This document shows positions 1 through 44,526 of a stretch of 44,526 bases of DNA, one piece after another. The DNA is from Escherichia phage vB_EcoP-101117UKE2, in the sequence record MZ234019.1, one strand, 5' to 3'. The translations under genes were made by a program, and so were the position numbers. Positions within the stretch are counted from its first letter, which is position 1, and each line of letters starts with the position of its first letter. The notes under the pieces are model-generated. The model was not told the DNA's origin and made no database searches. It saw only the letters and a program-made list of their open reading frames with translations.

Positions 1-924
1 ATGACTACTGAAAACACCCTCCTGTCTGTTCGTGAAGCTGCAACCGCTGAGATCAAGCAACACTTAGACAATATCGGCACTTCTTACATCAAAGTTGGCG
101 CTTGTCTTAATGAGTTACGCGGTGACTTTGAAGGTCAAAAAGACTTTTTGGCTTATGTAGAATCAGAATTTGGAATCAAGAAAGCACAATGTTACAAGCT
201 GATGAGCGTAGCCCGTGTCTTTGAAGGCGATGATCGCTTTAAAGGCGTGGCGATGCGTGTAATGCTGGCACTTGTTCCTTTCGCTGATGAAAATATCATC
301 ATGGAGAAAGCCGCAGAACTTGCCGCAGCGGGCAAGCTGGACACTAATGCCGTAAATGCCCTGATTGATCCTAAGAAAGAGACAAAGGCCGAGACGGTAC
401 AATCTAAGGCTGAGGCGGTAAAACCGCAGGAGAATGCGACTGAGGCCGCAGAAACTATGCAAGGACATGCGACCTTTGAGGATTTCATCTTAGAGAAGGC
501 GAAAGAGGAATTACAAAGTGTGCCGCCAGTAAGTGAGTCGGGTAACGACGAATCCTCACCGTGGGAAGATGAAAGCAAGCCGGAAGCGCCAAAGGCCGCG
601 CCACTGGATAACACGGCTAACACGGAGAACGCCGCTATGTCTGGCCTACTGGCACAAATTAAGGCACTGACTGAGCAATTACAGGCAGCTAACGACCGCA
701 TCGCCGCCCTAACCAGTGCACGGGAAAGTAAGAAAGCGGCTGCGCCTATGCTTCCGCAGTTTAAATCCTCTTGCTTCTACGCTCGCTTAGGCTTGAGCGC
801 CGAGGAAGCAACGAAGAAAACAGCAGTGAATAAGGCACGCCGTGAACTGGTTAAACTAGGGTATGGTGAAGGTCATGAGGCATGGCCTTTGATCTCTGAG
901 GCAGTAGAAGAATTAACTAAGTAA
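1..924 (+). CDS. hypothetical early protein, last gene before RNAP (307 aa; globular N-terminal domain, acidic Ala/Glu/Pro-rich linker with coiled-coil, basic C-terminus)
   Basis: ATG at position 1; if the window is circularly joined, AAAGGTG at the window end sits 6 nt upstream as RBS; function not recognisable. Confidence 0.6.
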   Translation: MTTENTLLSVREAATAEIKQHLDNIGTSYIKVGACLNELRGDFEGQKDFLAYVESEFGIKKAQCYKLMSVARVFEGDDRFKGVAMRVMLALVPFADENIIMEKAAELAAAGKLDTNAVNALIDPKKETKAETVQSKAEAVKPQENATEAAETMQGHATFEDFILEKAKEELQSVPPVSESGNDESSPWEDESKPEAPKAAPLDNTANTENAAMSGLLAQIKALTEQLQAANDRIAALTSARESKKAAAPMLPQFKSSCFYARLGLSAEEATKKTAVNKARRELVKLGYGEGHEAWPLISEAVEELTK

Positions 925-987
925 CCTTATCGGTGGCATCTTCTTAGGTGTCACCTATTAAGGTTTCTTTCACTAGGAGTAAACAAG

Positions 988-3615
988 ATGCAAGATCTAC
1001 ACGCTATTCAGCTTCAGCTTGAGGAAGAAATGTTTAACGGCGGTATTCGTCGCTTTGAAGCAGACCAACAACGCCAGATTGCATCAGGTAATGAATCCGA
1101 TACGGCATGGAATCGTCGCCTGTTGTCGGAGCTTATCGCACCTATGGCGGAAGGTATTCAGGCTTATAAGGAAGCCTACGAAGGCAAGAAAGGACGCGCA
1201 CCGCGTGCACTGGCCTTCATTAACTGCGTAGAGAACGAAGTGGCAGCATATATCACGATGAAGATCGTAATGGATATGCTTAACACGGATGTAACCTTGC
1301 AAGCCATAGCAATGAATGTAGCTGATCGCATCGAAGATCAAGTACGCTTCAGCAAGCTGGAAGGCCACGCCGCCAAATACTTTGAAAAAGTTAAGAAGTC
1401 ACTCAAGGCAAGTAAGACTAAATCATATCGCCATGCGCACAACGTAGCGGTAGTGGCTGAGAAGTCAGTAGCTGACCGTGACACTGATTTCTCCCGCTGG
1501 GAGGCGTGGCCTAAAGATACCTTACTGCAAATCGGTATGACCTTGCTAGAAATACTGGAGAATAGCGTATTCTTCAATGGTCAACCTGTCTTCCTCCGCA
1601 CCTTGCGCACTAATGGTGGCAAGCATGGTGTTTACTACTTACAGACCAGTGAGCACGTAGGGGAGTGGATTACAGCATTTAAAGAACATGTAGCGCAACT
1701 TAGTCCGGCCTATGCACCTTGCGTCATTCCTCCGCGCCCTTGGGTGTCCCCTTTTAATGGTGGGTTTCATACTGAGAAGGTGGCAAGTCGCATCCGTTTG
1801 GTAAAAGGCAACCGTGAGCACGTCCGTAAGCTGACCAAAAAGCAAATGCCAGCAGTTTATAAGGCTGTTAATGCTTTACAGGCCACTAAGTGGCAAGTTA
1901 ACAAAGAAGTTTTGCAGGTAGTAGAAGACGTTATCCGTCTCGACCTTGGTTATGGTGTACCTTCCTTTAAACCACTCATCGACCGCGAGAACAAGCCGGC
2001 TAACCCAGTGCCGTTAGAATTTCAACACTTGCGAGGCCGCGAACTGAAGGAAATGTTAACGCCGGAACAATGGCAAGCCTTCATCAACTGGAAAGGTGAA
2101 TGCACCAAGCTGTATACCGCTGAGACTAAGCGCGGAAGTAAGTCGGCGGCAACCGTTCGCATGGTAGGACAAGCGCGCAAATACAGCCAGTTTGATGCGA
2201 TTTATTTCGTGTATGCACTGGATAGCCGCTCACGCGTTTATGCGCAATCTAGCACACTCTCACCGCAATCAAACGACCTAGGCAAGGCGTTACTGCGTTT
2301 TACCGAAGGGCAGCCGCTAAATAGCTCTGAGGCGCTTAAATGGTTTTTGGTGAACGGGGCGAATAACTGGGGTTGGGATAAGAAGACTTTCGACGTGCGC
2401 ACCGCTAACGTACTGGACGGCGAGTTTCAAGATATGTGCCGCGACATTGCAGCGGATCCTCTGACCTTTACTCAATGGGTAAATGCCGATTCACCTTATG
2501 GATTCCTTGCATGGTGCTTTGAGTATGCTCGTTATTTGGATGCACTGGATGAAGGAACACAAGATCAGTTTGTGACGCATTTACCTGTTCATCAAGATGG
2601 TAGCTGTTCTGGCATCCAGCACTACAGTGCTATGCTACGCGACGAAGTGGGTGCGAAGGCGGTAAACCTTAAACCATCCGACTCGCCTCAAGATATTTAT
2701 GGAGCGGTTGCGCAGGTTGTTATCCAGAAGAACTACGCCTACATGAATGCAGATGATACAGAAACTTTCACATCTGGAAGCGTAACACTTACAGGTGCAG
2801 AACTGCGTAGCATGGCTAGTGCATGGGATATGATAGGTATCACTCGCGGCTTAACCAAAAAGCCGGTAATGACCTTGCCTTACGGATCCACACGCTTAAC
2901 CTGCCGTGAGTCAGTGATTGATTATATCGTTGATTTGGAAGAAAAAGAGGCACAAAGGGCTATTGCAGAAGGGCGGACGGCTAATCCGGTGCACCCTTTT
3001 GACAATGACCGGAAAGACTATTTAACACCGGGTGCAGCTTACAACTATATGACGGCGTTAATTTGGCCTTCTATCTCTGAGGTTGTTAAAGCCCCTATAG
3101 TGGCAATGAAAATGATTCGCCAGCTTGCACGTTTCGCAGCTAAAAGGGATGAAGGATTAGAATACACCTTGCCAACTGGCTTCATCCTGCAACAAAAGAT
3201 AATGGCTACCGATATGCTTCGTGTATCCACTTGCTTGATGGGTGAAATCAAGATGAGTCTACAAATTGAAACGGATGTAGTGGATGAAACGGCAATGATG
3301 GGCGCTGCCGCTCCTAACTTTGTTCACGGTCACGATGCTAGTCACCTTATATTAACGGTATGTGACCTAGTGGATAAAGGTATTACCTCCATTGCAGTTA
3401 TCCATGACTCTTTCGGTACTCATGCAGGCCGCACCGCAGACCTGCGGGATAGCTTAAGGGCAGAAATGGTGAAGATGTATCAAGGCCGTAACGCTTTACA
3501 ACAATTGCTTGATGAGCATGAAGAGCGTTGGCTAGTAGATACTGGCATCCAAGTGCCAGAGCAAGGGGAGTTTAACCTTGAAGAGATATTAGTTTCTGAC
3601 TATTGCTTCGCATAA
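988..3615 (+). CDS. single-subunit DNA-dependent RNA polymerase, SP6 type (875 aa)
   Basis: Near-full-length similarity to recalled SP6 RNAP sequence ([32 protein letters not shown]..., [22 protein letters not shown]); AGGAG RBS. Confidence 0.97.
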
Positions 3616-3623
3616 TATTGATA

Positions 3624-3653
3624 GGCCATTCCTTCGGGAGTGGCCTTTTCTTT
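3624..3653 (+). terminator. intrinsic terminator after RNAP gene (early terminator analogue)
   Basis: 9-bp stem GGCCATTCC/GGAGTGGCC with one G-U, TTCG loop, followed by TTTTCTTT. Confidence 0.6.
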
Positions 3654-3688
3654 ACCTATTACCTGTAACATTTCATTAACATAAACGT

Positions 3689-3704
3689 GTCTCACATGTG
3701 AGAC
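3689..3704. repeat. 16-bp perfect palindrome GTCTCACATGTGAGAC (copy 1)
   Basis: Exact self-complementary 16-mer immediately upstream of phage promoter. Confidence 0.9.
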
Positions 3705-3706
3705 TT

Positions 3707-3729
3707 ATTTACCGGACACTATAGGAGAG
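3707..3729 (+). promoter_or_regulatory. phage RNAP promoter ATTTACCGGACACTATAGGAGAG
   Basis: Match to SP6-type promoter core GACACTATAG; part of the genome-wide consensus here. Confidence 0.8.
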
Positions 3730-3871
3730 CCGTCGGAGACGGGAAAGAGAAGGGAAGATAAAGGATATAAAGGAAGTAATAGGTATTAAAGGTTATATAG
3801 GTTTACCTAGGAATACCTATTACCTTCTTCCTTCCTCTTATTACCACTTAGAGGAAGGGCAGATCTAGGTT
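3730..3871. other. AT-rich non-coding element between tandem phage promoters; candidate primary replication origin or structured leader
   Basis: No ATG in about 140 bp; long imperfect inverted repeat (AGGAAGTAATAGGTAT ... ATACCTATTACCTTCTTCCT); position right after RNAP gene. Confidence 0.4.
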
Positions 3872-3887
3872 GTCTCACATGTGAGAC
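3872..3887. repeat. 16-bp perfect palindrome GTCTCACATGTGAGAC (copy 2)
   Basis: Exact copy, 5 nt upstream of next promoter. Confidence 0.9.
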
Positions 3888-3892
3888 TTCGT

Positions 3893-3915
3893 ATTTACCG
3901 GACAGTATAGATAAG
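3893..3915 (+). promoter_or_regulatory. phage RNAP promoter variant ATTTACCGGACAGTATAGATAAG
   Basis: Consensus with C to G change in the CACTATA core (CAGTATA). Confidence 0.6.
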
Positions 3916-3940
3916 ACTAACTTACTTTGGAGATTTAACT

Positions 3941-4069
3941 ATGCGTAACCTAGAAAAGATTACCCGTAAAACTAAGCGTTTCGACATGGAAGAAGGGCAG
4001 ACTAAAGGCAAGAAGCTGAATAAACCTGTCCGTGACCGTGCATCTAAACGCGCTGCGTGGGAGTTCTAA
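3941..4069 (+). CDS. small basic hypothetical protein (42 aa)
   Basis: ATG with TGGAG RBS; MRNLEKITRKTKRFDMEEGQTKGKKLNKPVRDRASKRAAWEF; below ORF-track size cutoff. Confidence 0.35.
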   Translation: MRNLEKITRKTKRFDMEEGQTKGKKLNKPVRDRASKRAAWEF

Positions 4070-4072
4070 GTT

Positions 4073-6061
4073 ATGGCTATTATTCAGAATGTACCGTGTC
4101 CTGCCTGTCAAAAGAATGGACATGATATTACTGGCAACCATCTTATGATATTTGAGGATGGCGCTGGTTACTGTAATCGTGGTCACTTCCATGATAACGG
4201 TAAGCCTTACTATCATAAGCCAGAGGGCGGCATCGAGATAACCGAATTGCCCATTACTGGCAATATCAAATACACACCTTCTCAATTCAAAGAAATGGAG
4301 AAGGAAGGGAAGATAAGCGACCCTAAGCTACGCGCCATCGCACTAGGTGGTATGCGTATGAAAGACCGTTGGGAGGTCATGAATGAGCAAGAAAGGGCAG
4401 AGCAAGAAGCAGAGTGGAAACTTGATGTTGAATGGTTCCTCACGCTTAAGCGTAAGAATCTTGTTTCCCGACACATTCGCGGCGACATTTGCGCATTGTA
4501 TGATGTACGTGTCGGACATGATGAAGAGGGTAGAGTCTCACGGCATTACTATCCACGCTTCGAGAAAGGTGAACTAGTAGGCGCTAAGTGTCGCACATTA
4601 CCTAAAGACTTTAAGTTTGGTCATTTAGGTAAACTATTTGGTATGCAAGATCTTTTCGGTATGAATACTTTGTCTCACGTGTTAGACAAGGGAAGACGAA
4701 AGGATTGCTTGCTTATTGTGGGTGGGGAACTGGATGCACTAGCAGCGCAGCAGATGCTCCTTGATTCTGCCAAGGGTACTAAGTGGGAAGGGCAGCCTTA
4801 CCATGTATGGTCTGTCAATAAGGGTGAATCTTGCCTTGAAGAAATTGTGCAGAACCGTGAGCACATCGCCCAATTCAAGAAGATTATTTGGGGCTTTGAT
4901 GGGGATGAGGTAGGACAGAAGCAGAACCAACAAGCGGCTCGCCTGTTTCCTGGCAAATCCTACATCCTTGAATACCCTTCTGGTTGCAAAGATGCCAACA
5001 AGGCATTGATGGCTGGTAAAGCCAAAGAATTTGTGGATGCTTGGTTTAATGCAAAGCCATCTGATGAAGTCTTTGGTAGCCAGATTAAATCTATCGCATC
5101 TCAAAGGGATAAGCTCAAGGCTGCACGTCCAGAACAAGGGCTGTCATGGCCTTGGCCTAAGCTAAACAAGGTAACGCTGGGTATCCGTAAGAATCAGCTT
5201 ATCATTGTAGGTGCAGGCTCTGGTGTGGGTAAGACTGAGTTCCTCCGTGAAGTAGTTAAGCATCTCATTGAAGAACACGGTGAATCTGTAGGCATCATTT
5301 CTACAGAAGACCCGATGGTTAAGGTGTCCCGTGCTTTTATCGGTAAGTGGATTGATAAGCGTATTGAGCTACCGCCAACCAATGACCCGAAAGAAGATGG
5401 ATACCGTGAGGTGTTCGACTATACCGAGGAAGAGGCTAACGCTGCCATTGACTATGTAGCTGATACAGGGAAGCTGTTTGTGGCTGACCTAGAGGGTGAC
5501 TATTCAATGGAGAAGGTAGAGCAGACCTGCCTTGAGTTTGAGGCTATGGGTATTTCTAATATCATCATTGATAACTTAACGGGGATTAAATTAGATGAGC
5601 GTGCTTTTGGTGGGAAGGTTGGTGCACTTGATGAATGCGTCAAGCGGATTGGCACTATCAAGGACAGACATGCAGTTACTATCTTCCTTGTCTCGCACCT
5701 TACTCGCCCTGCGGGAAACCGAGTCCAACACGAAGAAGGTGGCGAGGTTATCCTTTCTGACTTCCGAGGCTCAGGGGCTATCGGATTCTGGGCATCTTAC
5801 GCCTTGGGGATTGAGCGTAACACAAGAGCTGAAACGCTTGACGAAAGGACTACCACGTACATCTCATGTGTCAAAGATCGCGACCAAGGTATCTTCACCG
5901 GAACCAAGATTATGCTTAAGGGTGACATTCAAACCGGACGTTTGAGAGAACCACAGGCTAGAACAAGGTCATTTGATACAGGCGAAGCAAGGCAACAAGA
6001 AGTACCGGATTTACCGGACACTATAGAAGAGACAACCTTTGATGATGAACAGGAGTTTTGA
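4073..6061 (+). CDS. DNA primase/helicase (T7 gp4-like, 662 aa)
   Basis: N-terminal Cys4 zinc ribbon (CPACQ...CNRGHFH), helicase Walker A GAGSGVGKT, acidic C-terminus ending DDEQEF. Confidence 0.95.
   Translation: MAIIQNVPCPACQKNGHDITGNHLMIFEDGAGYCNRGHFHDNGKPYYHKPEGGIEITELPITGNIKYTPSQFKEMEKEGKISDPKLRAIALGGMRMKDRWEVMNEQERAEQEAEWKLDVEWFLTLKRKNLVSRHIRGDICALYDVRVGHDEEGRVSRHYYPRFEKGELVGAKCRTLPKDFKFGHLGKLFGMQDLFGMNTLSHVLDKGRRKDCLLIVGGELDALAAQQMLLDSAKGTKWEGQPYHVWSVNKGESCLEEIVQNREHIAQFKKIIWGFDGDEVGQKQNQQAARLFPGKSYILEYPSGCKDANKALMAGKAKEFVDAWFNAKPSDEVFGSQIKSIASQRDKLKAARPEQGLSWPWPKLNKVTLGIRKNQLIIVGAGSGVGKTEFLREVVKHLIEEHGESVGIISTEDPMVKVSRAFIGKWIDKRIELPPTNDPKEDGYREVFDYTEEEANAAIDYVADTGKLFVADLEGDYSMEKVEQTCLEFEAMGISNIIIDNLTGIKLDERAFGGKVGALDECVKRIGTIKDRHAVTIFLVSHLTRPAGNRVQHEEGGEVILSDFRGSGAIGFWASYALGIERNTRAETLDERTTTYISCVKDRDQGIFTGTKIMLKGDIQTGRLREPQARTRSFDTGEARQQEVPDLPDTIEETTFDDEQEF
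6009..6031 (+). promoter_or_regulatory. phage RNAP promoter ATTTACCGGACACTATAGAAGAG embedded in 3' end of primase gene
   Basis: Full consensus match inside coding sequence. Confidence 0.75.
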
Positions 6062-6222
6062 TGGAAATTATTAAACCAGTATTGAATATCGGTATTGACA
6101 TCCTATTCATGCTTGTGATCGCAGATTATGCTGCACGATATGGATTCAAGAAAGCTGTGAAACTTATCGTTGCATCTGGTTTTCTTATGTCAATGTTCTT
6201 TATTGTAACACGCCTTATCTAG
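6061..6222 (+). CDS. small hydrophobic protein (53 aa), probable membrane protein
   Basis: ATG overlaps primase stop (TGATG); MEIIKPVLNIGIDILFMLVIADYAARYGFKKAVKLIVASGFLMSMFFIVTRLI. Confidence 0.4.
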   Translation: MEIIKPVLNIGIDILFMLVIADYAARYGFKKAVKLIVASGFLMSMFFIVTRLI

Positions 6223-6239
6223 TGTATTTATCAGGGCTT

Positions 6240-6255
6240 GTCTCACATGTGAGAC
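6240..6255. repeat. 16-bp perfect palindrome GTCTCACATGTGAGAC (copy 3)
   Basis: Exact copy; flanking bases extend the potential stem. Confidence 0.9.
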
Positions 6256-6294
6256 AGGCTCTTATTAAGTACATTAAATAACTGGAGATTGATT

Positions 6295-6474
6295 ATGTAT
6301 AAATTAGTATTGAATGTAGGTGATTATGTTCGTAACATCAATGCAACCTCACGTAGATATCGTTGCCGTGGTACTGTGACTAATGTAAGTGAAAACAGCT
6401 ACTATGTAGAGTACAGTAATGGTATTAGACAGGCTTATCAAAAGGGAAAACAGCTACTATGTAGAGTACAGTAA
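6295..6474 (+). CDS. N-terminal fragment of hypothetical protein, truncated by frameshift from a 55-bp tandem duplication
   Basis: ATG 6295 with GGAGA RBS; ends ...ENSYYVEYSNGIRQAYQKG then out-of-frame stop. Confidence 0.5.
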   Translation: MYKLVLNVGDYVRNINATSRRYRCRGTVTNVSENSYYVEYSNGIRQAYQKGKQLLCRVQ

Positions 6475-6501
6475 TGGTATTAGACAGGCTTATCAAAAGG
6501 A
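6392..6501. repeat. perfect direct tandem duplication, 2 x 55 bp
   Basis: AAAACAGCTACTATGTAGAGTACAGTAATGGTATTAGACAGGCTTATCAAAAGG present twice back to back with period 55. Confidence 0.95.
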
Positions 6502-7072
6502 ATCAGCACATAACTACCTTGAGAAGATTGGAGAGGTAAGCAATCAATGTAAGTGCGTACACGATGAGATTTGCGATAAGTGTGCACGTCAGGCAGTTAA
6601 AGCCTTTACCTTTGCTCAACGTTATGGTTCTATGTATGGTGCTGGTCACAAGACCATTGTAGAAGCAGCTTGGAAGACATTACAGCTTGAGCGTTCAAAT
6701 GGACGACGCACCACACTTAAGAAAGAGCGCCGCAATGTAATCACTGGTAAGACTCAAAGTGAGATGGTTAAGCTGTGTGGCACGGCACTAGGTGTTACGC
6801 AGTTTAACACTCGTGCTTTAGGTAAATCCACAGGACAAGCTATGGTGAAGATTGGTGAGGCCATGATGCACCCAAATGTACCTGTGCGAATCATGGATGT
6901 TGACCATGCAATCACAGAACATGGTACAACACGGCGTGTAGTTAATAATCATTTTGCCGACACTATAGAAGATATTATCCGTAAGCAAGGATTGAAAGGT
7001 CTTCACATCTTAAATGGTGAAGAGTTGCTGTACCTTCCTATTGTTACCGAAGAAACCTACGTGAATATCTAA
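6419..7072 (+). CDS. hypothetical protein, C-terminal part of gene split by the 55-bp duplication (217-aa ORF as assembled)
   Basis: Re-encodes ENSYYVEYSNGIRQAYQK in the second repeat copy, then continues ESAHNYLEKIGEV...; intact gene about 242 aa if one copy is removed. Confidence 0.55.
   Translation: MVLDRLIKRENSYYVEYSNGIRQAYQKESAHNYLEKIGEVSNQCKCVHDEICDKCARQAVKAFTFAQRYGSMYGAGHKTIVEAAWKTLQLERSNGRRTTLKKERRNVITGKTQSEMVKLCGTALGVTQFNTRALGKSTGQAMVKIGEAMMHPNVPVRIMDVDHAITEHGTTRRVVNNHFADTIEDIIRKQGLKGLHILNGEELLYLPIVTEETYVNI
6951..6973 (+). promoter_or_regulatory. weak promoter-like site ATTTTGCCGACACTATAGAAGAT inside coding sequence
   Basis: Core CACTATAG with three upstream mismatches to consensus. 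Confidence 0.25.
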
Positions 7073-7082
7073 GGAGTTAATC

Positions 7083-7301
7083 ATGACTAAAGTATTGATT
7101 TATATGAGAGGTGCTAATAAATGCTATGCAGTTGTAGCACCTGATGGTGTCAAGCCTTACGGTACTTCAAAAGGATTAGCATTAATAGGTGCTAGTCGCA
7201 GTGCAAGTTTCCAAATGGAACTTTTTGGTCATTGGACTGAAAAAGAATTCCGTGAAGAGTTTAATGTAATTGGCAGCTTTATGGTGAAACATGCAAAATA
7301 A
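7083..7301 (+). CDS. hypothetical protein (72 aa)
   Basis: ATG with AAGGAG RBS. Confidence 0.6.
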   Translation: MTKVLIYMRGANKCYAVVAPDGVKPYGTSKGLALIGASRSASFQMELFGHWTEKEFREEFNVIGSFMVKHAK

Positions 7302-7488
7302 ACATAGCCTTAAGATGTTTGATGGTCACGAAGACCTGCAAGCACAAATTACCAACCAAGCCTTCCTGTTTGCACAGTTAACTATGGCTGAAGCAAAGAA
7401 GAACAGCCTTACTCGTGAGCAGATTATCAAGGAAGGTAGCCGTGGTGCTACTCGTCGTACCAAGAACCACAGAAGTGGTGCTCGCTAG
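7291..7488 (+). CDS. hypothetical protein (65 aa)
   Basis: ORF overlapping upstream stop; weak RBS. Confidence 0.45.
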   Translation: MQNKHSLKMFDGHEDLQAQITNQAFLFAQLTMAEAKKNSLTREQIIKEGSRGATRRTKNHRSGAR

Positions 7489-7505
7489 TCGATAAGTCAA
7501 GGGTT

Positions 7506-7521
7506 GTCTCACGTGTGAGAC
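7506..7521. repeat. 16-bp palindrome variant GTCTCACGTGTGAGAC (copy 4)
   Basis: Perfect palindrome with central CACGTG instead of CACATG. Confidence 0.9.
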
Positions 7522-7552
7522 AGCCTTTCATCATATTGATTGGAGGTGCATT

Positions 7553-7660
7553 ATGCCACGTGATTATGATTCTGATTGGGACTACTATGACTCAATGAAT
7601 CCAAAACCCGAACGTTCAGATGATTACTACGAAACAGAGGCAATGTATGAAAACTATTGA
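7553..7660 (+). CDS. small acidic hypothetical protein (35 aa)
   Basis: ATG with TGGAGG RBS; MPRDYDSDWDYYDSMNPKPERSDDYYETEAMYENY; overlaps DNA polymerase start. Confidence 0.3.
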   Translation: MPRDYDSDWDYYDSMNPKPERSDDYYETEAMYENY

Positions 7661-10193
7661 TTGGAAGAAGGAAGCAGAAGGCCGCATCCTCGTCATGGAC
7701 GCAGAAGCTAAAGGTCTGCTTGATGCTATCCGCTACGGTCATCGTGAAGATGTACACATCATTTGCTGCATGGACTTGCTCACCACTGAGGAGTTCCTCT
7801 TCTTCGACCCATATGAGATGCGTGACCCTGAAGCAAGAGAACGCCTGAAGGAGTGGGAAGGCCATCAAGATGGTGACTTGGTTGACGGTGTTAACTTCCT
7901 GAAACACTGTGAAGCTATCGTGTCACAGAACTTCCTAGGGTATGACGGCCTCCTTTTTGAGAAAGCCTTCCCTGATATCTGGAAAGGTTTTAACTATACC
8001 GAAAGGCGCGGCAAGGGCAGACTCCGTGCCGACCTGTGTCCTGTGCGAGTCATGGACACGCTGGTGATGAGCCGCCTGTTAAACCCCGATAGACGCCTTC
8101 CTCCGCAAGCATATGCCAAAGGTATGGGTAACGTCGCCCCTCATTCAATTGAGGCGCACGGCATCCGTATAGGACGCTATAAGCCGGAGAATGAGGACTG
8201 GTCTAAACTAACTGACCACATGGTTCACCGTGTCCGCGAGGACGTGGCAATCGGTCGTGACCTTTTCCTGTGGCTGTACAATGGAGAGTGGACGGAGCAT
8301 AAACGCCGTGGCGTGAATAAACGCACTGGCCTAGGCATTGAGACAGCCTTCCACATGGAGTCTATTGTGGCGCTGGAGATGAGCCGTCAGGCAGAGCGTG
8401 GATTCCGTCTGGATATTGACAAAGCACTAGCGCGATGCGAAGAACTGGACGCTAAGATTGATGAGACAGTCGCAGCGTTCCGCCCTCACATGCCTATGCG
8501 TATCAAGTCTAAACCTTTTAAACCGGAAGAAAAGAATGAAGTATGCCAACGCGCAAATGAGTATGGAGCTAGCAACAATATACCTACTGTCCTTGACCCC
8601 TCACACTTTCTTCATGCCGAGAGACGAGGAGATCGCAAGACAGTATGGAGTGTCACTACTAAGTCTGGTGATTGGTCGGCTAGCGTCAAGAAAGACTTTC
8701 CTCACCTTAGAGGAAACCGTAATGACACGCCAAGCATCAAGTGGATTGGCGCTTACTCGCCTGTTACTTTCGAAGAGATTCCCTTGGGTAACAGGGATAC
8801 AGTTAAGCAAGTGCTCTATGATTATGGATGGAAAGGTGTTGAATTTAACGATACCGAGCAAGCGCATCTCGATGAGCATGGCGTATTACCCAAACCTTGG
8901 AGTGGAAAGATAAATGAGAAATCCCTTACTTTATGGCAAGAAAGAGCCGCACGTGAAGGTAAAACAGTACCAGATTGGTGCTTGGGTATCGCTGCATGGT
9001 ACATACTCGTATCCCGTCGTGGTCAGATCCTCAACCGTGGTGACGTTGAAGCCTTCGATCAGAAGGGGGCGTGGCCTTCGCAAGCTGGTGTACGAAAGTG
9101 TCGCGGCCTTATACCTGTAGCCTTTAACAAGGAATTAGGAATCAATGCGCAACAATACTACGAGAGGTATGGGTATTGGCCTACGTCTGACAAGGATGAC
9201 GGAGAGTGGCGTGTGCCAGCTATTGCTATTAGTATTGGCACTTCTACGTTCCGTATGCGTCATCGCAATGTGGTTAATATTCCTGCCCGTGGCTTGTACC
9301 CTTTACGTGATTTATTCATAGCAGGTAAAGGTAAGCTAATCCTTGGTTGTGATGGTGCAGGTCTTGAACTACGTGTACTTTCTCACTTCATGAATGACCC
9401 TGAGTACCAAGATATTGTACTGCATGGTGATATACATACTCATAACCAGATGAAGGCGGGTCTTCCTAAGCGTGATATGGCGAAGACATTTATATATGCC
9501 TTCCTTTACGGCTCTGGTATAGCTAACCTTGCAGCAGTGTGCGGTGTTACTGAGGAAGAAATGAAGGAAGTTGTGGCAAGATTCGAGATTGAATTACCAT
9601 CCCTTGCACGTCTTCGTGAGAATGTTATCGCACAAGGCAACAAGTTTGGATACTTACAAGCACCTGACGGGCATTGGGGTCGCATCCGTATGTCTGGTGG
9701 AGAACTTAAAGAGCACACTATGCTTAATGTATTACTCCAAATGACTGGCTCTTTGTGTATGAAATACGCATTGGTCAAAGCGTTTGCAGTGATGCGCAAG
9801 GAAGGTGTGGCCTTAGATAGTATGGGACACCCTTGTGGTGTAGCTAACGTGCACGATGAAATCCAGATGGAAGTACCTGAAGAAGAGGTATTGTATCTTA
9901 ACTACGACCTACCTTTCACCTTAGAGGGGTTTGAAACAGAGAAGGCTGCTGTGAAAGCAGTATTCGATGCAGAGGAGAAACGTGTTCATGTGGATTCTGA
10001 AGGACGTATGTGGTCTGCTGCAAATCTCATTAGTGTTGATGCTGCTGCTGGTGTACTTCATTGCCAGCGTCGTTATCACCGCGCAGGGCATATCATTGCC
10101 GACGCCATGACTTGGGCTGGTCAGTATCTGAAGATGCGTTGCCCGATGGCAGGCGAGTATAAGATTGGCGCAAGCTGGAAGGAAACGCACTAG
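7647..10193 (+). CDS. DNA polymerase, family A (T7 gp5-like)
   Basis: Exo motif VMDAEAKG; pol motifs DGAGLELRVLSHF, KTFIYAFLYGSG, HDEIQMEV; start chosen at ATG 7647 (GAGG RBS), alternative in-frame ATG at 7620. Confidence 0.95.
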   Translation: MKTIDWKKEAEGRILVMDAEAKGLLDAIRYGHREDVHIICCMDLLTTEEFLFFDPYEMRDPEARERLKEWEGHQDGDLVDGVNFLKHCEAIVSQNFLGYDGLLFEKAFPDIWKGFNYTERRGKGRLRADLCPVRVMDTLVMSRLLNPDRRLPPQAYAKGMGNVAPHSIEAHGIRIGRYKPENEDWSKLTDHMVHRVREDVAIGRDLFLWLYNGEWTEHKRRGVNKRTGLGIETAFHMESIVALEMSRQAERGFRLDIDKALARCEELDAKIDETVAAFRPHMPMRIKSKPFKPEEKNEVCQRANEYGASNNIPTVLDPSHFLHAERRGDRKTVWSVTTKSGDWSASVKKDFPHLRGNRNDTPSIKWIGAYSPVTFEEIPLGNRDTVKQVLYDYGWKGVEFNDTEQAHLDEHGVLPKPWSGKINEKSLTLWQERAAREGKTVPDWCLGIAAWYILVSRRGQILNRGDVEAFDQKGAWPSQAGVRKCRGLIPVAFNKELGINAQQYYERYGYWPTSDKDDGEWRVPAIAISIGTSTFRMRHRNVVNIPARGLYPLRDLFIAGKGKLILGCDGAGLELRVLSHFMNDPEYQDIVLHGDIHTHNQMKAGLPKRDMAKTFIYAFLYGSGIANLAAVCGVTEEEMKEVVARFEIELPSLARLRENVIAQGNKFGYLQAPDGHWGRIRMSGGELKEHTMLNVLLQMTGSLCMKYALVKAFAVMRKEGVALDSMGHPCGVANVHDEIQMEVPEEEVLYLNYDLPFTLEGFETEKAAVKAVFDAEEKRVHVDSEGRMWSAANLISVDAAAGVLHCQRRYHRAGHIIADAMTWAGQYLKMRCPMAGEYKIGASWKETH

Positions 10194-10376
10194 TGGATAG
10201 ATTAGATATTGTTTGCTTGTTCTTTACCTTCTTTCTTGTCTTTCTTATGCTTGCTTGTTATGGAAGTATTCAGGTAAATATACCTGATGAAGAGGAAGGG
10301 TACGACTGAGTTATACTCAAGGTCACTTACGAGTGGCCTTTATGAATAACTTACTCCTACTTATTTTGTCTAACAT

Positions 10377-10399
10377 GATTTACTGGACACTATAGAAGG
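10377..10399 (+). promoter_or_regulatory. phage RNAP promoter ATTTACTGGACACTATAGAAGGA
   Basis: Consensus match. Confidence 0.8.
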
Positions 10400-10464
10400 A
10401 AAGCCTAGGTAATCTAGGTTTATAAGGTAGTATAGGTAATTAAGTAAATATAGGAGATATAAAT

Positions 10465-10842
10465 ATGTCTATGGTAACTACTCTGGTATTCGTAGCTCAA
10501 TACTTTCGTGGCCTGGCTAATAAGTTTAAACAGAAAGCAATCTTTGCAATTCAAGAACGTATTAATAAAATTGAAGAAGAACAAGTAGATGTAGAGGAAC
10601 ATCGTAGTTCTCAGATGATTGACCTGCATAATCGTCTGTACAAAGATCGTGATGAGATGCGTCACCGTCATGCGAAGGAAGTTGAAGACATGCTTAACCG
10701 CCATGCGGAAGAACAAGCTAAGTTGGAAACCACTTTCCATGAGGATAAACGTAGCATCGCTCTAGCACATCAAGCTGCATCGGATAGCCTGAAGAAAGAG
10801 ATTGTTATGCTGGAGATTGAGTTAGACAATCTTACCAAATAA
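10465..10842 (+). CDS. hypothetical coiled-coil protein (125 aa)
   Basis: ATG with AGGAG RBS; charged heptad-like sequence. Confidence 0.65.
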   Translation: MSMVTTLVFVAQYFRGLANKFKQKAIFAIQERINKIEEEQVDVEEHRSSQMIDLHNRLYKDRDEMRHRHAKEVEDMLNRHAEEQAKLETTFHEDKRSIALAHQAASDSLKKEIVMLEIELDNLTK

Positions 10843-10863
10843 TTACTGGACACTATAGAACAA
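10841..10863 (+). promoter_or_regulatory. phage RNAP promoter variant AATTACTGGACACTATAGAACAA
   Basis: Core match, overlaps stop of upstream gene. Confidence 0.65.
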
Positions 10864-11004
10864 TAGGTCGGCTTAGTTCGGCCTATGATTGTAAAGTGTT
10901 GAACCTTATTGTGCATCTTGCACAACCCGATACCGTATCGGGCTTTCTAGTGAGTACATGCTTGTGCTCAGTACAAAGCTAACTGACAATAGGAGACTAA
11001 ATAA

Positions 11005-11811
11005 ATGGCACGTGGTGATTTTGATTTTGGTGCTCAAGTTACTAAAGCTGAAGGTAAAGTATTTAAGAACCCAGAAGTAGGTGATCATGAAGCAGTTATC
11101 TCTGGCATCATTCATGTTGGTTCCTTCCAAGACATCTTTAAGAAAGGTAATACCACTGAAGTTAAGAAGCCAGCAAACTTTGTTCTGGTTAAGATTATCC
11201 TGATGGGTGACGATGACAAGAACGAAGATGATTCTCGCATGGAACAATGGATGGCTGTGCCTCTGAAGTCTGGTGATAAGGCAACACTGACTAAGTTCCT
11301 GAATGCAGTTGACCCTAAAGAATTGCTTGGTGGCTTCGATGACTTCATTGGTGAATGCCTGACTGCAACCATGGTTGGCTCTGGTGATAAGAATGACGAT
11401 GGCTCATTCAAGTATGTTAACTGGAAGGGCTTTGGTGGTATGCCTGACAAGCTGAAGAAACTTGTAATTGCTCAGGTTGAAGAAGAAGGTCTGTCTATGA
11501 CAGGTCACATTACCTTTGACAAGCTGACCAAAGAAATCCTTGATGACATTCCTGCTAACTTGGTACGCCAATACTTCCTGAATGAAACCCCTCGTGGTAA
11601 GAACCTGTCTGTTGCTGGTTCTCACGTAGAAGAAATCATTAAAGCTGCTCGTGAAGAAGACCCTGAGTGGAAGAAGGCTAAGAAGAAAGATGACGAGGAT
11701 GCTACTCCAGCTAATCGTAAGTCTCTGGACACTGGCGAGTCTGTTCCACAGGAAGTGCCGGAGGCAGAGGACACTCCTGCACCGGAAATGGATGAAGACG
11801 CGGAATACTAA
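11005..11811 (+). CDS. putative ssDNA-binding protein (268 aa) with acidic C-terminal tail
   Basis: AGGAG RBS; highly biased codon usage; C-terminus ...PEMDEDAEY as in phage SSB tails; function inferred only. Confidence 0.7.
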   Translation: MARGDFDFGAQVTKAEGKVFKNPEVGDHEAVISGIIHVGSFQDIFKKGNTTEVKKPANFVLVKIILMGDDDKNEDDSRMEQWMAVPLKSGDKATLTKFLNAVDPKELLGGFDDFIGECLTATMVGSGDKNDDGSFKYVNWKGFGGMPDKLKKLVIAQVEEEGLSMTGHITFDKLTKEILDDIPANLVRQYFLNETPRGKNLSVAGSHVEEIIKAAREEDPEWKKAKKKDDEDATPANRKSLDTGESVPQEVPEAEDTPAPEMDEDAEY

Positions 11812-11820
11812 GGAGGGATG

Positions 11821-12039
11821 ATGAAGGTACAAATCGTAACCCTGCACTGCAAGAGGGGTATTACAACACTTGGCGGCAATACTTTTCACTCCTTCTCTGA
11901 AGGGGAGACATACGCCGACCTGCACTACATCTGGCGCGATGGACAGCACGTGGTGAACTACAGCGACCCAGCTACGGGGAAACGCCACGGCGTATCGCTT
12001 CCGGCGCATGACATTGCTCAGGTGAACACAGTCTTATAA
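11821..12039 (+). CDS. hypothetical protein (about 72 aa)
   Basis: AGGAGGG RBS; ATG 11821 preferred over 11818 on spacing. Confidence 0.55.
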   Translation: MKVQIVTLHCKRGITTLGGNTFHSFSEGETYADLHYIWRDGQHVVNYSDPATGKRHGVSLPAHDIAQVNTVL

Positions 12040-12040
12040 A

Positions 12041-12056
12041 GTCTCACGTGTGAGAC
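12041..12056. repeat. 16-bp palindrome variant GTCTCACGTGTGAGAC (copy 5)
   Basis: Immediately after upstream stop codon and 16 nt before a promoter. Confidence 0.9.
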
Positions 12057-12071
12057 AAATAGGTGTCCGGT

Positions 12072-12094
12072 ATTTACTGGACACTATAGAAGAG
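12072..12094 (+). promoter_or_regulatory. phage RNAP promoter ATTTACTGGACACTATAGAAGAG
   Basis: Consensus match. Confidence 0.8.
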
Positions 12095-12143
12095 AAGAAT
12101 TTTAATCGGCGATAATGCCATAACTAACAAAGGAGAATTTAAT

Positions 12144-12512
12144 ATGTTCAAGATTGAAACTATCGTAAACCGTGTTGTTAAAGGTGCTGCTCTGGTGTCC
12201 GTTGAATCTTTCATTATCGTCGATGAAGCTGATCAACTGGTAGCTGGCACTAAGGCTTACGATACCCGTGAAGAAGCTCAGGCTAAGATTGACAGCATGG
12301 GTAACTTTGCTGCTGGTCTGGAGTTCGCTCGTGCTTGCTTCCCTGAGCAGGCTGACAAAGCACAGATTGGTAAGGCTAATATCGTAGCTGAATATCTGGA
12401 TTGGGTTGCTGCTGGTAAACCAGTGAAAGAAGCTAAGGCTGAAGAAGCTGAAGCTCCTGCAGTAGAAGAAACCAAAGCAGAAGAAGCTCTGTCTGCTGAA
12501 GAGGAATTTTAA
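12144..12512 (+). CDS. hypothetical abundant protein (122 aa) with acidic C-terminal tail ending EEEF
   Basis: AAGGAG RBS; high-expression codon bias; followed by phage-type terminator. Confidence 0.7.
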   Translation: MFKIETIVNRVVKGAALVSVESFIIVDEADQLVAGTKAYDTREEAQAKIDSMGNFAAGLEFARACFPEQADKAQIGKANIVAEYLDWVAAGKPVKEAKAEEAEAPAVEETKAEEALSAEEEF

Positions 12513-12518
12513 TTGATG

Positions 12519-12552
12519 CCCTGTCTGCCTTAGTGTAGGCAGGGTCTTTTGT
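12519..12552 (+). terminator. phage-type (T-phi-like) terminator hairpin
   Basis: Stem CCCTGTCTG/TAGGCAGGG, 8-nt loop, then TCTTTTGTG; near-identical in architecture to element at 21622. Confidence 0.55.
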
Positions 12553-12576
12553 GTAATAGTTATTGGAGAATGAATT

Positions 12577-12870
12577 ATGCCGACTATTGAAGAACGTTTC
12601 CTGATTCACGTAGACTTCTCACCCATACATCTTGGTTATCTTATCACTATTCTCTTAGGGGAGGAGGTTTATCTACATAATTACCTTATACCTGAATATG
12701 TATGTTTTAGGGATAAGATACACCCGCTTACTTGGGCACAAGAGTGGCTGCGTGAACATGTGCTGAAGGAGTGGCCTACATGCGACCAAACTTCGACTTC
12801 GGAGCTACAGTATCGGAAGACAATAATCTCATCCTGTGGCCGACTGAAGGTGAGAGAATCGCTCTCATAG
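12577..12870 (+). CDS. hypothetical protein (97 aa), overlaps exonuclease start
   Basis: ATG with GGAGA RBS; 3' part overlaps the next gene in another frame. Confidence 0.4.
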   Translation: MPTIEERFLIHVDFSPIHLGYLITILLGEEVYLHNYLIPEYVCFRDKIHPLTWAQEWLREHVLKEWPTCDQTSTSELQYRKTIISSCGRLKVRESLS

Positions 12871-13808
12871 ATGCTGACATGTTACCTTATATCGTAGGGT
12901 ACACAATCAGTGACATGACTTATGTACGAGCCACAACTCGTGTTAAGTCAGGACAAGTCCAATCAATCAAAGATACACCTGAGTGTAAGCAAGCATGTGA
13001 CCGTGTGAACTCCTTGCTTAACTCTTGGGTGTATGCAGCAGAGTGTGATGCAGCTAAGCTATTCATGACAAAATCAGAAGCTAACTTCCGTGTTCGCCTA
13101 GCATTCACCAAGCCTTATAAGGGTCAACGTAAGACCGAGAAGCCTCCATTCTTCTATGAATTACGAGAGCATCTCTTAGAGGTGCATGGTGCAATCTTGG
13201 CTGATGGTGAGGAAGCAGATGACCTAATGAGCATCGCACAATGGGACAGCCATCGCCGCTTCCAGCAAGATACAGGTAACGAGTTCCCTATCGGTAGTCC
13301 AGAGCATAAAGCATTCTCTGATACTTGCATCGTTTCCTTAGATAAGGATTTGATGATTGTTCCCGGTTGGCATCTACTGCCGGGAGGTGAGAAGAAATGG
13401 GTAGAGCCTATGGGTTGGCTTGAGCTACGCCGCAAGGCTAATGGTCAAGTGAAAGACCTTAAAGGTGCTGGCCTCATGTTCCATTATGCACAGATGATTA
13501 TCGGTGATGACATAGATAATTATGCTGGCATACCTGGGCGTGGAGCTAAATATGCCTATGATCTTCTCAAAGATTGCAAGACAGAGAAAGAGTTGTACAT
13601 GGCAGTGCTTGGTGCTTACAAGGCTAAGTTCGGACATGGACAAGTTAAGATTAAGAATTACCGAGGTGGTTATCGTATCGGCAAGGCTTTTGATCTCATG
13701 CTTGAATGTGGTCGCCTAGCTCACATGGCGAGATTCAAAGGTGATATATGGCGAGCCGATAAGAATGAAATCTTATGGGGAGAAGGTGATGGATGGCTAG
13801 TAAACTAA
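12780..13808 (+). CDS. 5'-3' exonuclease (T7 gp6-like, FEN family)
   Basis: Motifs IALIDADML, SLDKDLMIVPG, GDDIDNYAGIPGRG matching T7 gp6; ATG 12780 with AAGGAG RBS (track GTG 12771). Confidence 0.9.
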   Translation: MRPNFDFGATVSEDNNLILWPTEGERIALIDADMLPYIVGYTISDMTYVRATTRVKSGQVQSIKDTPECKQACDRVNSLLNSWVYAAECDAAKLFMTKSEANFRVRLAFTKPYKGQRKTEKPPFFYELREHLLEVHGAILADGEEADDLMSIAQWDSHRRFQQDTGNEFPIGSPEHKAFSDTCIVSLDKDLMIVPGWHLLPGGEKKWVEPMGWLELRRKANGQVKDLKGAGLMFHYAQMIIGDDIDNYAGIPGRGAKYAYDLLKDCKTEKELYMAVLGAYKAKFGHGQVKIKNYRGGYRIGKAFDLMLECGRLAHMARFKGDIWRADKNEILWGEGDGWLVN

Positions 13809-14203
13809 AATCTTCAGAGGTGGCAGCTTATAAGAAAGAGCTTATGGAGAAGCAAGGTTGGAAGTGTCCTCTGTGCGGAGGCAGCCTTAAGGCAGTAAGT
13901 CCTATCAACCGTGTACTTGACCATGATCATGAGACAGGTTTCTGTCGTGCTGTTGTGTGTCGTGGCTGCAACGGTGCAGAAGGAAAGATTAAGGGTGTTA
14001 TATCTGGCTACGGAAAGGCAGGTAATAACCGCTACTTCCAACTACAATGGTTAGAACGCCTGTATAACTACTGGAAGTTGCATAGTGCACCTCAGACAGA
14101 TAAGTTATATCATAATCATAAAACGGAGGCAGAGAAACGAGAGGCTAAAAATCGTAAGGCTCGCCTTGCTTATGCAAGAAAGAAGGAGGTTAAGAGTGGC
14201 TAA
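13793..14203 (+). CDS. endonuclease VII-type Holliday junction resolvase (136 aa)
   Basis: CPLCG...LDHDHETG...VCRGCNGAEG matches T4 endonuclease VII zinc/HNH-like signature. Confidence 0.85.
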   Translation: MASKLKSSEVAAYKKELMEKQGWKCPLCGGSLKAVSPINRVLDHDHETGFCRAVVCRGCNGAEGKIKGVISGYGKAGNNRYFQLQWLERLYNYWKLHSAPQTDKLYHNHKTEAEKREAKNRKARLAYARKKEVKSG

Positions 14204-15203
14204 ACTTCGTAGCCTTTATAAAGACTCCGAGGTGCTTGATGCAATCGAGCAAGCTACCGACGAGAAAGGTAATGTTAACTATAATGAGATGGCGAAGGTT
14301 CTATCTAGCCACCCTGTGGGTAAGAAGATCACCCGTCAACTTGCTCGCTACTGGCATGGTCAGTTCAAGAAGACCAAGAAGAATGGTGATTATTACCAGA
14401 CTCTTCTGCAAGAGGATAAGCGTATCAAAGAAGAGCGTAAGCTCAGGACTCCTGACCGCTACGAGGATTTGGCTATTGTACCATTGCCTGACTCGCCTCA
14501 TCGAAGTGTACTGGTGATCCCTGATACTCATGCACCTTATGAGCACCCAGATACCTTAGAATTCCTTGCAGCAGTGGCAGCACGTTATCGACCAGACACA
14601 GTGGTACATCTTGGAGATGAGGCAGATAAACATGCCCTGTCATTCCATGATTCGGATCCAAATTTGGACAGTGCTGGCATGGAGTTAGAGAAGGCTCGTG
14701 TCTTCATGCACAAGTTGCACAAGATGTTCCCTGTGATGCGCCTGTGTCATTCTAACCATGGCTCTATGCACTTCCGTAAGGCAAGCGCCAAGGGTATTCC
14801 AGTACAATATCTGCGTACCTATCGTGAAGTCTTCTTTCCGAATGGAGGTGGCGACCAGTGGGACTGGCAGCATACCCACGTTCTTGAGTTGCCGAATGGT
14901 GAACAGGTGGCATTCAAGCACCAACCTGCTGGCTCTGTCCTAGCAGATGCAGCACACGAGCGTATGAACCTTGTGTGTGGTCACTTGCATGGTAAGATGT
15001 CGGTAGAGTATGCACGTAATACACATGAACAGTATTGGGCTGTGCAGGGTGGCTGTCTGATTGATGAGTCCTCTCGTGCATTTGCCTATGGTCGTGAGTC
15101 TAAATACAAGCCAGCATTAGGTTGTGTGGTTATTCTGGAAGGTGTGCCTCATATTGTCCCGATGCAGACCAATAGTGACAATCGCTGGATTGGTAAGATT
15201 TAG
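14196..15203 (+). CDS. calcineurin-like metallophosphoesterase (about 335 aa)
   Basis: Motifs IPDTHAP, HLGDEAD, CHSNHG, CGHLHG; GTG start 14196 with AGGAGG RBS inside endo VII 3' end (track start 14085). Confidence 0.75.
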   Translation: MAKLRSLYKDSEVLDAIEQATDEKGNVNYNEMAKVLSSHPVGKKITRQLARYWHGQFKKTKKNGDYYQTLLQEDKRIKEERKLRTPDRYEDLAIVPLPDSPHRSVLVIPDTHAPYEHPDTLEFLAAVAARYRPDTVVHLGDEADKHALSFHDSDPNLDSAGMELEKARVFMHKLHKMFPVMRLCHSNHGSMHFRKASAKGIPVQYLRTYREVFFPNGGGDQWDWQHTHVLELPNGEQVAFKHQPAGSVLADAAHERMNLVCGHLHGKMSVEYARNTHEQYWAVQGGCLIDESSRAFAYGRESKYKPALGCVVILEGVPHIVPMQTNSDNRWIGKI

Positions 15204-15220
15204 TTGACACTATAGAACAA
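15198..15220 (+). promoter_or_regulatory. phage RNAP promoter variant ATTTAGTTGACACTATAGAACAA
   Basis: Closer to classical SP6 consensus ATTTAGGTGACACTATAG; overlaps upstream stop. Confidence 0.65.
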
Positions 15221-15271
15221 AGGGCAGGTAATGTCTTGCCCTTGATTGTATAGTGAATGGAGGAATTAATT

Positions 15272-15757
15272 ATGTCAGAGACTGATATTAGAAAGATTGA
15301 TATTGGAGAGTACGTCGTACGCCGTGCAGCTTACCGAGATGCCAACTGGAATAAACTGTGTGAAAGACTAAACAAGAAACCAGATGAGGTATTCAAAGTA
15401 TCCAGTGCAGAACCTAATTATAACTCTATCATGTTAGAAGGTGTTGAGAAGCGCGAATGGTATGCGCCTTACTTCCATGTTGTTGACTCATTGCAAGGTG
15501 AAGAACCTAACACGTTGGACAACAATATGGTTACTAAGCCGAAGCACTATGAGTTCTTCGAAGGTGTAGAAGCGATTACTATCATTGCCCGCAGCATGAC
15601 CGAGAAGCAATTCGCTGGCTATTGCATGGGTAATGCTTTGAAGTACCGCCTACGTGCAGGTAAGAAGTTCAACACTGAAGAAGACCTGAAGAAAGCAGAC
15701 TACTATAAGGAGTTATTCCAGAAGCATCGTCACGAATGTATTGATGAGGATATTTGA
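15272..15757 (+). CDS. conserved phage hypothetical protein (about 161 aa) with KPKHY and GNALKYRLRAG motifs
   Basis: ATG 15272 downstream of GGAGG; motif pattern resembles a widespread phage protein family of unknown function (recollection, unverified). Confidence 0.65.
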   Translation: MSETDIRKIDIGEYVVRRAAYRDANWNKLCERLNKKPDEVFKVSSAEPNYNSIMLEGVEKREWYAPYFHVVDSLQGEEPNTLDNNMVTKPKHYEFFEGVEAITIIARSMTEKQFAGYCMGNALKYRLRAGKKFNTEEDLKKADYYKELFQKHRHECIDEDI

Positions 15758-15758
15758 T

Positions 15759-15932
15759 ATGGAAGTTAAATTGTACAGAGGTTATTTTGGCAACTTGTAC
15801 AAAGTAAGTCGCAAGGGTTCTATATTAACATCCAATGATGAAGGTGCAACGTGGTATTTAAGTGCCTATGGTTCTGACTTAGCGTACTTTAAAGAGGCAA
15901 TAGTCAAAGGTGTGATGAAGGAGGTGAAATGA
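15759..15932 (+). CDS. hypothetical protein (57 aa)
   Basis: ATG 15759 with GAGGA RBS; track ORF begins at TTG 15741. Confidence 0.4.
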   Translation: MEVKLYRGYFGNLYKVSRKGSILTSNDEGATWYLSAYGSDLAYFKEAIVKGVMKEVK

Positions 15933-16876
15933 ACATCTTCCAATTCCTAGGCCTTCCAGAAGATCACCGCAATCATCCATTCATGCTGGTGAAACATCGC
16001 GGTGAAGTTCCTGAGAAGAAATTAACTTTTCCATGTTATGCACAGGTGAAACGAGATGGTATATTCAGTGCTGTTGTGGTGCGTAATGATGGTGCTGTTG
16101 CCATCTTTGGTCGTACTGGTAAGAAGCTCGCAAATGTTGAAGCCTTGGAAAAGACATTTAGTGTATTTCCTGTCGGGTTGTATCTTGGTGAGTTGCAATC
16201 TATGGCTGTTGATGTTTATCTTGAAGCTCTATCAGGAGTGGTAAACCCTAATCGTACAGAGCCACTTGATTTCATAGGCCAGCAGATTAAAGACAACCTG
16301 TATATCGACTTCTTCGATATGTTAACCATTAAGGCATTCCATGACGGATTCACTGATGTTTCTTATCTCAAACGTTACGATGCTTTATATCGTCGCATCG
16401 GCACTCATCTTAGCGGGTACAACGCTATCCTTCCTATTACTCCTTGCCATAATGAGCGAGAAGTTGAAGCATTTGCGCAAGAGCAAATAGATGCAGGCCG
16501 AGAGGGTGCTGTGTTTAAACTGGACTGCGATTACGAAGCAGGCCATAAAGGTTATCGTCAGACTAAAGAAGTCCGTAAGGTAACTTATGACCTTACTTGT
16601 ATTGGCTTTGAAGAAGGCAAAGGTAAGTACAAGGGTAAGGTAGCTAACCTCATTTTCAAATGGAAAGGAGGCAAGACAATCAAAGCTATGCTAGGTAAGG
16701 GGTGGACTCATGCAGATGCAGAACAGATGTTCCATGATATTAAACATGGCGGACGATTGAATGTCATTGGTAAAATCTTTGAAGTCAAAGGTCTTCAGGA
16801 TTCAAGCAAGGGCAACATTCGTCAGCCCAAAGCGGGAGAATTAAGACATGACAAAGATGAACCAGATTTCTTTTGA
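15929..16876 (+). CDS. ATP-dependent DNA ligase (315 aa)
   Basis: Adenylation motif AQVKRDG (KxDG), EGAVFK; GGAGG RBS. Confidence 0.9.
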   Translation: MNIFQFLGLPEDHRNHPFMLVKHRGEVPEKKLTFPCYAQVKRDGIFSAVVVRNDGAVAIFGRTGKKLANVEALEKTFSVFPVGLYLGELQSMAVDVYLEALSGVVNPNRTEPLDFIGQQIKDNLYIDFFDMLTIKAFHDGFTDVSYLKRYDALYRRIGTHLSGYNAILPITPCHNEREVEAFAQEQIDAGREGAVFKLDCDYEAGHKGYRQTKEVRKVTYDLTCIGFEEGKGKYKGKVANLIFKWKGGKTIKAMLGKGWTHADAEQMFHDIKHGGRLNVIGKIFEVKGLQDSSKGNIRQPKAGELRHDKDEPDFF

Positions 16877-17063
16877 TAGTATGAAGGCGACTCGTGCTGT
16901 TGAGGTAGCAGAAGCTATCTTTGAAACTTTATCTTGCGGCATGGAAGTGCCATATACTTTACTGGCTGATGCAGAAGAACTTGGTCTTTCTGTAGAAGCT
17001 ATCCAAGAGAAAGTTGAGGAACTCTATGGTACAGACGAAGAAGAAACCGACGATTTCATTTGA
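16848..17063 (+). CDS. hypothetical acidic protein (71 aa)
   Basis: ATG with GGAGA RBS. Confidence 0.5.
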   Translation: MTKMNQISFDSMKATRAVEVAEAIFETLSCGMEVPYTLLADAEELGLSVEAIQEKVEELYGTDEEETDDFI

Positions 17064-17067
17064 GGGG

Positions 17068-17196
17068 ATGGAGATGCTTGAGATGATTCTCAAGCCTTCT
17101 TCTCCGAAAGTAACTAAGACTCATGAAGAGTTAATCGTAGATGAAGTGAAGCGTTACATTATGGATTGTGTCAAGGCACAACTGGTAGTCCAATGA
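17068..17196 (+). CDS. small hypothetical protein (42 aa)
   Basis: ATG after GAGGGG; stop overlaps next start (ATGA). Confidence 0.3.
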   Translation: MEMLEMILKPSSPKVTKTHEELIVDEVKRYIMDCVKAQLVVQ

Positions 17197-17654
17197 TACG
17201 TCAAGCATCTTTCTTAGATATACCTGATATTATTAATCTAGGCGACAAGTATGTAGAAGAGGAAGTTAAGGTAGTAGCACACCACTCCCCTTCATGGAAT
17301 GCAGAACAAAGCGCAGCAAACCTGTGTGCATCTCTTGTCCGAGATGATTTATTCTTATGGGTTGCTGTAGATGAGGGAATCATTGTAGGATTCCTATGGG
17401 CTGGGTATCATGACTTAGCACCTTGGACACCAGTGCGTGTTGCATCTGATATTCTTTTCTACATCGTACCAGAGAAGCGTGGCACTCTCTTAGGAATGAG
17501 ACTTATCAAAGCCTATAAGCAATGGGCTTTTGAGAAGGAATGCGCTGAAGTGAGACTGTCTATTGCCTCTGGTATCAATGAAGAGCGTGTTGGGCGTATG
17601 TATGAGCGGTTAGGCTTTGAGACGTTCGGCACTGTGTATAACCTGAAACTTTAA
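17193..17654 (+). CDS. GNAT-fold acetyltransferase-like protein (153 aa)
   Basis: Pattern IVGFLWAGY...GMRLIKAYKQWAFEKECAEVRL...YERLGFE typical of GNAT fold; not verified by search. Confidence 0.55.
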   Translation: MIRQASFLDIPDIINLGDKYVEEEVKVVAHHSPSWNAEQSAANLCASLVRDDLFLWVAVDEGIIVGFLWAGYHDLAPWTPVRVASDILFYIVPEKRGTLLGMRLIKAYKQWAFEKECAEVRLSIASGINEERVGRMYERLGFETFGTVYNLKL

Positions 17655-17663
17655 GGAGGCAAT

Positions 17664-17873
17664 ATGGGTGTCGTGAAGAAGGCATTTAAAGCAATTGGTC
17701 TTGCACCTGAGACGCCGAAAATTGAGGCGGCTAAGACTCCGGCACAACAGTTAGAGCGTGAACCGGAGACTACGGCAGAGGATATTACATTAGGCCAAGA
17801 TGATAACGCAACGGCTGCGGCACGTGGTAAGCGTGGACTGATTCGTCCAGTGGCATCGAGCTTAGGGATTTAA
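17664..17873 (+). CDS. hypothetical protein (69 aa)
   Basis: ATG with AAGGAGG RBS. Confidence 0.6.
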   Translation: MGVVKKAFKAIGLAPETPKIEAAKTPAQQLEREPETTAEDITLGQDDNATAAARGKRGLIRPVASSLGI

Positions 17874-17874
17874 T

Positions 17875-19425
17875 ATGATGCAAGACACCGACCTTGAGTA
17901 TGGTGGAAAGCGGTCGAAGATACCTAAGTTGTGGGAGAAGCTATCTACTAAGCGCAATCCTTTCATGGACAGGGCAAAGCACTATGCGAGGTTGACTTTG
18001 CCATACCTCATGAATGAGGAGGGAGACAACAATACTTCTCAGAATGGGTGGCAAGGTGTAGGTGCGCAGGCCACTAACCACTTAGCTAACAAGTTAGCAC
18101 AAGTCCTCTTCCCTGCTCAACGCTCTTTCTTCCGAGTTGACTTGACGGCAAAAGGGGAGAAGATATTAAACAACAGAGGGCTTAAGAAGACCAAATTAGC
18201 TACGCTGTTTGCTCAAGTAGAGACTGCTGCTATGAAGCAACTAGAGCAGCGACAGTTCCGCCCAGCGGTGGTGGAGTGCTTCAAGCATTTGATTGTTGCT
18301 GGCAACTGTATGTTGTACAAGCCAAGCAAGGGTGCAATCAGTGCTATACCTATGCATCACTATGTAGTTAATCGAGATGCTAATGGGGAACTACTGGATA
18401 TTATCTTACTACAAGAGAAGGCACTCAAGACATTCGACCCTGCAACTCGCATGGCTATTGAAGTAGGCATGAAAGGTAAGAAGTGCAAGGATAGTGATAA
18501 TGTAAAACTCTACACACACGCCAAGTATGAAGGTGAGGGTTTTTGGGAATTAAAGCAATCAGCAGACGATATACCTATTGGTAAGTCTAGCAGAATCAAG
18601 GCTGATAAACTTCCATTTATCCCTCTTACTTGGAAGAGGTCTTATGGAGAAGATTGGGGTCGTCCTCTCGCAGAGGATTATTCTGGTGATTTATTCGTAA
18701 TCCAATTCCTATCAGAAGCAGTTGCGCGTGGGGCTGCTTTGATGGCTGACATTAAATACCTGATCCGTCCGGGTGCTCAGACAGATGTAGACCACTTTGT
18801 TAACTCAGGGACTGGTGAAGTAATCACTGGTGTGGAAGAAGATATCCACATTGTCCAACTAGGCAAGTATGCAGACCTAACACCCATAAGTGCTGTACTA
18901 GAGGTTTATACGCGCCGCATAGGGGTAGTCTTCATGATGGAGACTATGACACGACGAGATGCAGAACGTGTAACCGCTGTAGAGATACAGCGAGATGCTC
19001 TTGAGATTGAGCAGAACATGGGTGGCGTATATTCACTCTTTGCTACGACTATGCAGACACCAGTGGCTATGTGGGGTCTGCTTGATGCCGGAGACTCTTT
19101 CACTAGTGACCTAGTAGACCCTGTTATCATCACAGGTATTGAAGCATTAGGTCGCATGGCAGAGTTGGATAAGCTGGCTAACTTCGCTCAGTATATGGCA
19201 TTACCTATGAGTTGGCCTGAGCCAGTACAGGCAGCAGTGAACTGGCCTGATTATATGGATTGGGTTCGTGGTCAGATCTCCGCTGAACTTCCATTCCTAA
19301 AATCAGAAAAGCAGATGAAGCAAGAACAAGCACAGATGGCACAAGCACAGCAAGAGCAGATGCTTAATGAAGGAGTGGCTAAAGCTGTTCCGGGTGTCAT
19401 TCAACAAGAACTTAAGGAGGCGTAA
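17875..19425 (+). CDS. portal (head-tail connector) protein
   Basis: WQGVGAQATNHLANKLAQVLFP and ERVTAVEI...GGVYSLF align with T7 gp8; synteny. Confidence 0.9.
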   Translation: MMQDTDLEYGGKRSKIPKLWEKLSTKRNPFMDRAKHYARLTLPYLMNEEGDNNTSQNGWQGVGAQATNHLANKLAQVLFPAQRSFFRVDLTAKGEKILNNRGLKKTKLATLFAQVETAAMKQLEQRQFRPAVVECFKHLIVAGNCMLYKPSKGAISAIPMHHYVVNRDANGELLDIILLQEKALKTFDPATRMAIEVGMKGKKCKDSDNVKLYTHAKYEGEGFWELKQSADDIPIGKSSRIKADKLPFIPLTWKRSYGEDWGRPLAEDYSGDLFVIQFLSEAVARGAALMADIKYLIRPGAQTDVDHFVNSGTGEVITGVEEDIHIVQLGKYADLTPISAVLEVYTRRIGVVFMMETMTRRDAERVTAVEIQRDALEIEQNMGGVYSLFATTMQTPVAMWGLLDAGDSFTSDLVDPVIITGIEALGRMAELDKLANFAQYMALPMSWPEPVQAAVNWPDYMDWVRGQISAELPFLKSEKQMKQEQAQMAQAQQEQMLNEGVAKAVPGVIQQELKEA

Positions 19426-20333
19426 TGTCTTTTGAAATTATTAATGAACCTGTAAGTCAGTCTGACGTTACTGAATCTAAGGAGGCTGCTGATGTTACTA
19501 CTACCGACACTGATTCTACTGTTGATTCTTCTGGCAGCGATGTACAAGCTGACACAGGCAGTACAAATGTACAAGACACCGGAGGAGCTGATATTGGAGA
19601 AGATGCAGGACAAGGAGAAACATCTGGTGGATCGGATGATAAACCTGAGCCAGATGGTTTCTCAGACGAAGATGTACGATTCTTCTTTGGCGAACAAGAA
19701 GTAGAGATTGAAATCCCTGACGATGTCTCCTTTGCCTTGAAGGAGAAAGGCATTGATGCAATGCAGGTAGCCAAGGAGCTTTATGGTGAAGGTGGCAAGT
19801 TTGAACTTACGGAAGAGACAAAGCAGAAGCTGTATGATGCATTTGGCAAGTTCGCAGTAGACGCTTATCTGAATGGACTGAAAGCATCTAACGAGGCATT
19901 CCTAATTAAATCTGAAGCTCAAGCTAAAGAAGCTAAAGCAGCAGATGCCCAACGCTTTACCGATATTGCATCGGAAGTTGGAGGGGAAGAAGGTTGGTCA
20001 CGACTAGAAGAGTGGGCGCTAGAAACGCTGTCTGATGAAGAACTAGCAGCATTCAATGCCGTGATGGCCTCAGGTAATCAGTATCTGCAACAGTATGCTG
20101 TGCGTGAGCTGGAAGGTCGCCGTAAGCAAGCACAGGGTGATGACAAGCCATCCTTGATTGAGCCGTCAGCACCTGCTAAGGCTAATGAAGAGAATGGCCC
20201 ACTGACGCGCGATCAGTACGTTCAAGCAATCGCAACTCTTAGTCAGAAGTACGGCAATGACCGTAAAGCTATGGCAGAAGCTCAGGCTAAACTTGACGCT
20301 CGCCGTCGTGCCGGTATGGCTCGCGGACTGTAA
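19425..20333 (+). CDS. capsid scaffolding protein
   Basis: Acidic low-complexity protein between portal and capsid genes; AAGGAGG RBS. Confidence 0.8.
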   Translation: MSFEIINEPVSQSDVTESKEAADVTTTDTDSTVDSSGSDVQADTGSTNVQDTGGADIGEDAGQGETSGGSDDKPEPDGFSDEDVRFFFGEQEVEIEIPDDVSFALKEKGIDAMQVAKELYGEGGKFELTEETKQKLYDAFGKFAVDAYLNGLKASNEAFLIKSEAQAKEAKAADAQRFTDIASEVGGEEGWSRLEEWALETLSDEELAAFNAVMASGNQYLQQYAVRELEGRRKQAQGDDKPSLIEPSAPAKANEENGPLTRDQYVQAIATLSQKYGNDRKAMAEAQAKLDARRRAGMARGL

Positions 20334-20339
20334 TTCAGT

Positions 20340-20362
20340 ATTTACTGGACACTATAGAAGGG
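20340..20362 (+). promoter_or_regulatory. phage RNAP promoter ATTTACTGGACACTATAGAAGGG upstream of capsid gene
   Basis: Consensus match. Confidence 0.85.
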
Positions 20363-20412
20363 AGAAAAGTTCTCCCTAGTTATCAATTTGATTTATAAGG
20401 AGATTATAATAC

Positions 20413-21612
20413 ATGTCTACACCGAATACTCTGACTAACGTTGCTGTATCTGCGTCCGGTGAGGTTGACAGCCTTCTCATTGAGAAGTTTAATGGTAAGG
20501 TCAATGAGCAGTACCTGAAAGGTGAGAACATTCTGTCTTACTTTGATGTACAAACTGTTACTGGCACTAACACAGTGAGCAACAAATATTTGGGTGAGAC
20601 TGAGTTGCAGGTGTTAGCACCGGGTCAGTCACCTAATGCTACTCCAACTCAGGCCGATAAAAACCAGTTGGTAATTGATACCACTGTGATCGCCCGTAAC
20701 ACCGTGGCACACATCCACGACGTACAGGGTGACATCGACAGCCTTAAGCCTAAGTTGGCTATGAACCAAGCCAAGCAACTGAAGCGTCTGGAAGACCAGA
20801 TGGCAATCCAGCAGATGCTGTTAGGTGGCATCGCTAACACCAAAGCAAAGCGTAACAAACCTCGTGTAAAAGGACACGGCTTCTCTATCAACGTTAACGT
20901 GACTGAAAGTGAAGCACTGGCTAACCCGCAGTATGTCATGGCTGCTGTAGAATATGCTCTGGAGCAGCAGCTTGAACAGGAAGTGGATATCTCTGATGTA
21001 GCGATCCTGATGCCGTGGAAATTCTTCAACTCGCTGCGTGACGCAGACCGCATTGTAGATAAGACTTACACTATTAGTCAGTCCGGTGCTACTATCAGTG
21101 GCTTTGTTCTGTCTTCCTACAACTGCCCTGTTATCCCGTCTAACCGATTCCCGACATTTGTACAGAGTGCTCCACATCACTTACTGTCTAACGAAGATAA
21201 CGGTTATCGTTATGACCCTACCGCAGAGATGAACGGCGCTGTAGCTGTGCTGTTTACTGCTGATGCATTGCTGGTAGGTCGCACCATTGAAGTAACAGGT
21301 GACATCTTCTATGAGAAGAAAGAGAAGACTTACTATATTGATACCTTCATGGCTGAAGGTGCAATCCCTGACCGCTGGGAGGCTGTGTCTGTAGTTACTA
21401 CTAAACGTAATGCAGGTACTGGTGCGGCTGACGGTGCAGGCGACGATCACGCAACCGTACTGGCTCGTGCACAGCGTAAGGCTGTCTACGTCAAGACCGC
21501 AGGTGCTGCCGCATTATCCGCCGCTAGCCTGCAAGCAGAAGACTTAGTAGCCGCTGTACGTGCTGTAATGGCTAATGACGTCAAGCCGACTGCACTGAAA
21601 CCTACTGAGTAA
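20413..21612 (+). CDS. major capsid protein (399 aa)
   Basis: Own promoter, AAGGAG RBS, high-expression codon bias, followed by terminator; position as T7 gene 10. Confidence 0.85.
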   Translation: MSTPNTLTNVAVSASGEVDSLLIEKFNGKVNEQYLKGENILSYFDVQTVTGTNTVSNKYLGETELQVLAPGQSPNATPTQADKNQLVIDTTVIARNTVAHIHDVQGDIDSLKPKLAMNQAKQLKRLEDQMAIQQMLLGGIANTKAKRNKPRVKGHGFSINVNVTESEALANPQYVMAAVEYALEQQLEQEVDISDVAILMPWKFFNSLRDADRIVDKTYTISQSGATISGFVLSSYNCPVIPSNRFPTFVQSAPHHLLSNEDNGYRYDPTAEMNGAVAVLFTADALLVGRTIEVTGDIFYEKKEKTYYIDTFMAEGAIPDRWEAVSVVTTKRNAGTGAADGAGDDHATVLARAQRKAVYVKTAGAAALSAASLQAEDLVAAVRAVMANDVKPTALKPTE

Positions 21613-21621
21613 TAACCTATG

Positions 21622-21657
21622 CCCTATCTACCTTGCGTAGGTAGGGTTCTTTTGTTT
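21622..21657 (+). terminator. phage-type (T-phi-like) terminator after capsid gene
   Basis: Stem CCCTATCTA/TAGGTAGGG, 7-nt loop, then TTCTTTTGTTT. Confidence 0.6.
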
Positions 21658-21667
21658 AGGAGGGTTC

Positions 21668-22408
21668 ATGCCTTTAATTCAAAATACAAGTGATGTTGGA
21701 CGTATCATGGCTGAGGCTTCCTTCAATATCATTGATAGCAAACTGGAAGCAGTTAACCTGTGTATGCGAGCTATCGGTCGTGAGGGTGTGGATTCCCTTG
21801 ACTCTGGCGACTTAGATGCTGAAGATGCTAATAAGATTATTGATATTGTCTCACAACGTTTCCAGTACAATAAAGGTGGTGGTTGGTGGTTTAACAGGGA
21901 ACCTAATTGGCTGCTTAAACCTGATACCAACGGCGAAGTGAATATGCCAAACAATTGCCTTGCGGTACTCCAGTGTTACGCCCTAGGTGAACGTAAAGTA
22001 CCTATGACTATACGAGCAGGCAAGTTGTATTCTGTTTGGAATCACACTTTCGACATGTCAAAGTATGTGAATCAGGATGGGCGTATTAGGTTGACTCTGG
22101 TAACATTACTACCTTTTGAGCATCTACCTGCAAGTGTTATGCAAGCTATTGCCTATCAAGCTGCCGTAGAGTTTATTGTGTCTAAGGGTGCTGATAAGAC
22201 TAAGTTACAAGCACACCAGCAGATCGCAGCACAGCTTATGATTGATGTTCAGTCAGAGCAGTCTTCTCAGAAGAGACTCAATATGCTTGTACATAACCCT
22301 ACTCAGCGCAACTTCGGAATCATGGCAGGTGGCTCACAGAATGTACCAGCATTCTCCTATTCCCCTTATGATACTTACCCTGTAAGGCCGTGGGAGGTTG
22401 ATCGCTGA
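21668..22408 (+). CDS. tail tubular protein A (gp11-like)
   Basis: Synteny; N-terminal pattern resembles T7 gp11. Confidence 0.85.
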   Translation: MPLIQNTSDVGRIMAEASFNIIDSKLEAVNLCMRAIGREGVDSLDSGDLDAEDANKIIDIVSQRFQYNKGGGWWFNREPNWLLKPDTNGEVNMPNNCLAVLQCYALGERKVPMTIRAGKLYSVWNHTFDMSKYVNQDGRIRLTLVTLLPFEHLPASVMQAIAYQAAVEFIVSKGADKTKLQAHQQIAAQLMIDVQSEQSSQKRLNMLVHNPTQRNFGIMAGGSQNVPAFSYSPYDTYPVRPWEVDR

Positions 22409-24813
22409 TGGAAGTGCAAGGCTCATTAGGTCGTCAGATTCAAGGTATTAGCCAACAACCAGCAGCAGTGCGGTTAGATGGGCAATGTACCGATATGGTT
22501 AATATGGTTCCAGATGTAGTCAACGGTACACAATCTCGCATGGGGAGTGTGCACATTGCAAAGCTACTGGACTCCGGCAGTGACAATATGGCAACACATC
22601 ACTATCGAAGAGGCGATGGTGATGAGGAATACTTCTTTGTTTTAAAGAAAGGTAGTTTGCCGGAAATCTTTGACAAGCAAGGCCGTAGGTGTAATGTGAC
22701 AACAAGGGATGCTCCTTTAGATTATCTAAAAGAAGTAGTAAATCCACGAGAAGATGTACAGTTTATGACTATTGCAGATGTCACATTTATGCTGAATAGG
22801 AGAAAGGTCGTAAAGACAAGGTCTGCACGGTCGCCTAAGATCGGTAACACTGCCTTAGTTTTTAGTGCCTATGGTCAGTATGGGACTACATATCGTATAA
22901 AGATTAACAACGTTACAGCGGCAGAGTACAGAACTGCAAATGGTGGAGAGGCTAGTGACATTAGTACAATCAGAACCGAAAGGATAGCAAGGGAGTTGTA
23001 TGAGAAACTGCTCGCTTGGGAAGGTGCTGCCGATTATAAATTCAGTCGTGATGAGAATGTCATAACCATTAGTACTGTGGACGGTTCTACTGATTTTACT
23101 GTATCTACTAATGATGGTGCGAAAGGGCAAGACTTAGTTGCAATTAAATATAAGGTAACGTCTACTGACCTCCTACCTTCTAGAGCACCCGCTGGTTACA
23201 AAGTTCAAGTCTGGCCTACAGGAAGTAAACCAGAGTCCAGATATTGGCTAGAAGCAGAGAAGAAAGAAGGCAGCTTGGTTACTTGGAAAGAAACCATTGC
23301 AGCAGATGTCCTTCTAGGTTTTGATAAAGCCACAATGCCTTACCTTATAGAGCGCACAGATATTATAGATGGGATAGCGCAGTTCACTATAAGGCAGGGA
23401 GATTGGGAAGACCGCAAGGTTGGTGATGACCTCACTAACCCCATGCCGTCCTTCATTGATAAAGAGAACCCACAAACTATAGGCGGCATGTTTATGGTAC
23501 AGAATAGGCTCTGTGTAACAGCAGGAGAGGCTGTCATAGCTACTAGGACTTCTGCGTTCTTTGACTTCTTTCGCTACTCAGCAGTGGCTAGCGTTGCTAC
23601 TGACCCGTTTGATGTGTTCTCAGATGCAAGTGAAGTCTATCAGCTAAAACATGCAGTTACTCTGGATGGTGCTACGGTCTTATTTGCTAACAGGTCGCAG
23701 TTTACAATCCCTGGAGATAAAGTACTGGAGAAGTCAAACATCGTATTACAACCAGCGACCACCTTCGAAGTTGACAACAGGGTTCCTCCTGCGGCAACGG
23801 GTGAGTCTGTGATGTTTGCTACTAGTGAGGGTGCTTACTCTGGTATCCGTGAGTTTTACACAGATTCATATAGCGATACGAAGAAGGCACAGGCTATTAC
23901 TAGTCATGTGAATAAGTTGATACAAGGTAACATCACTCACATGGTTGCCAGTACCAATATTAACAGGCTACTCGTGATTACAGACAAAGACCCCAATATC
24001 GTCTATTGTTATGATTGGTTGTGGCAAGGGACAGACCGTGTACAATCCGCATGGCATAAGTGGGTGTGGCCTAAAAATACTCTGATACGATCTATGTTCT
24101 ACTCTTCGGAGGCTTTGTATCTTCTAGTAGAAAGAGGCAATACGGGTGTCTACTTAGAGGTGATGGATATGGGGGATGCCCTCACATACGGATTGGTTGA
24201 TAGGATAAGATTAGATAGGCAGGCAGAGCTTATCTTTACTTATGACTCTTACAACTCCCAGTGGGTATCAAATCCTTTACCTTGGATACCAACAGACCCT
24301 ACATTGCTAGATTGTGTACTGACCACAGGGTGGCCTGCTTATATTGGTGGGGCTTTTGGTTTCGAATATGATGCAGGTAGCAACACACTACGGACTACAT
24401 TTGATTTAGCTGATGAGCAATCTAACGCTATCGTAGTGGTCGGACAGTTGTATCAACAGGAGTTTGAACCTACGCAAGTGGTTATCAGGGATAATCAAGA
24501 TAGAGTCTCCTATATAGATGTACCTGTGGTTGGGTTAGTGCACCTTAATCTGGATAAATACCCTGACTTTGAAGTGCACATTAAGAATTTGAAAAGTGGA
24601 AAGGTGCGAAAAGCACTAGCCTCTAATCGCAAAGGTGGTGCACTGAATAACATCGTGGGATATGTTAAACCTGAAGAGGGTTCTTTTAAGTTCCCCCTTA
24701 GGTCGCTAAGTACCGACACGGTTTATAGGATAGTTGTCAAATCACCTCACACTTTTCAACTAAGAGATATTGAGTGGGAGGGTTCGTATAACCCAACTAA
24801 GAGGAGGGTATAA
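22408..24813 (+). CDS. tail tubular protein B (gp12-like, 801 aa)
   Basis: N-terminal GISQQP motif as in T7 gp12; size and synteny. Confidence 0.9.
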   Translation: MEVQGSLGRQIQGISQQPAAVRLDGQCTDMVNMVPDVVNGTQSRMGSVHIAKLLDSGSDNMATHHYRRGDGDEEYFFVLKKGSLPEIFDKQGRRCNVTTRDAPLDYLKEVVNPREDVQFMTIADVTFMLNRRKVVKTRSARSPKIGNTALVFSAYGQYGTTYRIKINNVTAAEYRTANGGEASDISTIRTERIARELYEKLLAWEGAADYKFSRDENVITISTVDGSTDFTVSTNDGAKGQDLVAIKYKVTSTDLLPSRAPAGYKVQVWPTGSKPESRYWLEAEKKEGSLVTWKETIAADVLLGFDKATMPYLIERTDIIDGIAQFTIRQGDWEDRKVGDDLTNPMPSFIDKENPQTIGGMFMVQNRLCVTAGEAVIATRTSAFFDFFRYSAVASVATDPFDVFSDASEVYQLKHAVTLDGATVLFANRSQFTIPGDKVLEKSNIVLQPATTFEVDNRVPPAATGESVMFATSEGAYSGIREFYTDSYSDTKKAQAITSHVNKLIQGNITHMVASTNINRLLVITDKDPNIVYCYDWLWQGTDRVQSAWHKWVWPKNTLIRSMFYSSEALYLLVERGNTGVYLEVMDMGDALTYGLVDRIRLDRQAELIFTYDSYNSQWVSNPLPWIPTDPTLLDCVLTTGWPAYIGGAFGFEYDAGSNTLRTTFDLADEQSNAIVVVGQLYQQEFEPTQVVIRDNQDRVSYIDVPVVGLVHLNLDKYPDFEVHIKNLKSGKVRKALASNRKGGALNNIVGYVKPEEGSFKFPLRSLSTDTVYRIVVKSPHTFQLRDIEWEGSYNPTKRRV

Positions 24814-25538
24814 TGGCGATAATGGCGACAGTAGGGTCAAGCCTAGCCAGCATGTTCTCCAGTAGTGCAGGTGCTGCGGCTGCTAGTAGTGCTGCTGGTA
24901 GTGCCGCCGCTGGAAGTGGTGGTGTACTTGGCTCTATCGGAAGTTTCTTAGGTGGAAGCTCTGCTGGCTTTTCTAATGCAGGTTTGTTGTCTGCTGGACT
25001 ACAAGGCTTAAACTTACTAGGCGGTCTATTCGGTGGACGAGATACCGCTAAGGCTATGCAGAAAGCACAAGAAGAAGAATGGAGACAAAGGCTAGAAGCC
25101 ACACGTGAAGCCTATTCTTCTGTGGCAGATGCAGAGCGGGCTGCTGCAAAGCAATATCATTCTGACTTCCTTAGTAATCAAATTTCACTGATGCAGCAAC
25201 GAGCGCAAGTTGCAGTAATGGCAGGCGCCACTGGAACAGGTGGTAGCTCCATCACATCCATGCTCAATGATTTGACGGCAGAAGGCGGTCGCAATCAGTC
25301 AACCATTATAGATAATTATGAGAATCAGCAAATCAACTTTGCCAACCAGTTGAAGTCTATTCAACGCAGTGGACAGATGCAGATGCGAACGTTTGACAAA
25401 CCTTCCGCTTTGGGTACTTTGGTGAAAGGAATACCAAGCATTGCATCTTCCTATGTCACCGGAAGTAAAGCAGGTATGGCACTTGGCAAGGCTATCACTG
25501 AGTCTCGTACTTATTCATCAGGAACTAGAGGAGTTTAA
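24813..25538 (+). CDS. internal virion protein (gp14-like), Gly/Ala/Ser-rich
   Basis: Synteny; low-complexity N-terminus. Confidence 0.7.
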   Translation: MAIMATVGSSLASMFSSSAGAAAASSAAGSAAAGSGGVLGSIGSFLGGSSAGFSNAGLLSAGLQGLNLLGGLFGGRDTAKAMQKAQEEEWRQRLEATREAYSSVADAERAAAKQYHSDFLSNQISLMQQRAQVAVMAGATGTGGSSITSMLNDLTAEGGRNQSTIIDNYENQQINFANQLKSIQRSGQMQMRTFDKPSALGTLVKGIPSIASSYVTGSKAGMALGKAITESRTYSSGTRGV

Positions 25539-28481
25539 ATGGCAATTGAACGTCAAGCTGTACAAGGACTAGAAAGAGTACAGTCAAGGGGCGCGCCAAC
25601 ACCTATGTCTTTCACACCACGACAAGTGAGTATCTCAGGGGGCGCGGATGCCTCCGGTAGTAGATTTTTGGAAGACTTAGTAAACGCTGCAAGTAGTGTG
25701 GCTGATGTCACTACTGCTATCCTTAATCAGCAAGTAGAAGACGATAAGGTTCGCCAGATGGATAGGGCTTTGTCTGGCATGATGCCTTCTGAGGATGCTA
25801 CGGTAGGTGGTGCTCGTGCGCATATGCTGGTTAGTTTACAAAATGATGTAATCGCACAGACAACTGCGCTACAAGTAGAAGCACAGCGATTTCAAGGTAG
25901 TGACGAGGATTGGGAAAACTATGTAGTCCAATCTCGTAATGAGGTACAAAATAGGTTATGGCAAAGTTATCCAGAGCTTCGTGGTGACAAAGATTCTATG
26001 AGACTTGTCACTAACGCGTTCATGGAGCAGCAACCTAGAATTACTGCAACTAGAGCAGAGGCTAAACTTCGTCAAGAAGAAGAAGCACGAATGCAATCTA
26101 TGCAGTCTCGTATTATCATGGCTACACGGGACGTAGCGCCAGATGCCACTGGTGCAGCACTCATCCAGTTACAAAAAGAAGCACTGGCGATGGGTCTTAG
26201 TAAACCTGAGTTTGATCAGATGGTTGCTAAGATTGCATCTGACAGAGCGGCAGTAGGAGACGATAGTCTTATTCAGGGAACCAAAGCACTGGTGGATGAT
26301 AAGGGTGTCTCTTTGTATGACCGTGTTGGTGCTTTGCAAACTGGAGAGATTCAAGCTAACAGAGCTTGGGCTGCGCAGAATCAGGTTGCCCTCTTTGAGA
26401 AGAAGGATGCAGCTATAAAGGCATTCGATGCAGGGCAACTTACTCGTGAAGAGTTACTTCAGGTGATGCAGAATCACAATGAATTGACTGGTGGTACTGC
26501 TTGGTCTGATAGCGAGATCAAGGCTATCTTCGATAGGCAAGCTAAGGCTAATGCAGAGAAAGCAAAGCTCGAAGATCTTATTGCACGAGGTGAATCTGGG
26601 TCGCCTTTAGGTTTACAGGATATTAGTAAGGATGACAGAAAATCATATGCTGAAGCCTTAGTTAGTACCTACACTAAGTTGGCAGAAGATGAAATTGCCC
26701 GTACTGGTGCAACTGGAGAACAGGCTGAAGCTATTCGCGGTAGGTATGAGCAGATGCGTTATCTTAAGTTAGGGCAGCAACTTATTGAAGACCCAATCAT
26801 TAAGGAAAGATATTCGTCGCTTATGCAATTATCCTCTGCCAACCTTAAAGATATGAATGTTGAGCCTGAAGCATTACAGACCATCATGCGAGCGCGGGAC
26901 TCTATTCCAGAGGATGCACGTCGTGCTGTCATGGGAGACAAGGAGTATGCCTTTGTAGAGAACTACGACCTAGCAACTCGCATGGGGTATAACGCAGGTC
27001 AAGCTATTGAGTTTGCACAGAATGCCTCTCGTGGAGAGAAACTACAAGGTTCTGTACTTAAAGAACTGAATGATGATGTAGATGGAGTTGTAAGTGATGT
27101 GGCAGGAGGTAGTTGGCTTACTCATGGCGATAATATGAGTGAGATGGGTCGTGACATTATGATGGAGGAGGCAAGTACAATTGCGAGAGCAATGAAGGTT
27201 GCAGGTCATAATAATGACACGATTAAACGTCATCTTAAATCCTATTTGACGAGCCAGTATACACAGTTATCAGAGGGCTTCTTCACCCAAGGTGTTCTGG
27301 TGAAAGGTGATGTACGAACATTAGGTGACACTATAGGAGTAAACCAGAATGACCTTCCTATGGCGCTACGTCAATATATGGATAACAACAAGAAAGCACT
27401 TCTTGATGCATCAGGTGGCTTAGAAGAGGGTGATTTGTATTTTGATGTAGATGCGCAGCGGGGACTCTTTACCATACGTGCAGGGTCTGGTCGTGTACCT
27501 GTTACGCAGGCAATGCCTTTGTCTGAAATCAAAGGGCAGTCCTTGCTTAAGCAAAGATATGATGCAGAGGTTAAAGCCCGTGATGAGGGGCGTAAGAATT
27601 TTGAAGCACAGCAAATGAGGATGTGGGGCGCAGGTGGCTACCAAGCACAACCGCCTGCAAAGACTACAGCCAAAACTGTAGGCTCCCGTGGGATTGCTGA
27701 CTTCTTAATGTCACCTGCCTTTGCATCAGGCGAGAATCTACCAGCAAACTTTGAGTTTGGATATAAGAGGAATAATATGGACTTCTACAATTATGTAGCC
27801 AAGATGGAGAATAATGCCAATGTGGGCTTTGACCGAGTAGCTGGTGTTTATACACCATACAAAGATGCACATGGTCAATCTGTCGGGTACGGTCACTTCC
27901 TTACTACTGAAGAGAAGAAGAACGGATACATTATGATTGGTACAGAGAAAGTGCCATTCACTCCGGGACAATCTCAATTAACACCAGAACGAGCCATGCG
28001 CCTTCTACAGCAAGACTTGAAGAGTCATGTGCCAAACACTTCAGGGTGGGCTGTTCCATTCGAAGAGATGCACCCAGGTGTTCAGCGTGGCCTTATGGAC
28101 TTGTCCTATAATTTAGGCAAAGGAGGTATCCAGAATGCACCTAAAGCCTATGCTGCGTTTAAGGCTGGCAAGTTTACTGATGGATTTATTGAGATGTTAT
28201 CTACTGCATCTACTGAAGGTAAGCGTAGTACTGGGTTGTTGGTTCGTAGGGCAGAAGCATACAACCTTGCACAGAGTGGAGGTGCTATTCCTAAGATTAG
28301 TGAAGTAGAGACACGAGCCGATGGGTCTATGTATGTTAAGTTTGCAGGACAGATGTCAGAGGCTTTCGTAAATAAATCAATCTACAATCAGATTGGTAAG
28401 GATGGATGGCTGCAAGTGTACCCTCCAAAACAAGGTGTACTTGCACCTAACACCAAGATTGGTAGAATCAAACTAAGCTAG
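25539..28481 (+). CDS. internal virion protein with C-terminal GH24 lysozyme-like domain (980 aa)
   Basis: C-terminal VYTPYKDAHGQSVGYGH...LTPERAMRLLQQDL...YNLGKGG matches T4/P22 lysozyme signature. Confidence 0.85.
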   Translation: MAIERQAVQGLERVQSRGAPTPMSFTPRQVSISGGADASGSRFLEDLVNAASSVADVTTAILNQQVEDDKVRQMDRALSGMMPSEDATVGGARAHMLVSLQNDVIAQTTALQVEAQRFQGSDEDWENYVVQSRNEVQNRLWQSYPELRGDKDSMRLVTNAFMEQQPRITATRAEAKLRQEEEARMQSMQSRIIMATRDVAPDATGAALIQLQKEALAMGLSKPEFDQMVAKIASDRAAVGDDSLIQGTKALVDDKGVSLYDRVGALQTGEIQANRAWAAQNQVALFEKKDAAIKAFDAGQLTREELLQVMQNHNELTGGTAWSDSEIKAIFDRQAKANAEKAKLEDLIARGESGSPLGLQDISKDDRKSYAEALVSTYTKLAEDEIARTGATGEQAEAIRGRYEQMRYLKLGQQLIEDPIIKERYSSLMQLSSANLKDMNVEPEALQTIMRARDSIPEDARRAVMGDKEYAFVENYDLATRMGYNAGQAIEFAQNASRGEKLQGSVLKELNDDVDGVVSDVAGGSWLTHGDNMSEMGRDIMMEEASTIARAMKVAGHNNDTIKRHLKSYLTSQYTQLSEGFFTQGVLVKGDVRTLGDTIGVNQNDLPMALRQYMDNNKKALLDASGGLEEGDLYFDVDAQRGLFTIRAGSGRVPVTQAMPLSEIKGQSLLKQRYDAEVKARDEGRKNFEAQQMRMWGAGGYQAQPPAKTTAKTVGSRGIADFLMSPAFASGENLPANFEFGYKRNNMDFYNYVAKMENNANVGFDRVAGVYTPYKDAHGQSVGYGHFLTTEEKKNGYIMIGTEKVPFTPGQSQLTPERAMRLLQQDLKSHVPNTSGWAVPFEEMHPGVQRGLMDLSYNLGKGGIQNAPKAYAAFKAGKFTDGFIEMLSTASTEGKRSTGLLVRRAEAYNLAQSGGAIPKISEVETRADGSMYVKFAGQMSEAFVNKSIYNQIGKDGWLQVYPPKQGVLAPNTKIGRIKLS
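27320..27342 (+). promoter_or_regulatory. promoter-like site CATTAGGTGACACTATAGGAGTA inside internal virion protein gene
   Basis: AGGTGACACTATAG matches classical SP6 consensus better than this genome's own consensus. Confidence 0.3.
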
Positions 28482-28498
28482 TGGTATACTCAAGGTTT

Positions 28499-28514
28499 GT
28501 CTCACATGTGAGAC
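28499..28514. repeat. 16-bp perfect palindrome GTCTCACATGTGAGAC (copy 6)
   Basis: Exact copy in the junction between internal virion protein genes. Confidence 0.9.
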
Positions 28515-28548
28515 ATGCCTTTATGAATGACACTGACTAGGAGGTAAC

Positions 28549-31500
28549 ATGGTTGATAGTATTAACCAAAACTGGGTGGCGGTGACTCAACGCAAGTTAC
28601 CGCCTACCTTCTCTCAAATTGCTGAAGCTGAGCGTAAGGCTGAAGCCCAGAGAGCTAATGATAAAGTGTTTCAAACAGCAATAGAAAGTGAGTGGGCTTT
28701 ATATGGCGGACAACGTGCCTATGAACGCCACACTACAGAGTTTGCTGAACAAGAAGGCTATGAAGTGCCTGAGTCAACTAAGGATGAGTTATCCAAGTTG
28801 TATGGGTATGAAATAGCGCAAGACATAGTTAAGAATGTAAAGTCTCCAGAAGAGTTGCAATTCCGTATGTCTAATGCTGCTGCTGATAAAGACAGAGCAG
28901 ACATCTTAGCACGTAATGGTTTCACGGGTTTCAGCGCGCAGATTGCTGCTGGCATCCTTGACCCTGTAGGTTGGGCTGCATCCTTAGTGGCTGCGCCTGT
29001 AGCGGGTGCTGTCAAAGTAGGTAGGCTAGGTAGGATTATCAAGACGGCTGCCTTATCAGGTGCTGAAAATGCTGCATTAGAAGCTATACTTGCACAAGGT
29101 GATTACCAGCGAGGGGTTGATGATGTACTGGCTGCTGCCGGATTTGGTATGATTATGGGCGGCACTATTGGTGCTGCAACCAGAGAGCGCATAGCCAGTG
29201 CTGGTTCTCGTACAGCGGCAGAACGAGCAGATGCTGTAGTTGATGACTTGGACACTGTAGTAAAAGGTGCTGATGAATTTGACTCGTCTGCGGCTCGTGC
29301 TGTACGTGAAGCTATGGAATATGACGCGTATATGGCAGCGCGTAATTACGAACCACTTCGTGCAAGAGAGGTAGATGCAGACATGGCGATTCTGTCTCAC
29401 ACAGATAATTTGAAAGCCAATGCATCGGTAAGGATGAGTGCTAGTGAGAAAGGGCAACTGAAGAAGCAGATACGTCAGCTTGAAGCAGAAGCAGCAACAC
29501 TTAAAGGGAAGAAGATAGACACTGTAGCGGAAGCTGCGGCTGCTAAGGGTGCACCTAAATCTGCTGCTGACAGATTAGATTTGGATGTTCAGAAGAAAGC
29601 ATTAGCACGTAGATTTGATGAACCACTGGCAGACTTACAAGCGCGTCTTGATGAGTTGAATGCTAAATTGTCTCGTGTAAACAATGTAGGCAAAGCCAAG
29701 GAAGAGCTTAAGAGATTCTCATCGCTATCTCGTGAAGAGCAAATAAAGGAGTTAGGTCTAGACGCACCAGTGCGCAAGGTAGAGATGACCCGTGCCGTGC
29801 GAGATGCAATTGACGCAATCCGTGCCGAGCGTAAGAAGACGCCTACCGAAATACATGCTGAACAAGTCGCAGAAGATGCAATTAAGCAAAGGGCAGACGA
29901 CTCTGTTGGTGCTAAACGTGTTGAAGGTTCAGAGATTGCAGGTGAACAGTTTGACCTATCTAAAAACATGGAAGAACTTATGGATGACTTGGCACGAGAA
30001 GCATACCAGTCAGAGGTGCGGCCTATTAATCTTAAGGGTTTAGGTTCAGTGTCTTCTGTGATTCTTAACTCAGAGAATCCTGTGTTCCGAGGCCTAGGTC
30101 TTCGTCTGCTTGAAAATGCTCAAGGTGGTGCATATCAAGGTAAGACAGCTTCTATCTTATCAGATGTGTATGGCAACCTTATTCGTCATGCAGAACGTAA
30201 CAGATACAATGATGGCTTCTCTCAGTTCATCAAAGATAATAACCTACGTGCGGTAGATTATCTTAACCCTGCAACGACAAGGGATTTCAATAATCAGATT
30301 TATACAGCAATTGTTCGTGGCATACCAGAAGATACACCTCGTGGTGTTAAACTGGCAGCCGAAGGTATTGCAGATAAGCTCAAGAAAGCACTGGAGATTC
30401 GTAAGCAAGCAGGTGAGCGAGGCTTCGAGGATGTGCAATCTGCTAAAGATTATATTCCCGTTATCTACGATGGTATCAAGATCACAGAGGCAGTTAACAA
30501 GTTAGGTAGTAGTGAAGCTGTCATTCACTTGCTATCTAAAGGGTATCAGACAGGCAAGTACAAACTTGGCAAGAAAGCTGCTGATGCACTAGCCAAAGTT
30601 CAGTATATTCGCGCATCTGACTCCACCCTCTCTAGTCGTGTTGCATTCGATAGAGTAGTATCCCAGCAGCAGCAGGCTCAATTGATTGAGGATCTGAAGA
30701 AAGCAGGAGTACCAGACCATATCATTGATAATTTCATTGAAGGTACGGAATTAGCAGAAATGGCTGAATCGGTATCCAATCGAGCTAAAGCTAGCATGGG
30801 TATTAATACGCAAGCCGAATATGGCGGTTTGAAGGTGCAGGATTTGCTTAATACAAACGTAGGCGAGCTAGCTGAGAACTACGGCAAAGAGGCAGCAGGC
30901 GGTGCTGCATTAGCTGCCATGGGTTTCCCCACTCGCCAGTCTGTGCTGAATGCGATAGATGCCGCAGAACGCGCAGGTCGTAATATGGCGGGGTCAAATG
31001 CTAAGGCAATCAAACAGCTTAGAGCTGAGGCAGAAATGCTCAGAGATGCCGTTAAGCTCATTTACGGCAACACTATTGACGCCGACCCTAACTCTGGAAT
31101 TGTCAGAGGCACTCGACGTGTCCGTGAGATTACAGGCTTGTTACGATTGGGTCAAATGGGCTTCGCTCAGATACCAGAACTGGCACGTGCAATCTCTAAG
31201 ATGGGATTAGGTACTGTGCTGAAGTCCATACCTGCCACGAAGTTCTTACGTTCAAGGGCGGCTCGTAAGGGAGGAACAGCTCAAGGTGAATTACTTGAAC
31301 CTGAACTGCGAGAAATGGAGGAACTCTTAGGCTATATCGGGGAAGATAACTGGCTTACAGGGTGGAACGTCCGTCATGATGAGTTCGGAGAAACTGCTGA
31401 TAACCTAGGTAAGCTGTCTGCTATTATTGATAACGGATTAGCTATGGGTAGTAGAATCAACACAATACTCTCTGGATTTAAAGCAGTACAAGGTGGTTCA

Positions 31501-32352
31501 GAGAAAATTGTAGCTCGCTCTATCAATAAGAGATTAAAGCAGCACTTGATGGGTGAGAGACAATTACCTAAAGCAGACCTTGAAGAAGTAGGCCTAAGTG
31601 AAGATGTCATGAAAAGACTTAAGCGTCACTTTGATGACAACCCTCTGTACGCTGAGTACAATGGAGAAAAAGTTCGTATGCTGAACTTTGATGCTATGGA
31701 GCCAGACCTGAGAGAGACAGTGGGTGTTGCTGTGCGAAGAATGTCAGGCCGTCTTATTCAACGTAACTTCATTGGCGATGAAGGTATCTGGATGAATAAA
31801 TGGTGGGGCAAGGCATTAACGCAGTTTAAGTCATTCTCTATTGTCTCTATTGAGAAACAGCTAATCCATGATTTACGAGGTGATAAGATTCAGGCTGCAC
31901 AGATACTTGCATGGTCTACTTTACTAGGTTATGCATCTTATGCACTACAGATGCAGATGCAAGCGATTGGTAGGGAGGATAGAGACAAGTTCTTGAGGGA
32001 TAAGTTTGACACACAGAACATCGCTATGGGTGTCTTTAATAAACTTCCACAAGTTGCAGGCTTTGGTTTAGCTGGTGATGCTTTGGCAACCTTTGGCCTA
32101 ATGCCAGACTCCATGATGCAAGCACCGGGACGCATGGGTTTCCGTCAGCAAGGCTTTGGGGATTTGGTAGCAGGTGCTGGTGTAATAAGTGATACAGTTA
32201 ATTTGTCACAAGCACTGGTTAAGTATGCCAGTGGAGACGATGATGTCTCTACGAGGCAGTTGGTAGACAAGGTTCGTCGCCTTGTTCCTTTGGCAAATAC
32301 TATTGGTGTGGGTCAGATGACTAAAGCCAGTGTAGATTTATTGGAGGATTGA
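28549..32352 (+). CDS. large internal virion (core) protein (gp16-like, 1267 aa)
   Basis: Size and synteny; AGGAGG RBS. Confidence 0.8.
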   Translation: MVDSINQNWVAVTQRKLPPTFSQIAEAERKAEAQRANDKVFQTAIESEWALYGGQRAYERHTTEFAEQEGYEVPESTKDELSKLYGYEIAQDIVKNVKSPEELQFRMSNAAADKDRADILARNGFTGFSAQIAAGILDPVGWAASLVAAPVAGAVKVGRLGRIIKTAALSGAENAALEAILAQGDYQRGVDDVLAAAGFGMIMGGTIGAATRERIASAGSRTAAERADAVVDDLDTVVKGADEFDSSAARAVREAMEYDAYMAARNYEPLRAREVDADMAILSHTDNLKANASVRMSASEKGQLKKQIRQLEAEAATLKGKKIDTVAEAAAAKGAPKSAADRLDLDVQKKALARRFDEPLADLQARLDELNAKLSRVNNVGKAKEELKRFSSLSREEQIKELGLDAPVRKVEMTRAVRDAIDAIRAERKKTPTEIHAEQVAEDAIKQRADDSVGAKRVEGSEIAGEQFDLSKNMEELMDDLAREAYQSEVRPINLKGLGSVSSVILNSENPVFRGLGLRLLENAQGGAYQGKTASILSDVYGNLIRHAERNRYNDGFSQFIKDNNLRAVDYLNPATTRDFNNQIYTAIVRGIPEDTPRGVKLAAEGIADKLKKALEIRKQAGERGFEDVQSAKDYIPVIYDGIKITEAVNKLGSSEAVIHLLSKGYQTGKYKLGKKAADALAKVQYIRASDSTLSSRVAFDRVVSQQQQAQLIEDLKKAGVPDHIIDNFIEGTELAEMAESVSNRAKASMGINTQAEYGGLKVQDLLNTNVGELAENYGKEAAGGAALAAMGFPTRQSVLNAIDAAERAGRNMAGSNAKAIKQLRAEAEMLRDAVKLIYGNTIDADPNSGIVRGTRRVREITGLLRLGQMGFAQIPELARAISKMGLGTVLKSIPATKFLRSRAARKGGTAQGELLEPELREMEELLGYIGEDNWLTGWNVRHDEFGETADNLGKLSAIIDNGLAMGSRINTILSGFKAVQGGSEKIVARSINKRLKQHLMGERQLPKADLEEVGLSEDVMKRLKRHFDDNPLYAEYNGEKVRMLNFDAMEPDLRETVGVAVRRMSGRLIQRNFIGDEGIWMNKWWGKALTQFKSFSIVSIEKQLIHDLRGDKIQAAQILAWSTLLGYASYALQMQMQAIGREDRDKFLRDKFDTQNIAMGVFNKLPQVAGFGLAGDALATFGLMPDSMMQAPGRMGFRQQGFGDLVAGAGVISDTVNLSQALVKYASGDDDVSTRQLVDKVRRLVPLANTIGVGQMTKASVDLLED

Positions 32353-35300
32353 TGAGTTATACATATACAGACCATGTAGCTAATGGCTCACAGGTTACAT
32401 TCCCTTTTCGTTTTGCAGGCAGAGATAAGGCATACATTAGTGCGACAGATGTCCAAGTGGGTTTTGTAGAAGCAGGCACTTGGCTGCCAGCAACAGGTTG
32501 GACGCTAAGTGGCACCAATCAGATCACTTTCTTAACCCCACCGACAGAAGGTAAACAAATACGAATCAGACGTATTGTAGATAAAATAAACCCATATGCT
32601 TACTTCGAGCGGGGTAATGTTTTAGATATTAACTCTTTAAATAACTCATTCATTAAGAACCTGCAAGTCAGTCAAGAAATCCTTGATGGCTTCTTCCCAG
32701 AAGGTTTCTACTTCAAGGCAGACTTAGACATGGGTGGTCATAAGATTATAAACCTACATGAGGGTTCTGAGTCAGGTGATGCTGTAAATTATGATCAGTT
32801 TAAAGAGTTATCAGACCGCGTTAATGAGATTGAATCAGATTTAACAGGTTTGTCTCACAGAACAGTACCTATGTACTATATCGCAACTGGTGGAGAGTCA
32901 CGTTGGGAGATCGGTCACTGGACTTTCGACGCTGCAATATTGTTTATTAATGGTGTATTCCAGAACCAAAACCTAGGGGCTTTCACCATCAGCAACAATG
33001 GTTTTAACTTTGCAGAACCATTGCAGAAAGGGGATGAAGTATATGCCCTTGTAGGCAGCCGCATTGCAGCACCCAATGAGTATGTAACAATCTCTGACTT
33101 GAAAGACCCTGATAAAGCGTGGAGGCTGATCGGACGCAAGTACCCTTTTGCGACAGATGGAACTTTTATGTCAAAGGTCGTACATGACGTAGACTACTCT
33201 AATCTCTTCACTGGAGCGACAGGTCTTAGTCAAGGCTTCTGTATCGTAGACACGCCGCAAGGTGCGCGCATGTTCTTCCACCAACCTATCCCAAGCACTA
33301 CTAAGGTTCGTTTCGTTGAAACAACCTTTAACCCTGAAGGGGACAATGAAAACCCTTCTGTTATTTCATTCAGTCAGGAACTGGATGATATTGGACACCA
33401 GACTGTGTGTGGTGTATATGAGGATGGGGCGGTGCGTTTATACACCTTAAGTGCAGATGAAAAATCTTATTATATCATAGATTGGCAAGGTAATAATACG
33501 TCTAATGTACATATGCGTAAGGTGCAGGTTCCTACGGAAGGTGTGTATTCTAAGGACTTATTTGTCTCAGTGGGTATGTCAGAAGATACTAAAACGCTGG
33601 TATTCCATGCAACCACCAATACTCAGGCTTTTGGTAACAAGGATGATGCGAGGGCTATTTACCTCTTCGATAGAAAAACATTGGATTCAACCTTAACTAG
33701 AGGTCTTAAGCGTAGATTCGAAGTAGGAGCACCTGCTGCACCAGATATGGCCTTCCAAGGGGTTGCTTGTGATGATTACTTCTTGTATATATATCATGGA
33801 TATAATGGTGTCCTGTTGTCTCACAAGATCTTCGTCTTCACCCTCTCAGGGGAGCATGTACGGGATATTCCCGTTGATAGTGTGCGTGTAAAATATGGAG
33901 AAAGGATGTATGGTGACGAGACTTTAGGGTATCCTGTATTGCAGGAACCGGAAGGTTTGGCAATGTATAAAGGCAAACTTTATATGTTGTGTATGGATTT
34001 CTGGTACAAGAATGCAAGTGTAGTTACTTTCGCTGGCAGGACTTTTGCTACAAGGAAATCTTCAGCGTTTTCTGGGTACAGCCCATTACAAGCATCATAT
34101 TGGACACCTACTAAACTAATACCACCCACGGGTGCACCTGATTATAGCAAGACAGCCACCTACTCCTGCTCTAATGCTACTAAGCTCAGTAAAGCTGTTG
34201 TCAGTTTAGAAATAGATGATGGCACAGGCTTCCCTGCAAGTATTGGGTGTTCATTGCCAGAGAGTAGCGCCAGTGTATACCTAAACAACCGAGCGATGAA
34301 TATGGCTATCGGGCCAAATGAAAACTTCCAGTTTGGGGTATTTCACCAGAACCTACAGTCATACAAAAACCTGTTACAGCTCAACAGAGAGAACCCAAAT
34401 ACGGATGGATCAGCGGCTGTGTGGAGGTTGTTCGGAGGTGCGTTCACAGATGACATTCAGAATGAAAGATTTGTTCAGATTAAGCATAGACTTAATCCCA
34501 CACAAGATGCCATGGAGCTTCGTGCGGATGTTGACCTTACGAGCGGTGGTGGGATTAACTTGTATTCTATGAACGACTCTGCCTCTCCTGGTCGAGTAAG
34601 GCTATATTGTACTGACGGGTATTCTTATTGGTCAGCTCTACTGAGTCCTGCATCCCCATCTTTTCACCCTGATCAAGATAAGACTCTAAACTTAGGTACA
34701 GCAAACAACCGTTGGAACCTAGTCCATTGTCAAGGTATCCGTATCATCTCTAACGACGAGTTACAGAAGCAAGTCTTTCTTGAAACTACCCGTAAAAAAG
34801 GTGCACTACAGATCTCCACTTCCGGCAATCTAGGGGTGTGGGATAGTAGCGCAGGTACTTATGTTGTGGCAACCAGACCTGATGGTACAGGCTTTTCACA
34901 GGTAGAGATGAGCTTCAAAGGTGATGTTTTTCCTGAAATAAATAATACTTACAATTTAGGTCGTGAGAATAAGGCATGGGCTAATGCCTACTTTCAAAAC
35001 GCACCGACTGTTGTCTGTGATGCCAGACTTAAAACAGATGCTAGGGAGTTAACAGCCGCAGAGAAATCCGCATTCTTAGAGATCTCTAAACTTCCGGCAG
35101 TTTGGCAATGGCTTGCTAAACTGGAAGTAGAAGGAGAGGATGCCCGCTTACACTCTGGATGTACTGTCCAAGCTGCTATCTCGGTTATGGAGAAACATGG
35201 CCTAGATTGGACTAAGTATAGTGCTTTCTGTTATGACAAATGGGATGCCAAGGAGGCTGTCTATGATATAGTGGATGGTAAGGCTATCCTTGTTGAAGAG

Positions 35301-35435
35301 GCAGTTGAGGCTGGCGACCGTTATCGTCTTCGTAGAGAAGAGCTGATGTGGTGGTGCATGAAGGCACAGAATGCTTGGATTGAATCTATTGAGGGGAGGC
35401 TGGCGAAATTAGAAGATAAACTCAAGGAGGTGTAA
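32352..35435 (+). CDS. tail fiber protein with C-terminal intramolecular-chaperone-like domain
   Basis: N-terminus resembles T7 gp17 attachment region; C-terminal CDARLK...HSGCTVQAAISVMEKHGL resembles S74-type chaperone domain; ATG 32352 overlaps upstream stop. Confidence 0.8.
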   Translation: MSYTYTDHVANGSQVTFPFRFAGRDKAYISATDVQVGFVEAGTWLPATGWTLSGTNQITFLTPPTEGKQIRIRRIVDKINPYAYFERGNVLDINSLNNSFIKNLQVSQEILDGFFPEGFYFKADLDMGGHKIINLHEGSESGDAVNYDQFKELSDRVNEIESDLTGLSHRTVPMYYIATGGESRWEIGHWTFDAAILFINGVFQNQNLGAFTISNNGFNFAEPLQKGDEVYALVGSRIAAPNEYVTISDLKDPDKAWRLIGRKYPFATDGTFMSKVVHDVDYSNLFTGATGLSQGFCIVDTPQGARMFFHQPIPSTTKVRFVETTFNPEGDNENPSVISFSQELDDIGHQTVCGVYEDGAVRLYTLSADEKSYYIIDWQGNNTSNVHMRKVQVPTEGVYSKDLFVSVGMSEDTKTLVFHATTNTQAFGNKDDARAIYLFDRKTLDSTLTRGLKRRFEVGAPAAPDMAFQGVACDDYFLYIYHGYNGVLLSHKIFVFTLSGEHVRDIPVDSVRVKYGERMYGDETLGYPVLQEPEGLAMYKGKLYMLCMDFWYKNASVVTFAGRTFATRKSSAFSGYSPLQASYWTPTKLIPPTGAPDYSKTATYSCSNATKLSKAVVSLEIDDGTGFPASIGCSLPESSASVYLNNRAMNMAIGPNENFQFGVFHQNLQSYKNLLQLNRENPNTDGSAAVWRLFGGAFTDDIQNERFVQIKHRLNPTQDAMELRADVDLTSGGGINLYSMNDSASPGRVRLYCTDGYSYWSALLSPASPSFHPDQDKTLNLGTANNRWNLVHCQGIRIISNDELQKQVFLETTRKKGALQISTSGNLGVWDSSAGTYVVATRPDGTGFSQVEMSFKGDVFPEINNTYNLGRENKAWANAYFQNAPTVVCDARLKTDARELTAAEKSAFLEISKLPAVWQWLAKLEVEGEDARLHSGCTVQAAISVMEKHGLDWTKYSAFCYDKWDAKEAVYDIVDGKAILVEEAVEAGDRYRLRREELMWWCMKAQNAWIESIEGRLAKLEDKLKEV

Positions 35436-35629
35436 TGATAAACTCCGAACTGGTAGATAATGGTGTGAAGCTGGCGCCACCTGCATTAGTCTCAGGTGGG
35501 TACTTCCTCGGTATCAGTTGGGACAATTGGGTACTGATAGCAACATTCATTTATACAGTGTTGCAGATTGGCGATTGGTTCTATACTAAATATACAATAT
35601 GGAGGAATAAGCATGAGCGTGCACAATAA
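35435..35629 (+). CDS. class II holin (T7 gp17.5-like, 64 aa)
   Basis: LGISWDNWVLIATFIYTVLQIG matches T7 gp17.5 FGLSLNEWFYVAAIAYTVVQIG; same position between fiber and terminase. Confidence 0.8.
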   Translation: MINSELVDNGVKLAPPALVSGGYFLGISWDNWVLIATFIYTVLQIGDWFYTKYTIWRNKHERAQ

Positions 35630-35912
35630 ACATGCAGCCACAGAGGATGAAGTAGGCATCCTTCATGGCGCTATTACGAAGATGTTTAATAAGAAAGCAC
35701 AGGCTATACTGGACACTATAGAAGAAGACCCTGATTCTGCTATGCACTTAGTGTCAGGTAAGGATATTGGAGCCATGTGTAAGTGGGTTTTAGATAATGG
35801 CATTACTGCAACCCCTGCTGCACAGCAGGAAGAATCTAAGTTGTCTAAGCGTCTCAAGGCTATCCGAGAGGCGTCCAGTGGTAAGATCATTCAGTTTACT
35901 AAGGAGGATTAA
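35613..35912 (+). CDS. terminase small subunit (putative)
   Basis: Synteny with T7 gene 18; ATG 35613 with GGAGG RBS (track start 35568 overlaps holin). Confidence 0.6.
   Translation: MSVHNKHAATEDEVGILHGAITKMFNKKAQAILDTIEEDPDSAMHLVSGKDIGAMCKWVLDNGITATPAAQQEESKLSKRLKAIREASSGKIIQFTKED
35704..35726 (+). promoter_or_regulatory. promoter-like site CTATACTGGACACTATAGAAGAA inside small terminase gene
   Basis: 15 of 17 upstream positions plus initiating region match consensus. Confidence 0.35.
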
Positions 35913-37807
35913 TGGCTAAGGCAAGAGAATCACAAGCGGAGGCTCTTGCCAGATGGGAGATGCTACACGAGTTACAGCAGACCTTCCCTTATACGGCAGA
36001 AGGTTTGCTTCTCTTTGCTGATACAGTTATTCATAATTTAATTGCAGGTAGTCCTCATCTGATTCGTATGCAGGCAGACATCTTGAAGTTCCTATTCTAT
36101 GGGCACAAGTATCGCCTCATCGAAGCGCCCCGTGGTATCGCTAAAACTACGCTGGCAGCAATCTATACGGTGTTCCGTATCATTCATGATCCTCATAAGC
36201 GTATCATGGTTGTATCCCAAAACGCCAAGCGAGCAGAGGAAATTGCAGGTTGGGTGGTCAAAATCTTCCGAGGATTGGACTTCCTAGAGTTTATGCTGCC
36301 AGACATCTACGCTGGCGACCGTGCATCCGTTAAGGCATTCGAGATTCACTATACACTGCGTGGAAGCGACAAGTCCCCTTCTGTATCCTGCTACTCTATT
36401 GAAGCAGGTATGCAGGGTGCTCGTGCAGACATCATTCTAGCAGATGACGTTGAATCTATGCAGAATGCGCGTACCGCAGCAGGCCGTGCATTGCTTGAGG
36501 AATTGACCAAGGAGTTTGAATCTATCAACCAGTTTGGTGATATAATCTACCTTGGTACACCTCAGAACGTCAACTCAATCTATAATAACCTTCCGGCTCG
36601 TGGTTATTCTGTTCGCATCTGGACAGCTCGATACCCTTCTGTAGAGCAGGAGCAATGCTATGGTGGTTTCCTTGCACCTATGATTGTGCAAGATATGAAG
36701 GATAACCCAGCATTGCGAACAGGTTATGGTCTGGATGGCAACAGCGGCGCCCCTTGTGCACCTGAAATGTACGATGATGATGTCCTGATTGAGAAGGAAA
36801 TTTCACAGGGTGCTGCTAAGTTCCAGCTTCAGTTCATGCTTAACACTCGCATGATGGATGCTGACAGATACCCATTACGCCTAAACAATCTAATCTTCAC
36901 CTCATTTGGTACAGAGGAAGTCCCTGTGATGCCTACGTGGAGTAATGACTCCATTAACATCATTGGGGATGCACCTAAGTATGGCAACAAGCCTACAGAT
37001 TTCATGTATCGACCTGTGGCACGTCCATACGAATGGGGTGCTGTTACACGCAAGATTATGTATATTGACCCCGCTGGTGGCGGTAAGAACGGAGATGAGA
37101 CTGGTGTAGCCATCGTATTCCTGCACGGCACATTCATTTATGTGTATCAGTGCTTTGGTGTACCGGGCGGATACCGAGAATCTTCCCTGAATCGCATTGT
37201 GCAGGTCGCAAAGCAGGCAGGGGTTAAAGAGGTATTCATAGAGAAAAACTTTGGTCATGGCGCGTTTGAGGCGGTAATTAAGCCATACTTTGAACGAGAG
37301 TGGCCTGTGACACTTGAAGAGGATTACGCAACTGGTCAAAAAGAACTCCGCATCATTGAGACACTAGAGCCATTGATGACCGCGCATAGGCTCATCTTCA
37401 ATGCGGAAATGGTTAAGTCAGATTTCTCTTCAGTACAGAACTACCCGCTTGAACTGCGGATGTCTTATAGTCTGTTCCATCAAATGTCGAACATCACTAT
37501 TGAGAAGAACAGCCTCAGGCACGATGACCGCTTAGACGCTCTGTATGGCGCTGTGCGTCAATTAACTTCTCAGATAGACTATGACGAGGTTACTCGAATT
37601 AATCGCCTCAGAGCGCAGGAGATGCGCGAGTATATACAGGCGATGAACACACCTAAACTTCGTCGGGCTATGCTGTACGGAGATTATGGTGATGAGCGAA
37701 GAACAACCAACACATCACTAGCGATGCAGCAGAGGATTTACGGGCAGAATTGGAGGAACCGCTCTGGGTATAGAAATACACTTTCCTCAAGAATTTCAAG
37801 GATTTAG
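35912..37807 (+). CDS. terminase large subunit (631 aa)
   Basis: ATPase and nuclease domains by pattern, size and synteny with T7 gp19. Confidence 0.92.
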   Translation: MAKARESQAEALARWEMLHELQQTFPYTAEGLLLFADTVIHNLIAGSPHLIRMQADILKFLFYGHKYRLIEAPRGIAKTTLAAIYTVFRIIHDPHKRIMVVSQNAKRAEEIAGWVVKIFRGLDFLEFMLPDIYAGDRASVKAFEIHYTLRGSDKSPSVSCYSIEAGMQGARADIILADDVESMQNARTAAGRALLEELTKEFESINQFGDIIYLGTPQNVNSIYNNLPARGYSVRIWTARYPSVEQEQCYGGFLAPMIVQDMKDNPALRTGYGLDGNSGAPCAPEMYDDDVLIEKEISQGAAKFQLQFMLNTRMMDADRYPLRLNNLIFTSFGTEEVPVMPTWSNDSINIIGDAPKYGNKPTDFMYRPVARPYEWGAVTRKIMYIDPAGGGKNGDETGVAIVFLHGTFIYVYQCFGVPGGYRESSLNRIVQVAKQAGVKEVFIEKNFGHGAFEAVIKPYFEREWPVTLEEDYATGQKELRIIETLEPLMTAHRLIFNAEMVKSDFSSVQNYPLELRMSYSLFHQMSNITIEKNSLRHDDRLDALYGAVRQLTSQIDYDEVTRINRLRAQEMREYIQAMNTPKLRRAMLYGDYGDERRTTNTSLAMQQRIYGQNWRNRSGYRNTLSSRISRI

Positions 37808-37808
37808 T

Positions 37809-37831
37809 ATTTACTGGACACTATAGGAGGA
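37809..37831 (+). promoter_or_regulatory. phage RNAP promoter ATTTACTGGACACTATAGGAGGA with AT-rich structured leader
   Basis: Consensus match; followed by about 130-nt AT-rich leader sharing motifs with 3730-3871. Confidence 0.8.
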
Positions 37832-37965
37832 AGACCAAGAGAATAAAGGAATATTATAGGATAATATAGGATTACCTAGGTTATATAGGTATACCTTAGT
37901 ATGGGGTGTACTCCTGTACACCCTATTCCTACTTACTATTTACTTATACGTATAAGGAGTATTAG

Positions 37966-38247
37966 ATGGCTAATGATTATAGTAATCAGCCCTTAACTGG
38001 TCGCTATGACCGTAAACAGATTACACCAACTAGTGAAGCGTTAATGCTCCCTGTTGTTACAGAGGAGTCTATTAAGAAGAAAGCCAATGTTATCAATGAT
38101 GCAACCAAATCTGGTAAACAGAAAGCAGCAATGGTGTGTCGTCCTGTAGGTGGCACTCTTGAGATTGCCATTGCTACTGGCAGCAAAGAGGATGCAGATT
38201 GGTTGTCTGTTAAAATGGATGGCGTTGGTCTTATTACACCGGCTTAA
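37966..38247 (+). CDS. hypothetical protein, tandem paralog 1 of 3 (93 aa)
   Basis: AAGGAG RBS; shared motif SGKQKAAMV...IAIATGSKEDADW. Confidence 0.65.
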   Translation: MANDYSNQPLTGRYDRKQITPTSEALMLPVVTEESIKKKANVINDATKSGKQKAAMVCRPVGGTLEIAIATGSKEDADWLSVKMDGVGLITPA

Positions 38248-38264
38248 TAAAAGGAGAAGATAAT

Positions 38265-38552
38265 ATGTCTAAGTATGGCGATGCAGGTACTACTACTGGT
38301 CAGGCTTTTCGTGTAAAAGCAGTACAAACTATTGCAACTGCAATCCCTATGCCTATCGTGGCAGAAGTTGACCTTAAAAAGAAAGATCATCCAATTAATA
38401 TTGAACACCTATCTGGTAAGCAGAAAGGTGCTATGGTGGTTGTAGATAAAGGAGATAATAGCCTTTATATTGCTATTGCACGTGGTTCTGCACCAACTGA
38501 CCAGTGGGATGTAACTACTATGGAAGCTGTACCTGTAACACCAGGAGCTTAA
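38265..38552 (+). CDS. hypothetical protein, tandem paralog 2 of 3 (95 aa)
   Basis: AAGGAG RBS; shared motif SGKQKGAMV...IAIARGSAPTDQW. Confidence 0.65.
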   Translation: MSKYGDAGTTTGQAFRVKAVQTIATAIPMPIVAEVDLKKKDHPINIEHLSGKQKGAMVVVDKGDNSLYIAIARGSAPTDQWDVTTMEAVPVTPGA

Positions 38553-38553
38553 T

Positions 38554-39243
38554 ATGCTGGGAGTAACAGGACAACGCAATAAGAATGTAGCCACCAAAGT
38601 AGTGGCTGATTTAGCTACTGCTGCTACTGTCGAGGGATTACGAGACACACATAGCTCTATTAACCGTGCTGACCTTTCTGGTAAACAAGAAGGTTCCGCT
38701 GTTATTGTTAAGAAAGAAGATGGGAATTATTCTATCTTTGTAGCAACAGGAAGCAAGCCGACTGATGTGTGGAAAGAGTTGTCTCCAACAATACCAGAGC
38801 AAGAGATGCCTGCTGAATATATTGATATGATTGATGTTCAAATTCATCAAGATTCTGCAAGCAACTTACGTATAGACTCTTCTCGCACTAGTTTAATACA
38901 AACACCAATGTGGGATACTGAAGGTGAGTTGTTATTCCGTAATACACTAAGTGCAACATGTTCTTGTACTATTCTTGTTGATGGTGCGTCTGGTGTTCGT
39001 CAGGATTTTACTTTTAAGATTAATGGACTTTTAGAGCAGGAAGAGCAGTATTATGATATTGACACACTTATGTGCTCTATTCACTCTGCAACAACAACTA
39101 ATGGCCTTACCTTGTGTATGCCAGATGCTAAAAGTGCAAAGACTAATAAAGTGGTAGTTAAGATCGACACTATGCAGTCATTAGCTATGAGCTTTGATCT
39201 TAACTTCCTTGTAGAATGGACGTCACCAACGAGGTTACTATAA
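38554..39243 (+). CDS. hypothetical protein, tandem paralog 3 of 3 with extra C-terminal domain (229 aa)
   Basis: AGGAG RBS; shared motif SGKQEGSAVIV...IFVATGSKPTDVW. Confidence 0.65.
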   Translation: MLGVTGQRNKNVATKVVADLATAATVEGLRDTHSSINRADLSGKQEGSAVIVKKEDGNYSIFVATGSKPTDVWKELSPTIPEQEMPAEYIDMIDVQIHQDSASNLRIDSSRTSLIQTPMWDTEGELLFRNTLSATCSCTILVDGASGVRQDFTFKINGLLEQEEQYYDIDTLMCSIHSATTTNGLTLCMPDAKSAKTNKVVVKIDTMQSLAMSFDLNFLVEWTSPTRLL

Positions 39244-39587
39244 TGCTAAATCAATACTTCAAGCGTAAAGAATTTGCTTGCCGTTGTGGGTGCGGTACAT
39301 CCACTGTTGATGCTGAATTACTACAGGTAGTCACAGATGTGCGTGAGCACTTTGGTTCCCCTGTAGTTATCACTTCGGGGCATCGCTGTGCTAAGCACAA
39401 TGCTAATGTAGGAGGAGCTAAGAACTCCATGCATCTTACTGGTAAGGCTGCTGACATTAAGGTACGAGGCATCTTACCTTCTGATGTACATAAGTATCTT
39501 ACTGATAAGTACCAAGGCAAGTATGGTATTGGTAAATATACCTCCTTTACTCATATTGATGTACGTGACGGGTGTGCACGATGGTAG
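39243..39587 (+). CDS. endolysin, peptidase M15 family zinc peptidase (114 aa)
   Basis: FKRKEFACRCGCG and SGHRC..HN..VGG..S.H..GKAADI signature; ATG overlaps upstream stop (TAATG). Confidence 0.8.
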   Translation: MLNQYFKRKEFACRCGCGTSTVDAELLQVVTDVREHFGSPVVITSGHRCAKHNANVGGAKNSMHLTGKAADIKVRGILPSDVHKYLTDKYQGKYGIGKYTSFTHIDVRDGCARW

Positions 39588-39695
39588 GTTGTGTTGCATG
39601 GTGTGAACGCATGGTTGCTAAGGCTTCAGAGGAAGGTAACTATGAAGATTGGCAGAACTATTCAACTTTATTAGCTCAATGGAAAGGGAGATGCA

Positions 39696-39845
39696 ATGAA
39701 AAAGCTGTTCAAGTCTAAGAAGGTTGTAGGTGCACTAGTTGCATTGGCAATTGCTCTTGTTTCTGTAGGTCTTGGTGTAGACCTTGGCTCTGGCACGGAA
39801 TCCTCTGTGACAGATGTGGTCTGCCAAGTGATCACCTGTGAATAA
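39696..39845 (+). CDS. small membrane protein (49 aa), lysis-associated candidate
   Basis: GGGAG RBS; N-terminal basic plus hydrophobic segment. Confidence 0.4.
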   Translation: MKKLFKSKKVVGALVALAIALVSVGLGVDLGSGTESSVTDVVCQVITCE

Positions 39846-40059
39846 GTTTCTAGAAGTGCTGGCAGGTCTTATTGGCCTGCTTGTCTCTGCTAAGAAGAAA
39901 CAAGAAGAGAAGGAGGCACAAAGTGAAGCGAATCATGTTAGCGATGACCCTGCTGGTTGGTTCGCTGATCACTTCCGGGTGTCAGCAGGCGCTACCAGAG
40001 AAGAAGGGTGTGAAGCCGCTGAAGCCGACGCTGACGGCAGTTTACGAAGTGGACGATAA
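39838..40059 (+). CDS. i-spanin-like protein (putative)
   Basis: GTG start coupled to upstream stop; N-terminal TM segment FLEVLAGLIGLLVSA then charged region; contains o-spanin candidate in another frame. Confidence 0.35.
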   Translation: MNKFLEVLAGLIGLLVSAKKKQEEKEAQSEANHVSDDPAGWFADHFRVSAGATREEGCEAAEADADGSLRSGR

Positions 40060-40132
40060 GGTCTGCTTCAGTAAGCCTGACGCTACACAATTAGGTTTGT
40101 ATATTCTTTCGCTAGAACGCGGGTATAATTAA
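39923..40132 (+). CDS. o-spanin-like outer-membrane lipoprotein (putative)
   Basis: GTG 39923 with AGGAGG RBS; signal peptide KRIMLAMTLLVGSLITSGC with lipobox-like TSGC, Pro-rich mature region. Confidence 0.5.
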   Translation: MKRIMLAMTLLVGSLITSGCQQALPEKKGVKPLKPTLTAVYEVDDKVCFSKPDATQLGLYILSLERGYN

Positions 40133-40161
40133 TACATATCTTTATGTATCAATGTCCTACG

Positions 40162-40184
40162 ATTTACTGGACACTATAGAAGGA
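40162..40184 (+). promoter_or_regulatory. phage RNAP promoter ATTTACTGGACACTATAGAAGGA upstream of tailspike
   Basis: Consensus match. Confidence 0.85.
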
Positions 40185-40261
40185 TAGATAGTGCCGTTCA
40201 TTTGAGCGGCCTATTACTAGCCAATCTTCATAGGGAGGGTTGGGAAGTAATAGGAGAATTT

Positions 40262-41785
40262 ATGGCTAAACTAACGAGAGTCACTGACTGGCTTGTTAAG
40301 GTGAAGTCTAGACTCACTGGTGCAGTAGAGCGACTGCTTGAAGATAAGTTAAATGACACGGTTAGTGTTAAGGACTTCGGTGCTAAGGGTGACGGTGTGA
40401 CAGACGACACACAAGCATTTGCTGCCGCCTCAGCCGCATCGCCTCAAGGTGTTTATGTGCCTGACGGAACATATTTATTACCAGAAGATATTAATGGCAG
40501 GTTCTATGGTTCTGGTAAACGCATCAAGGCTGTAGGTGATGGTGGTATTCCTTTTACCAATGTAGCTCAGTCACATAGTAACCTAATATTAGGATATGAT
40601 GCTGCAAAGGATTACACGGACGAAGGGAAAGGCAACCAATTAGTATTACTTGGCCCAAGCTCCGGTCGTAACCTTACCACTGGTACTAACTCCATTGTGG
40701 TAGGTGTTGGTGGCCTATCGGGTGATACATTAGAAGATGCACTAACAGATAAATCACCTTTCACTGGTACAGAGATTATTAGCATTGGTATCAATGCTCT
40801 TAAGAAAACTACCACTGGCAACAACATGATTGGTATTGGTCGTGATGCCTTGAACGAGTGTAAAGATGGAAGATTTAACGTAGCTGTAGGTATGTCTGCT
40901 TTGCAGCAGCTACACTCTGGTGAGGCTAACGTAGCAATAGGGCGTTCAGCCGGTATGCGTACTGGCATCTTCACTAACGAAGAGGGTGTACGATTAGGCT
41001 ATACAAAATGTAGCGGTAATACCTTAATAGGTAACGCGGCTGGTCGTGAATTGAAGTCAGGTAATCATAACACCGCCGTAGGCAATGGTGCTATGCGAGG
41101 TGTCAGTTCTGATATTAATCCATATACTGGCACTCTAGAGGGTAATTTTAATACAGCTATTGGTGTTGATACATTAAACTCCTTAGCATCTGGTGAGTTG
41201 AACACCATGATTGGCGCAAGGGCTGGACGTAAATTACCTAGTGGCTCTGGTAACATCTTCATAGGTGCGGATGCAGGTGCAGGTATTAACGTTGAAAAGT
41301 CTAACACTCTCATTATTAACAACCACACTGGCTTACCTTTCGTAGAAGGTATTATGGGTGGTGCTCAGAGTGGGAATAACTACTTACGTGTTGATGGCAG
41401 TGTAGCACCTCAGATTGATAACACAAGAACTTGTGGTCAGTCTAGCCGTAGATGGCAGACTGTCTTTGCTACCAATGGTGTTATCCAGACATCGGATGGA
41501 CGATGCAAGGATGTCTACGATATTGCCAAGAAGGAGTACATGGCTGGTCTAGAGTTAGCCTCTAGTATGATTAAGTTCAAATGGACAGATACTGAAGAAG
41601 ATAAGTATCACTTCGGTTGTCTGGCACAAGAGGTCATGCTGATTATGGAGAAACATGGGTTAAACCCTCTGGATTATTCCCTCGTTACCTATGATGCTGA
41701 AGCAGATATGTATGGTGTTAACTATGCAGAATTGTCTTGCTTCTGTATCGCAGCAATGTCCAATCATGTACTAGGCAGTGCGTAA
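40262..41785 (+). CDS. tailspike with beta-helix depolymerase-like domain and C-terminal chaperone-like domain
   Basis: VKDFGAKGDGVTDDTQAF motif; repeated N-x-A-x-G units; C-terminal SDGRCKD...YHFGCLAQEV...EKHGL; ATG 40262 with AGGAG RBS. Confidence 0.85.
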   Translation: MAKLTRVTDWLVKVKSRLTGAVERLLEDKLNDTVSVKDFGAKGDGVTDDTQAFAAASAASPQGVYVPDGTYLLPEDINGRFYGSGKRIKAVGDGGIPFTNVAQSHSNLILGYDAAKDYTDEGKGNQLVLLGPSSGRNLTTGTNSIVVGVGGLSGDTLEDALTDKSPFTGTEIISIGINALKKTTTGNNMIGIGRDALNECKDGRFNVAVGMSALQQLHSGEANVAIGRSAGMRTGIFTNEEGVRLGYTKCSGNTLIGNAAGRELKSGNHNTAVGNGAMRGVSSDINPYTGTLEGNFNTAIGVDTLNSLASGELNTMIGARAGRKLPSGSGNIFIGADAGAGINVEKSNTLIINNHTGLPFVEGIMGGAQSGNNYLRVDGSVAPQIDNTRTCGQSSRRWQTVFATNGVIQTSDGRCKDVYDIAKKEYMAGLELASSMIKFKWTDTEEDKYHFGCLAQEVMLIMEKHGLNPLDYSLVTYDAEADMYGVNYAELSCFCIAAMSNHVLGSA

Positions 41786-41799
41786 GCACTGCTTTTCTC
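41773..41799 (+). terminator. intrinsic terminator spanning tailspike stop codon
   Basis: Stem GCAGTGC/GCACTGC, GTAA loop, then TTTTCTC. Confidence 0.6.
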
Positions 41800-41865
41800 G
41801 CAACTTCCCTTGAAGCAATCTAGCGATACCTTCAAGGGAATAGCTCAAGAAAGCAAGGAGGTTTG

Positions 41866-42015
41866 ATGCCGTTAATCAAATCGGTTAAGCAAAGTGCTGT
41901 ACGCCAGAACACAGAAGAACTTATTCAATCAGGACGTGACCCTAAGCAGGCCTATGCCATTGCCAAGGATGTACAGCGTCGTGCCATGAAGAAACCTTCT
42001 GCATCTTCTGCGTAA
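41866..42015 (+). CDS. small basic hypothetical protein (49 aa), last gene before genome end
   Basis: ATG with AAGGAGG RBS. Confidence 0.35.
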   Translation: MPLIKSVKQSAVRQNTEELIQSGRDPKQAYAIAKDVQRRAMKKPSASSA

Positions 42016-42127
42016 GCAGGTTAATATCTTAGTGTACACAAGGGCAGACTTAGGTTTGCTCTTAGTGTATTCACAAGGATGATCACAAAGTAACCAAGTC
42101 AAAATTTTGATGTAGGCGTGTGTCAGC

Positions 42128-42300
42128 TCTCTCGCCCTCGCCCTCGCCGGGTTGTCCCCATAGGGTGGCCTGAGGGAATCCGTCTTCGACGGGCAGGGCT
42201 GATGTACTCCTTGTACTAGCTTAGTAGTACACAAGGGCTGGCCTTTTGTTTTGCCGTGTACTAGCAAGGTGGAACGCTGGAGAGCGCCTAGGACGGCCTA
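42128..42300. other. probable physical genome terminus and terminal-repeat region
   Basis: TCTCTCGCCCTCGCCCTCGCCGGGTTGTCCCCATAGGGTGG resembles the recalled T7 left-end sequence; lies between last late gene and early promoters. Confidence 0.5.
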
Positions 42301-42386
42301 GGGATGGGCTTAGTGGTGGACAAGGTGATTGCCTTAGTGAAGCCGCTTAGTGCATTCCTGAGGCCATTCAGGGCGTTTATGAGGTA

Positions 42387-42416
42387 TTGACAGGGTGGGC
42401 GGGCGTGGGCTATCTG
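42387..42416 (+). promoter_or_regulatory. candidate host sigma70 early promoter
   Basis: -35 TTGACA at 42387; weak -10 TATCTG after 18-bp GC-rich spacer. Confidence 0.3.
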
Positions 42417-42790
42417 TTCGTTTCGCTAACGCTCCACTCACAAGCCTGACGTGTACCTTAGTTATTACCTTAGGTTATTCCTTGATGGATAGCTTAGGTT
42501 AACCTGAGTGGATTACCTTAGTTAAAGCCTTAGTGCTTAGCTTAGTATCAGCTTAGTAGTGTACCTTAGTCAGACTTAGTGTCTTCTCTTAGTGATTGCA
42601 CATGCAAGCATGTAAGATGCCATTAGGTCGCGGTCGGTAGACCGCTAAGAAGAAATAATAGTAATAAGATGCAGTAGGAGGAACACCAGAAACCTGGCCA
42701 ACCTAGCCTATCCTAGCTCTGTATCTATTGCTTTTCCTTAGTCTAACACGTTAGACAACCTATCTTATTCTTAGTGATGGTAACTTAGTG

Positions 42791-42820
42791 TTGACAAGAT
42801 AATCTTAGTGTAATACTATG
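42791..42820 (+). promoter_or_regulatory. candidate host sigma70 early promoter
   Basis: -35 TTGACA at 42791, 17-bp spacer, -10 TACTAT. Confidence 0.5.
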
Positions 42821-42962
42821 CATCACGTAGGCGGTGCTGAGGCACCTAGTAGCCAGCTAGTAAGGCATACGAAGAGACTAGTGCCTACATTGTTCTTTAA
42901 CAATTTGCTTAGTGTAACCTATGTATGCCGTGGTTAATTACTTATTGAATGAGGGATTAACT

Positions 42963-43142
42963 ATGACATTAAACAACCGTGAACTGTCCGTTCTCTTCAC
43001 TATGTTGTGCTACATGATTCGTAACAACGAATTACTTACAGACGATGAGTTAGCCTTGTATCACCGCTTTCTTAACGAAGGTTGGACTGATACAGTTAAT
43101 CAATACCGTAACATGATAGATGAGTTGAGGGAGGGTAAATAA
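42963..43142 (+). CDS. early hypothetical protein (59 aa)
   Basis: ATG 42963 with GAGGG RBS (track start 42921 lacks RBS); stop overlaps next start (TAATG). Confidence 0.55.
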   Translation: MTLNNRELSVLFTMLCYMIRNNELLTDDELALYHRFLNEGWTDTVNQYRNMIDELREGK

Positions 43143-43366
43143 TGTATCAACATGAGGTATTCTTTGAATCAGCTAGCGAAGCTATTCGCTTCCGTGATGA
43201 TATGATGCAAGCTGGTGTAGGCGTTGATGTGTATCACTATTTGATAGATTACGACACTGAATATCACCGAGTTACCTTAGTATCTGAGTATGACAACCAA
43301 GTCATTACTGAGTATCTAGGTAGTGAAGATTATGATTACGATGAAGTAATCACGACAAATCTCTAA
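43142..43366 (+). CDS. early, strongly acidic protein (74 aa); candidate DNA-mimic or anti-defence protein
   Basis: GAGGG RBS; Asp/Glu/Tyr-rich composition; leading-end position next to ocr. Confidence 0.6.
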   Translation: MYQHEVFFESASEAIRFRDDMMQAGVGVDVYHYLIDYDTEYHRVTLVSEYDNQVITEYLGSEDYDYDEVITTNL

Positions 43367-43374
43367 ATTAACTA

Positions 43375-43404
43375 TTGACAGCCACGGCATACAAGGTTAC
43401 ATTA
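43375..43404 (+). promoter_or_regulatory. candidate host sigma70 promoter
   Basis: -35 TTGACA at 43375, 17-bp spacer, -10 TACATT. Confidence 0.4.
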
Positions 43405-43480
43405 AGCACATAGCCGATAGGCAACGCTCTTTAACAATCTGGTTTGTGTCTTGATAGGCTAACTAACTAAGGTAATTATT

Positions 43481-43591
43481 ATGAAAGGTTTAATTTGTGT
43501 AGAACGTATGGTCAATGGTAAACTTGAAATATTACCACTGGAAAACCAATCTAGCTTCAAAGAGTGGTATGGCTGTTTCTCACTGATTTAA
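43481..43591 (+). CDS. small hypothetical protein (36 aa)
   Basis: ATG preceded by AACTAACTAAGG; weak support. Confidence 0.25.
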   Translation: MKGLICVERMVNGKLEILPLENQSSFKEWYGCFSLI

Positions 43592-43742
43592 GGTAAAGGC
43601 TGGCACTAGTCAGCCTATCAAGGCGCAAACCAAGCTCTTTAACAATTTGGATGGTAGCTTCTTAGTCTGGATAGGTTAAACCTAGGAGATTCTCTTGAGT
43701 CTCCTATAATGTAACCTAACTAACTAAATGAGGATTAATAAC

Positions 43743-44096
43743 ATGGCTATGTCTAATATGACTTACTCTCAGGTTTACAACACCGCTCATGCTGCATTAG
43801 TTGAACGTATCTGGAATGATGCTATTGATTGTATCGATAACGCACATGATGCAATCCATGAGGTAGCGGACAGTGCTGTACCAATCTATTATGCTGACAT
43901 CTTCTCAGTGATGGCGAGTGAAGGTATTGATCACTTCTTCGAAGACTCCGGCCTGATGCCAGATACTAAGGATGTAACGGTCGTACTACAAGCCCGTATC
44001 TATGAACAACTCACCATTGATTTATGGGAACGTGTTCAAGATATGATTGTTGCGTACACCACTTACGCTGATTATTCAGAAGAAGAGGAAGAATAA
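43743..44096 (+). CDS. ocr: Ocr-like anti-restriction DNA-mimic protein (117 aa)
   Basis: MAMSNMTY start and [52 protein letters not shown] match recalled T7 gp0.3; acidic C-terminus; GAGG RBS. Confidence 0.9.
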
Positions 44097-44098
44097 GG

Positions 44099-44212
44099 AT
44101 GGAAAAGCAATATAACTTTATCTTTTCAGACGGTGTGACCCTGAAGTGTTCCCTGCGTTTCGCGCAGATTCGCGAGGAAGTGCTAGGAACTACATACAAA
44201 CTATTTAGCTGA
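44099..44212 (+). CDS. small hypothetical protein (37 aa)
   Basis: ATG just after ocr stop; overlaps downstream promoter; weak. Confidence 0.25.
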   Translation: MEKQYNFIFSDGVTLKCSLRFAQIREEVLGTTYKLFS

Positions 44213-44225
44213 CACTATAAGAGAG
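44203..44225 (+). promoter_or_regulatory. phage RNAP promoter variant ATTTAGCTGACACTATAAGAGAG
   Basis: SP6-consensus-like upstream half; altered initiation region TATAAGAG. Confidence 0.55.
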
Positions 44226-44285
44226 GGTTTAACAGGGCGCTCTTGCGAGAGTGCCCGATTAAATCAACTTAACGAGATATTAAAT

Positions 44286-44462
44286 ATGAAATACATACTG
44301 ATTGCTATGTTTTCTGGCTTCATTGGCTATGCTGGTGCTTCTTATGACAACTACAGAAGTAAGCAATTGGCTGCTGAAAAGTGGGATAAAACCTATTTTG
44401 CTTGTATGAAACAAGGTAATTTGATGCAAGATTGCATACTTAAAGCGCGCAGCGAAGAGTGA
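44286..44462 (+). CDS. small protein with signal-peptide-like N-terminus (58 aa)
   Basis: MKYILIAMFSGFIGYAGA hydrophobic N-terminus, two Cys; weak RBS. Confidence 0.4.
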   Translation: MKYILIAMFSGFIGYAGASYDNYRSKQLAAEKWDKTYFACMKQGNLMQDCILKARSEE

Positions 44463-44526
44463 TGAGCCTATAGCCTACTTAAGTGGGCTATGTGAACACC
44501 ATTCATTAACTCAAAAGGTGACTATT

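Follow-up and report, generated by a model that had tools for sequence, protein, structure and literature searches.

The window analysed here, which is the whole 44,526-nt stretch of Escherichia phage vB_EcoP-101117UKE2 (MZ234019.1), begins on a start codon and closes just behind what looks like the ribosome-binding site of the same gene. This raises the question whether ends that meet so neatly reflect the physical form of a viral genome or the way in which its record was made. The first-pass annotation had described the window as a circular permutation of a complete SP6-like genome. We consider it very probable that the window is accounted for by a rotated, collapsed and overlap-untrimmed record of an SP6-like phage with a linear genome.

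Judged by its sequence, the window is a known, already published podophage that infects E. coli lytically and belongs to the SP6/K1-5 type (Autographiviridae, Molineuxvirinae, Vectrevirus). Vectrevirus phages assembled with SPAdes 3.13/3.14.1 and annotated with Prokka were reported by Loose et al. (2021; Antibiotics 10:1337; PMC8614997), whose Table 1 lists two isolates of 44,526 bp, MZ234019 and MZ234020. Full-length megablast matches, reported at 100.0%, were obtained with MZ234020.1 (vB_EcoP-101118B1) and MZ234032.1 (vB_EcoP-G3A1). The former is byte-identical to the window over 44,471 bp once each record is relieved of its own 55-bp duplication, and the latter differs by one SNP within the first 8 kb. 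Identity to Vectrevirus LL11 is 90.5% across 96% of the first 25 kb and reaches 87-88% at the nucleotide level for K1-type Vectrevirus records, a similarity to named members of the genus that is of genus level; the MZ234020.1 record is itself classed as Vectrevirus. Two further relatives, Raoultella phage vB_Ro_P3a (PQ197423) and Escherichia phage vB_EcoP_R4596 (MK373771), share 95-98% nucleotide identity with the window and are colinear with it from end to end.

The expected SP6-like gene content, gene order and group length were borne out by the mapping of SP6 proteins and by a length of 44.5 kb, which lies within the group range of 43.6-45.2 kb. SP6 gp7 to gp51 fall in order on 1-42006, while gp3 and gp5 (ocr) fall on 42963-44093; altogether 40 of the 52 SP6 proteins were matched, in the same order after a circular shift, and the host-specific tailspikes gp49 and gp50 together with some tiny ORFs were the only SP6 proteins without a match in the window. 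All large ORFs lie on the plus strand, and colinearity with P3a and R4596 holds after rotating the window to 42131. The genes that matter most for the argument are the following:

1..924, plus strand: gene 1, homologue of SP6 gp7, 307 aa, function-unassigned (63% identity to SP6 gp7, full length)
988..3615, plus strand: single-subunit phage RNA polymerase, homologue of SP6 gp8 (85% identity, full length; also the record annotation)
35912..37807, plus strand: large terminase of the T7/SP6 type (78% identity to SP6 gp41; annotation)
43728..44096, plus strand: ocr, a DNA-mimic anti-restriction protein and SP6 gp5 homologue, an early gene near the true left end (Pfam PF08684, E = 2.7e-42)

A phage-encoded single-subunit RNA polymerase in the early region is what is found in SP6-like phages. 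Could the window instead be a prophage, or a piece cut out of a longer bacterial contig? No point was found in favour of this idea, whose probability is negligible. Flanking bacterial sequence, which the first-pass annotation had named as its telltale, was not found; the whole window matches phage records, among them full-length ones of equal size. Searching 5,426 complete E. coli genomes with 40000-44526 gave no match, no integrase- or repressor-named product occurs among the 60 annotated CDS of MZ234020.1, a tRNA scan of the entire window was empty, and composition and skew are uniform.

The ends of the window do join without a gap. A gene does start at position 1, as had been proposed: its ATG opens a 307-aa ORF (1-924), in which no Pfam domain was found. 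The proposed AAAGGTG lies at 44514-44520, 6 nt ahead of the junction. The latter belongs to the following element:

44514..44521, plus strand: AAAGGTGA, the Shine-Dalgarno sequence serving gene 1; the ATG at position 1 follows 5-6 nt later

AAGGTGA is kept upstream of the homologous gene in relatives, and the LL11 annotation places an RBS at the equivalent position; AGGTGA (44516-44521) we take to be a 6-nt complement of the 16S rRNA 3' end. The 1,200-bp stretch obtained by joining 43927-44526 to 1-600 aligned across the junction as a single HSP both to P3a 1766-2974 (97.6%) and to R4596 1800-3007 (98.7%). This alignment, together with the colinearity with SP6, supports the view that the window holds one full genome unit. 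The seamless ends are nevertheless bookkeeping and not biology, as the record was opened at an arbitrary gene start, between the equivalents of SP6 gp6 and gp7. All Vectrevirus records of the study that were checked (G3A1, UTI89UKE2/3 and MZ234020) have this ATG as their first codon; one further record from the study opens at the gp16 ATG. That records of one study open exactly at start codons points to manual or automatic rotation.

The position of the physical ends can be predicted from relatives that carry exact direct terminal repeats (DTRs) in their records, namely SP6 (174 bp), P3a (283 bp) and R4596 (285 bp). All three repeats map to one site of the window with conserved boundary motifs, the start and end motifs of the SP6 repeat being the same as those at 42128/42131-42412:

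42128..42412, plus strand: predicted unit of the direct terminal repeat, collapsed to one copy; the exact DTRs of P3a and R4596 both map here, once
42128-42131 (TCTCTCGCCCTCGCC...), plus strand: predicted physical left end, from relatives
42412 (...GGGCGTGGGCTA), plus strand: predicted physical right end, from relatives
42000..42950, plus strand: concatemer-junction region with a dense CTTAGT(G) array, all copies pointing the same way, that covers the terminal repeat and extends into both its flanks

Relatives sharing 90-98% identity with the window lead us to infer that the real DNA ends of this virus lie approximately 2.1-2.4 kb upstream of the end of the window. The homologue of their repeat occurs once, at 42128-42412, and a collapsed assembly would hide its duplication at the physical ends. 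Within 42000..42950 we counted 19 of the 36 plus-strand copies of CTTAGT in the genome, where 0.8 would be expected, and none on the minus strand; period-24 repeats follow at 42464-42546. For the SP6-like phage UAB_Phi78 the DTR has been established experimentally with Bal31 (PMC4837284), and DTRs have been reported for R4596 and KAW1A4500 (PMC6563267). Published repeat lengths are not fully reliable, since the text of Korf et al. (PMC6563267) gives 428 bp for R4596 and the deposited record shows an exact repeat of 285 bp.

These observations bear on the possibility that the start of the window reflects a real permutation, the genome being circular in the biological sense or else circularly permuted, with terminal redundancy, through headful packaging. 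Such a genome would agree with the seamless ends and with the label 'circular' on the P3a record, but we regard it as highly improbable: close relatives (95-98% identity) carry exact DTRs at a fixed position of the same site, the strand-specific CTTAGT cluster marks one unique junction region, and the window, like the study's other records, begins exactly on a start codon. The terminase shares 78% identity with its counterpart in SP6, a DTR packager with fixed ends, and appears to be of the type that packages from concatemers, generating fixed ends and a short DTR; neither the lack of fixed ends nor the pac-type terminase of headful-packaged phages was found. To judge from these comparisons, the physical genome is linear, neither circular nor permuted. 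A circular permutation hence describes the deposited record correctly but not the DNA in the virion; phages of this group carry a linear molecule that has fixed ends and a short exact terminal repeat. Likewise, the window is complete in that it contains all unique sequence, but it holds only one collapsed copy of the terminal repeat, and its positions 6446-6500 are artefactual, as the following feature reveals:

6391..6500, no strand assigned: exact 55-bp tandem duplication (6391-6445 = 6446-6500), missing from MZ234020.1 and G3A1

The duplication frameshifts a conserved SP6 gp11-like gene of 240 aa, and with one copy deleted the gene again encodes a protein that matches QZI79632 exactly. MZ234020.1 carries a duplication of its own, likewise exact and 55 bp long but different, at 30940, where it splits the gene of a gp16-like internal virion protein into two CDS. 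In T7, gp16 is essential. A third occurs at 11118 in MZ234023, an unrelated Kayfunavirus of the same study. Three records of one study therefore contain three 55-bp duplications in three places, each of which breaks or abuts genes. No exact 55-bp tandem duplication was detected in G3A1, SP6, P3a or LL11, and the junction of the window's duplication had no match in IMG/VR. Read as a real mutation of the isolate that inactivates the gp11-like gene, the duplication would simply be taken as given in the sequence; tandem duplications do occur in phages, and a gene without assigned function may be dispensable. Against this very improbable reading stand the recurrence of exactly 55 bp elsewhere in the otherwise identical MZ234020.1 and in an unrelated phage, the use of SPAdes, and the single copy of the stretch in G3A1, P3a, R4596 and SP6. 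An exact repeat of k length, at differing positions and absent from a sister assembly, is the signature of assembler overlap. From its recurrence elsewhere in MZ234020.1 and in the unrelated phage, we infer that the duplication is an untrimmed k = 55 contig-end overlap, presumably left by SPAdes, which marks the point where the original cycle was broken. The true unique length is 44,471 bp, and 6446-6500 is an assembly artefact. A k of 55 is standard for SPAdes; with 2x300 reads and automatic k, however, the program normally ends at k = 127. The value of 55 would for this reason imply a non-default or a meta/single-cell setting, which is unstated in PMC8614997.

A rotated, collapsed and untrimmed record could have arisen as follows. 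The virion would contain a linear molecule whose fixed ends carry a direct repeat of about 283-285 bp. In a short-read assembly the two repeat copies would collapse into one, upon which the de Bruijn graph would close into a cycle, and SPAdes would write this cycle out as a contig with an overlap of k = 55 between its ends. The depositors would then have rotated the sequence so that it opens at the start codon of gene 1, which lies upstream of the RNA polymerase gene, and left the overlap untrimmed. This course of events would account for the seamless succession of promoter, 5' stem-loop, small ORF, RNA hairpin, Shine-Dalgarno sequence, gene 1 and RNA polymerase, for the single internal copy of the terminal repeat at 42128-42412, and for the gene-breaking duplication at 6391-6500.

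Once the ends are joined, the region ahead of gene 1 and the upstream early region contain the following elements:

42791..42819, plus strand: sigma-70-like promoter candidate (TTGACA-17-TACTAT) for early transcription by host RNA polymerase (consensus match only)
43375-43403, plus strand: second sigma-70-like promoter candidate (consensus match only)
44203..44225, plus strand: variant SP6-type phage promoter ATTTAGCTGACACTATAAGAGAG upstream of the gene 1/RNA polymerase unit, predicted +1 = A at 44220
44226..44265, plus strand: 5' stem-loop of the predicted transcript (-21.2 kcal/mol, z = -5.8)
44286..44462, plus strand: small ORF of 58 aa with a hydrophobic N-terminus, between the predicted 5' stem-loop and the hairpin
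44457..44504, plus strand: conserved RNA hairpin, supported by covariation, that separates the small ORF from gene 1 (core 44469-44492)

As the number of sigma-70 sites in the early region did not exceed shuffle expectation, the early promoters are only tentatively placed. SP6/K1-5-type promoters with the GACACTATAG core precede middle and late genes: thirteen GACACTATA sites lie on the plus strand, and the 21-nt consensus ATTTACTGGACACTATAGAAG gave 10 matches with up to three mismatches, all on the plus strand, and 0 in shuffles. Of 19 relatives, 18, SP6 included, keep the variant promoter at 44203..44225 ahead of their gene 1 homologue, and the 5' stem-loop is also found in L013, L015 and L016. 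The small ORF, which has no Pfam match, is an optional module, missing along with the hairpin in 3 of 19 relatives.

The hairpin that had been noted before the RBS is present, one base off its proposed coordinates (44469-44490), with ATAGCCTAC-TTAA-GTGGGCTAT at 44470-44491. As RNA, its core pairs 44469-44478 with 44483-44492 over 10 bp and is part of a longer, imperfect stem (-20.5 kcal/mol, z = -3.1). In the alignment of 44457..44504, 97.2% of the cells of 18 pairs are paired and 6 pairs show compensatory changes; none of 500 shuffles reached this pairing score, and slid controls gave 30-49%. A Rfam gathering scan of the entire window was empty, so that the hairpin matches no Rfam family. With both the structure and the covariation expected of RNase III sites, it is probably an RNase III-type processing or stabilising site. 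In T7, such sites are two-tier hairpins between early genes. An intrinsic terminator was rejected, the stem having no T-run behind it and the site not being among those of the terminator scan. A DNA cruciform or protein site is disfavoured, since the variation includes A-U pairs replaced by G-U as well as G-U pairs that are conserved, both neutral for RNA but not for DNA. We speculate, with considerable doubt, that promoter (A at +1), 5' stem-loop, small ORF and two-tier hairpin could constitute an undescribed autoregulatory module ahead of the gp7-like and RNA polymerase genes. The phage polymerase would then use a deliberately weak promoter for renewed transcription of its own gene, and RNase III processing of the hairpin would set mRNA stability or the translation of gp7 and the polymerase.

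There is nothing new about the phage or its family, about the gene order or about the type of genome ends, and no new kind of feature is present; the record errors and the positions of the elements may be undocumented. The value of the analysis is mainly curatorial and its scientific weight small. Deposited records (MZ234020, MZ234023 and evidently the window's own) contain 55-bp artefacts that break genes, gp16 included, and records of the study omit one terminal-repeat copy and open at arbitrary genes. Before such a sequence is used for engineering, phage-therapy dossiers, comparative genomics or training data, it should be re-opened at ~42128 and the duplicated 55-mer deleted.

Compared with its sisters, the window shares its opening point with MZ234020.1 and G3A1 and differs in the 55-bp duplication, which begins at 6391 here and at 30940 in MZ234020.1 and is lacking from G3A1. 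P3a and R4596 possess the same two receptor-binding-protein genes at equivalent positions and diverge in patches of the early region and near the second tailspike gene; unlike the window, their records open at the physical left end and include both DTR copies. Salmonella phage SP6 (NC_004831; Zindervirus), the type of the SP6-like group, is only ~76% identical at the nucleotide level, with amino-acid identities of 85% for RNA polymerase, 90% for DNA polymerase and 78% for TerL. It has in common with the window the gene order gp3-gp5, gp7-gp48 and gp51, the GACACTATAG promoter core, the DTR start and end motifs, and the variant promoter and RNA hairpin upstream of gp7, whereas its P22-like tailspike gp49 and gp50 are replaced by two other proteins, identified by their Pfam domains:

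32349-35435, plus strand: T7-tail-fibre-N-domain/beta-propeller/S74 protein
40262-41785, plus strand: pectate-lyase-like/S74 protein

The resemblance to T7 is one of layout. According to what Dunn and Studier reportedly described in 1983, the linear T7 genome has a short exact terminal repeat amid arrays of a short oriented repeat; the junction region of the window has the same layout with no sequence similarity and a different repeat motif, CTTAGT. The RNase III sites of T7 are likewise intercistronic two-tier hairpins resembling the predicted one of the window, again with no sequence similarity.

The reading of the window as a circular permutation of a complete SP6-like genome is supported, and the permutation stems from the manner in which the record was deposited. 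The genome itself is already public. Megablast of both window halves against 50,697 phage records returned full-length matches, at a reported 100.0%, to Escherichia phage vB_EcoP-101118B1 (MZ234020.1), whose 44,526 bp equal the window length, and to vB_EcoP-G3A1 (G3A1; MZ234032.1; 44,471 bp). Raoultella phage vB_Ro_P3a (P3a, ~97.5%), CC1/CC2, vB_EcoP_R4596 (R4596, 95.5%) and LL11 (90.5%) follow, with K1-type Vectrevirus phages (~88%) and SP6 (~76%) more distant; the record places the phage in Autographiviridae, Molineuxvirinae, Vectrevirus. The source study, based on MiSeq reads, SPAdes 3.13/3.14.1 and Prokka, lists two 44,526-bp isolates in its Table 1, 101117UKE2 (MZ234019) and 101118B1 (MZ234020) (Loose et al., 2021; PMC8614997). 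Bacterial flanks, which the first-pass annotation had set against its own reading, were not found: the entire window is phage sequence by megablast, and 40000-44526 has no megablast match among 5,426 complete E. coli genomes. No tRNA was found across the window, the annotation of the twin record MZ234020.1 lists no integrase, and the window is uniform in GC content and GC skew.

Gene order, searched with all 52 SP6 proteins, is colinear with SP6 as had been claimed: gp7 to gp51 match in order along 1-42006, and gp3 and gp5 (ocr) at 42963-44093. Only gp49 and gp50, which are host-specific tailspikes, and a few tiny ORFs of SP6 lack a match in the window. These tailspikes are replaced by two receptor-binding proteins, both labelled merely 'hypothetical protein' in the record's annotation:

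Receptor-binding proteins of the window
32349-35435, receptor-binding protein 1, 1028 aa: T7 tail-fibre N-domain, 5-bladed beta-propeller platform, S74 chaperone domain
40262-41785, receptor-binding protein 2, 507 aa: pectate-lyase-like domain and S74 chaperone domain

Coding in MZ234020.1 is on the + strand except for three very short minus-strand CDS (3600-3695, 3922-4011 and 12618-12734), which are probably spurious Prokka calls.

The two window ends belong together. The ATG at position 1 does start a 307-aa ORF (gene 1, an SP6 gp7 homologue), and the proposed ribosome-binding site AAAGGTG lies at 44514-44520, 6 bases from the window end. The join is seamless, since a 1,200-bp construct (window 43927-44526 plus 1-600) gives a single HSP in both P3a (1766-2974, 97.6%) and R4596 (1800-3007, 98.7%). 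Comparison of upstream regions among 19 IMG/VR relatives of gene 1 showed that the Shine-Dalgarno (SD) sequence AAGGTGA is conserved, that a hairpin precedes gene 1 in 16 of the 19, and that a variant phage-type promoter, TGACACTATAAGAG, with a predicted +1 A replacing G, lies ahead of the gp7-like gene and the RNAP gene in 18, SP6 included. These conserved elements indicate that joining the ends restores one unit:

Elements of the restored unit, in order
44203-44225, variant phage-type promoter
44226-44265, 5' stem-loop (-21.2 kcal/mol, z = -5.8)
44286-44462, small ORF, 58 aa
44457-44504, hairpin
44514-44521, SD of gene 1, conserved AAGGTGA
1-924, gene 1, 307-aa ORF
988-3615, RNAP gene

The promoter sequence at 44203-44225 suggests that the phage RNAP could transcribe its own gene. 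The small ORF and the hairpin are missing together in three of the 19 relatives (L013, L015 and L016), in which the promoter lies 83 nt from the gene 1 ATG; they behave as a single optional module. Two further matches to the promoter core GACACTATAG occur within coding sequence, at 6951 (ATTTTGCCGACACTATAGAAGAT) and 27319 (CATTAGGTGACACTATAGGAGTA), outside the 3-mismatch consensus search.

The hairpin ATAGCCTAC/TTAA/GTGGGCTAT described in the first-pass annotation exists, at 44470-44491, one base from where it had been placed. RNAalifold of 17 sequences yields a two-tier hairpin of 18 pairs at 44457-44504, 6 of which show compensatory double changes. With this structure fixed, 97.2% of cells pair versus 91.8% in column shuffles, none of 500 shuffles matches the observed value whichever measure is used, and sliding the partners by 1-3 columns lowers pairing to 30-49%. 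A-U to G-U switches and a conserved U-G pair favour an RNA-level rather than a DNA-level structure. An intrinsic terminator was rejected: no T-run follows the stem, and the terminator scan makes no call. With T7 early mRNA as the model, the hairpin separating the small ORF from gene 1 would most likely serve for RNase III-type processing or for 3' stabilisation. No Rfam family matched in the whole window. A separate intergenic element of ~67 nt, centred on the perfect palindrome TGTCTCAC(A/G)TGTGAGACA, occurs in three copies, also present in LL11:

Copies of the ~67-nt element
6214-6280, copy 1 (-29.5 kcal/mol, z = -8.3)
7480-7546, copy 2 (-27.8 kcal/mol, z = -4.5)
28473-28539, copy 3 (-20.6 kcal/mol, z = -3.2)

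All three fold as two-tier hairpins with an asymmetric internal loop, an architecture resembling that of T7 RNase III sites.

The window and MZ234020.1 are not byte-identical; each carries an exact 55-bp tandem duplication that the other lacks:

Tandem duplications in the twin records
Window 6391-6445 = 6446-6500
MZ234020.1 30940-31049

With each duplication deleted the two are identical, at 44,471 bp. The window duplication frameshifts an SP6 gp11-like gene of 240 aa, which MZ234020.1, G3A1 and R4596 carry intact, and deleting the duplication gives back the identical protein; the MZ234020.1 duplication cuts the gene for a gp16-like internal virion protein in two, annotated as separate CDS. 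G3A1, with neither duplication, differs from the window by one SNP within the first 8 kb. The study's unrelated phage MZ234023 likewise carries a single exact tandem duplication, 55 bp long, at 11118; none was found in SP6, P3a or LL11. Of the k-mer sizes tried on the window (21, 33, 55, 77, 99 and 127), 55 alone matches. The simplest reading of 6391-6500 is a k=55 assembler overlap that was never trimmed: an assembly graph with collapsed direct terminal repeats (DTRs) would close as a cycle, SPAdes would write it out with k=55 bases shared between the contig termini, and rotation would follow with the overlap left in place. A duplication at another position, with length and start shared, would fit the window being MZ234019, the twin assembled independently of MZ234020.1. 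R4596 (MK373771), from another laboratory, has an exact 168-bp tandem duplication at 19870-20205, between CDS 00029 and the portal gene.

G3A1, UTI89UKE2/3 and MZ234020 open at the same ATG as the window, and the record of an unrelated Kayfunavirus of the same study opens at the gp16 ATG. The window's own ends carry no terminal repeat. Relatives deposited from their physical ends have exact DTRs of 174 bp (SP6), 283 bp (P3a) and 285 bp (R4596), and in P3a as in R4596 the two repeat copies correspond to a single window site, 42130/42131-42412. The SP6 repeat starts with TCTCTCGGCCTCGGCCTCGCCGGG and ends with GGGCGTGGGCTA; its window counterpart runs from TCTCTCGCCCTCGCCCTCGCCGGG at 42128 to GGGCGTGGGCTA ending at 42412. 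On the + strand, 42000-42950 holds 19 copies of CTTAGT against 0.8 expected (36 genome-wide), and on the - strand of this interval none. The single repeat site and the CTTAGT cluster together lead us to infer a linear physical genome, which would start at ~42128, end at 42412 one turn later and measure ~44.75 kb (44,471 bp plus about 283-285 bp). A short exact DTR was shown experimentally in the SP6-like UAB_Phi78 by Bal31 and run-off sequencing (PMC4837284), and short DTRs are reported for R4596 and KAW1A4500 (PMC6563267), the R4596 repeat being 428 bp in that text versus an exact 285 bp in the record.

The permuted window is what the assembly and deposition of a DTR phage ordinarily yield, and the sole additions made here are corrective: the inferred physical ends, the repeat copy that is missing and the presumed 55-bp artefact. 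The CTTAGT(G) cluster lies both within the predicted terminal repeat and next to it, and its region includes period-24 imperfect tandem repeats at 42464-42546. In T7 the concatemer junction is surrounded by short oriented repeat arrays, to which the CTTAGT cluster of the window is comparable.

Follow-up and report, generated by a model that had tools for sequence, protein, structure and literature searches.

Sites of the parS type are 16-bp protein-binding sequences that occur in several copies per replicon, some of them in genes, and the cyanobacterial HIP1, enterobacterial REP/BIME and T4-type PeSL elements are short, scattered palindromic repeats or promoter-stem-loop cassettes. At the level of RNA, the phage T7 sites R0.3, R0.5, R1.1, R4.7 and R18.5 lie between genes in polycistronic mRNA. 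An RNase III substrate spans about two helical turns, and an internal loop leads to cleavage of a single strand and leaves a protective 3' hairpin (PMC1540722). The enzyme needs more helix than a bare hairpin provides, and coaxially stacked short helices can also serve it (PMC1540722).

The stretch of DNA analysed here (the window) is the 44,526-nt sequence of Escherichia phage vB_EcoP-101117UKE2 (MZ234019.1), a K1E/SP6-like coliphage genome (Vectrevirus). Exact and degenerate searches of the window located GTCTCACATGTGAGAC at 3689, 3872, 6240 and 28499 and GTCTCACGTGTGAGAC at 7506 and 12041, which are the same six gene junctions at which a sequence-only reading had noted a recurrent 16-mer. 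For the pattern GTCTCAC-RY-GTGAGAC, these six intergenic copies compare with 0.00-0.03 expected from 100 dinucleotide shuffles, and all 6/6 are intergenic in a genome whose intergenic share is 6.3% (P ~6e-8). The description of the element as a perfect palindrome is true of the AT-centred copies but not of the two GT-centred ones, because the reverse complement of the latter has the centre AC. The earlier count was also too low, since it missed a seventh intergenic copy at 42741 (GTCTAACACGTTAGAC), the eighth member of the family; the copy it had placed in the primase gene at 4672 (GTCTCACGTGTTAGAC) is present, but is one mismatch away from the GT-centred form only and two from the AT-centred form. 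A phage promoter (ATTTACYGGACACTATAG) begins 2, 5 and 15 nt past the copies at 3689, 3872 and 12041, respectively, in agreement with the 2-20 nt given before for three copies. Extension of the stem by flanking bases, which had been described as frequent, was found at 6240, 7506 and 28499 (13-14 pairs, G·U included) but not at the promoter-proximal copies 3689, 3872 and 12041.

The 16-mer is one form of a more broadly defined family, GTC-Y-M-AC-(RY or N3)-GT-K-R-GAC, with 6-10 mostly syntenic copies in each SP6-like genome examined, from phages of seven host genera and five named phage genera. Absence from close relatives, which the sequence-only reading would have counted, together with a lack of transcript ends or processing, against a conserved function, was not observed, and the conservation reaches well past such relatives. 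The features of the window are collected in Table 1; Rfam covariance models run against the whole window gave 0 matches at the gathering threshold.

Table 1. Copies of the element and associated hairpins in the window (cleavage positions are predictions)
Feature	Position	Strand	Details
Intrinsic terminator-like hairpin plus U-run	3623-3646	+	Immediately 3' of the RNA polymerase gene; equivalent annotated as terminator in relative R4596
Site b, bare 16-mer	3689-3704		Phage promoter 3707-3728 begins 2 nt downstream
Site c, bare 16-mer	3872-3887		5 nt ahead of second promoter 3893-3914
Site d, primase/helicase-gene copy GTCTCACGTGTTAGAC	4672-4687	+	Encodes S-H-V-L-D; codon comparison across genomes
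Site e, putative T7-type RNase III hairpin	6220-6276	+	16-mer 6240-6255 as cap; lower stem TAGTGTATT/AGTACATTA; internal loop TATC/TATTA; upper stem AGGGCTT/AGGCTCT; predicted cut after 6265
Site f, putative T7-type RNase III hairpin	7486-7542	+	16-mer 7506-7521 as cap; lower stem TAGTCGATA/TATTGATTG; internal loop AGTC/CATCA; upper stem AAGGGTT/AGCCTTT; predicted cut after 7531
Putative T7 R1.1-type RNase III site without 16-mer	10308-10352	+	ACTC-AAGGTCACT-TACG-AGTGGCCTT-TATGA; fold z = -3.5; predicted RNase III-dependent end at ~10343
Site g, 16-mer followed by second hairpin	12041-12094	+	16-mer 12041-12056; second hairpin 12062-12085; promoter 12072-12094
Site j, putative T7 R1.1-type RNase III hairpin	28479-28535	+	16-mer 28499-28514 as cap; lower stem TAGTGGTAT/ATGACACTG; internal loop ACTC/TATGA; upper stem AAGGTTT/ATGCCTT; predicted cut after 28524
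Site a, bare family member GTCTAACACGTTAGAC	42741-42756		Non-coding left-end region near the true left genome end

Three of the copies (sites e, f and j) and the hairpin at 10308-10352, which is the diverged, same-flank hairpin reported earlier near 10327, resemble the T7 sites in being intergenic in polycistronic mRNA and in having the architecture of an RNase III substrate, that is, a hairpin of about two helical turns with a lower stem, an asymmetric internal loop and an upper stem. Like T7 R1.1-type sites, these framed sites have a lower stem of 7-9 bp and an upper stem starting AAGG/CCUU, and they lie near phage promoters (that at 10308-10352 is 26 nt upstream of the promoter at 10378). 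The conserved frame of (A)CUC, AAGG...CCUU and UAU^GA in site j matches T7 R1.1, R0.5 and R0.3 exactly, that at 10308-10352 matches the same three sites and is nearly identical to T7 R1.1, and both have the internal loop ACUC/UAUGA of the T7 sites; sites f (AGUC-AAGGG..CCUUU-CAUCA) and e (UAUC-AGGG..CUCU-UAUUA) are variants of this pattern. A single regular expression for the frame picked out the five T7 sites together with f, j and 10319 in the window, with no further match. Unlike the T7 sites, whose upper stem is ~10 bp, three of the four window sites have an upper stem of 13-14 bp with a sequence-invariant 16-nt module at the apex, this module also stands alone outside RNase III frames, and cleavage of the SP6-like sites is a prediction only. 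The distance from the proximal AAGG/CCUU box to the module differs by 1-4 bp among genomes, and therefore the module is not the distal box.

Consensus folds of the framed sites consist of two stems and a 4x5 internal loop, and the stems covary among 12-15 relatives. Site e, whose lower stem begins at the TAG with which the upstream gene ends, has five compensatory pairs in the consensus fold (15 relatives). At site f, the 24 pairs are 98.3% paired (28-46% in slid controls) with double changes at 10 pairs, and at site j the corresponding values are 98.5% for 23 pairs (35-42% in slid controls) and 8 pairs; at each of these two sites the covariation score was reached by 0/500 shuffles. Variants that break the hairpin were found in 0/40 framed copies, among which U·G occurs 8 times and C·A 0 times. 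The G·U pairs are in the plus-strand sense only, and both the G·U pairs in the flanks and the SP6 variant GUCUAAC..GUUGGAC (U·G) allow a hairpin as plus-strand RNA only. Because of this strong covariation and the G·U pairs, the framed sites are taken to act as plus-strand RNA. The assignment of sites e, f, j and the 10308-10352 hairpin as putative RNase III-like processing sites is thus well supported by their sequences, and the processing role suggested by the sequence-only reading stands for these four (frame, internal loop, two stems and covariation) and not for the bare and coding copies, which lack the frame. A search of the literature found no transcript-end data for SP6/K1E-type phages.

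We give about an even chance to the reading that the 16-mer represents, in Vectrevirus, a hairpin module common to all SP6-like (Molineuxvirinae) genomes examined and serves mainly as plus-strand RNA punctuation. This module has the stem GUCYMAC/GUKRGAC around a centre of 2 nt (RY), which in a Proteus phage is 3 nt long. In polycistronic plus-strand RNA the module would mark where transcription or translation units end. The copies at 6240, 7506 and 28499 top the upper stem of putative T7 R1.1-type RNase III sites, in structures that extend from the TAG stop of the upstream gene to just short of the next Shine-Dalgarno sequence. By analogy to T7, host RNase III would make a single cut in the 3' strand of the internal loop (UAU^GA, CAU^CA, UAU^UA), which would free the downstream mRNA and leave a protective 3' hairpin on the upstream mRNA. 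Junctions between a unit end and a promoter hold either a full RNase III-type site (10308-10352) or the bare module. At 3689, 3872 and 12041 the lone hairpin is the final element ahead of the next phage promoter, a slot that the full RNase III-type hairpin at 10308-10352 occupies ahead of the promoter at 10378. Coaxial stacking of the 12041 hairpin on its neighbour, the hairpin that contains the promoter, is conceivable.

The copies outside RNase III frames (3689, 3872, 12041, site a at the left end and those within genes) present a different picture. The two-helical-turn, split-stem architecture is absent at 3689, 3872, 42741 and 4672, which have a bare 6-7 bp hairpin only, and a 6-bp hairpin is far below the length requirement of RNase III. 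Site b, which is syntenic in all SP6-like genomes examined, forms nothing larger than a 6-bp hairpin whose loop is 4 nt long, extended structure being absent (z = 0.0). Site c occupies the position of T7 R1.1, 3' of the RNA polymerase gene and between two promoters, with a spacing to the promoter of 0-7 nt in relatives. Site a is syntenic in K1-5 (559), SP6 (493), cp4 (722), phD2B (596) and Proteus Pm5460 (562), the last of these lying 2 nt ahead of a phage promoter; in the window a TTGACA hexamer is ~35 nt downstream, and all rightward promoters may lie downstream of this copy. An extended RNA fold was looked for at site a and none was found (z ~0), and relatives often carry RNA-incompatible C·A variants here. 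Site g, where the 16-mer abuts the upstream TAA stop, has two short neighbouring hairpins in place of an RNase III-type split stem. In the second of these the promoter core pairs with a complement lying upstream, and across 13 genomes the two arms of this hairpin change together with the type of promoter (GGTGTCC/GGACAC, GGTGCAGCA/TGTTGCACT and ATGGTGGTCT/AGACCACTAT).

Variants that break the RNA hairpin occur in 10/64 naked and 8/30 coding copies, and in naked copies U·G and C·A are equally frequent (7 vs 7). RNA-incompatible C·A and C·U variants are present in the bare and coding copies, yet the sequence is still conserved. The centre is a purine-pyrimidine step throughout, symmetric on both strands, with 0 transversions in 134 unique copies. 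In Proteus Pm5460 the stem is kept and the centre is 3 nt instead of 2 at five sites, which matches expectation for a hairpin loop. In bare and coding copies one half-site varies independently of the other, and GTCCAAC, GTCTAAC and GTCTCAC are combined within one site. Copies within one genome are mostly of one variant, with differences between genomes; K1-5, CrRp3 and SP6 contain mixed variants. The TCAC variant is found in both Vectrevirus and the distant Erwinia phage S2, which have no factor gene in common.

Copies of the family occur within RNA polymerase, primase, kinase and ligase genes. At site d, synonymous positions within the motif do not change over 20 genomes (Val GTG in 20/20, Asn AAC in 13/13) while adjacent codons vary, and the Asp codon is GAC in 21/21 when Pm5460 is counted, a phage whose primase lacks the motif and encodes T-A-F-L-D there. 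The left half has changed to the Vectrevirus half-site at the cost of Asn-to-His; the right half is unable to switch, because the G required in position 12 of the motif would introduce a stop codon (TGA). This copy is under selection. The invariant positions, frozen primase codons and motif-dictated amino acids together argue for purifying selection on the 16-mer sequence rather than neutral spread. Frozen-synonymous coding copies in RNA polymerase, primase, kinase and ligase are not predicted by mRNA punctuation. In Erwinia phage S2 there are RNase III-type frames without the module, and the module is only bare or in genes. Since bare and coding copies lack the frame and S2 separates the palindrome from it, the RNase III reading holds for half of the copies. 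RNase III would neither need nor conserve a specific 7-bp apical sequence, and the 16-mer itself must presumably be read sequence-specifically by some factor, as hairpin RNA or as duplex DNA.

A less probable, though possible, reading, whose dimeric protein the sequence-only reading had also raised, is that the 16-mer is primarily a duplex-DNA palindrome, operator- or parS-like, bound by a dimeric, probably phage-encoded protein with the half-site GTCYMAC. By this account, the apex of an RNase III hairpin would be the sole spot in compact junctions at which a palindrome spares RNA structure, and the other copies would lie just ahead of promoters or within genes. As in operators and parS, the window element is a 16-bp near-perfect palindrome in ~8-10 dispersed copies grouped within one genome region, with some family copies in coding genes, conservation at the nucleotide level and independent half-site variation. 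The equal frequency of C·A and U·G, the both-strand symmetry of the centre, the selection on the primase copy, the separation of module and frame in S2 and the genome-wide switches of variant type all favour a DNA site. So does placement: bare copies adjoin promoters of both host and phage type, and copies cluster at the two-promoter region after the RNA polymerase gene, which we take to be the positional counterpart of the T7 primary replication origin. However, dyad symmetry is accompanied by a spacing of 2 nt in most genomes and by a 1-bp shift at the five Pm5460 sites, so that, unlike in operators and parS, half-site spacing differs in one lineage and three window copies are constrained as RNA. 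Spacing from copy to promoter ranges over 0-16 nt, hence phasing is not fixed; every transcribed intergenic asymmetric copy of SP6 is in the RNA-compatible orientation; and the apex of three RNase III-type sites is occupied consistently in at least five genera, which suggests functional coupling to RNA. No DNA-binding protein was recognised by Pfam and PHROG (10 uncharacterized proteins), PDB sequence (5) or one AF2 model, and for no protein did the similarity pattern track motif type; a basic 240-aa protein with a CxCx5Cx2C motif is a candidate for the binding protein.

Whichever molecule is read, we tentatively propose that the 16/17-mer could be the recognition site of a sequence-specific factor common to SP6-like phages, most plausibly a phage dimeric protein on duplex DNA, or one on hairpin RNA, in a network of ~8-10 sites that controls middle-gene expression or replication. 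If so, this dispersed network spans promoter-adjacent sites, RNase III apices and the RNA polymerase, primase, kinase and ligase genes. Such a factor would fill a gap, as the 2004 SP6/K1-5 genome analysis reportedly found this phage group to be without the T7 regulators gp0.7, gp2 and gp3.5.

It is improbable that the element is an iterated palindrome without dedicated function, homogenised by gene conversion or template switching and tolerated where harmless. Copies are alike within genomes and unlike between them; at site f, UV1199 and Vectrevirus differ at 6/16 motif positions despite ~95% identical flanks; partial conversions of the left half only occur at sites a and d; and the TCAC variant shared by S2 and Vectrevirus also fits. 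Concerted evolution, scattered palindromes, some of them coding, and frequent placement at promoter-adjacent gene junctions recall HIP1, REP/BIME and PeSL. Unlike these, the window element has far fewer copies, is syntenic across genera and has individual sites under purifying selection, as seen in the invariant GTC..AC/GT..GAC and in the primase gene, and the same sites are retained in phages of seven host genera. No sign of gene shuffling mediated by the copies was seen. Gene conversion may account for the homogenisation, not for the conservation.

The proposal, also raised by the sequence-only reading, that the hairpins terminate or pause transcription by the phage or host RNA polymerase, insulating units ahead of promoters, is very unlikely, because the conserved U-tract that immediately follows the G+C-rich hairpin of an intrinsic terminator (rho-independent or class I phage RNA polymerase type) is absent. 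Two relatives (R4596 and Pm5460) have site e annotated as a rho-independent terminator, and a lax scan rates 3689 and 3872 as weakly terminator-like. However, the T-rich tail at these two copies is merely the AT-rich upstream part of the promoter, and SP6, cp4 and others lack it at the corresponding copies; in the framed sites the stem is not directly followed by a U-tract, and termination leaves the invariant stem sequence and the coding copies unexplained. The genuine terminators of the window (3623-3646, 12518-12545, 21621-21647) differ strongly in appearance.

Equally unlikely is a perfect 16-bp duplex formed between two copies on the same transcript and cut on both strands by RNase III, a scheme in which self-complementary copies also complement each other and must stay alike within a genome: a single variant is common to all copies of a genome, GT-centred and AC-centred copies are exact complements and the helix requirement of RNase III exceeds a bare hairpin (PMC1540722), but local hairpins form first, framed copies are locked in long local stems, and K1-5, CrRp3 and SP6 function with mixed variants.

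The repeated palindrome in the window is real and is much more widespread than the sequence-only reading had indicated. All six copies that it had placed at gene junctions (6/6) fall inside the intergenic 6.3% of the genome (P about 6e-8), dinucleotide shuffles gave an expectation of no 16-mer matches, and three of the copies do lie just upstream of phage promoters (ATTTACYGGACACTATAG), which start 2, 5 and 15 nt after those at 3689, 3872 and 12041. Other parts of that description needed revision: the term perfect palindrome holds for the AT-centred copies, whereas the GT-centred copies are one base short of a perfect DNA palindrome; the primase gene copy at 4672, proposed to have one mismatch, has 2 relative to the AT-centred form; and the count was too low, as a family member at 42741 was missed.

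Features of the palindrome family and associated elements (window coordinates unless stated; letters denote syntenic sites)
Feature	Position	Sequence or structure	Location
Site a	42741	GTCTAACACGTTAGAC, extra family copy	near left end
Site b	3689	GTCTCACATGTGAGAC (AT-centred), exact match	ahead of promoter 3' of RNAP gene (one of two)
Site c	3872	GTCTCACATGTGAGAC (AT-centred), exact match	ahead of promoter 3' of RNAP gene (one of two)
Site d	4672		within primase gene
Site e	6240; element 6220-6276	GTCTCACATGTGAGAC (AT-centred), exact match; close variant of T7 frame	3' of primase/helicase gene
Site f	7506; element 7486-7542	GTCTCACGTGTGAGAC (GT-centred), exact match; close variant of T7 frame	5' of DNA polymerase gene
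Site g	12041	GTCTCACGTGTGAGAC (GT-centred), exact match	ahead of middle promoter
Site j	28499; element 28479-28535	GTCTCACATGTGAGAC (AT-centred), exact match; T7 frame, apex is the 16-mer	between two large internal virion protein genes
10327 element	10308-10352	T7 frame, ordinary apex	
Additional copies, some genomes only			within RNAP, nucleotide kinase or ligase genes
240-aa protein gene	6295-7072 (disrupted); MZ234020.1 6295-7017; Erwinia S2 locus L134 6159-6863		

Across a comparison set of 22 other related-phage sequences from GenBank and IMG/VR, the motif follows the consensus GTC-Y-M-AC-RY-GT-K-R-GAC, in which the bases GTC..AC/GT..GAC are unchanging, the pair at positions 4/13 is C-G, U·G or U-A, that at positions 5/12 is A-U or C-G, and the centre is purine-pyrimidine in every case; Proteus Pm5460 retains a GTCCAAC/GTTGGAC stem with a 3-nt centre at 5 of 6 sites. 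SP6-like genomes carry 6-10 copies each at largely syntenic sites, every multi-copy contig in IMG/VR is SP6-like with a length of about 44 kb, single IMG/VR matches elsewhere are consistent with chance, and the T7 genome contains no copies. Isolated half-sites showed no enrichment; therefore, only the palindromic arrangement is selected.

The prevailing type in Vectrevirus, GTCTCAC/GTGAGAC, is also found in Erwinia S2. SP6 and Kenya-K31 carry mostly GTCTAAC/GTTGGAC, which is not a DNA palindrome and forms a perfect RNA hairpin that includes a single U·G pair, and GTCCAAC/GTTGGAC is found in Klebsiella cp4, Lelliottia phD2B, Pectobacterium PP1 and several uncultured contigs. One variant per genome is typical and variants differ between genomes; at site f, the flanks of UV1199 and Vectrevirus are about 95% identical and the motif differs at 6 of its 16 positions. 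This uniformity within genomes could reflect either a trans-acting reader (a factor that recognizes the 16-mer) that switched specificity or gene conversion that homogenized the copies. A tolerant reader plus gene conversion is favored, because mixed-variant genomes exist (site f of K1-5 and site e of CrRp3 are of the GTCCAAC type), the TCAC type is shared by Vectrevirus and the distant Erwinia S2, and no protein tracked the variant type when similarity patterns were compared with Erwinia S2. A link to promoter or RNAP specificity was ruled out, as GTCCAAC-type motifs span at least five promoter consensus types. The otherwise SP6-type Salmonella phage Kenya-K31 also has one Vectrevirus-type copy, GTCTCACATGTGAGAC (locus L010, position 6620), right after a TAA stop and ahead of a start codon. 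It lies in an extra segment that separates the promoters from the primase gene, a hint that junction modules are exchanged in mosaic fashion.

The sequences of five T7 RNase III sites (R0.3, R0.5, R1.1, R4.7 and R18.5), at positions reportedly given by Dunn and Studier 1983, were confirmed in the T7 record and have the common frame ACUC-AAGG-[stem-loop]-CCUU-UAU^GA. A single regular expression for this frame matches these five sites plus site f, site j and the 10327 element (at 10319) in the window, with zero other matches. Consensus folds of 12-15 orthologous sequences revealed one architecture common to sites e, f and j, comprising a lower stem of 9-10 pairs, a 4x5 internal loop and an upper stem of 13-14 pairs. 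For sites j and f, pairing was 98%, versus 28-46% in controls with the partner columns slid, changes on both sides were found in 8 and 10 pairs, respectively, and the covariation score was reached by 0 of 500 shuffles. Because it contains many G·U pairs, the framed structure exists only in plus-strand RNA. Its lower stem starts exactly at the TAG that terminates the upstream gene (6220-6222, 7486-7488 and 28479-28481), and its 3' arm stops just ahead of the next Shine-Dalgarno sequence.

RNase III substrates span about two helical turns, and an internal loop restricts cleavage to a single strand, so that a protective 3' hairpin remains (PMC1540722). The framed sites in the window fit these rules, and because of this agreement in architecture sites e, f and j and the 10327 element can be assigned with high confidence as putative RNase III processing sites. 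RNase III processing, one of the roles suggested earlier for the palindrome, is thus retained for three of six copies and for the 10327 hairpin, and not for the other copies. The framed sites are new examples of a known T7 site type, so the predicted processing design is common to T7-like and SP6-like phages despite their divergence, and the four predicted sites supply testable mRNA boundaries, with predicted cuts at about 6265/6266, 7531/7532, 10343/10344 and 28524/28525. The possibility that the 16-mer is the RNase III distal box was ruled out, because its distance from the AAGG/CCUU proximal box differs by 1-4 bp among genomes.

Two further elements resemble known RNA signals. At window positions 865-893, within the 3' end of the gene immediately 5' of the RNA polymerase gene, GGTGAAGGTCATGAGGCATGGCCTTTGAT has a T7-like AAGGUC...GGCCUUUGAU frame at the position of the T7 R1 RNase III site, and may be a fifth RNase III-type site that overlaps coding sequence. 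The 3' arm of site e (6257-6268) reads GGCTCTTATTAA, similar to the boxA antitermination elements of lambda (CGCTCTTA) and rrn operons (TGCTCTTTAACAA); this likeness is probably a coincidence, since the arm is paired inside the hairpin.

On the comparative evidence, the apical 16-mer is a module in its own right, with selection acting on its sequence. Erwinia S2 has RNase III-type frames with ordinary apices at sites f and j, and all of its motif copies are either within genes or bare, the bare ones lying 3' of the RNAP terminator and 1 nt ahead of a promoter; therefore, the module can be separated from the RNase III frame. Within the primase gene, synonymous sites of the module are frozen in 20 genomes that represent at least five genera: Val is GTG in 20/20, Asn is AAC in 13/13, Ser is always TCY and Leu always TTR, and, with Pm5460 included, Asp is GAC in 21/21. 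Each of the neighboring Gly, Arg, Leu and Thr codons draws on 3-6 synonyms. The Pm5460 primase lacks the motif, with T-A-F-L-D replacing S-N-V-L-D. In Vectrevirus the left half of this copy switched to GTCTCAC, the form typical of the genus, which cost an Asn-to-His change; the right half could not switch, because a TGA stop would arise from G at position 12. A predicted extended RNA structure around this copy is significant in the window (z = -3.0), but its outer helix was not conserved in a hand comparison with SP6, so the structure was set aside. SP6 primase reportedly recognizes 5'-GCA-3' (Tseng et al. 2000); this trinucleotide is not in the motif, so a primase recognition site was ruled out.

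Sites b (3689), c (3872) and a (42741) form a bare 6-bp hairpin only, with z-scores near 0 to -2. At site g (12041), the copy is followed by a second hairpin (12062-12085) in which an upstream complement (GGTGTCCGGT) pairs with the promoter core (ACTGGACACT). This second hairpin covaries with promoter type (13 genomes, across genera; alignment A4), and therefore the promoter DNA doubles as RNA structure in read-through transcripts. Coaxially stacked short helices can serve as an RNase III substrate (PMC1540722), and it is a speculative proposal that the two site g hairpins could form one in this way. Between the two promoters 3' of the RNAP gene, window 3730-3870 is AT/purine-rich, with CCTATTACC-like repeats and a 9-bp hairpin (3830-3858). 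By position, this region corresponds to the T7 primary replication origin, which has two promoters and an AT-rich stretch.

The remaining copies and the conserved 16-mer itself point to sequence-specific recognition by a factor. Hairpin-breaking combinations were found in 0 of 40 framed copies (U·G 8, C·A 0), in 10 of 64 bare intergenic copies (U·G 7, C·A 7; Fisher p 0.0065, for related sequences) and in 8 of 30 coding copies (Fisher p 0.0006, again for related sequences). The reading that we favor, with about even confidence, is that the 16-mer would act as an RNA-level module that punctuates the ends of units. Its main rival, a palindrome bound by a protein as duplex DNA, is judged less likely. 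Pairing of copies in trans to make RNase III substrates is possible but unsupported. A terminator or pause function, also suggested earlier, is unlikely, as no U-tract is conserved and the genuine terminators of the window have a different appearance. A selfish or purely neutral repeat is contradicted by purifying selection at the site level.

An attractive candidate for the reader is a basic 240-aa protein with a CxCx5Cx2C motif (pI 9.3), whose gene is flanked by sites e and f. Among the products of the conserved middle genes it diverges fastest, with 43-48% identity to SP6 and cp4 versus about 85-90% for the primase and polymerase genes, and a perfect motif copy (L134 6493) lies within its Erwinia ortholog gene, in another reading frame; an AF2 model of the protein, with a pLDDT of 50, was too poor to be informative. 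Pfam and PHROG searches of ten uncharacterized early/middle proteins revealed no recognizable nucleic-acid-binding domain, and a PDB sequence search with five uncharacterized proteins found no relatives of known structure.

No Rfam family matched the module, searches of the literature for the exact sequences of five motif variants found nothing relevant, and those for transcriptome data or work tying RNase III to SP6-like phages found nothing usable. The separable, family-wide apical module appears new, as it is not described in the searchable literature; Dobbins 2004 (SP6) and Scholl 2004 (SP6/K1-5) fall outside that scope and may contain a prior mention. The module is found in RNA hairpin apices, beside promoters and within essential genes, where it dictates the peptide, a distribution that implies a reader and possibly an unrecognized regulatory layer. 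SP6 and K1E/K1-5-type phages are the source of SP6 RNA polymerase and find therapeutic use against capsulated bacteria, yet their post-transcriptional and regulatory signals are essentially unannotated; recoding of module-bearing genes or junctions during phage engineering could delete functional sites.

The window is a complete phage genome of the genus Vectrevirus, subfamily Molineuxvirinae, in the K1E/K1-5/SP6-like branch of the T7 supergroup. Its record is circularly permuted, with the biological left end near position 42,100, and the plus strand carries all genes. The sole differences from MZ234020.1 (Escherichia phage vB_EcoP-101118B1) are two 55-bp tandem duplications. One, at window 6391-6500, frameshifts the 240-aa gene that is intact in MZ234020.1 (6295-7017); the other, at about 30940-31050 of MZ234020.1, splits a large internal virion protein gene that is undamaged in the window (28549-32352). 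Both are probably contig-end overlap artefacts, because 55 is a common assembler k-mer size. SP6-like hairpins in deposited records are ignored, lie under dubious small ORFs or are called terminators. In the MZ234020.1 annotation, small hypothetical ORFs overlap hairpins, promoters and terminators (window 3600-3695 and 3922-4011 on the minus strand and 7553-7660 on the plus strand); one of them, a minus-strand 31-aa ORF, spans a terminator together with part of the 3689 palindrome. Such ORFs are likely over-calls.

The C-terminal tails of the 268-aa (window 11005-11811) and 122-aa (12144-12512) proteins are strongly acidic, and the last residue is aromatic (...EMDEDAEY and ...LSAEEEF, respectively). 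These resemble the DNA-polymerase-contacting C-terminal tails of T7 gp2.5 and gp4, and the 268-aa protein is probably a single-stranded DNA-binding protein.

Follow-up and report, generated by a model that had tools for sequence, protein, structure and literature searches.

A promoter-led array of AGG repeats at the position of the T7 primary origin in an SP6/K1-5-group phage: a possible transcription-activated replication origin

The window, by which we mean the whole stretch of 44,526 nucleotides analysed here, is the genome of Escherichia phage vB_EcoP-101117UKE2 (MZ234019.1), a Vectrevirus (Autographiviridae, subfamily Molineuxvirinae) of the K1-5/K1E/SP6 supergroup, and it has exactly the sequence of Escherichia phage vB_EcoP-101118B1 (MZ234020.1, a complete genome). 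The interval under study (3689-3915) follows the ORF of the phage RNA polymerase (988-3615, + strand, 875 aa) and a rho-independent terminator at 3623..3655 (+ strand; a 10-bp GC-rich stem, then a T run), which would end the early (RNA polymerase) transcription unit, is annotated in the identical phage MK373771 and is kept in all relatives compared. Two predicted phage promoters point rightward from there: promoter A (3707-3724, + strand; +1 = G at 3724), an exact match to the consensus, and promoter B (3893-3910, + strand; +1 = G at 3910), whose one mismatch is a conserved non-consensus G at position 13. The pattern that defines them, ATTTACCGGACA[C/G]TATAG, has 13 matches genome-wide against 0.02 expected, and both promoters of the initial annotation, at 3707 and 3893, are recovered by it. 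The original SP6 and K1-5 genome papers may already mention the tandem promoters. Promoter B leaves a 30-nt leader before a gene 1.1 homolog (3941..4069, + strand, 42 aa; Pfam PF08200 Phage_1_1, E = 1.6e-14) that has no annotation in the phage's own GenBank record and is annotated in MK373771 and K1-5; the primase-helicase gene (4073-6061, + strand) comes next.

This arrangement has a close parallel in T7, where phi1.1A (5848) and phi1.1B (5923) precede gene 1.1 (6007); promoter A is the positional equivalent of the former and promoter B of the latter. T7 replication starts at phi1.1A/phi1.1B, secondary origins include phiOR and phi6.5, and the essential element of T7 origins is the phage promoter (PMC8373140). 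The RNA polymerase gene, the tandem promoters and the gene 1.1 homolog together uphold the earlier suggestion that the interval occupies the position of the T7 primary origin; judged from sequence and gene order, it is probably the homologous K1-5/SP6-group counterpart of the phi1.1A–phi1.1B locus. The K1-5 counterpart is found ~14% of the way in from the left end, at ~6.0-6.2 kb of the 44.4-kb record.

Between the promoters, the + strand carries seven AGG motifs within 3751..3811, which we regard as a candidate unwinding element. The motifs start at 3751, 3762, 3771, 3781, 3790, 3799 and 3809 (spacing 11, 9, 10, 9, 9 and 10 nt; mean ~9.7 bp), the unit consensus is ~wTAGGTArT, and the top strand of the array is nearly C-free. 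A pyrimidine tract with inverted array units follows (3812..3845, + strand); one of its units, at 3814-3825, is identical to TACCTATTACCT at 3653..3664 (+ strand), upstream of promoter A, a site at which the SP6-group loci keep CCTATTACCTG. The interval had initially been described as AT-rich and free of start codons. The second description is accurate: the + strand has no ATG, GTG or TTG in 3725-3871 and no ORF of at least 20 aa, and only a 23-aa GTG ORF is found on the - strand. The first applies to a 100-bp core (68-69% A+T, 99th percentile) and less so to the 147 bp overall (59.9% A+T vs 55% for the genome). The distinctive features of the interval go beyond plain AT-richness and are C depletion, purine richness and the phased AGG repeats: the array core has a single C in 70 nt, where the mean is 13.8, and its purine count (57/70) is the genome maximum, at ~4.5 SD. 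In T7, the leaders of phiOL, phi1.1B and phiOR are among the most C-poor windows of the genome.

Duplex stability was scanned in 70-bp windows with provisional nearest-neighbour parameters, the resulting ranking mainly reflecting A+T and TA-step content. The weakest four windows of this genome start at 10410, 6261, 37832 and 3755 (the last being the 4th), and three of them correspond to the leaders behind promoters 10378, 37809 and 3707. The weakest four in T7 (418, 18565, 5938 and 39244) are the leaders of phiOL, phi6.5, phi1.1B and phiOR, so that looking for the weakest 70 bp right after a phage promoter is enough to place the T7 origin-associated leaders 1st to 4th. In SP6 the weakest four start at 12574, 12256, 37882 and 6159, with the orthologous leaders, three in all, in 1st, 3rd and 4th place. 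Judged by these rankings, T7, SP6 and the present phage share one signature: a phage promoter with the weakest DNA of the genome behind it. R-loop propensity (RNA:DNA hybrid minus duplex energy) was tried as a signature and set aside, the locus being 3rd here and the SP6 ortholog and the T7 origins unremarkable. GC skew is monotonic along the genome and uninformative on the origin.

The array is not confined to this locus. Chains of at least five AGG motifs at 8-11-nt spacing occur exactly three times genome-wide (3751, 10397 and 37847) against 0.01 in shuffled sequence, and all three are on the + strand and start within ~30 nt after the +1 of a phage promoter. The second promoter-plus-array unit (10378..10465, + strand) follows the DNA polymerase gene, and its array extends into the ribosome-binding site that serves the ORF at 10466; the third (37809..37965, + strand) lies directly after the terminase large-subunit gene and is the positional equivalent of T7 phiOR. 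The related leader that had been noticed after the promoter at 37809 is thereby confirmed, and joined by the one at 10378. SP6 has arrays at all three orthologous promoters (6118, 12542 and 37773), and Proteus phage Pm5460 has the post-polymerase (6637) and post-terminase (38781) arrays and lacks the post-DNA-polymerase one. Elsewhere in the genome, a 12-bp repeat, TACCTTAGTTAT (the inverse of TAAGGTA), forms an array of its own at 42454-42570, close to where the physical left end is predicted; T7 has short repeats close to its genome ends.

Conservation in relatives, which the initial annotation had named as a check, speaks for the interval. Among loci drawn from IMG/VR, metagenomes and GenBank, the order of the parts is identical throughout, with the palindrome and the second promoter, where present, in the same places. 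The layout is common to Vectrevirus, SP6 and other Zindervirus, Klebsiella-phage, Proteus Acadevirus and lineages at ~75% RNA polymerase identity, and the tandem promoters are kept in the SP6, Klebsiella-phage and Proteus-phage lineages. Among 14 Vectrevirus genomes, nucleotide diversity across the noncoding interval is 0.00-0.06, or ~0.04 (array 0.041, pyrimidine tract 0.036), and promoter A has a pi of 0.008 among the 14 relatives; third codon positions in the two genes that flank it, those for RNA polymerase and primase, have a pi of 0.29-0.30. The noncoding interval, with ~7x less diversity than these positions, is thus under strong purifying selection.

By analogy with T7, we tentatively propose that the interval works as a T7-type transcription-activated replication origin, a reading to which we give somewhat less than an even chance. 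Phage RNA polymerase would start at promoter A (+1 at 3724) and cross the 60-70-bp array of ~9.7-bp AGG repeats, whose non-template strand is nearly C-free; in the DNA opened by transcription, the transcript could prime the phage DNA polymerase and/or the opened strand could load the primase-helicase, and synthesis would proceed rightward, with a leftward fork primed on the displaced strand. What we observe is the position, the promoter matches, the composition, the weak duplex, the conservation and the T7 benchmark; any replication function is inferred from these. The candidate origin of the initial annotation gains from synteny, the weak duplex and purifying selection; it loses the qualifier "primary", promoters 10378 and 37809 being followed by the same repeat array, and the palindromes as its landmarks. 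Two or three promoter-plus-array units of this kind probably exist, at 3707, at 37809 and, in certain lineages, at 10378; together they would parallel the T7 primary origin and its phiOR-type secondary origins. Candidate components of initiation were sought nearby. The SP6 primase recognises 5'-GCA-3' (PMC2034472), and the displaced strand has a single GCA at 3859-3861, no more than chance predicts; three lineages (L015, L016 and L265) lack it. A Pfam scan of six ORFs, of which four lie close to the locus (1-924, gene 1.1, primase-helicase and 6061-6222), gave no initiator-like domain; the only replication domains among the six belong to the primase-helicase.

Alternatively, the interval might act at the RNA level, as a structured leader of the promoter-A transcript or a module for its processing, and as a counterpart of T7 R1.1. 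We consider this less likely than an origin but the most serious of the rivals to it; the two roles would be compatible. The 5' stem-loop would then protect the 5' end, a long AGG/CCU hairpin (~30 bp, with an internal loop) and/or a palindrome hairpin would be cut by RNase III or stabilise a 3' end, and expression of gene 1.1 and the primase-helicase would be tuned. The evidence for such a role includes the 16-bp palindrome GTCTCACATGTGAGAC, which had been reported on each side of the interval and is indeed there: copy 1 (3689..3704, + strand) ends 2 bp upstream of promoter A, and copy 2 (3872..3887, + strand), with a pi of 0.000 among relatives, ends 5 bp upstream of promoter B. The palindrome is not specific to the candidate origin: it is a dispersed family of 8 copies genome-wide (0.16 expected), some of them in RNase III-like sites. 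The copy at 28499 serves as upper stem in a T7-type RNase III-like site, CTCAAGGTT-palindrome-ATGCCTTTATGA, and the copies at 6240 and 7506 extend to 13-bp intergenic hairpins that are also RNase III-like; a canonical T7-type site with another upper stem lies at 10316-10350. Relatives point in the same direction. At the orthologous places, SP6 palindromes read GTCYAAC-NN-GTTGGAC (the orthologue of copy 1 differs in sequence, GTCCAACGTGTTGGAC), and 6/9 copies carry a T...G imperfection, that is, a U·G wobble in + strand RNA; in the Proteus phage the centre of the palindrome is 3 nt long, not 2, which a hairpin would tolerate more readily than a dimer-binding site. We therefore read the palindromes as a dispersed hairpin family whose sequences fit RNA processing or 3'-end stabilisation and which happen to precede promoters, at a spacing of 2-9 bp; the T7 RNase III sites R1.1 and R4.7 likewise precede promoters. 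Two other identities for the palindrome were rejected: a T7-type primase site (GTGTC), because the SP6-group primase recognises GCA, and a CRP/LexA/PurR-like operator, because of the 2-9-bp promoter spacing and a centre length that differs by lineage. The literature searched, with the original genome papers outside it, holds no RNase III or palindrome data for SP6/K1-5 phages.

The promoter-A transcript opens with a predicted 5' stem-loop (3730..3742, + strand; CCGTC-GGA-GACGG), a 5-bp stem with a GNA triloop closed by C-G. Its third pair is G-C, A-T, T-A or C-G by lineage and always paired, and the loop is GAA instead of GGA in two lineages. Sequence comparison thus marks the stem-loop as a conserved, covarying RNA structure, and its covariation shows that the promoter-A transcript itself is under selection, as an RNA-level role would have it. 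It looks like an ordinary 5' stabiliser, however, because most other promoters here also give transcripts whose starts, as we read the sequence, can form a hairpin. Exact-pattern scans of IMG/VR with the stem-loop sequence returned mostly unrelated contigs and no further relatives. The initial annotation had held that a conserved RNA in the interval would speak against an origin; such an RNA is present in part, in that the 5' stem-loop covaries and the long hairpin does not.

That long hairpin corresponds to the imperfect inverted repeat that had been noted and that we also find (3745-3839, with arms 3770-3787/3812-3829 and 3745-3758/3826-3839), its 3' arm being the pyrimidine tract. Several features of it are consistent with an RNA-level role. 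The T7 segment between phi1.1A and phi1.1B, at the matching position, folds well (z = -2.9); we take this segment to be the RNase III site R1.1, which Dunn and Studier (1983) reportedly found to be cut at 5887. Within the pyrimidine tract, ACCTTCTTCC (3822-3831) is invariant among Vectrevirus and occurs on the + strand once here and once in T7, in the same relative place between the tandem promoters. All AGG arrays are sense-oriented in the transcripts, and the fold z-score is negative in 12/13 lineages (+0.05 to -4.8, median ~-2). The array at 10378 adjoins a ribosome-binding site, which suggests a leader-RNA role and counts against the origin reading. The description of the interval as a structured element nevertheless stands only in part: the inverted repeat is there, and folding is just modestly better than in shuffled sequence (RNA z = -2.2, DNA z = -1.8), with two lineages folding no better than shuffled (L265, z = 0.05; L013, z = -0.75). 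The pyrimidine tract can pair either with the array or with AGAGGAAGG (3850-3858), and the latter pairing, an alternative hairpin CCTTCCTCT...AGAGGAAGG at 3830..3858 (+ strand), is in the minimum-energy fold and would form at the expense of the long hairpin's lower stem; the folds of other lineages contain a comparable pyrimidine-loop-purine hairpin.

The comparison between relatives also speaks against a maintained long helix. Among 14 distinct Vectrevirus sequences, 0/29 pairs of the long hairpin show a compensatory change, the changes being few and one-sided, and in a cross-lineage duplex test the 5' and 3' arms of the same phage pair no better than arms of different phages. A specifically maintained long helix was dropped on these grounds. 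The complementarity is generic, since direct AGG-type units precede inverted CCT-type units. The hairpin also lacks the flanks of the phage's own RNase III sites, CTCAAGG...GCCTTTATGA (in RNA, CUCAAGG-upper stem-GCCUUUAUGA), which are present at 10316-10350 and 28489-28530; this T7-type frame is absent from 3724-3892. An Rfam scan of 3500-4100 gave no family match, the best hits being sub-threshold microRNA-precursor models (22.8 bits vs an 85-bit threshold), of the unspecific kind that long hairpins attract. The motifs avoid GGAG, which on our reading of the sequence is the Shine-Dalgarno actually used by the phage, and a Shine-Dalgarno/CsrA sponge was rejected because of this avoidance, because the units are mostly AGGU, not GGA/GGAG, and because the stem-loop has GAA for GGA in two lineages. 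With motif and spacing conserved and the helix not covarying, a role at the DNA level or in sequence recognition fits better than a simple RNA helix.

Such recognition could also serve a purpose other than initiation. The AGG units (~TAGGTA) might be binding sites of a sequence-specific protein, from phage or host, for promoter-proximal transcription control or for concatemer processing and packaging, with arrays placed at promoter leaders and inverted arrays near the genome end. The motif and its ~10-bp phasing are kept across lineages while the surroundings diverge, inverted units both flank promoter A and follow the array, one array lies after the terminase gene at the phiOR-equivalent position, and the TACCTTAGTTAT array near the predicted left end is reminiscent of the end-proximal repeats of T7. 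We nevertheless consider this explanation improbable: no candidate binding protein was found, the motif is short and degenerate, its mean spacing of ~9.7 bp is below the B-DNA helical repeat, and the Proteus phage does without the post-DNA-polymerase array. It is similarly doubtful that the TAGGTA/AGG arrays form a dedicated, sequence-specific origin module, iteron-like and recognised, either in the DNA itself or in a nascent R-loop, by some phage or host factor such as the primase-helicase or the small basic gene 1.1 product. Such a module would mark the two or three transcription-activated origins, and its inverted copies near the genome end would link initiation to end processing. If it did exist, it would add a layer of sequence recognition that is unknown in T7, where a promoter and AT-rich DNA suffice. 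Finally, it is very improbable that the arrays have no dedicated function and are conserved module-boundary "linkers", kept by recombination between co-infecting phages or by promoter hitch-hiking: their occurrence where modules meet (behind the genes for RNA polymerase, DNA polymerase and terminase), and the unit-sized indels and extra promoter seen in the interval of two relatives (L253 and L256), would suit this, but diversity is 7-fold below that of third codon positions across the whole 300 bp, motif and phasing persist to ~75% RNA polymerase identity, and the region is the compositional extreme of the genome.

The reading that we favour, a transcription-activated origin, would matter for a group of phages that is widely isolated for phage therapy and is the source of SP6 RNA polymerase. 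T7 origins have been mapped experimentally; those of the SP6/K1-5 group have not, as far as the literature searched shows, which holds no replication data or origin assignment for these phages and did not extend to the original genome papers. The present analysis names three candidate units for testing (3707, 37809 and 10378). If the arrays turn out to be indispensable for initiation, the T7 model, "promoter plus AT-rich DNA", would be refined, and they would provide a handle to engineer or attenuate these phages.

How far the analogy with T7 carries can be judged feature by feature. Like the T7 primary origin, the locus occupies the slot between the RNA polymerase gene and gene 1.1, has two tandem rightward promoters and a promoter-proximal segment that is among the least stable and most C-poor of its genome, and carries ACCTTCTTCC between the promoters. 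There are also a number of key differences: (i), the segment presumed to melt lies between the promoters here, whereas that of T7 follows the second promoter; (ii), the space between the T7 promoters holds an RNase III site and here holds the AGG array, which consists of phased 9-10-bp repeats where T7 has plain AT-rich DNA; (iii), the promoter spacer is 186 bp here vs 75 bp in T7; (iv), the RNA polymerase gene has a rho-independent terminator immediately behind it here; and (v), the array recurs at the phiOR-equivalent position. The extra units resemble the T7 secondary origins (phiOR, phi6.5 and phiOL) in pairing a promoter with a weak duplex, one of them right after the terminase large-subunit gene; the extra units here carry the repeat motif of the post-polymerase unit.

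Two further systems bear comparison. As in T7 R1.1, the interval lies between tandem promoters and a purine-rich 5' segment can pair with an CCUUCUUCC-type pyrimidine tract upstream of the second promoter; unlike R1.1, its hairpin has no CUCAAGG...GCCUUUAUGA frame, is much longer and shows no covariation. With the iterons and unwinding elements of plasmids, lambda and oriC, it shares short phased direct and inverted repeats in easily melted DNA beside replication genes. The units here, however, are just 9-10 bp, and activation would presumably come from transcription, as in T7, and not from an initiator.

The interval between the RNA polymerase gene and the gene 1.1 homolog differs in some relatives, either in its promoters or in the array of phased AGG motifs that lies between phage promoters A and B. 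Within a pair of metagenomic relatives (L256 778-1009 and L253 1612-1838), one has an additional, third phage promoter in the segment separating A from B; in the other, the array contains a 10-bp duplication (CTAGGAATAC) that corresponds to one unit, indicating that the array changes by whole units. Variation also affects the downstream flank: in L014, L015, L018, L023 and VEc3 (H26), gene 1.1 is separated from the primase-helicase gene by an inserted HNH homing-endonuclease gene, so that insertions appear to favour this junction as a hotspot. Gene 1.1 itself (3941-4069 (+), PF08200) is missing from the annotation of the identical genome MZ234020, which instead lists two short minus-strand "hypothetical proteins" at 3600-3695 (-) and 3922-4011 (-). 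These calls overlap the terminator and gene 1.1, respectively, and they look spurious.

The 16-bp palindrome that occurs near both promoters is also found within the primase-helicase ORF (4672-4687), at a position conserved in SP6 (L249 7071-7086). This copy is a hybrid, its left half (GTCTCAC) being of the K1-5 type and its right half (GTTAGAC) SP6-like, which suggests concerted evolution of the entire palindrome family between the K1-5 and SP6 groups. The palindrome further serves as the upper stem of one of two T7-type RNase III-like sites, at 28489-28530; the other, at 10316-10350, has a T7-type upper stem (GGTCACTTACGAGTGGCC). Both are framed as CTCAAGG-hairpin-GCCTTTATGA and have SP6 orthologs, at 30560 and 12233, respectively. 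Separately, a near-perfect tandem duplication (55-bp unit, 2.1 copies, 98% identity) is present at 6387-6500, within the annotated ORF 6295-7017.

When the T7 genome is scanned for duplex stability in 70-bp windows (nearest-neighbour parameters), the lowest four values fall on windows starting at 418, 18565, 5938 and 39244; these are the leaders of phiOL, phi6.5, phi1.1B and phiOR, respectively. Such a simple scan may be usable as an origin predictor in T7-like phages.

Compared with K1-5, in which the RNA polymerase gene begins at 3301 instead of 988, the sequence of this record is circularly permuted, which places the physical ends and the early region at about 42.2-44.5 kb of the window, the promoter-like site at 44203 being part of the early left region. 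Approximately 10 copies of a 12-bp repeat (TACCTTAGTTAT), an inverted form of the array unit TAAGGTA, are present at 42454-42570 (and 42700-42760), close to where the physical left end of the genome is predicted, followed by a degenerate copy of the palindrome at 42741. The T7 genome also has short repeats near its ends, and the repeats found here are reminiscent of them.

Follow-up and report, generated by a model that had tools for sequence, protein, structure and literature searches.

The repeated sites in the genome of Escherichia phage vB_EcoP-101117UKE2 (MZ234019.1) are, at a probability of about 0.75, the ordinary and already published phage RNA polymerase (RNAP) promoters of the genus Vectrevirus. 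The window, meaning the whole 44,526-nt stretch that was analysed, is the complete, circularly permuted genome of a K1-5/K1E-like coliphage of this genus. Its promoter pattern is genus-wide and previously known: Godel et al. (2026; PMC13029058) list the same 13 sites, SP6-form sites included, for a relative, No. 2049.

A search of the whole window with ATTTACYGGACACTATAG at up to three mismatches returned 13 matches where shuffled sequence would give 0.04, and every match is on the + strand. Exact matches start at 3707, 6009, 10378, 12072, 20340, 37809 and 40162, those at 3893 and 10841 carry one mismatch, those at 15198 and 35704 two, and those at 6951 and 44203 three. Scanning with the SP6 consensus added 27319-27336 (CATTAGGTGACACTATAG, two mismatches), which brings the total to 14 sites on the + strand. 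With +1 set at the final G of the consensus, the window consensus departs from that of SP6 at exactly -12 (C versus G), -11 (T/C versus G) and -10 (G versus T). A sequence-only reading of this DNA was therefore right that the repeated sites are real and that they depart from the SP6 form at -12 to -10; the sites at 3893 and 6951 are missing individually from it. The sites between genes or at gene ends are as follows.

3707..3724, + strand: promoter ATTTACCGGACACTATAG, +1 at 3724, leading member of a tandem pair ahead of gp8 and primase/helicase
3893..3910, + strand: putative second tandem site, degenerate, ATTTACCGGACAGTATAG, with core CAGTATAG (G at -5)
10378..10395, + strand: consensus promoter between the DNA polymerase gene and gp15 (10465), with a 5' hairpin next in the transcript
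10841..10858, + strand: promoter AATTACTGGACACTATAG, which overlaps the stop codon of gp15 (gp15 ends at 10842), upstream of gp16 (11005)
12072..12089, + strand: consensus promoter upstream of gp18 (12144)
15198..15215, + strand: "intermediate" promoter ATTTAGTTGACACTATAG, upstream of a nucleotide-kinase-like gene (15257)
20340..20357, + strand: consensus promoter ahead of the major capsid gene (20413), with a 5' hairpin next in the transcript
37809..37826, + strand: consensus promoter immediately after the terL stop codon, initial transcribed sequence GGAGGA
40162..40179, + strand: consensus promoter ahead of the tailspike gene (40202/40262-41785), with a 5' hairpin next in the transcript
44203..44220, + strand: "intermediate" site ATTTAGCTGACACTATAA, +1 base A, upstream of gp5-like (44286), gp6-like (1-924) and the RNAP gene

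This layout would correspond to that of SP6 and T7-like phages, in which promoters lie ahead of gene blocks and often within the 3' end of the gene before them. One-to-one syntenic sites are present in K1-5, K1E, R4596, RoP3a, ACG-C91, VEc3, NTNC80A and seven further Vectreviruses, while SP6-clade phages carry syntenic counterparts for all sites except the one in terS and the degenerate one at 3893, whose counterpart was sought within Vectrevirus only. The 3707 promoter, preceded by the RNAP terminator hairpin (3623-3646), has syntenic counterparts in SP6 (ATTTAAGGGACACTATAG) and in all the Vectrevirus genomes compared. Its putative partner at 3893, 31 nt upstream of gp8 (3941-4069), is kept in R4596, RoP3a, K1-5, K1E, ACG-C91 and VEc3.

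The two sites described as leaning toward the SP6 form do so, with one mismatch to the SP6 consensus at 15198 and two at 44203. Both lie over stop codons: the gp22 stop TAG (15201-15203) fills promoter positions -14 to -12 at 15198, and the gp4-like stop TGA (44210-44212) fills -10 to -8 at 44203. The 15198 sequence is unchanged in 14 of 15 Vectreviruses; at the equivalent position SP6 has TAA (ATTTAAGTG), and NTNC80A and No. 2049 have ATTTAGGTG. The "intermediate" forms thus arise largely because they overlap stop codons or codons of upstream genes. Such dual coding would fix bases within -14 to -8 at 15198, 44203, 6009, 6951 and 35704.

Alternatively, the variants could be deliberate strength or temporal classes, comparable to the class II and class III promoters of T7, with atypical sites weak or special-purpose and, for example, C at -11 marking promoters near the RNAP gene and T the late ones. 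The choice of C or T at -11 is indeed position-specific and conserved across the genus, with ACCGG always at 3707, 3893 and 6009 and ACTGG at the capsid and tailspike promoters, and it may tune promoter strength. Additionally, all Vectrevirus and SP6-clade genomes that were compared, hence both genera, have a syntenic counterpart of the 44203 site ahead of the RNAP operon, again with A at +1 and TGA at -10 to -8, and the bases at +2 and +5 shift in vitro output about 5-fold (PMC13029058). However, the post-terL promoter alternates between ACCGG and ACTGG from genome to genome, and coding overlap together with recombination explains much of the variation more simply, which leaves deliberate classes unlikely.

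The enzyme expected to read these promoters, and the residue that bears on their -11 base, are located as follows.

988..3615, + strand: single-subunit RNA polymerase gene, 875 aa
3226..3228, + strand: Ser747 codon TCC, specificity-loop residue aligned with N748 of T7 RNAP

The RNAP region is 100% identical to those of MZ234020 and R4596. Its protein is 85.6% identical to that of SP6, in keeping with the high similarity claimed for it earlier, 97.3-98.5% to those of K1E, K1-5 and NTNC80A, 98.2% to that of No. 2049 and 35% to that of T7, whose RNAP is its top match among solved structures. The specificity loop was aligned without gaps by MAFFT and HMMER, and T7 N748, the residue that reads -10/-11 in that enzyme, corresponds to Ser747 here and to Arg in SP6. 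This residue is Ser in 15/15 Vectrevirus genomes and Arg in 7/7 SP6-clade genomes. The -11 base is G at all 73 sites of the seven Arg-type genomes, while the 15 Ser-type genomes have T or C at 148 of 156 sites, G at 7 and A at 1; in this genome, 13 of 14 sites have a pyrimidine. Since -12 and -10 vary within both genera, giving a genus consensus of (T/G)ATTTACTGGACACTATAGAAG, pyrimidine versus G at -11 is the single diagnostic change that separates them. As for outgroups, Era103 has Ser with C at -11 and PP1 has Lys with G. The Ser/Arg association draws on few independent lineages, and KPN7, with Arg, T at -11 and G at -10, is an exception that does not fit; a causal role of Ser747 in the -11 preference is suggested by the alignment and covariation.

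These observations could be taken to mean that the RNAP has a specificity distinct and insulated from that of SP6, as the sequence-only reading proposed, with SP6-like and intermediate sites weak or unused. The Ser-for-Arg swap falls exactly on the T7 N748 equivalent and covaries almost perfectly with the -11 base over 22 genomes, and the absence of -11 pyrimidine promoters from Arg-type genomes (0/73) fits strict SP6-type enzymes. Published measurements on RNAP No. 2049, which also has Ser at this position, point the other way: the signal in vitro reached 3.5% with the SP6 consensus, about 2% with its own, 0.18% with an unrelated one and 10.6% with a GGAGGA start (PMC13029058). The last value belongs to 'promoter 6', the strongest in vitro variant, whose sequence is that of the 37809 site (PMC13029058). 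Equal activity on the two consensus forms had been named as one of two observations that would speak against the sequence-only reading, and this 98.2%-identical enzyme is at least as active on that of SP6. The assay gave low activities, and its two test promoters also differ at +6 (PMC13029058). Furthermore, about 16 residues separate the RNAP studied here from that of No. 2049, among them Gly versus Ser at the T7 Q758 equivalent and two in the AT-rich-loop region.

Natural genomes point in the same direction, because complete SP6-form promoters occupy regular positions in Vectreviruses with the Ser747 loop: NTNC80A has three, among them the counterpart of 10841 (TAATTAGGTGACACTATAG), and in NIC06P3 the counterpart of the 40162 tailspike promoter is of this form. 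From the No. 2049 activity and these relatives it follows that the preference is shifted but overlapping, and an insulated specificity is improbable; the separation from SP6 lacks support in the form proposed earlier, and Ser747/Arg is a plausible protein correlate of the promoter difference. Some preference must nonetheless exist, as a near-uniform pyrimidine at -11 would be unexpected if G were wholly neutral. The Ser enzyme would accordingly use a pyrimidine at -11 while still accepting G, an overlap that, by analogy with No. 2049, probably holds at least for this RNAP on the promoters of SP6.

The remaining sites, together with the module that contains one of them, are embedded in coding sequence.

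6009..6026, + strand: consensus site, candidate promoter, 3' end of primase/helicase (4073-6061), frame L-P-D-T-I-E
6951..6968, + strand: promoter-like site ATTTTGCCGACACTATAG inside gp10 (6419-7072), frame H-F-A-D-T-I-E
27319..27336, + strand: SP6-form site CATTAGGTGACACTATAG (G at -11), candidate promoter inside gp35, frame T-L-G-D-T-I-G
35704..35721, + strand: near-consensus site CTATACTGGACACTATAG, candidate promoter inside terS (35613-35912), frame A-I-L-D-T-I-E
25539..32352, + strand: gp35-gp36 internal virion protein module, an SP6-type allele and mosaic segment by nucleotide identity

Sites within the primase and small terminase genes had been recognised before, as had the SP6-like site in the internal virion protein gene, which starts at 27319 and not, 1 nt off, at 27320. 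Those in primase/helicase, gp10 and terS share one frame, D-T-I-E/G, throughout the genus; an embedded site is confined to GAC-ACT-ATA-G, since either of the other frames would bring in TGA or TAG. The 6009 site lies within the last 53 nt of primase/helicase, 35 nt upstream of gp9.5 (6061-6222); its SP6 counterpart is AATTAGGTGACACTATAG in the same codons (L-G-D-T-I-E), and that of K1-5, which lacks gp9.5, has C changed to T at -7. All Vectreviruses examined have the 6951 site, which precedes gp10.5 (7083) by 115 nt, and the SP6 homologue of gp10 has TATTACGTGACACTATAG in the same frame. The 35704 site, 92 nt into terS and 191 nt upstream of terL (35912), is found in 15/15 Vectreviruses and is absent in SP6 and UAB78 (A-I-L-A-A-V-E) and in IME184 (A-I-L-D-A-I-E).

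The 27319 site lies 1780 nt into gp35 (25539-28481; 2943 nt), an internal virion/lysozyme-domain gene. Its codons recur at the homologous position in SP6, UAB78, BP12B, Kenya-K11 and SE29, and the site is broken in IME184 and cp4 by an ACT to GCT change that alters the amino acid. The gp35-gp36 module shares 70-81% nucleotide identity with SP6 across most of its length and 88-97% with NTNC80A, while against K1-5/K1E little or no nucleotide similarity was found, just short edge fragments; K1-5 and K1E lack the site because they carry a different gp35/36 allele. The SP6 form at 27319 would thus be an ancestral feature of the SP6-type module, absent from K1-5/K1E. Similarly, the SP6-form promoters of NTNC80A adjoin segments nearer to SP6-clade alleles.

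The embedded sites, 27319 above all and likewise 6951, 35704 and 3893, are rather unlikely to be non-functional relics or by-products of encoding conserved peptides. They are only modestly more conserved than nearby coding sequence and no outliers from it (ranks 0.11-0.36 among same-length windows), so extra selection for promoter function is not demonstrated; except for 6951, they lack the 5' hairpin found after most intergenic promoters, and neither the loss of 27319 from IME184 and cp4 nor its absence from K1-5 and K1E has an obvious consequence. Yet matches of 15-18 nt greatly exceed what chance would give, and SP6 and this phage agree at the synonymous positions of GGT-GAC-ACT-ATA even though the gene is only about 77% identical. 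The terS site, moreover, occurs only where three amino-acid differences from SP6 give an exact native-flavour promoter, and it does not vary across the 15 Vectreviruses; the next gene follows 6009 and 6951 at the distances given above. In vivo, each of the embedded sites may act as a promoter.

The closest known system is the Vectrevirus set (K1-5, K1E, No. 2049; PMC13029058), which has the same consensus TATTTACTGGACACTATAGAAG at the same 13 syntenic positions. Among the shared sites are the SP6-form one of the gp35-type gene, that of terS with (G)C(A/T)ATACTGG, CATTTTGCCGACACTATAG within gp10 and ATTTAGCTGACACTATAA ahead of the RNAP operon. Differences are confined to details: where this phage has AGTTG in the kinase promoter, No. 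2049 and NTNC80A have AGGTG, the published No. 2049 list lacks the degenerate 3893 site, and K1-5 and K1E lack the internal gp35 site. SP6 (Zindervirus), with promoters ATTTAGGTGACACTATAG, is identical to this phage in the -17 to -13 and -9 to +1 blocks, has 12 syntenic positions, the same two sites over the same stop codons and the same gene 35 codons; unlike this phage, its clade has invariant G at -11, its RNAP has Arg instead of Ser, and terS has no site.

The T7/T3 switch, reportedly described by Raskin et al. and Cheetham et al., lies at RNAP residue 748 (N748 versus D748), which reads -10/-11, and is similar in that one aligned loop residue differs between close RNAPs whose promoters differ at -11/-10. 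That switch leads to near-exclusive specificities, whereas a Ser-type enzyme still uses the consensus of the other clade in vitro. Promoter sequences of T7 are unrelated beyond the CACTATAG core, and the putative second member of the tandem pair here has G at -5. The likeness to T7 lies in organisation: a compact genome with genes on a single strand, promoters overlapping the 3' ends of preceding genes, and a tandem pair directly after the RNAP gene, as with T7 phi1.1A and phi1.1B, annotated at 5848 and 5923 just past gene 1.

Scanning the window with the consensus of the sequence-only reading, at up to three mismatches, returned 13 matches, every one of them on the + strand, where a shuffle control predicts 0.04, while the SP6 pattern returned 12 against 0.03 expected and contributed one extra site, 27319-27336. 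A chance origin of the promoter-like sites is ruled out by the controls for both patterns. The 14 sites, named by the first base of 18 nt with +1 as the final base, are as follows.

Promoter-like sites of the window; for sites embedded in genes, the codon covering -12 to -10 and its residue are given
3707, 3893, 10378, 10841, 12072, 15198, 20340, 37809, 40162 and 44203, + strand: intergenic, or overlapping the last codons of the preceding gene
6009, + strand: final 53 nt of the primase/helicase gene; CCG, Pro
6951, + strand: within gp10; GCC, Ala
27319, + strand: deep within the gp35-type internal virion gene; GGT, Gly
35704, + strand: within the small terminase gene (terS); CTG, Leu

The core CACTATAG, ending at the +1 G, is present in 12 of the 14 sites, the exceptions being 3893 (CAGTATAG) and 44203 (CACTATAA), and the consensus reads ATTTAC(T/C)GGACACTATAG, with a pyrimidine (T/C) at -11 in 13 of 14. 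The coding strand carries every site; 13 sit 31-217 nt 5' of the next gene, and 27319 lies 1213 nt upstream of it. A recurrent conserved sequence of 18-23 bp, a core, co-orientation and an RNAP gene in the same genome are among the features of single-subunit RNAP promoters, and these four are found here; the RNAP gene (988-3615) encodes a protein with 85.6% identity to SP6 RNAP, with T7 RNAP as its top solved-structure match. The repeated promoters claimed from the sequence are borne out, as are the gene contexts proposed for 6009 (primase/helicase), 27319 (internal virion gene) and 35704 (terS) and, for the majority form, the differences from SP6 at -12, -11 and -10, counted with the last G as +1. 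Two minus-strand near-matches, 3114 and 43704, were set aside for mismatches at critical core positions. Both ATTTTCATTGCCACTATAGGGG at 3114, within the RNAP gene, and AGTTAGGTTACATTATAG at 43704-43721, in the early region, are probably inactive, and the antisense near-match at 3114 is conserved because the RNAP gene itself is conserved.

Positions 988-3800 are 100% identical to vB_EcoP-101118B1 (MZ234020.1), vB_EcoP-G3A1 and vB_EcoP_R4596, all of the genus Vectrevirus (K1-5/K1E group; Autographiviridae: Molineuxvirinae). The record is circularly permuted relative to the canonical map, its first gene being gp6-like, just 5' of the RNAP gene, and its early region lying at the right end, at roughly 42-44.5 kb. 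Equivalent sites occupy equivalent map positions in K1-5, K1E, R4596, RoP3a, ACG-C91, VEc3, NTNC80A and seven further Vectrevirus genomes; synteny with K1-5 and K1E is one-to-one, the exceptions being the gp35 internal site, absent in both, and the helicase site, mutated in K1-5. Twelve of the window's positions are also occupied in SP6, among them those in gene 35, in the gp10 homologue and at the 3' end of primase/helicase.

Godel et al. 2026 (PMC13029058) listed 13 putative promoters in a metagenomic Vectrevirus whose enzyme, RNAP No. 2049, is 98.2% identical to the window RNAP. Their list, which includes TATTTAGCTGACACTATAA, CATTTTGCCGACACTATAG, a site of SP6 form preceding the nucleotide kinase gene, ACATTAGGTGACACTATAG within the gp35-type gene and GCAATACTGGACACTATAG in terS, agrees with the window site for site. 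Additionally, the C3P3-G1 paper describes K1E RNAP and the K1E promoter functioning as a pair; PMC11475235 and the phage-genome papers PMC4640515, PMC4837284 and PMC4099482 added nothing specific. The GenBank records consulted (K1-5, K1E, two of SP6, R4596 and others) annotate coding sequences, a few terminators and terminal repeats, with no phage promoters. The sites belong to an established family, the Vectrevirus promoters, to which those of SP6 are sister, and the finding is real, yet ordinary and already documented. The gain is mostly limited to annotation, for which transcription signals can be transferred confidently from K1-5, K1E, SP6 and the 2026 in-vitro study. The present analysis adds position -11 as the sole diagnostic base, Ser747 of the RNAP as its candidate determinant, the overlaps with stop codons and the modular origin of the internal gp35 site.

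Position -11 was compared at sites with A at -13 and an exact GACACTATA core in 22 genomes. G occupies -11 at 73/73 sites of seven SP6-clade genomes (SP6, UAB_Phi78, BP12B, Kenya-K11, SE29, IME184 and cp4); across 15 Vectrevirus genomes, T or C is found at 148/156 sites, G at 7 and A at 1. Positions -12 and -10 are variable inside both groups: SP6 has all four bases at -12 and either T or G at -10, and the window has C or G at the first of these positions and G, T or C at the second. Sites 15198 (AGTTG), 44203 (AGCTG) and 6951 (TGCCG) all retain the Vectrevirus pyrimidine at -11, and G at -11 occurs in the window at 27319 only. Apart from 27319, the promoter set lacks the SP6-family mark of G at -11, and the second mark, Arg at the T7-N748 equivalent, is replaced by Ser747 (codon TCC, 3226-3228), in a specificity loop that aligns to T7 RNAP gap-free with both MAFFT and HMMER. 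Work on T7 and T3 showed that N748 of T7 RNAP reads -10/-11. The equivalents of T7 R746, R756 and Q758 are alike in the window and SP6 enzymes (R, K and S). Record Y00105.1, labelled 'Lederbergvirus Sf6', aligns over the full SP6 RNAP gene at essentially 100%, and its label appears wrong.

Residue at the T7-N748 equivalent and base at -11
Ser: T/C in Vectrevirus (15 genomes), C in Erwinia phage Era103
Arg: G in the SP6 clade (7 genomes), T in Klebsiella phage KPN7, where -10 is G
Lys: G in Pectobacterium phage PP1

Since the pairing of residue and -11 base mostly holds in the outgroups, with KPN7 as the exception, a shifted -11 preference of the window RNAP can reasonably be inferred, from few independent lineages. 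The idea that the loop residue specifies the base by a simple code was rejected, as KPN7, with Arg and T at -11, does not fit it. The ten KPN7 sites read TAATA(G/C)TGGCGAGTATAG, apart from one beginning TAATTG, and divide about evenly between G and C at -12, making this phage a second case in the subfamily of two -12 flavours inside one genome. Papers citing the SP6 saturation mutagenesis of Shin 2000 yielded no data on -11.

The sequence-only reading had further proposed an RNAP specificity distinct from that of SP6, and half of this stands: the -11 base and Ser747 do differ from SP6, and some in-vivo preference at -11 is indicated because the pyrimidine there is near-uniform. The other half runs against the behaviour of RNAP No. 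2049, which likewise has Ser at the T7-N748 equivalent. Normalised to T7, its signal was 3.5% with the SP6 consensus and about 2% with its own; the own consensus bearing a GGAGGA start reached 10.6%, and an unrelated consensus gave 0.18%. These in-vitro activities are low, and the SP6 and own templates differ also at +6 (PMC13029058). Equal activity on SP6 and own sites, the outcome expected if the specificities were not distinct, is therefore what this 98.2%-identical enzyme displays. The GGAGGA-start promoter has the sequence of the window promoter at 37809. About 16 residues separate the two RNAPs; two of them fall in the AT-rich-loop region, and another is the T7-Q758 equivalent, where RNAP No. 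2049 has Gly and the window enzyme Ser. Genomes with Ser-type RNAPs, those of Vectrevirus, also carry full SP6-form promoters at ordinary promoter positions: NTNC80A has three, adjoining segments nearer to SP6-clade alleles than to other Vectreviruses, and NIC06P3 has one before the tailspike gene. The specificities of Vectrevirus and SP6 RNAPs overlap, the in-vitro basis being RNAP No. 2049 rather than the window RNAP.

Promoter compatibility between the genera might also be one-way, with Ser747 RNAPs reading both pyrimidine(-11) and G(-11) and Arg-type RNAPs, those of the SP6 clade, needing G(-11), although we regard this as rather unlikely; the counts of SP6-form sites in Ser-type genomes (7/156) and pyrimidine(-11) sites in Arg-type genomes (0/73) are suggestive, not significant. 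If true, promoter-bearing modules could pass from SP6-like phages to Vectreviruses and not in reverse, and one loop residue would set the direction of mosaic exchange. Anyone engineering orthogonal pairs of RNAP and promoter should not presume that the systems of Vectrevirus and SP6 are orthogonal; the Ser/Arg residue and the -11 base offer the obvious handle. SP6-form promoters in Vectrevirus genomes serve as markers of segments exchanged with SP6-like phages.

Sites 15198 and 44203, described earlier as intermediate toward the SP6 form, do lean toward SP6 at -12/-10 and keep the Vectrevirus pyrimidine at -11. Coding overlap accounts for part of their deviations. At 15198, G at -12 is explained by the gp22 stop codon TAG, which covers -14 to -12, and the SP6 equivalent has TAA at that place; at 44203, T at -10 is fixed by the stop codon TGA of a gp4-like gene covering -10 to -8, and the SP6 equivalent shows the same TGA/promoter arrangement. 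Beyond the overlap remain T at -10 in 15198 and, in 44203, G at -12 and A at +1. The sequence of 44203-44220 is CACTATAAGAG, and its A at +1 and overlapping TGA are kept in every Vectrevirus and SP6-clade genome examined. This site precedes gp5, gp6 and the RNAP gene and, if active, would provide positive feedback of the RNAP on its own gene.

All four embedded sites share the frame GAC-ACT-ATA-G (D-T-I-E/G), in which -12 to -10 form one codon; the remaining two frames give stops, TAG at -2 to +1 and, in the SP6 form, TGA at -10 to -8. Most of gp35-gp36 (25539-32352) has nucleotide identity of 70-81% to SP6 and 88-97% to NTNC80A, and resembles K1-5/K1E only in short edge fragments; K1-5 and K1E have a different gp35/gp36 allele without an internal site there. 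The sequence TAGGTGACACTATAGG lies at the same codons (T/A-L-G-D-T-I-G) in SP6, UAB_Phi78, BP12B, Kenya-K11 and SE29, and in the Klebsiella phages IME184 and cp4 a change of ACT to GCT breaks the site at -6. Being shared at the same codons across SP6-type alleles, the gp35 site is an old feature of the allele, and the view of 27319 as a new SP6-like promoter in Vectrevirus was rejected accordingly. The window genome is mosaic, with SP6-type alleles at gp35/gp36 and segments 32501-35000 and 40501-41500 also noted. The tail fibre gene (32349-35435, 1028 aa) is 93-100% common to R4596, a tail spike gene of equal length and position is annotated in RoP3a (annotation only), and part of the tailspike gene, at ~40.5-41.5 kb, had no nucleotide match in any of five genomes compared.

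Evidence for function of the embedded sites includes matches 15-18 nt long and the placement of 6009 and 6951 at 35 and 115 nt 5' of the next gene. The terS site is invariant in 15/15 Vectreviruses and is confined to genes whose product departs from the SP6 protein at three residues (A-I-L-D-T-I-E vs A-I-L-A-A-V-E), and the synonymous positions of GGT-GAC-ACT-ATA in gp35 are identical between SP6 and the window. The corresponding K1-5 helicase 3'-end site (about 8320-8337; window 6009-6026) reads ATTTACCGGATACTATAG, with C to T at -7, and gp9.5 is absent; promoter and gp9.5 appear to have been lost together. On the other side, or neutral, diversity at -13 to +6, compared with that of equally long windows in the respective gene, falls at quantiles of 0.11-0.36, ranks too modest to be used as proof of function; embedded sites other than 6951 lack the stable 5' hairpin typical after intergenic promoters; and 27319 is dispensable in several relatives. 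Judged from sequence, 6009 is a likely promoter, function is plausible for 6951 and 35704, and it is uncertain for 27319 and 3893.

Genus-wide, the three sites closest to the RNAP gene have C at -11 and later ones have T, a pattern that would be comparable to the class II and class III promoters of T7 if it also reflected strength or timing. A stable transcript stem-loop (-9 to -20 kcal/mol, z about -1.6 to -4.5 over +1 to +45, with z = -1.6 at 10841) follows within 3-15 nt of +1 after 10378, 10841, 15198, 20340, 40162 and 44203; it is weaker at 3707 and absent after the embedded 6009, 27319 and 35704 and the degenerate 3893. AT-rich runs of TAGG/ATAGG/TATAGG repeats lie 3' of 3724, 10395 and 37826, such as ggataatataggattacctaggttatataggtatacct after 37809. 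A 14-nt palindrome, TCTCAC(A/G)(T/C)GTGAGA, occurs six times (3690-3703, 3873-3886, 6241-6254, 7507-7520, 12042-12055 and 28500-28513), always intergenic and just 3' of stop codons, three copies being immediately 5' of promoters 3707, 3893 and 12072. It is kept at syntenic positions in seven other Vectreviruses scanned, with no match in SP6, UAB_Phi78 or IME184. At 6241, 7507 and 28500 it forms a 12-13-bp hairpin followed by a U-rich tract (-14.6 to -19.2 kcal/mol), and the element may serve as a terminator, as a protein operator or as a site of RNase III-type processing.

The palindrome and promoter unit is tandemly duplicated 3' of the RNAP gene (3689-3724 and 3872-3910), with a purine-/AT-rich spacer, and in the second copy -5 is G, giving CAGTATAG, the consensus core of the Era103 and KPN7 promoters. 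This tandem layout resembles the phi1.1A/phi1.1B origin region of T7, a phage that also has promoters inside the ends of preceding genes and a tandem pair after its RNAP gene.

Follow-up and report, generated by a model that had tools for sequence, protein, structure and literature searches.

Acidic, aromatic-tipped C-terminal tails on replication proteins of an SP6-like Escherichia phage as candidate docking peptides

We analysed a window of 44,526 nucleotides from Escherichia phage vB_EcoP-101117UKE2 (MZ234019.1), a Vectrevirus of the SP6/K1E-like type; the genes and features discussed are located in Table 1. The helicase-primase matches PHROG 239 ('DNA primase/helicase') with an E-value of 3.5e-187 and combines in one chain the gp4-type layout of an N-terminal Cys4 zinc motif (CPAC...C..GH), a TOPRIM domain and a DnaB-like helicase, with Pfam placing Toprim_2 at residues 218–312 and DnaB_C at residues 357–604. 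Its GenBank product name is 'primase/helicase protein'. The chain terminates in ...TIEETTFDDEQEF, the final residues being DDEQEF, and the 268-aa protein, the 122-aa protein and the DNA ligase terminate in ...PEMDEDAEY, ...ALSAEEEF and ...HDKDEPDFF, respectively.

Table 1. Positions in the window of the genes and sequence features discussed in the text.
Feature	Position	Strand	Remark
T7 gp4-type bifunctional primase-helicase, 662 aa	4073-6061	+	Pfam Toprim_2 + DnaB_C; PHROG 239
Helicase acidic C-terminal tail, last 45 aa, pI 4.1, DIQTGRLREPQARTRSFDTGEARQQEVPDLPDTIEETTFDDEQEF	5924-6058	+	
Helicase tail sub-motif SFDTGE..QEVP..DT	5969-6022	+	common to 268-aa tail
Family A DNA polymerase, 857 aa, candidate tail receptor	7620-10193	+	Pfam DNA_pol_A, PHROG 17
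Polymerase conserved basic loop DGHWGRIRMSGGELK, residues 683-697	9666-9710	+	adjoins T7 gp5 front-basic-patch position
Phage-RNAP promoter AATTACTGGACACTATAGAACAA, upstream of 268-aa gene	10841-10863	+	consensus match
268-aa predicted OB-fold SSB	11005-11811	+	SP6 gp18 family, PHROG 862 'unknown function'
268-aa N-terminal motif FDFGAQV	11020-11040	+	in segment modelled disordered
268-aa disordered acidic tail, residues 226-268, pI 4.05, ending MDEDAEY	11680-11808	+	structure model
268-aa tail sub-motif SLDTGE..QEVP..DT	11722-11775	+	
Phage-RNAP promoter of 122-aa gene, sole perfect match to consensus ATTTACTGGACACTATAGAAGAG	12072-12094	+	
122-aa acidic protein	12144-12512	+	SP6 gp20 family, PHROG 4429 'unknown function'
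122-aa disordered A/E/P-rich tail, residues 92-122, ending SAEEEF	12417-12509	+	
Terminator-like hairpin, 11-bp stem then UCUUUUGUG	12518-12545	+	directly 3' of 122-aa gene
5'-3' exonuclease (T7 gp6/FEN type)	12780-13808	+	PHROG 107, E 6.7e-72
Motif in exonuclease N-terminus MRPNFDFGATV	12792-12812	+	motif F-D-F-G-A-x-V as in 268-aa protein
ATP-dependent DNA ligase, 315 aa	15929-16876	+	PHROG 114, E 1.9e-70
Ligase short acidic aromatic extension DEPDFF	16856-16873	+	after conserved ...LRHDK segment

An acidic aromatic tail was defined as a final F, Y or W with at least three D/E and no K/R among the last six residues. By this definition, which was drawn up post hoc with the data already in view, 4 of the 57 plus-strand genes carry a tail (helicase-primase, 268-aa protein, 122-aa protein and ligase), while the background rate is 25 of 13,687 internal hexamers (0.18%) and 0.10 tails are expected by chance in 57 genes, corresponding to binomial P values of 4e-6 for at least four and 1.7e-4 for at least three. 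All four lie within the 20-gene DNA-metabolism block (hypergeometric P = 0.012). An earlier sequence-only reading had described such tails on three replication-module proteins; the ORF ends bear this out, and the case is stronger than it was put, the ligase being a fourth bearer that had been overlooked. The T7 premise behind that reading, namely that gp2.5 (...ADEDGDF) and gp4 (...WSNDTDF) have acidic tails with a terminal Phe, is correct, with the DDEQEF of the present helicase resembling the NDTDF of T7 gp4.

Judged from the sequences, conservation of the tails is a stronger argument than these chance statistics. We compared 49 non-redundant related loci. At least one of the final four residues is aromatic in 40/40 helicases, 41/42 122-like proteins and 49/49 268-like proteins; 36 of the 40 helicases have the aromatic at the very end, and the other four have it elsewhere among those four positions. 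For the 268-aa protein, the ending [EQA][EDV][YF] recurs in each of the 27 homologues that were aligned, the most divergent at 34% identity, two of these carrying an additional Ser. The 120 close 122-aa homologues among the matches listed all end in EEEF, and an E-x-F ending is kept in about 18 of 25 representatives down to ~30% identity, the tail being very short or missing in the distant 122-like proteins of loci L041 and L048. A terminal aromatic is present in 34 of 45 non-redundant ligase orthologues, and the tail is missing in the remaining 11.

Within genomes, changes in where the aromatic residue stands and in which residue it is tend to occur jointly in the helicase, 268-like and 122-like tails, the clades compared not being independent samples. 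Specifically, the Klebsiella F4M1D clade has a Tyr tip in all three proteins, in Uliginvirus-like loci L051 and L054 one or two further residues come after the Phe in each of the three, and L049 shows the same arrangement in the helicase and the SSB-like protein. This co-variation is imperfect: the SP6 helicase ends in QEFNG, yet the aromatic is terminal in the SP6 SSB-like and 122-like tails, and in BD5 its position is shifted in the 122-like protein only. In addition, the helicase and 268-aa tails are detectably similar to each other by BLASTP (E 4e-6, 12/22 identical), with S[FL]DTGE..QEVP..DT in common.

The 268-aa protein had been proposed as the phage SSB, with structure prediction of an OB fold named as a check. 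Its predicted structure contains an OB-fold core, spanning residues 21–145, and matches ssDNA-binding OB proteins, the core being flanked by a conserved disordered N-terminal peptide (pLDDT below 50 across residues 1–18) and the acidic tail (pLDDT mostly below 55 across residues 229–268). In the N-terminal motif, F6, G9 and A10 are invariant or near-invariant among homologues; an F-D-[FY]-G motif is common to the SSB-like protein and the 5'-3' exonuclease and co-varies between them. As modelled, this three-part layout is that of a phage SSB, and the 268-aa protein is predicted to be a fork SSB analogue composed of an N-terminal peptide, an OB core and an acidic tail. T4 gp32 is built from an N-terminal cooperativity peptide, an OB core and an acidic C-terminal protein-interaction domain, a plan that the 268-aa protein (N-terminal peptide at residues 1–20, predicted OB core, acidic tail) resembles, although no sequence relationship was detected and its N-terminal peptide also heads the exonuclease. 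The gene has a strong codon bias (E. coli optimal codon fraction 0.661) and, like T7 gene 2.5 with phi2.5, a promoter of its own, which is one of nine consensus matches in the genome where none is expected by chance.

Members of the 268-aa family match no Pfam family at E up to 10, and hhalign with a 27-sequence alignment detected no homology to T7 gp2.5 (probability 0.1%). Lacking detectable homology to gp2.5, the protein counts as an analogue, and applying the T7 mechanism to it is a matter of inference only. Comparison with N4 SSB, HK620 HkaK and the DUF669 alignment likewise gave no similarity by HMM or profile-profile methods (hhalign probabilities 0.1–0.2%), whereas Foldseek against BFVD matched the model to two DUF669-named proteins (E 2e-5 and 9e-5; TM 0.3 on the query and 0.42–0.48 on the target). 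The DUF669/N4-SSB group has been described as diverged OB-fold SSBs with acidic tails that sequence searches overlook (PMC4889955), and its HK620 member has been reported as an SSB in vitro (PMC5928155). N4 SSB is similar in size (265 aa) but ends in a basic tail (...SLFGKK); DUF669 proteins have an acidic, aromatic-tipped C-terminus (the HK620 family ends in ...PF), but their genes usually adjoin sak4 recombinase genes (PMC5928155), unlike the 268-aa gene, whose neighbours encode the DNA polymerase and the exonuclease. With 128 residues, the plasmid-encoded PrgE of pCF10 (PDB 8s4s), whose OB fold is atypical, is much smaller than the 268-aa protein and has neither its helical subdomain nor its acidic, aromatic-tipped tail. 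Pfam scans of 10 proteins and PHROG scans of 20 gave no match to any other SSB family, the bacterial type (PF00436) included.

The 122-aa protein is acidic throughout (pI 4.4, 25 D/E against 13 K/R), and its residues 1–91 form a globular domain of a β-hairpin and three helices. The earlier description of this protein as abundant is supported by its perfect promoter, by the hairpin that follows the gene (RNA fold −18.3 kcal/mol, z −4.82) and by an E. coli optimal codon fraction of 0.765, the genome maximum, compared with 0.683 for the capsid gene. No Pfam family was found for 25 family members, no DNA-binding or enzyme fold was recognised, and sequence and structure searches with the globular domain detected no relative of known function. 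The 122-like family, found in phages of Vibrio, Pseudomonas, Marinomonas and enteric hosts, has a distribution near-identical to that of the 268-like family (212 against 215 phage records), in a fixed gene order of DNA polymerase, 268, 122 and exonuclease. The proposal that this protein is another replisome partner is consistent with tail conservation, phage distribution and tail co-variation; the globular domain has no informative relative in sequence or structure.

Taken with the T7 precedent, the conserved tails most likely represent a common docking peptide like that of T7, where gp2.5 contacts the DNA polymerase and the helicase-primase through its tail and the Phe at its end (PMC12339929, PMC4124056, bioRxiv 10.64898/2026.02.22.705581). 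We lean slightly towards a T7-style tail-docking system in which the SSB is not homologous to that of T7 and a further abundant component bears a tail. In such a system, the disordered acidic tail with its Phe or Tyr tip would serve as a short linear docking peptide on several fork proteins and would dock at a basic site, or several, common to these tails; the likeliest location is the phage DNA polymerase, in which a conserved basic loop adjoins the position of the T7 front basic patch. The 268-aa SSB would coat lagging-strand ssDNA, with the polymerase displacing it or taking the hand-off through the tail; the helicase tail would tether the polymerase; and the ligase, via its tail, and the exonuclease, via the shared N-terminal motif, would be recruited for Okazaki-fragment maturation. 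The 122-aa protein, in large excess, may occupy or compete for the same site, as a polymerase accessory factor or a tail-exchange regulator.

Both phages belong to the Autographiviridae, and both pair a gp4-type helicase-primase with an OB-fold SSB-like protein (predicted here), each with a disordered acidic aromatic-tipped tail. Their polymerases are homologous, with 35% identity to T7 gp5 over the palm and fingers; however, alignment of 14 SP6-like polymerases with gp5 placed the T7 front basic patch (K587, K589, R590, R591) in an insertion that the SP6-like enzymes lack. The present phage further differs from T7 in the absence of detectable homology between its SSB-like protein and gp2.5, in the Tyr tip of that protein, in its ligase tail (T7 ligase ends in ...DNPQEKM) and in the very abundant tail-bearing 122-aa protein, which has no T7 counterpart. 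We counted in favour of docking the excess of tails over chance, the conservation down to ~30–34% identity, the co-variation, the shared sub-motif, the OB model, the co-distribution, the expression signals and the T7 precedent and, for the identity of the SSB, the Foldseek similarity to DUF669 proteins and the lack of any other SSB family in the scanned proteins. Against it we counted the lack of similarity of the 268-aa family to gp2.5, N4 SSB or the DUF669 alignment, the missing front-basic-patch insertion, the name of the NF046043 family considered below, the imperfect co-variation, the short or missing 122-like tails of L041 and L048 and the ligases without a tail (11/45).

The data on the 122-aa protein are accounted for about equally well by a structural place in the replisome and by action as a competitor or decoy. 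E. coli SSB ends in DDDIPF, and an excess of acidic Phe-tipped tails might mimic the SSB C-terminus or ssDNA, a reading that we consider unlikely on the whole, as we do the corresponding titration of host SSB-interacting enzymes or of a defence sensor, or a regulatory competition with the phage's own tails. The extreme expression signals, with codon bias above that of the capsid gene, the acidity of the entire protein and the lack of a recognised DNA-binding or enzyme fold agree with a decoy, and the ...PF ending of the HK620 DUF669 SSB family implies that an acidic aromatic tip is general among SSBs. However, the gene is strictly co-inherited at a fixed position inside the replication module, the tip of its product changes along with those of the phage-encoded helicase and SSB-like protein instead of staying host-like, and the hosts span Vibrio, Pseudomonas and enterics.

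A more elaborate scheme, which we regard as speculative and rather unlikely, has two short linear motifs that evolve together organise SP6-type replisomes, with the 122-aa protein as a hub or exchange factor. The first motif would be the acidic aromatic C-terminal tip on the helicase, the SSB-like protein, the 122-aa protein and usually the ligase, and the second, proposed just as tentatively, the N-terminal F-[DN]-[FY]-G-x-x-[VI] of the SSB-like protein and the 5'-3' exonuclease, to which the SFDTGE of the helicase tail would be related. If this were true, the globular domain of the 122-aa protein, a new fold, would read one motif while the protein presents the other, and a hugely expressed, previously unrecognised protein would take the part played in other phage systems by host thioredoxin or a sliding clamp.

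In T7 gp2.5, the tail also occupies the protein's own DNA-binding cleft, where it competes with ssDNA. It is correspondingly conceivable, though improbable, that the tails have no common partner and are autoinhibitory intramolecular DNA mimics or solubility tags whose resemblance is convergent. The helicase, the SSB-like protein and the ligase each bind DNA, and molecular dynamics work indicates that deletion of the gp2.5 tail raises ssDNA affinity (PMC12339929). The 122-aa protein, however, has no recognisable DNA-binding domain, and neither the second sub-motif shared by the helicase and SSB-like tails nor the joint shifts in aromatic position across proteins would be expected of self-serving tails.

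The only named sequence family with a significant match to the 268-aa family is NCBIfam NF046043, 'phage replication initiation protein, NGO0469 family', which 28 of 32 members match (best E 2.3e-13; the ECBP5 protein covers all 171 profile positions). These matches raise the prospect, in our judgement a poor one, that the 268-aa protein initiates replication or binds an origin instead of serving as the fork SSB, a task that would then fall to host SSB. Every score lies below the curated cut-off of 75 bits, the best member reaching 50.1 bits and the protein of this phage 18.3 bits (E 0.0014); on these alignments, the family is homologous to NF046043 but not an equivalog member. Moreover, the 'replication initiation' name of NGO0469 traces to a 2007 annotation without experiment, for which the grounds were resemblance to a nanovirus Rep (26% identity across 109 residues) and to a phage 'primase' (32% across 87) (PMC1931599). 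The predicted OB barrel with a disordered acidic tail also argues against an initiator, as do the codon bias and dedicated promoter of the 268-aa gene, which suggest that large, not catalytic, amounts are required.

In T7, a gene between those for DNA polymerase and exonuclease encodes gp5.5, a class II protein made in very large amounts, which inactivates H-NS. That the 122-aa protein is the positional analogue of gp5.5, acting on the host nucleoid or transcription instead of replication, is highly improbable: the slot is the same, the size is similar and gp5.5 is also Phe-terminated (...ATVREVF), but neither sequence nor profile comparison relates the two (hhalign probability 0.1%), gp5.5 does not end in an acidic tail, and the 122-aa family occurs in phages of hosts as unlike as Marinomonas and Pseudomonas.

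The acidic, aromatic-ended C-termini that the sequence-only reading had described for three replication-module proteins were found as claimed in the helicase-primase, the 268-aa protein and the 122-aa protein, and the DNA ligase, not named there, carries a fourth (see the table of features). When the 57 plus-strand genes were scanned for an aromatic last residue with at least three Asp/Glu and no Lys/Arg among the last six positions, only these four qualified (4/57), and all four belong to the DNA-metabolism block. Hexamers taken from inside the 57 encoded proteins satisfied this criterion at a rate of 0.18%, giving an expectation of 0.10 genes (P = 4e-6, a value to be read in light of a criterion chosen after the data had been seen). 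That the tails merely reflect the composition of acidic proteins was rejected, because the internal-hexamer rate is this low and because the tails are conserved.

Features of the replication module discussed in the text (window positions)
Feature	Coordinates	Strand	Domains or family	Sequence end or remark
T7 gp4-type primase-helicase	4073-6061	+	Toprim_2 + DnaB_C; PHROG 239 (E 3.5e-187)	ends DDEQEF
Second tail element, helicase	5969-6022
Family A DNA polymerase	7620-10193
Promoter of the 268-aa gene	10841-10863			phage promoter
268-aa protein	11005-11811	+	PHROG 862 (unknown function)	ends DEDAEY
N-terminal motif, 268-aa protein	11020-11040
Second tail element, 268-aa protein	11722-11775
Promoter of the 122-aa gene	12072-12094			only perfect-consensus phage promoter
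122-aa protein	12144-12512	+	PHROG 4429 (unknown function)	ends AEEEF
Terminator hairpin	12518-12545			-18.3 kcal/mol, z -4.8
5'-3' exonuclease	12780-13808			begins MRPNFDFGATV
N-terminal motif, exonuclease	12792-12812
DNA ligase	15929-16876	+		tail DEPDFF at 16856-16873

Among homologs of the 268-aa protein, the end [EQA][EDV][YF] is universal down to 34% identity, two sequences having one extra Ser. The EEEF end of the 122-aa protein recurs in 120/120 listed close homologs, and about 18 of 25 representatives down to about 30% identity end in E-x-F. We then compared tails across seven annotated relatives (SP6, Klebsiella F4M1D, Erwinia phiEa100, Vibrio BD5, Vibrio phi-A318, E. coli ECBP5 and Pseudomonas Alpheus) and 43 IMG/VR loci, with orthologs assigned by BLASTP and tallies made over 49 non-redundant tail combinations. 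An aromatic residue occupied one of the last four positions in 40/40 helicases (36 terminal), 49/49 268-like proteins (45 terminal) and 41/42 122-like proteins (37 terminal). Ligase orthologs had a terminal aromatic residue, as PD[FY] or GD[FY], in 34 of 45 non-redundant loci; in the window ligase, DEPDFF starts straight after a conserved ...LRHDK segment.

The identity and position of the aromatic tip also tended to agree within a genome. Helicase, 268-like and 122-like proteins all bear a Tyr tip in the Klebsiella F4M1D clade and a Phe tip in the Erwinia, ECBP5 and Vibrio phi-A318 groups; in the Uliginvirus-like loci L051 and L054, all three extend one or two residues beyond the Phe (e.g., ETFD, EVFE, AFEG), as do the helicase and the SSB-like protein of locus L049. 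Exceptions were the SP6 helicase, ending QEFNG, BD5, shifted in the 122-like protein only, and Alpheus, in which the helicase tip is a terminal Tyr and the other two tails are shifted. Since clades are non-independent samples, these patterns are suggestive of co-variation rather than proof of it. The helicase (SFDTGEARQQEVPDLPDT) and the 268-aa protein (SLDTGESVPQEVPEAEDT) of this phage, like those of its close relatives, have a second tail element in common ~30 residues ahead of the C-terminus; BLASTP of the two tails gave an E value of 4e-6. The element reads S[FL]DTGE..QEVP..DT and appears in SP6 and F4M1D as [FL]DTGA...VP. Three small ORFs of the replication block, encoding putative proteins, narrowly miss the criterion used for the scan, with acidic ends that include an aromatic residue in the last position or close to it: 10193-10309 (...PDEEEGYD), 16848-17063 (...DEEETDDFI) and 7553-7660 (...EAMYENY). 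SP6 gp15 (...PDYDGNYD) and gp26 (...DDQEADYQY) are counterparts with similar ends.

Structure prediction, proposed in the sequence-only reading as a check for an OB fold in the 268-aa protein, returned OB topology. The AlphaFold2 model, built from a 27-sequence alignment (mean pLDDT 79, with most of residues 21–220 near 90), comprises a β-barrel with a helix between strands 3 and 4, followed by a helical subdomain (residues 148–218), and is disordered at residues 1–18 and over most of 229–268. Foldseek against viral models matched many uncharacterized podophage proteins, including those of phiKMV-like P3_CHA, Ralstonia RSJ2, Acinetobacter AbaP_B3 and Xanthomonas Xp10 (37L), along with two proteins named DUF669 and one named SSB. 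DUF669 has been linked to the experimentally characterized SSB of N4, and both were proposed to be highly diverged, acidic-tailed OB-fold SSBs (Kazlauskas et al, 2016, PMC4889955); the DUF669 protein of HK620 was reported as an SSB in vitro (Hutinet et al, 2018, PMC5928155). At the sequence level, hhalign gave no signal between the 268-aa family and T7 gp2.5, N4 SSB or a 27-sequence DUF669 alignment, a Pfam scan of 27 members at E values up to 10 found no relevant family, and a PDB sequence search with the 268-aa and 122-aa proteins yielded chance matches only.

The sole significant sequence link of the 268-aa family was to NCBIfam NF046043, "phage replication initiation protein, NGO0469 family", which matched 28 of 32 members (best E value 2.3e-13, whole profile covered), every score lying under the curated cut-off. 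We give this name little weight: it appears to go back to a 2007 annotation based on ~26–32% identity over ~100 residues to unrelated proteins, with no experiment (PMC1931599); judging from the predicted fold, the name may be wrong and the NGO0469 family SSB-like. When bacterial and archaeal genomes (185,579) were scanned for relatives of the family that might mark NGO0469-like prophage loci, 13 pattern matches arose and none was confirmed; tblastn with the ECBP5 member, the most NGO0469-like, retrieved only the same podophage group and one Rhizobium phage.

No other SSB family was detectable among the window proteins scanned. The 268-aa gene has its own phage promoter and a fraction of optimal codons (Fop; values are approximate) of 0.661, the third highest in the genome, and these expression signals fit a protein required in stoichiometric amounts. 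Taken together, we consider it probable that the 268-aa protein is the phage SSB. Nearly every record listed, from a total of 215, calls the family (SP6 member, gp18) "hypothetical" or leaves it unannotated; one row reads "HNH homing endonuclease". The literature searched, which did not extend to the original 2004 SP6 and K1-5 genome papers, contained no assigned SSB for SP6-like phages; in the SP6-like genome papers covered, SSB was absent or named in a methods list only. The assignment would thus fill an annotation gap. Upstream of the 268-aa gene, a 125-aa protein (10465-10842) bears, in PHROGs and in a number of RefSeq entries, the label "polysaccharide chain length determinant protein"; this label, inside a replication module, is doubtful because the sequence is charged, apparently coiled-coil and without a Pfam match.

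The N-terminus of the 268-aa protein, MARGDFDFGAQV, resembles that of the 5'-3' exonuclease. In all related genomes checked that yielded both proteins, each carries the motif F-[DNE]-[FY]-G-x-x-[VI] near its N-terminus, and the residue after the Gly matches between them in 25 of 27 non-redundant genome pairs (A/A 16, G/G 6, V/V 2, E/E 1). The helicase tail holds a related SFDTGE. Because the segment is disordered in the 268-aa model, the N-terminal peptide fits a linear motif. Co-variation of a terminal peptide in two unrelated proteins points either to docking at one shared site or to recurrent exchange of sequence between the genes. In T4, the N-terminal peptide of gp32 binds the SSB core in cooperative binding. 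By analogy, one might speculate that the peptide would bind the SSB core and that the exonuclease would join SSB-coated DNA by mimicry.

The 122-aa gene is a self-contained transcription unit (12072-12545) with its own promoter, an AAGGAG ribosome-binding site and a terminator hairpin. Its approximate Fop of 0.765 is the highest in the genome (capsid gene, 0.683), and the product is likely among the most abundant middle proteins. The model (pLDDT 82) shows a long β-hairpin (residues 3–26), three helices (42–89), the last containing the best-conserved stretch of the family, KANxVAxYLxW, and a disordered A/E/P-rich tail from residue ~92. The family, whose SP6 member is gp20, occurs in 212 phage records, compared with 215 for the 268-aa family, in identical genera, and in SP6 and the six other annotated relatives its gene invariably lies between the 268-like and exonuclease genes. 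Distant metagenomic members are shorter (84–91 aa), with tails of a few residues (...APADEDF, ...EEAETF) or none (locus L041); the family thus keeps its globular domain throughout, and a long tail characterizes the enteric, Vibrio and Pseudomonas clades. A Pfam scan of 25 members found no family, and hhalign detected no similarity to T7 gp5.5. The protein may act as a polymerase accessory factor, an abundant competitor or regulator of tail-mediated exchange, or a decoy for host SSB partners. Conserved in about 210 phage records, it offers a concrete and cheap experimental target.

The T7 precedent behind the tail hypothesis holds in the cited literature: the acidic tail of gp2.5 anchors to the front basic patch of the polymerase, loss of its terminal Phe abolishes the polymerase interaction and leaves ssDNA binding unaffected, and the gp6 exonuclease is likewise stimulated through the tail (PMC12339929, PMC4124056, bioRxiv 10.64898/2026.02.22.705581). 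By analogy, the tails described here would share one or several basic binding sites, for which the family A polymerase is the most probable location. In T7, a gp2.5 that lacks F232 is dominant lethal. In our alignment, the residues of the T7 patch fall in a 14-residue insertion missing from SP6-like polymerases, so the comparison says nothing for or against the polymerase as receptor. A conserved basic loop, DG[HR]WGRIR..G..K (polymerase residues 683–697), directly adjoins the T7-patch position and is a candidate docking site. The system would resemble that of T7, and the helicase-primase is a true member of the gp4 family. In contrast, the SSB-like protein has no detectable homology to gp2.5 and has only architectural features in common with it, and the acidic aromatic end of the window ligase is absent from T7 ligase. 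In predicted fold, the 268-aa protein is closest to the atypical OB proteins PrgE, DUF669 and N4 SSB; the uncharacterized NGO0469 family is a distant sequence relative. We found no described counterpart of the 122-aa tail-bearing protein, the ligase tail or the common N-terminal motif.

The principle of acidic-tail docking is already known; the analysis adds a probable functional assignment for the 268-aa family and exposes two concrete, testable points. If true, the assignment extends the T7 rule of an acidic tail with a terminal aromatic residue to a non-homologous SSB, and the docking rule would therefore be older or more convergent than the protein carrying it. SP6/K1E/K1-5-like phages have wide use, both for SP6 RNA polymerase and in candidate therapies directed at K1 E. 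coli, Klebsiella and Salmonella. Since phage SSBs trigger several bacterial defense systems, such as Retron-Eco8 and DARNA, the SSB of this group matters for predicting defense sensitivity.

The phage belongs to Autographiviridae, Molineuxvirinae, Vectrevirus (K1E/SP6-like). The window differs from GenBank MZ234020.1, also 44,526 bp, solely in where a 55-bp tandem duplication sits, and from 6446 to about 31050 its coordinates equal those of MZ234020.1 plus 55. The window has a perfect duplication (6391-6445, repeated at 6446-6500), missing from MZ234020.1, that splits the 240-aa CDS 007 of that record into ORFs 6289-6474 and 6419-7072. The duplication of MZ234020.1 (30940-30994) lies within the gp16-like gene and produces two CDS; in the window this gene is a single ORF (28549-32352) without duplication. 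As 55 is a frequent assembler k-mer, these reciprocal duplications look artefactual, stemming from assembly or rotation, and not biological. Finally, six sites (3689, 3872, 6240, 7506, 12041 and 28499; 0 expected by chance), all between called ORFs and two just upstream of phage promoters (3707 and 12072), carry a perfect palindrome of 16 bp, GTCTCAC[A/G]TGTGAGAC, which may form a hairpin for RNA processing or be bound by a protein.

Follow-up and report, generated by a model that had tools for sequence, protein, structure and literature searches.

A perfect 55-bp tandem duplication in the genome record of Escherichia phage vB_EcoP-101117UKE2 is very probably an untrimmed assembler overlap

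The Interrupted Gene and Its Reading Frames

The window analyzed here is the whole 44,526-nucleotide sequence deposited for Escherichia phage vB_EcoP-101117UKE2 (MZ234019.1). Between the primase/helicase and the DNA polymerase genes it contains a gene that is interrupted by two adjacent copies of a 55-bp unit (Table 1). As 55 is not divisible by 3, the gene seems to be shifted out of frame. The reading frame opening at the ATG at 6295, which is preceded by GGAG, stops at a TAA (6472-6474) 29 nt inside the second copy, and the peptide ENSYYVEYSNGIRQAYQK is encoded a second time by the overlapping ORF that opens at 6419. The first nine residues of this second ORF are out of frame, and the remaining 208 constitute the C-terminal part of a 240-aa protein. 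No Shine-Dalgarno-like sequence was found ahead of its ATG. The database entry QZI79573.1, located on a contig of 44526 bases, matches the 217-aa ORF of the window residue for residue and is an artefactual gene model, while the exact 59-aa product is absent from the protein collection searched. When one copy of the unit is deleted, a single uninterrupted ORF of 240 aa is obtained.

Table 1. Positions of the 55-bp copies and of the reading frames that they affect (window coordinates).
Feature	Position	Strand	Description
Truncated 59-aa ORF	6295..6474	+	50 native N-terminal residues followed by 9 read out of frame before the stop
217-aa ORF	6419..7072	+	Deposited as QZI79573.1 (101117UKE2_007), hypothetical protein
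Real gene, with one copy deleted	6295..7072	+	723 nt, 240 aa, PHROG 6703
Copy 1 of the 55-bp unit	6391..6445	+	Native; spans codons 33-51 of the 240-aa gene
Copy 2 of the 55-bp unit (surplus)	6446..6500	+	Exactly identical to copy 1

The gene matches phrog_6703 in PHROGs (E = 7e-115), a family annotated as "unknown function." A Pfam search gave only a sub-threshold match to the HAS-barrel (E = 0.019; 15.5 bits against a cut-off of 25.2), and a sequence search of the PDB with the gene product gave no match. The single-sequence AlphaFold2 model of the product has a mean pLDDT of 34.5 and is unusable. What the gene does has no bearing on how the repeat is interpreted.

Scanning of positions 6000-7200 for promoters and terminators gave no calls. 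A near-perfect inverted repeat, GGGCTTGTCTCACATGTGAGACAGGCTC, occupies 6234-6262, downstream of a small ORF that ends at 6222 and ahead of the ATG at 6295. It resembles a hairpin, or else a transcript-processing or terminator-like element, and it was not called by the terminator scan because it is not followed by a T-run.

Sequence and Borders of the Repeat

Positions 6391-6445 are exactly identical to positions 6446-6500, and MZ234019 thus contains a perfect 55-bp tandem duplication. The unit is GAAAACAGCTACTATGTAGAGTACAGTAATGGTATTAGACAGGCTTATCAAAAGG, running GAAAACAGC...CAAAAGG. At the copy junction, 6445|6446, the sequence reads CTTATCAAAAGG|GAAAACAGCTAC, and the string spanning the junction is CTTATCAAAAGGGAAAACAGCTAC. 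The run of identity at period 55 is exactly 55 bases long, and the bases flanking the repeat differ on both the 5' side (T vs. G) and the 3' side (G vs. A). Microhomology was sought at the borders and none was found, the identity ending at 55 bases on both sides; nor is any short-unit repeat tract present at the duplication. When length and composition are considered, such a run at period 55 is expected by chance about 1e-28 times in 44.5 kb. It is also the sole perfect tandem duplication with a period of 15-599 in the whole window. Copy 1 is identical to the single copy found in MZ234020.1, MZ234032.1, and six further relatives; designating copy 2 rather than copy 1 as the extra one is an arbitrary choice.

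Much of this had been noticed in the initial annotation. Its description of a 55-bp unit present twice, back to back and without mismatch, is borne out by the exact identity, and it had correctly seen that the frame from 6295 ends shortly past the first copy and that the same peptide is then re-encoded in another frame continuing to 7072. The single ORF that it expected upon deletion of one copy is indeed restored, although it is 240 and not about 242 aa long. The repeat had been placed at 6392-6501, which is one base too far to the right (6446 is a G and 6501 an A). The guess that the phage is SP6-like was right, the genome being that of a Vectrevirus.

The Site in Sibling Records and Other Relatives

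The region matches 81 phage records, mostly of E. coli Vectrevirus (SP6/K1E-like Autographiviridae), and the best 40 of these 81 cover it at single-copy length or shorter. The record MZ234020.1 (phage 101118B1, 44526 bp) has one copy at this site and an intact CDS at 6295..7017. MZ234019 equals MZ234020.1 base for base apart from two 55-bp differences: adding the copy at 6446-6500 to MZ234020.1 and removing one copy of the duplicate that the latter carries at 30940-31050 gives MZ234019 exactly. Phage G3A1 (MZ234032.1), which is 99.97% identical, has neither duplication; its CDS is likewise intact at 6295..7017, and its length of 44471 bp is 44526 - 55. Three assemblies of essentially one genome hence differ in the presence and the place of a perfect 55-bp duplicate.

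The initial annotation had proposed looking for the single-copy allele in related SP6-like genomes, and one copy was found in all eight relatives that were aligned, with the unit 100% conserved in each. These eight comprise five phages of the same study, Raoultella phage P3a, an IMG/VR contig, and a Logan contig; the latter derives from an unrelated sequencing run (SRR31306478). In the sibling records examined the gene is one uninterrupted ORF of 227-240 aa, as it is in the Logan contig, and the two-ORF arrangement is seen in MZ234019 only. A 60-base query centred on the junction found no contiguous junction in the phage records, and a 30-base junction pattern was not matched exactly anywhere in the viral, metagenome, or genome collections, while a control pattern covering the single-copy right border did return a match. 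The 217-aa product had no record in the contig index.

The equal lengths of the two records and the seemingly moved duplication raised the question of whether the window is an edited version of MZ234020.1. This was rejected, since the existence of QZI79573.1 and the listing of 101117UKE2 as MZ234019, 44526 bp, in Table 1 of the original study show that it is a separate deposited record (Loose et al., 2021; PMC8614997).

Other 55-bp Duplications in the Same Study

Twelve genomes of the study were scanned for perfect tandem duplications with a period of 15-399 (named in the scan are the window, MZ234020, MZ234032, which is G3A1, MZ234012, MZ234049, MZ234050, MZ234021, MZ234022, MZ234023, MZ234011, and MZ234024). 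Three were found, one in each of three genomes, and all have period 55. The one in MZ234020.1 (30940-31050) lies inside the gene of the internal virion protein gp16, 24.5 kb from the site in MZ234019, and gp16 is split there into two CDS, QZI79660.1 (28494..31004) and QZI79661.1 (30943..32352). In the window gp16 is intact as one ORF of 1267 aa (28549-32352), the matching single-copy site lying at about 30995-31050, and it is also a single CDS in G3A1. The third duplication is found in the Kayfunavirus record MZ234023.1 at 11118-11227, where it is intergenic and upstream of ocr; the near-identical sibling MZ234022.1 is without it. No 55-bp duplication is present in the near-identical siblings G3A1 and 101120B1-2.

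The runs of identity are 55 bases in MZ234019, 56 in MZ234020.1, and 55 in MZ234023.1, lengths that would fit a fixed overlap of 55 bases plus chance extension.

Rotation of the Records and the Genome Ends

Base 1 of phage K1-5 (AY370674) aligns to position 42132 of the window and base 1 of K1E (AM084415) to position 42130. As judged from these alignments, MZ234019 gives the packaged genome in circularly permuted form. The deposited start is uniform within each genus of the study: all Vectrevirus records open with the CDS that precedes the RNA polymerase gene, at its ATG, and all Kayfunavirus records open with gp16, likewise at its ATG. SP6-like phages are expected to have a direct terminal repeat, and none was found in the deposited study records that were scanned for one. 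From the rotated starts and the lack of terminal repeats it follows that the contigs were handled as circular and opened at a new point. MZ234019 thus retains the expected terminal repeat as a single copy and does not show the true genome ends; the positions concerned are 42130-42365 and position 1, the start of the record.

A degenerate tandem array is found at 42454-42570, some 320-440 bp in from what is presumed to be the left end of the genome. It consists of about 10 copies of 12/24-bp units with the consensus TACCTTAGTTAT and 58-78% matches. The stretch containing it can be aligned with the first 1.5 kb of K1-5 at about 91%, and the array may have a role, for example, in the processing of concatemers or as part of a replication or early-promoter region.

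Proposed Origin of the Duplication

The initial annotation had left three readings of the repeat side by side: a very recent event, an assembly artefact, and a genuine on/off switch. Only the artefact is upheld, because the sibling has a single copy, the same length of 55 bp recurs at other places in the study, and the junction was found in none of the relatives and public collections examined. Taken together, the sequence comparisons make it very probable that the repeat in MZ234019 is the untrimmed contig-end overlap of an assembly with k = 55, that is, a product of sequence processing and not of biology.

Linear phage DNA that has direct terminal repeats and replicates as concatemers would be expected to give a SPAdes contig that looks circular and is broken at an arbitrary point. 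Such a contig would bear the same k bases at both ends, with k being 55 in this case. The depositors would then have re-cut it so that its first bases are the ATG of the gene preceding that of the RNA polymerase, leaving one copy of the overlap untrimmed. If a contig of the form X-M-X is cut within M and the parts are rejoined, the result would be M2-X-X-M1, in which X forms a perfect internal tandem duplication. The junction at 6445|6446 would accordingly mark the seam at which the two ends of the original contig were joined. This join would have landed in the conserved 240-aa gene, and Prokka would subsequently have called the spurious 217-aa protein.

The period of 55 is one of the lengths typical of assembler k. 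SPAdes uses k values of 21/33/55/77/99/127, and in the default isolate mode k normally goes up to 127 with 2x300 reads. This counts against the overlap: with a default reaching 127, a final k of 55 would imply the use of --meta or --sc, k values set explicitly as -k 21,33,55, or reads that had been trimmed heavily. According to the published methods the genomes were sequenced on a MiSeq, assembled with SPAdes 3.13.0/3.14.1, and annotated with Prokka, with Geneious used for mapping; k values are not stated (PMC8614997). We infer both that the final k was 55 and that the ends of the original contig lay at the 6391-6500 site. It also counts against the overlap that only three of the twelve scanned genomes are affected; trimming in the study would have been inconsistent rather than systematically omitted.

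Similar overlaps have been described. In the CheckV survey of 751,567 contigs the repeats at contig ends pile up at 55, 77, and 99 bp, which was explained by assemblers opening circular templates at random, so that each contig end retains the same k bases (PMC8116208, Extended Data Fig. 3b). The announcement of phage 132 reports a SPAdes contig with 55-bp overlapping ends that were trimmed by the authors (PMC8483715). The repeat in MZ234019 resembles these k-mer repeats in being 55 bp long, perfect, arbitrarily positioned, specific to one assembly, and derived from SPAdes. It differs from them in that the copies are adjacent and internal, so that they look like a tandem duplication and frameshift a gene. 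The internal position would result from rotating the untrimmed contig to a chosen start.

A parallel within the same phage family is found in short-read assemblies of T7-like przondoviruses, which contained repeats of about 79 bp that had no read-depth support and that Sanger sequencing showed to be artefacts in most of the phages (PMC10438801). Both cases concern Autographiviridae and the short-read assembly of a terminally repeated genome followed by re-orientation. The przondovirus repeats are however longer (about 79 vs. 55 bp) and lie near or within the terminal-repeat region, whereas that of MZ234019 is 8.8 kb from this region when measured around the circle. The przondovirus repeats were furthermore checked by Sanger sequencing, while the one in MZ234019 is judged from comparisons of assembled sequences.

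Alternative Explanations

The repeat could also be a real and very recent tandem duplication that arose in the 101117UKE2 stock through slippage during replication or through unequal recombination and that inactivated a dispensable early gene. It is after all present in the sequence as deposited, tandem duplications do occur in T7-like phages, and a gene without known function could be dispensable in the laboratory. If this were true, the conserved PHROG-6703 early gene would be shown to be dispensable for plaque formation. Two head-to-tail copies of a unit not divisible by 3 are also what natural tandem duplication or slipped-strand phase variation would leave behind. Unlike such natural cases, MZ234019 has no microhomology at the repeat borders, the run being exactly 55 bases, and its relatives show no polymorphism in copy number: all eight that were aligned have one copy, and the best 40 of the 81 records are of single-copy length or shorter. 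Duplications of this same 55-bp length are present at other, unrelated places in genomes that went through the same pipeline, and a real event would have to match two of them, one in another genus, as well as the assembler k, by coincidence. The remainder of the genome is moreover 100% identical to that of 101118B1, and the junction was absent from the phage, viral, metagenome, and genome collections searched. The counterpart in MZ234020.1 disrupts gp16, and as gp16 is essential in T7, that duplication is unlikely in a plaque-forming phage. A real duplication is for these reasons considered very unlikely. The idea that the site is an on/off (phase-variable) switch, a programmed frameshift, or some other recoding site that toggles or splits the gene has only the formal point in its favor that 55 is not a multiple of 3, so that the frame toggles. 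No short-unit repeat tract is present, the eight relatives aligned show no variation in copy number and a fully conserved unit, the downstream ORF from the ATG at 6419 lacks a ribosome-binding site, and the homologues examined have single uninterrupted ORFs, whereas a programmed frameshift would call for a conserved slippery site and a two-ORF arrangement common to them. A switch would equally have to explain the 55-bp duplicates in gp16 of MZ234020.1 and in the intergenic region of MZ234023.1, and its probability is negligible.

An artefact might instead have arisen in another step, for example as a cut-and-paste or circularization error made manually in Geneious, or as an error in a read-mapping consensus. 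Geneious was used for mapping, and the rotation was evidently performed by hand or by script and with inconsistent results, 3 of 12 genomes being affected. A manual error would however not be expected to yield exactly 55 bp three times, and 55 is one of the k-mer lengths at which contig-end repeats pile up (PMC8116208) and has been seen in a SPAdes phage assembly (PMC8483715). Such an origin is thus regarded as most improbable, and the untrimmed k = 55 overlap is the preferred explanation.

Consequences for the Databases

If the duplication is an assembler overlap, the locus harbors neither a switch nor a pseudogene, and the value of the observation lies in database hygiene. In genome scans of short-read phage or plasmid assemblies, any perfect two-copy tandem repeat whose period is 55, 77, 99, or 127 bp should be filtered automatically and presumed to be an assembler overlap until reads disagree. 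Three GenBank records need correction, namely MZ234019 (6391-6500), MZ234020.1 (30940-31050), and MZ234023.1 (11118-11227). From two of them false protein models have spread into nr and UniRef: QZI79573.1 and the split gp16 represented by QZI79660.1 and QZI79661.1. QZI79573.1 has its own UniRef100 entry, UniRef100_A0AAE7XRS4, which is a singleton cluster.
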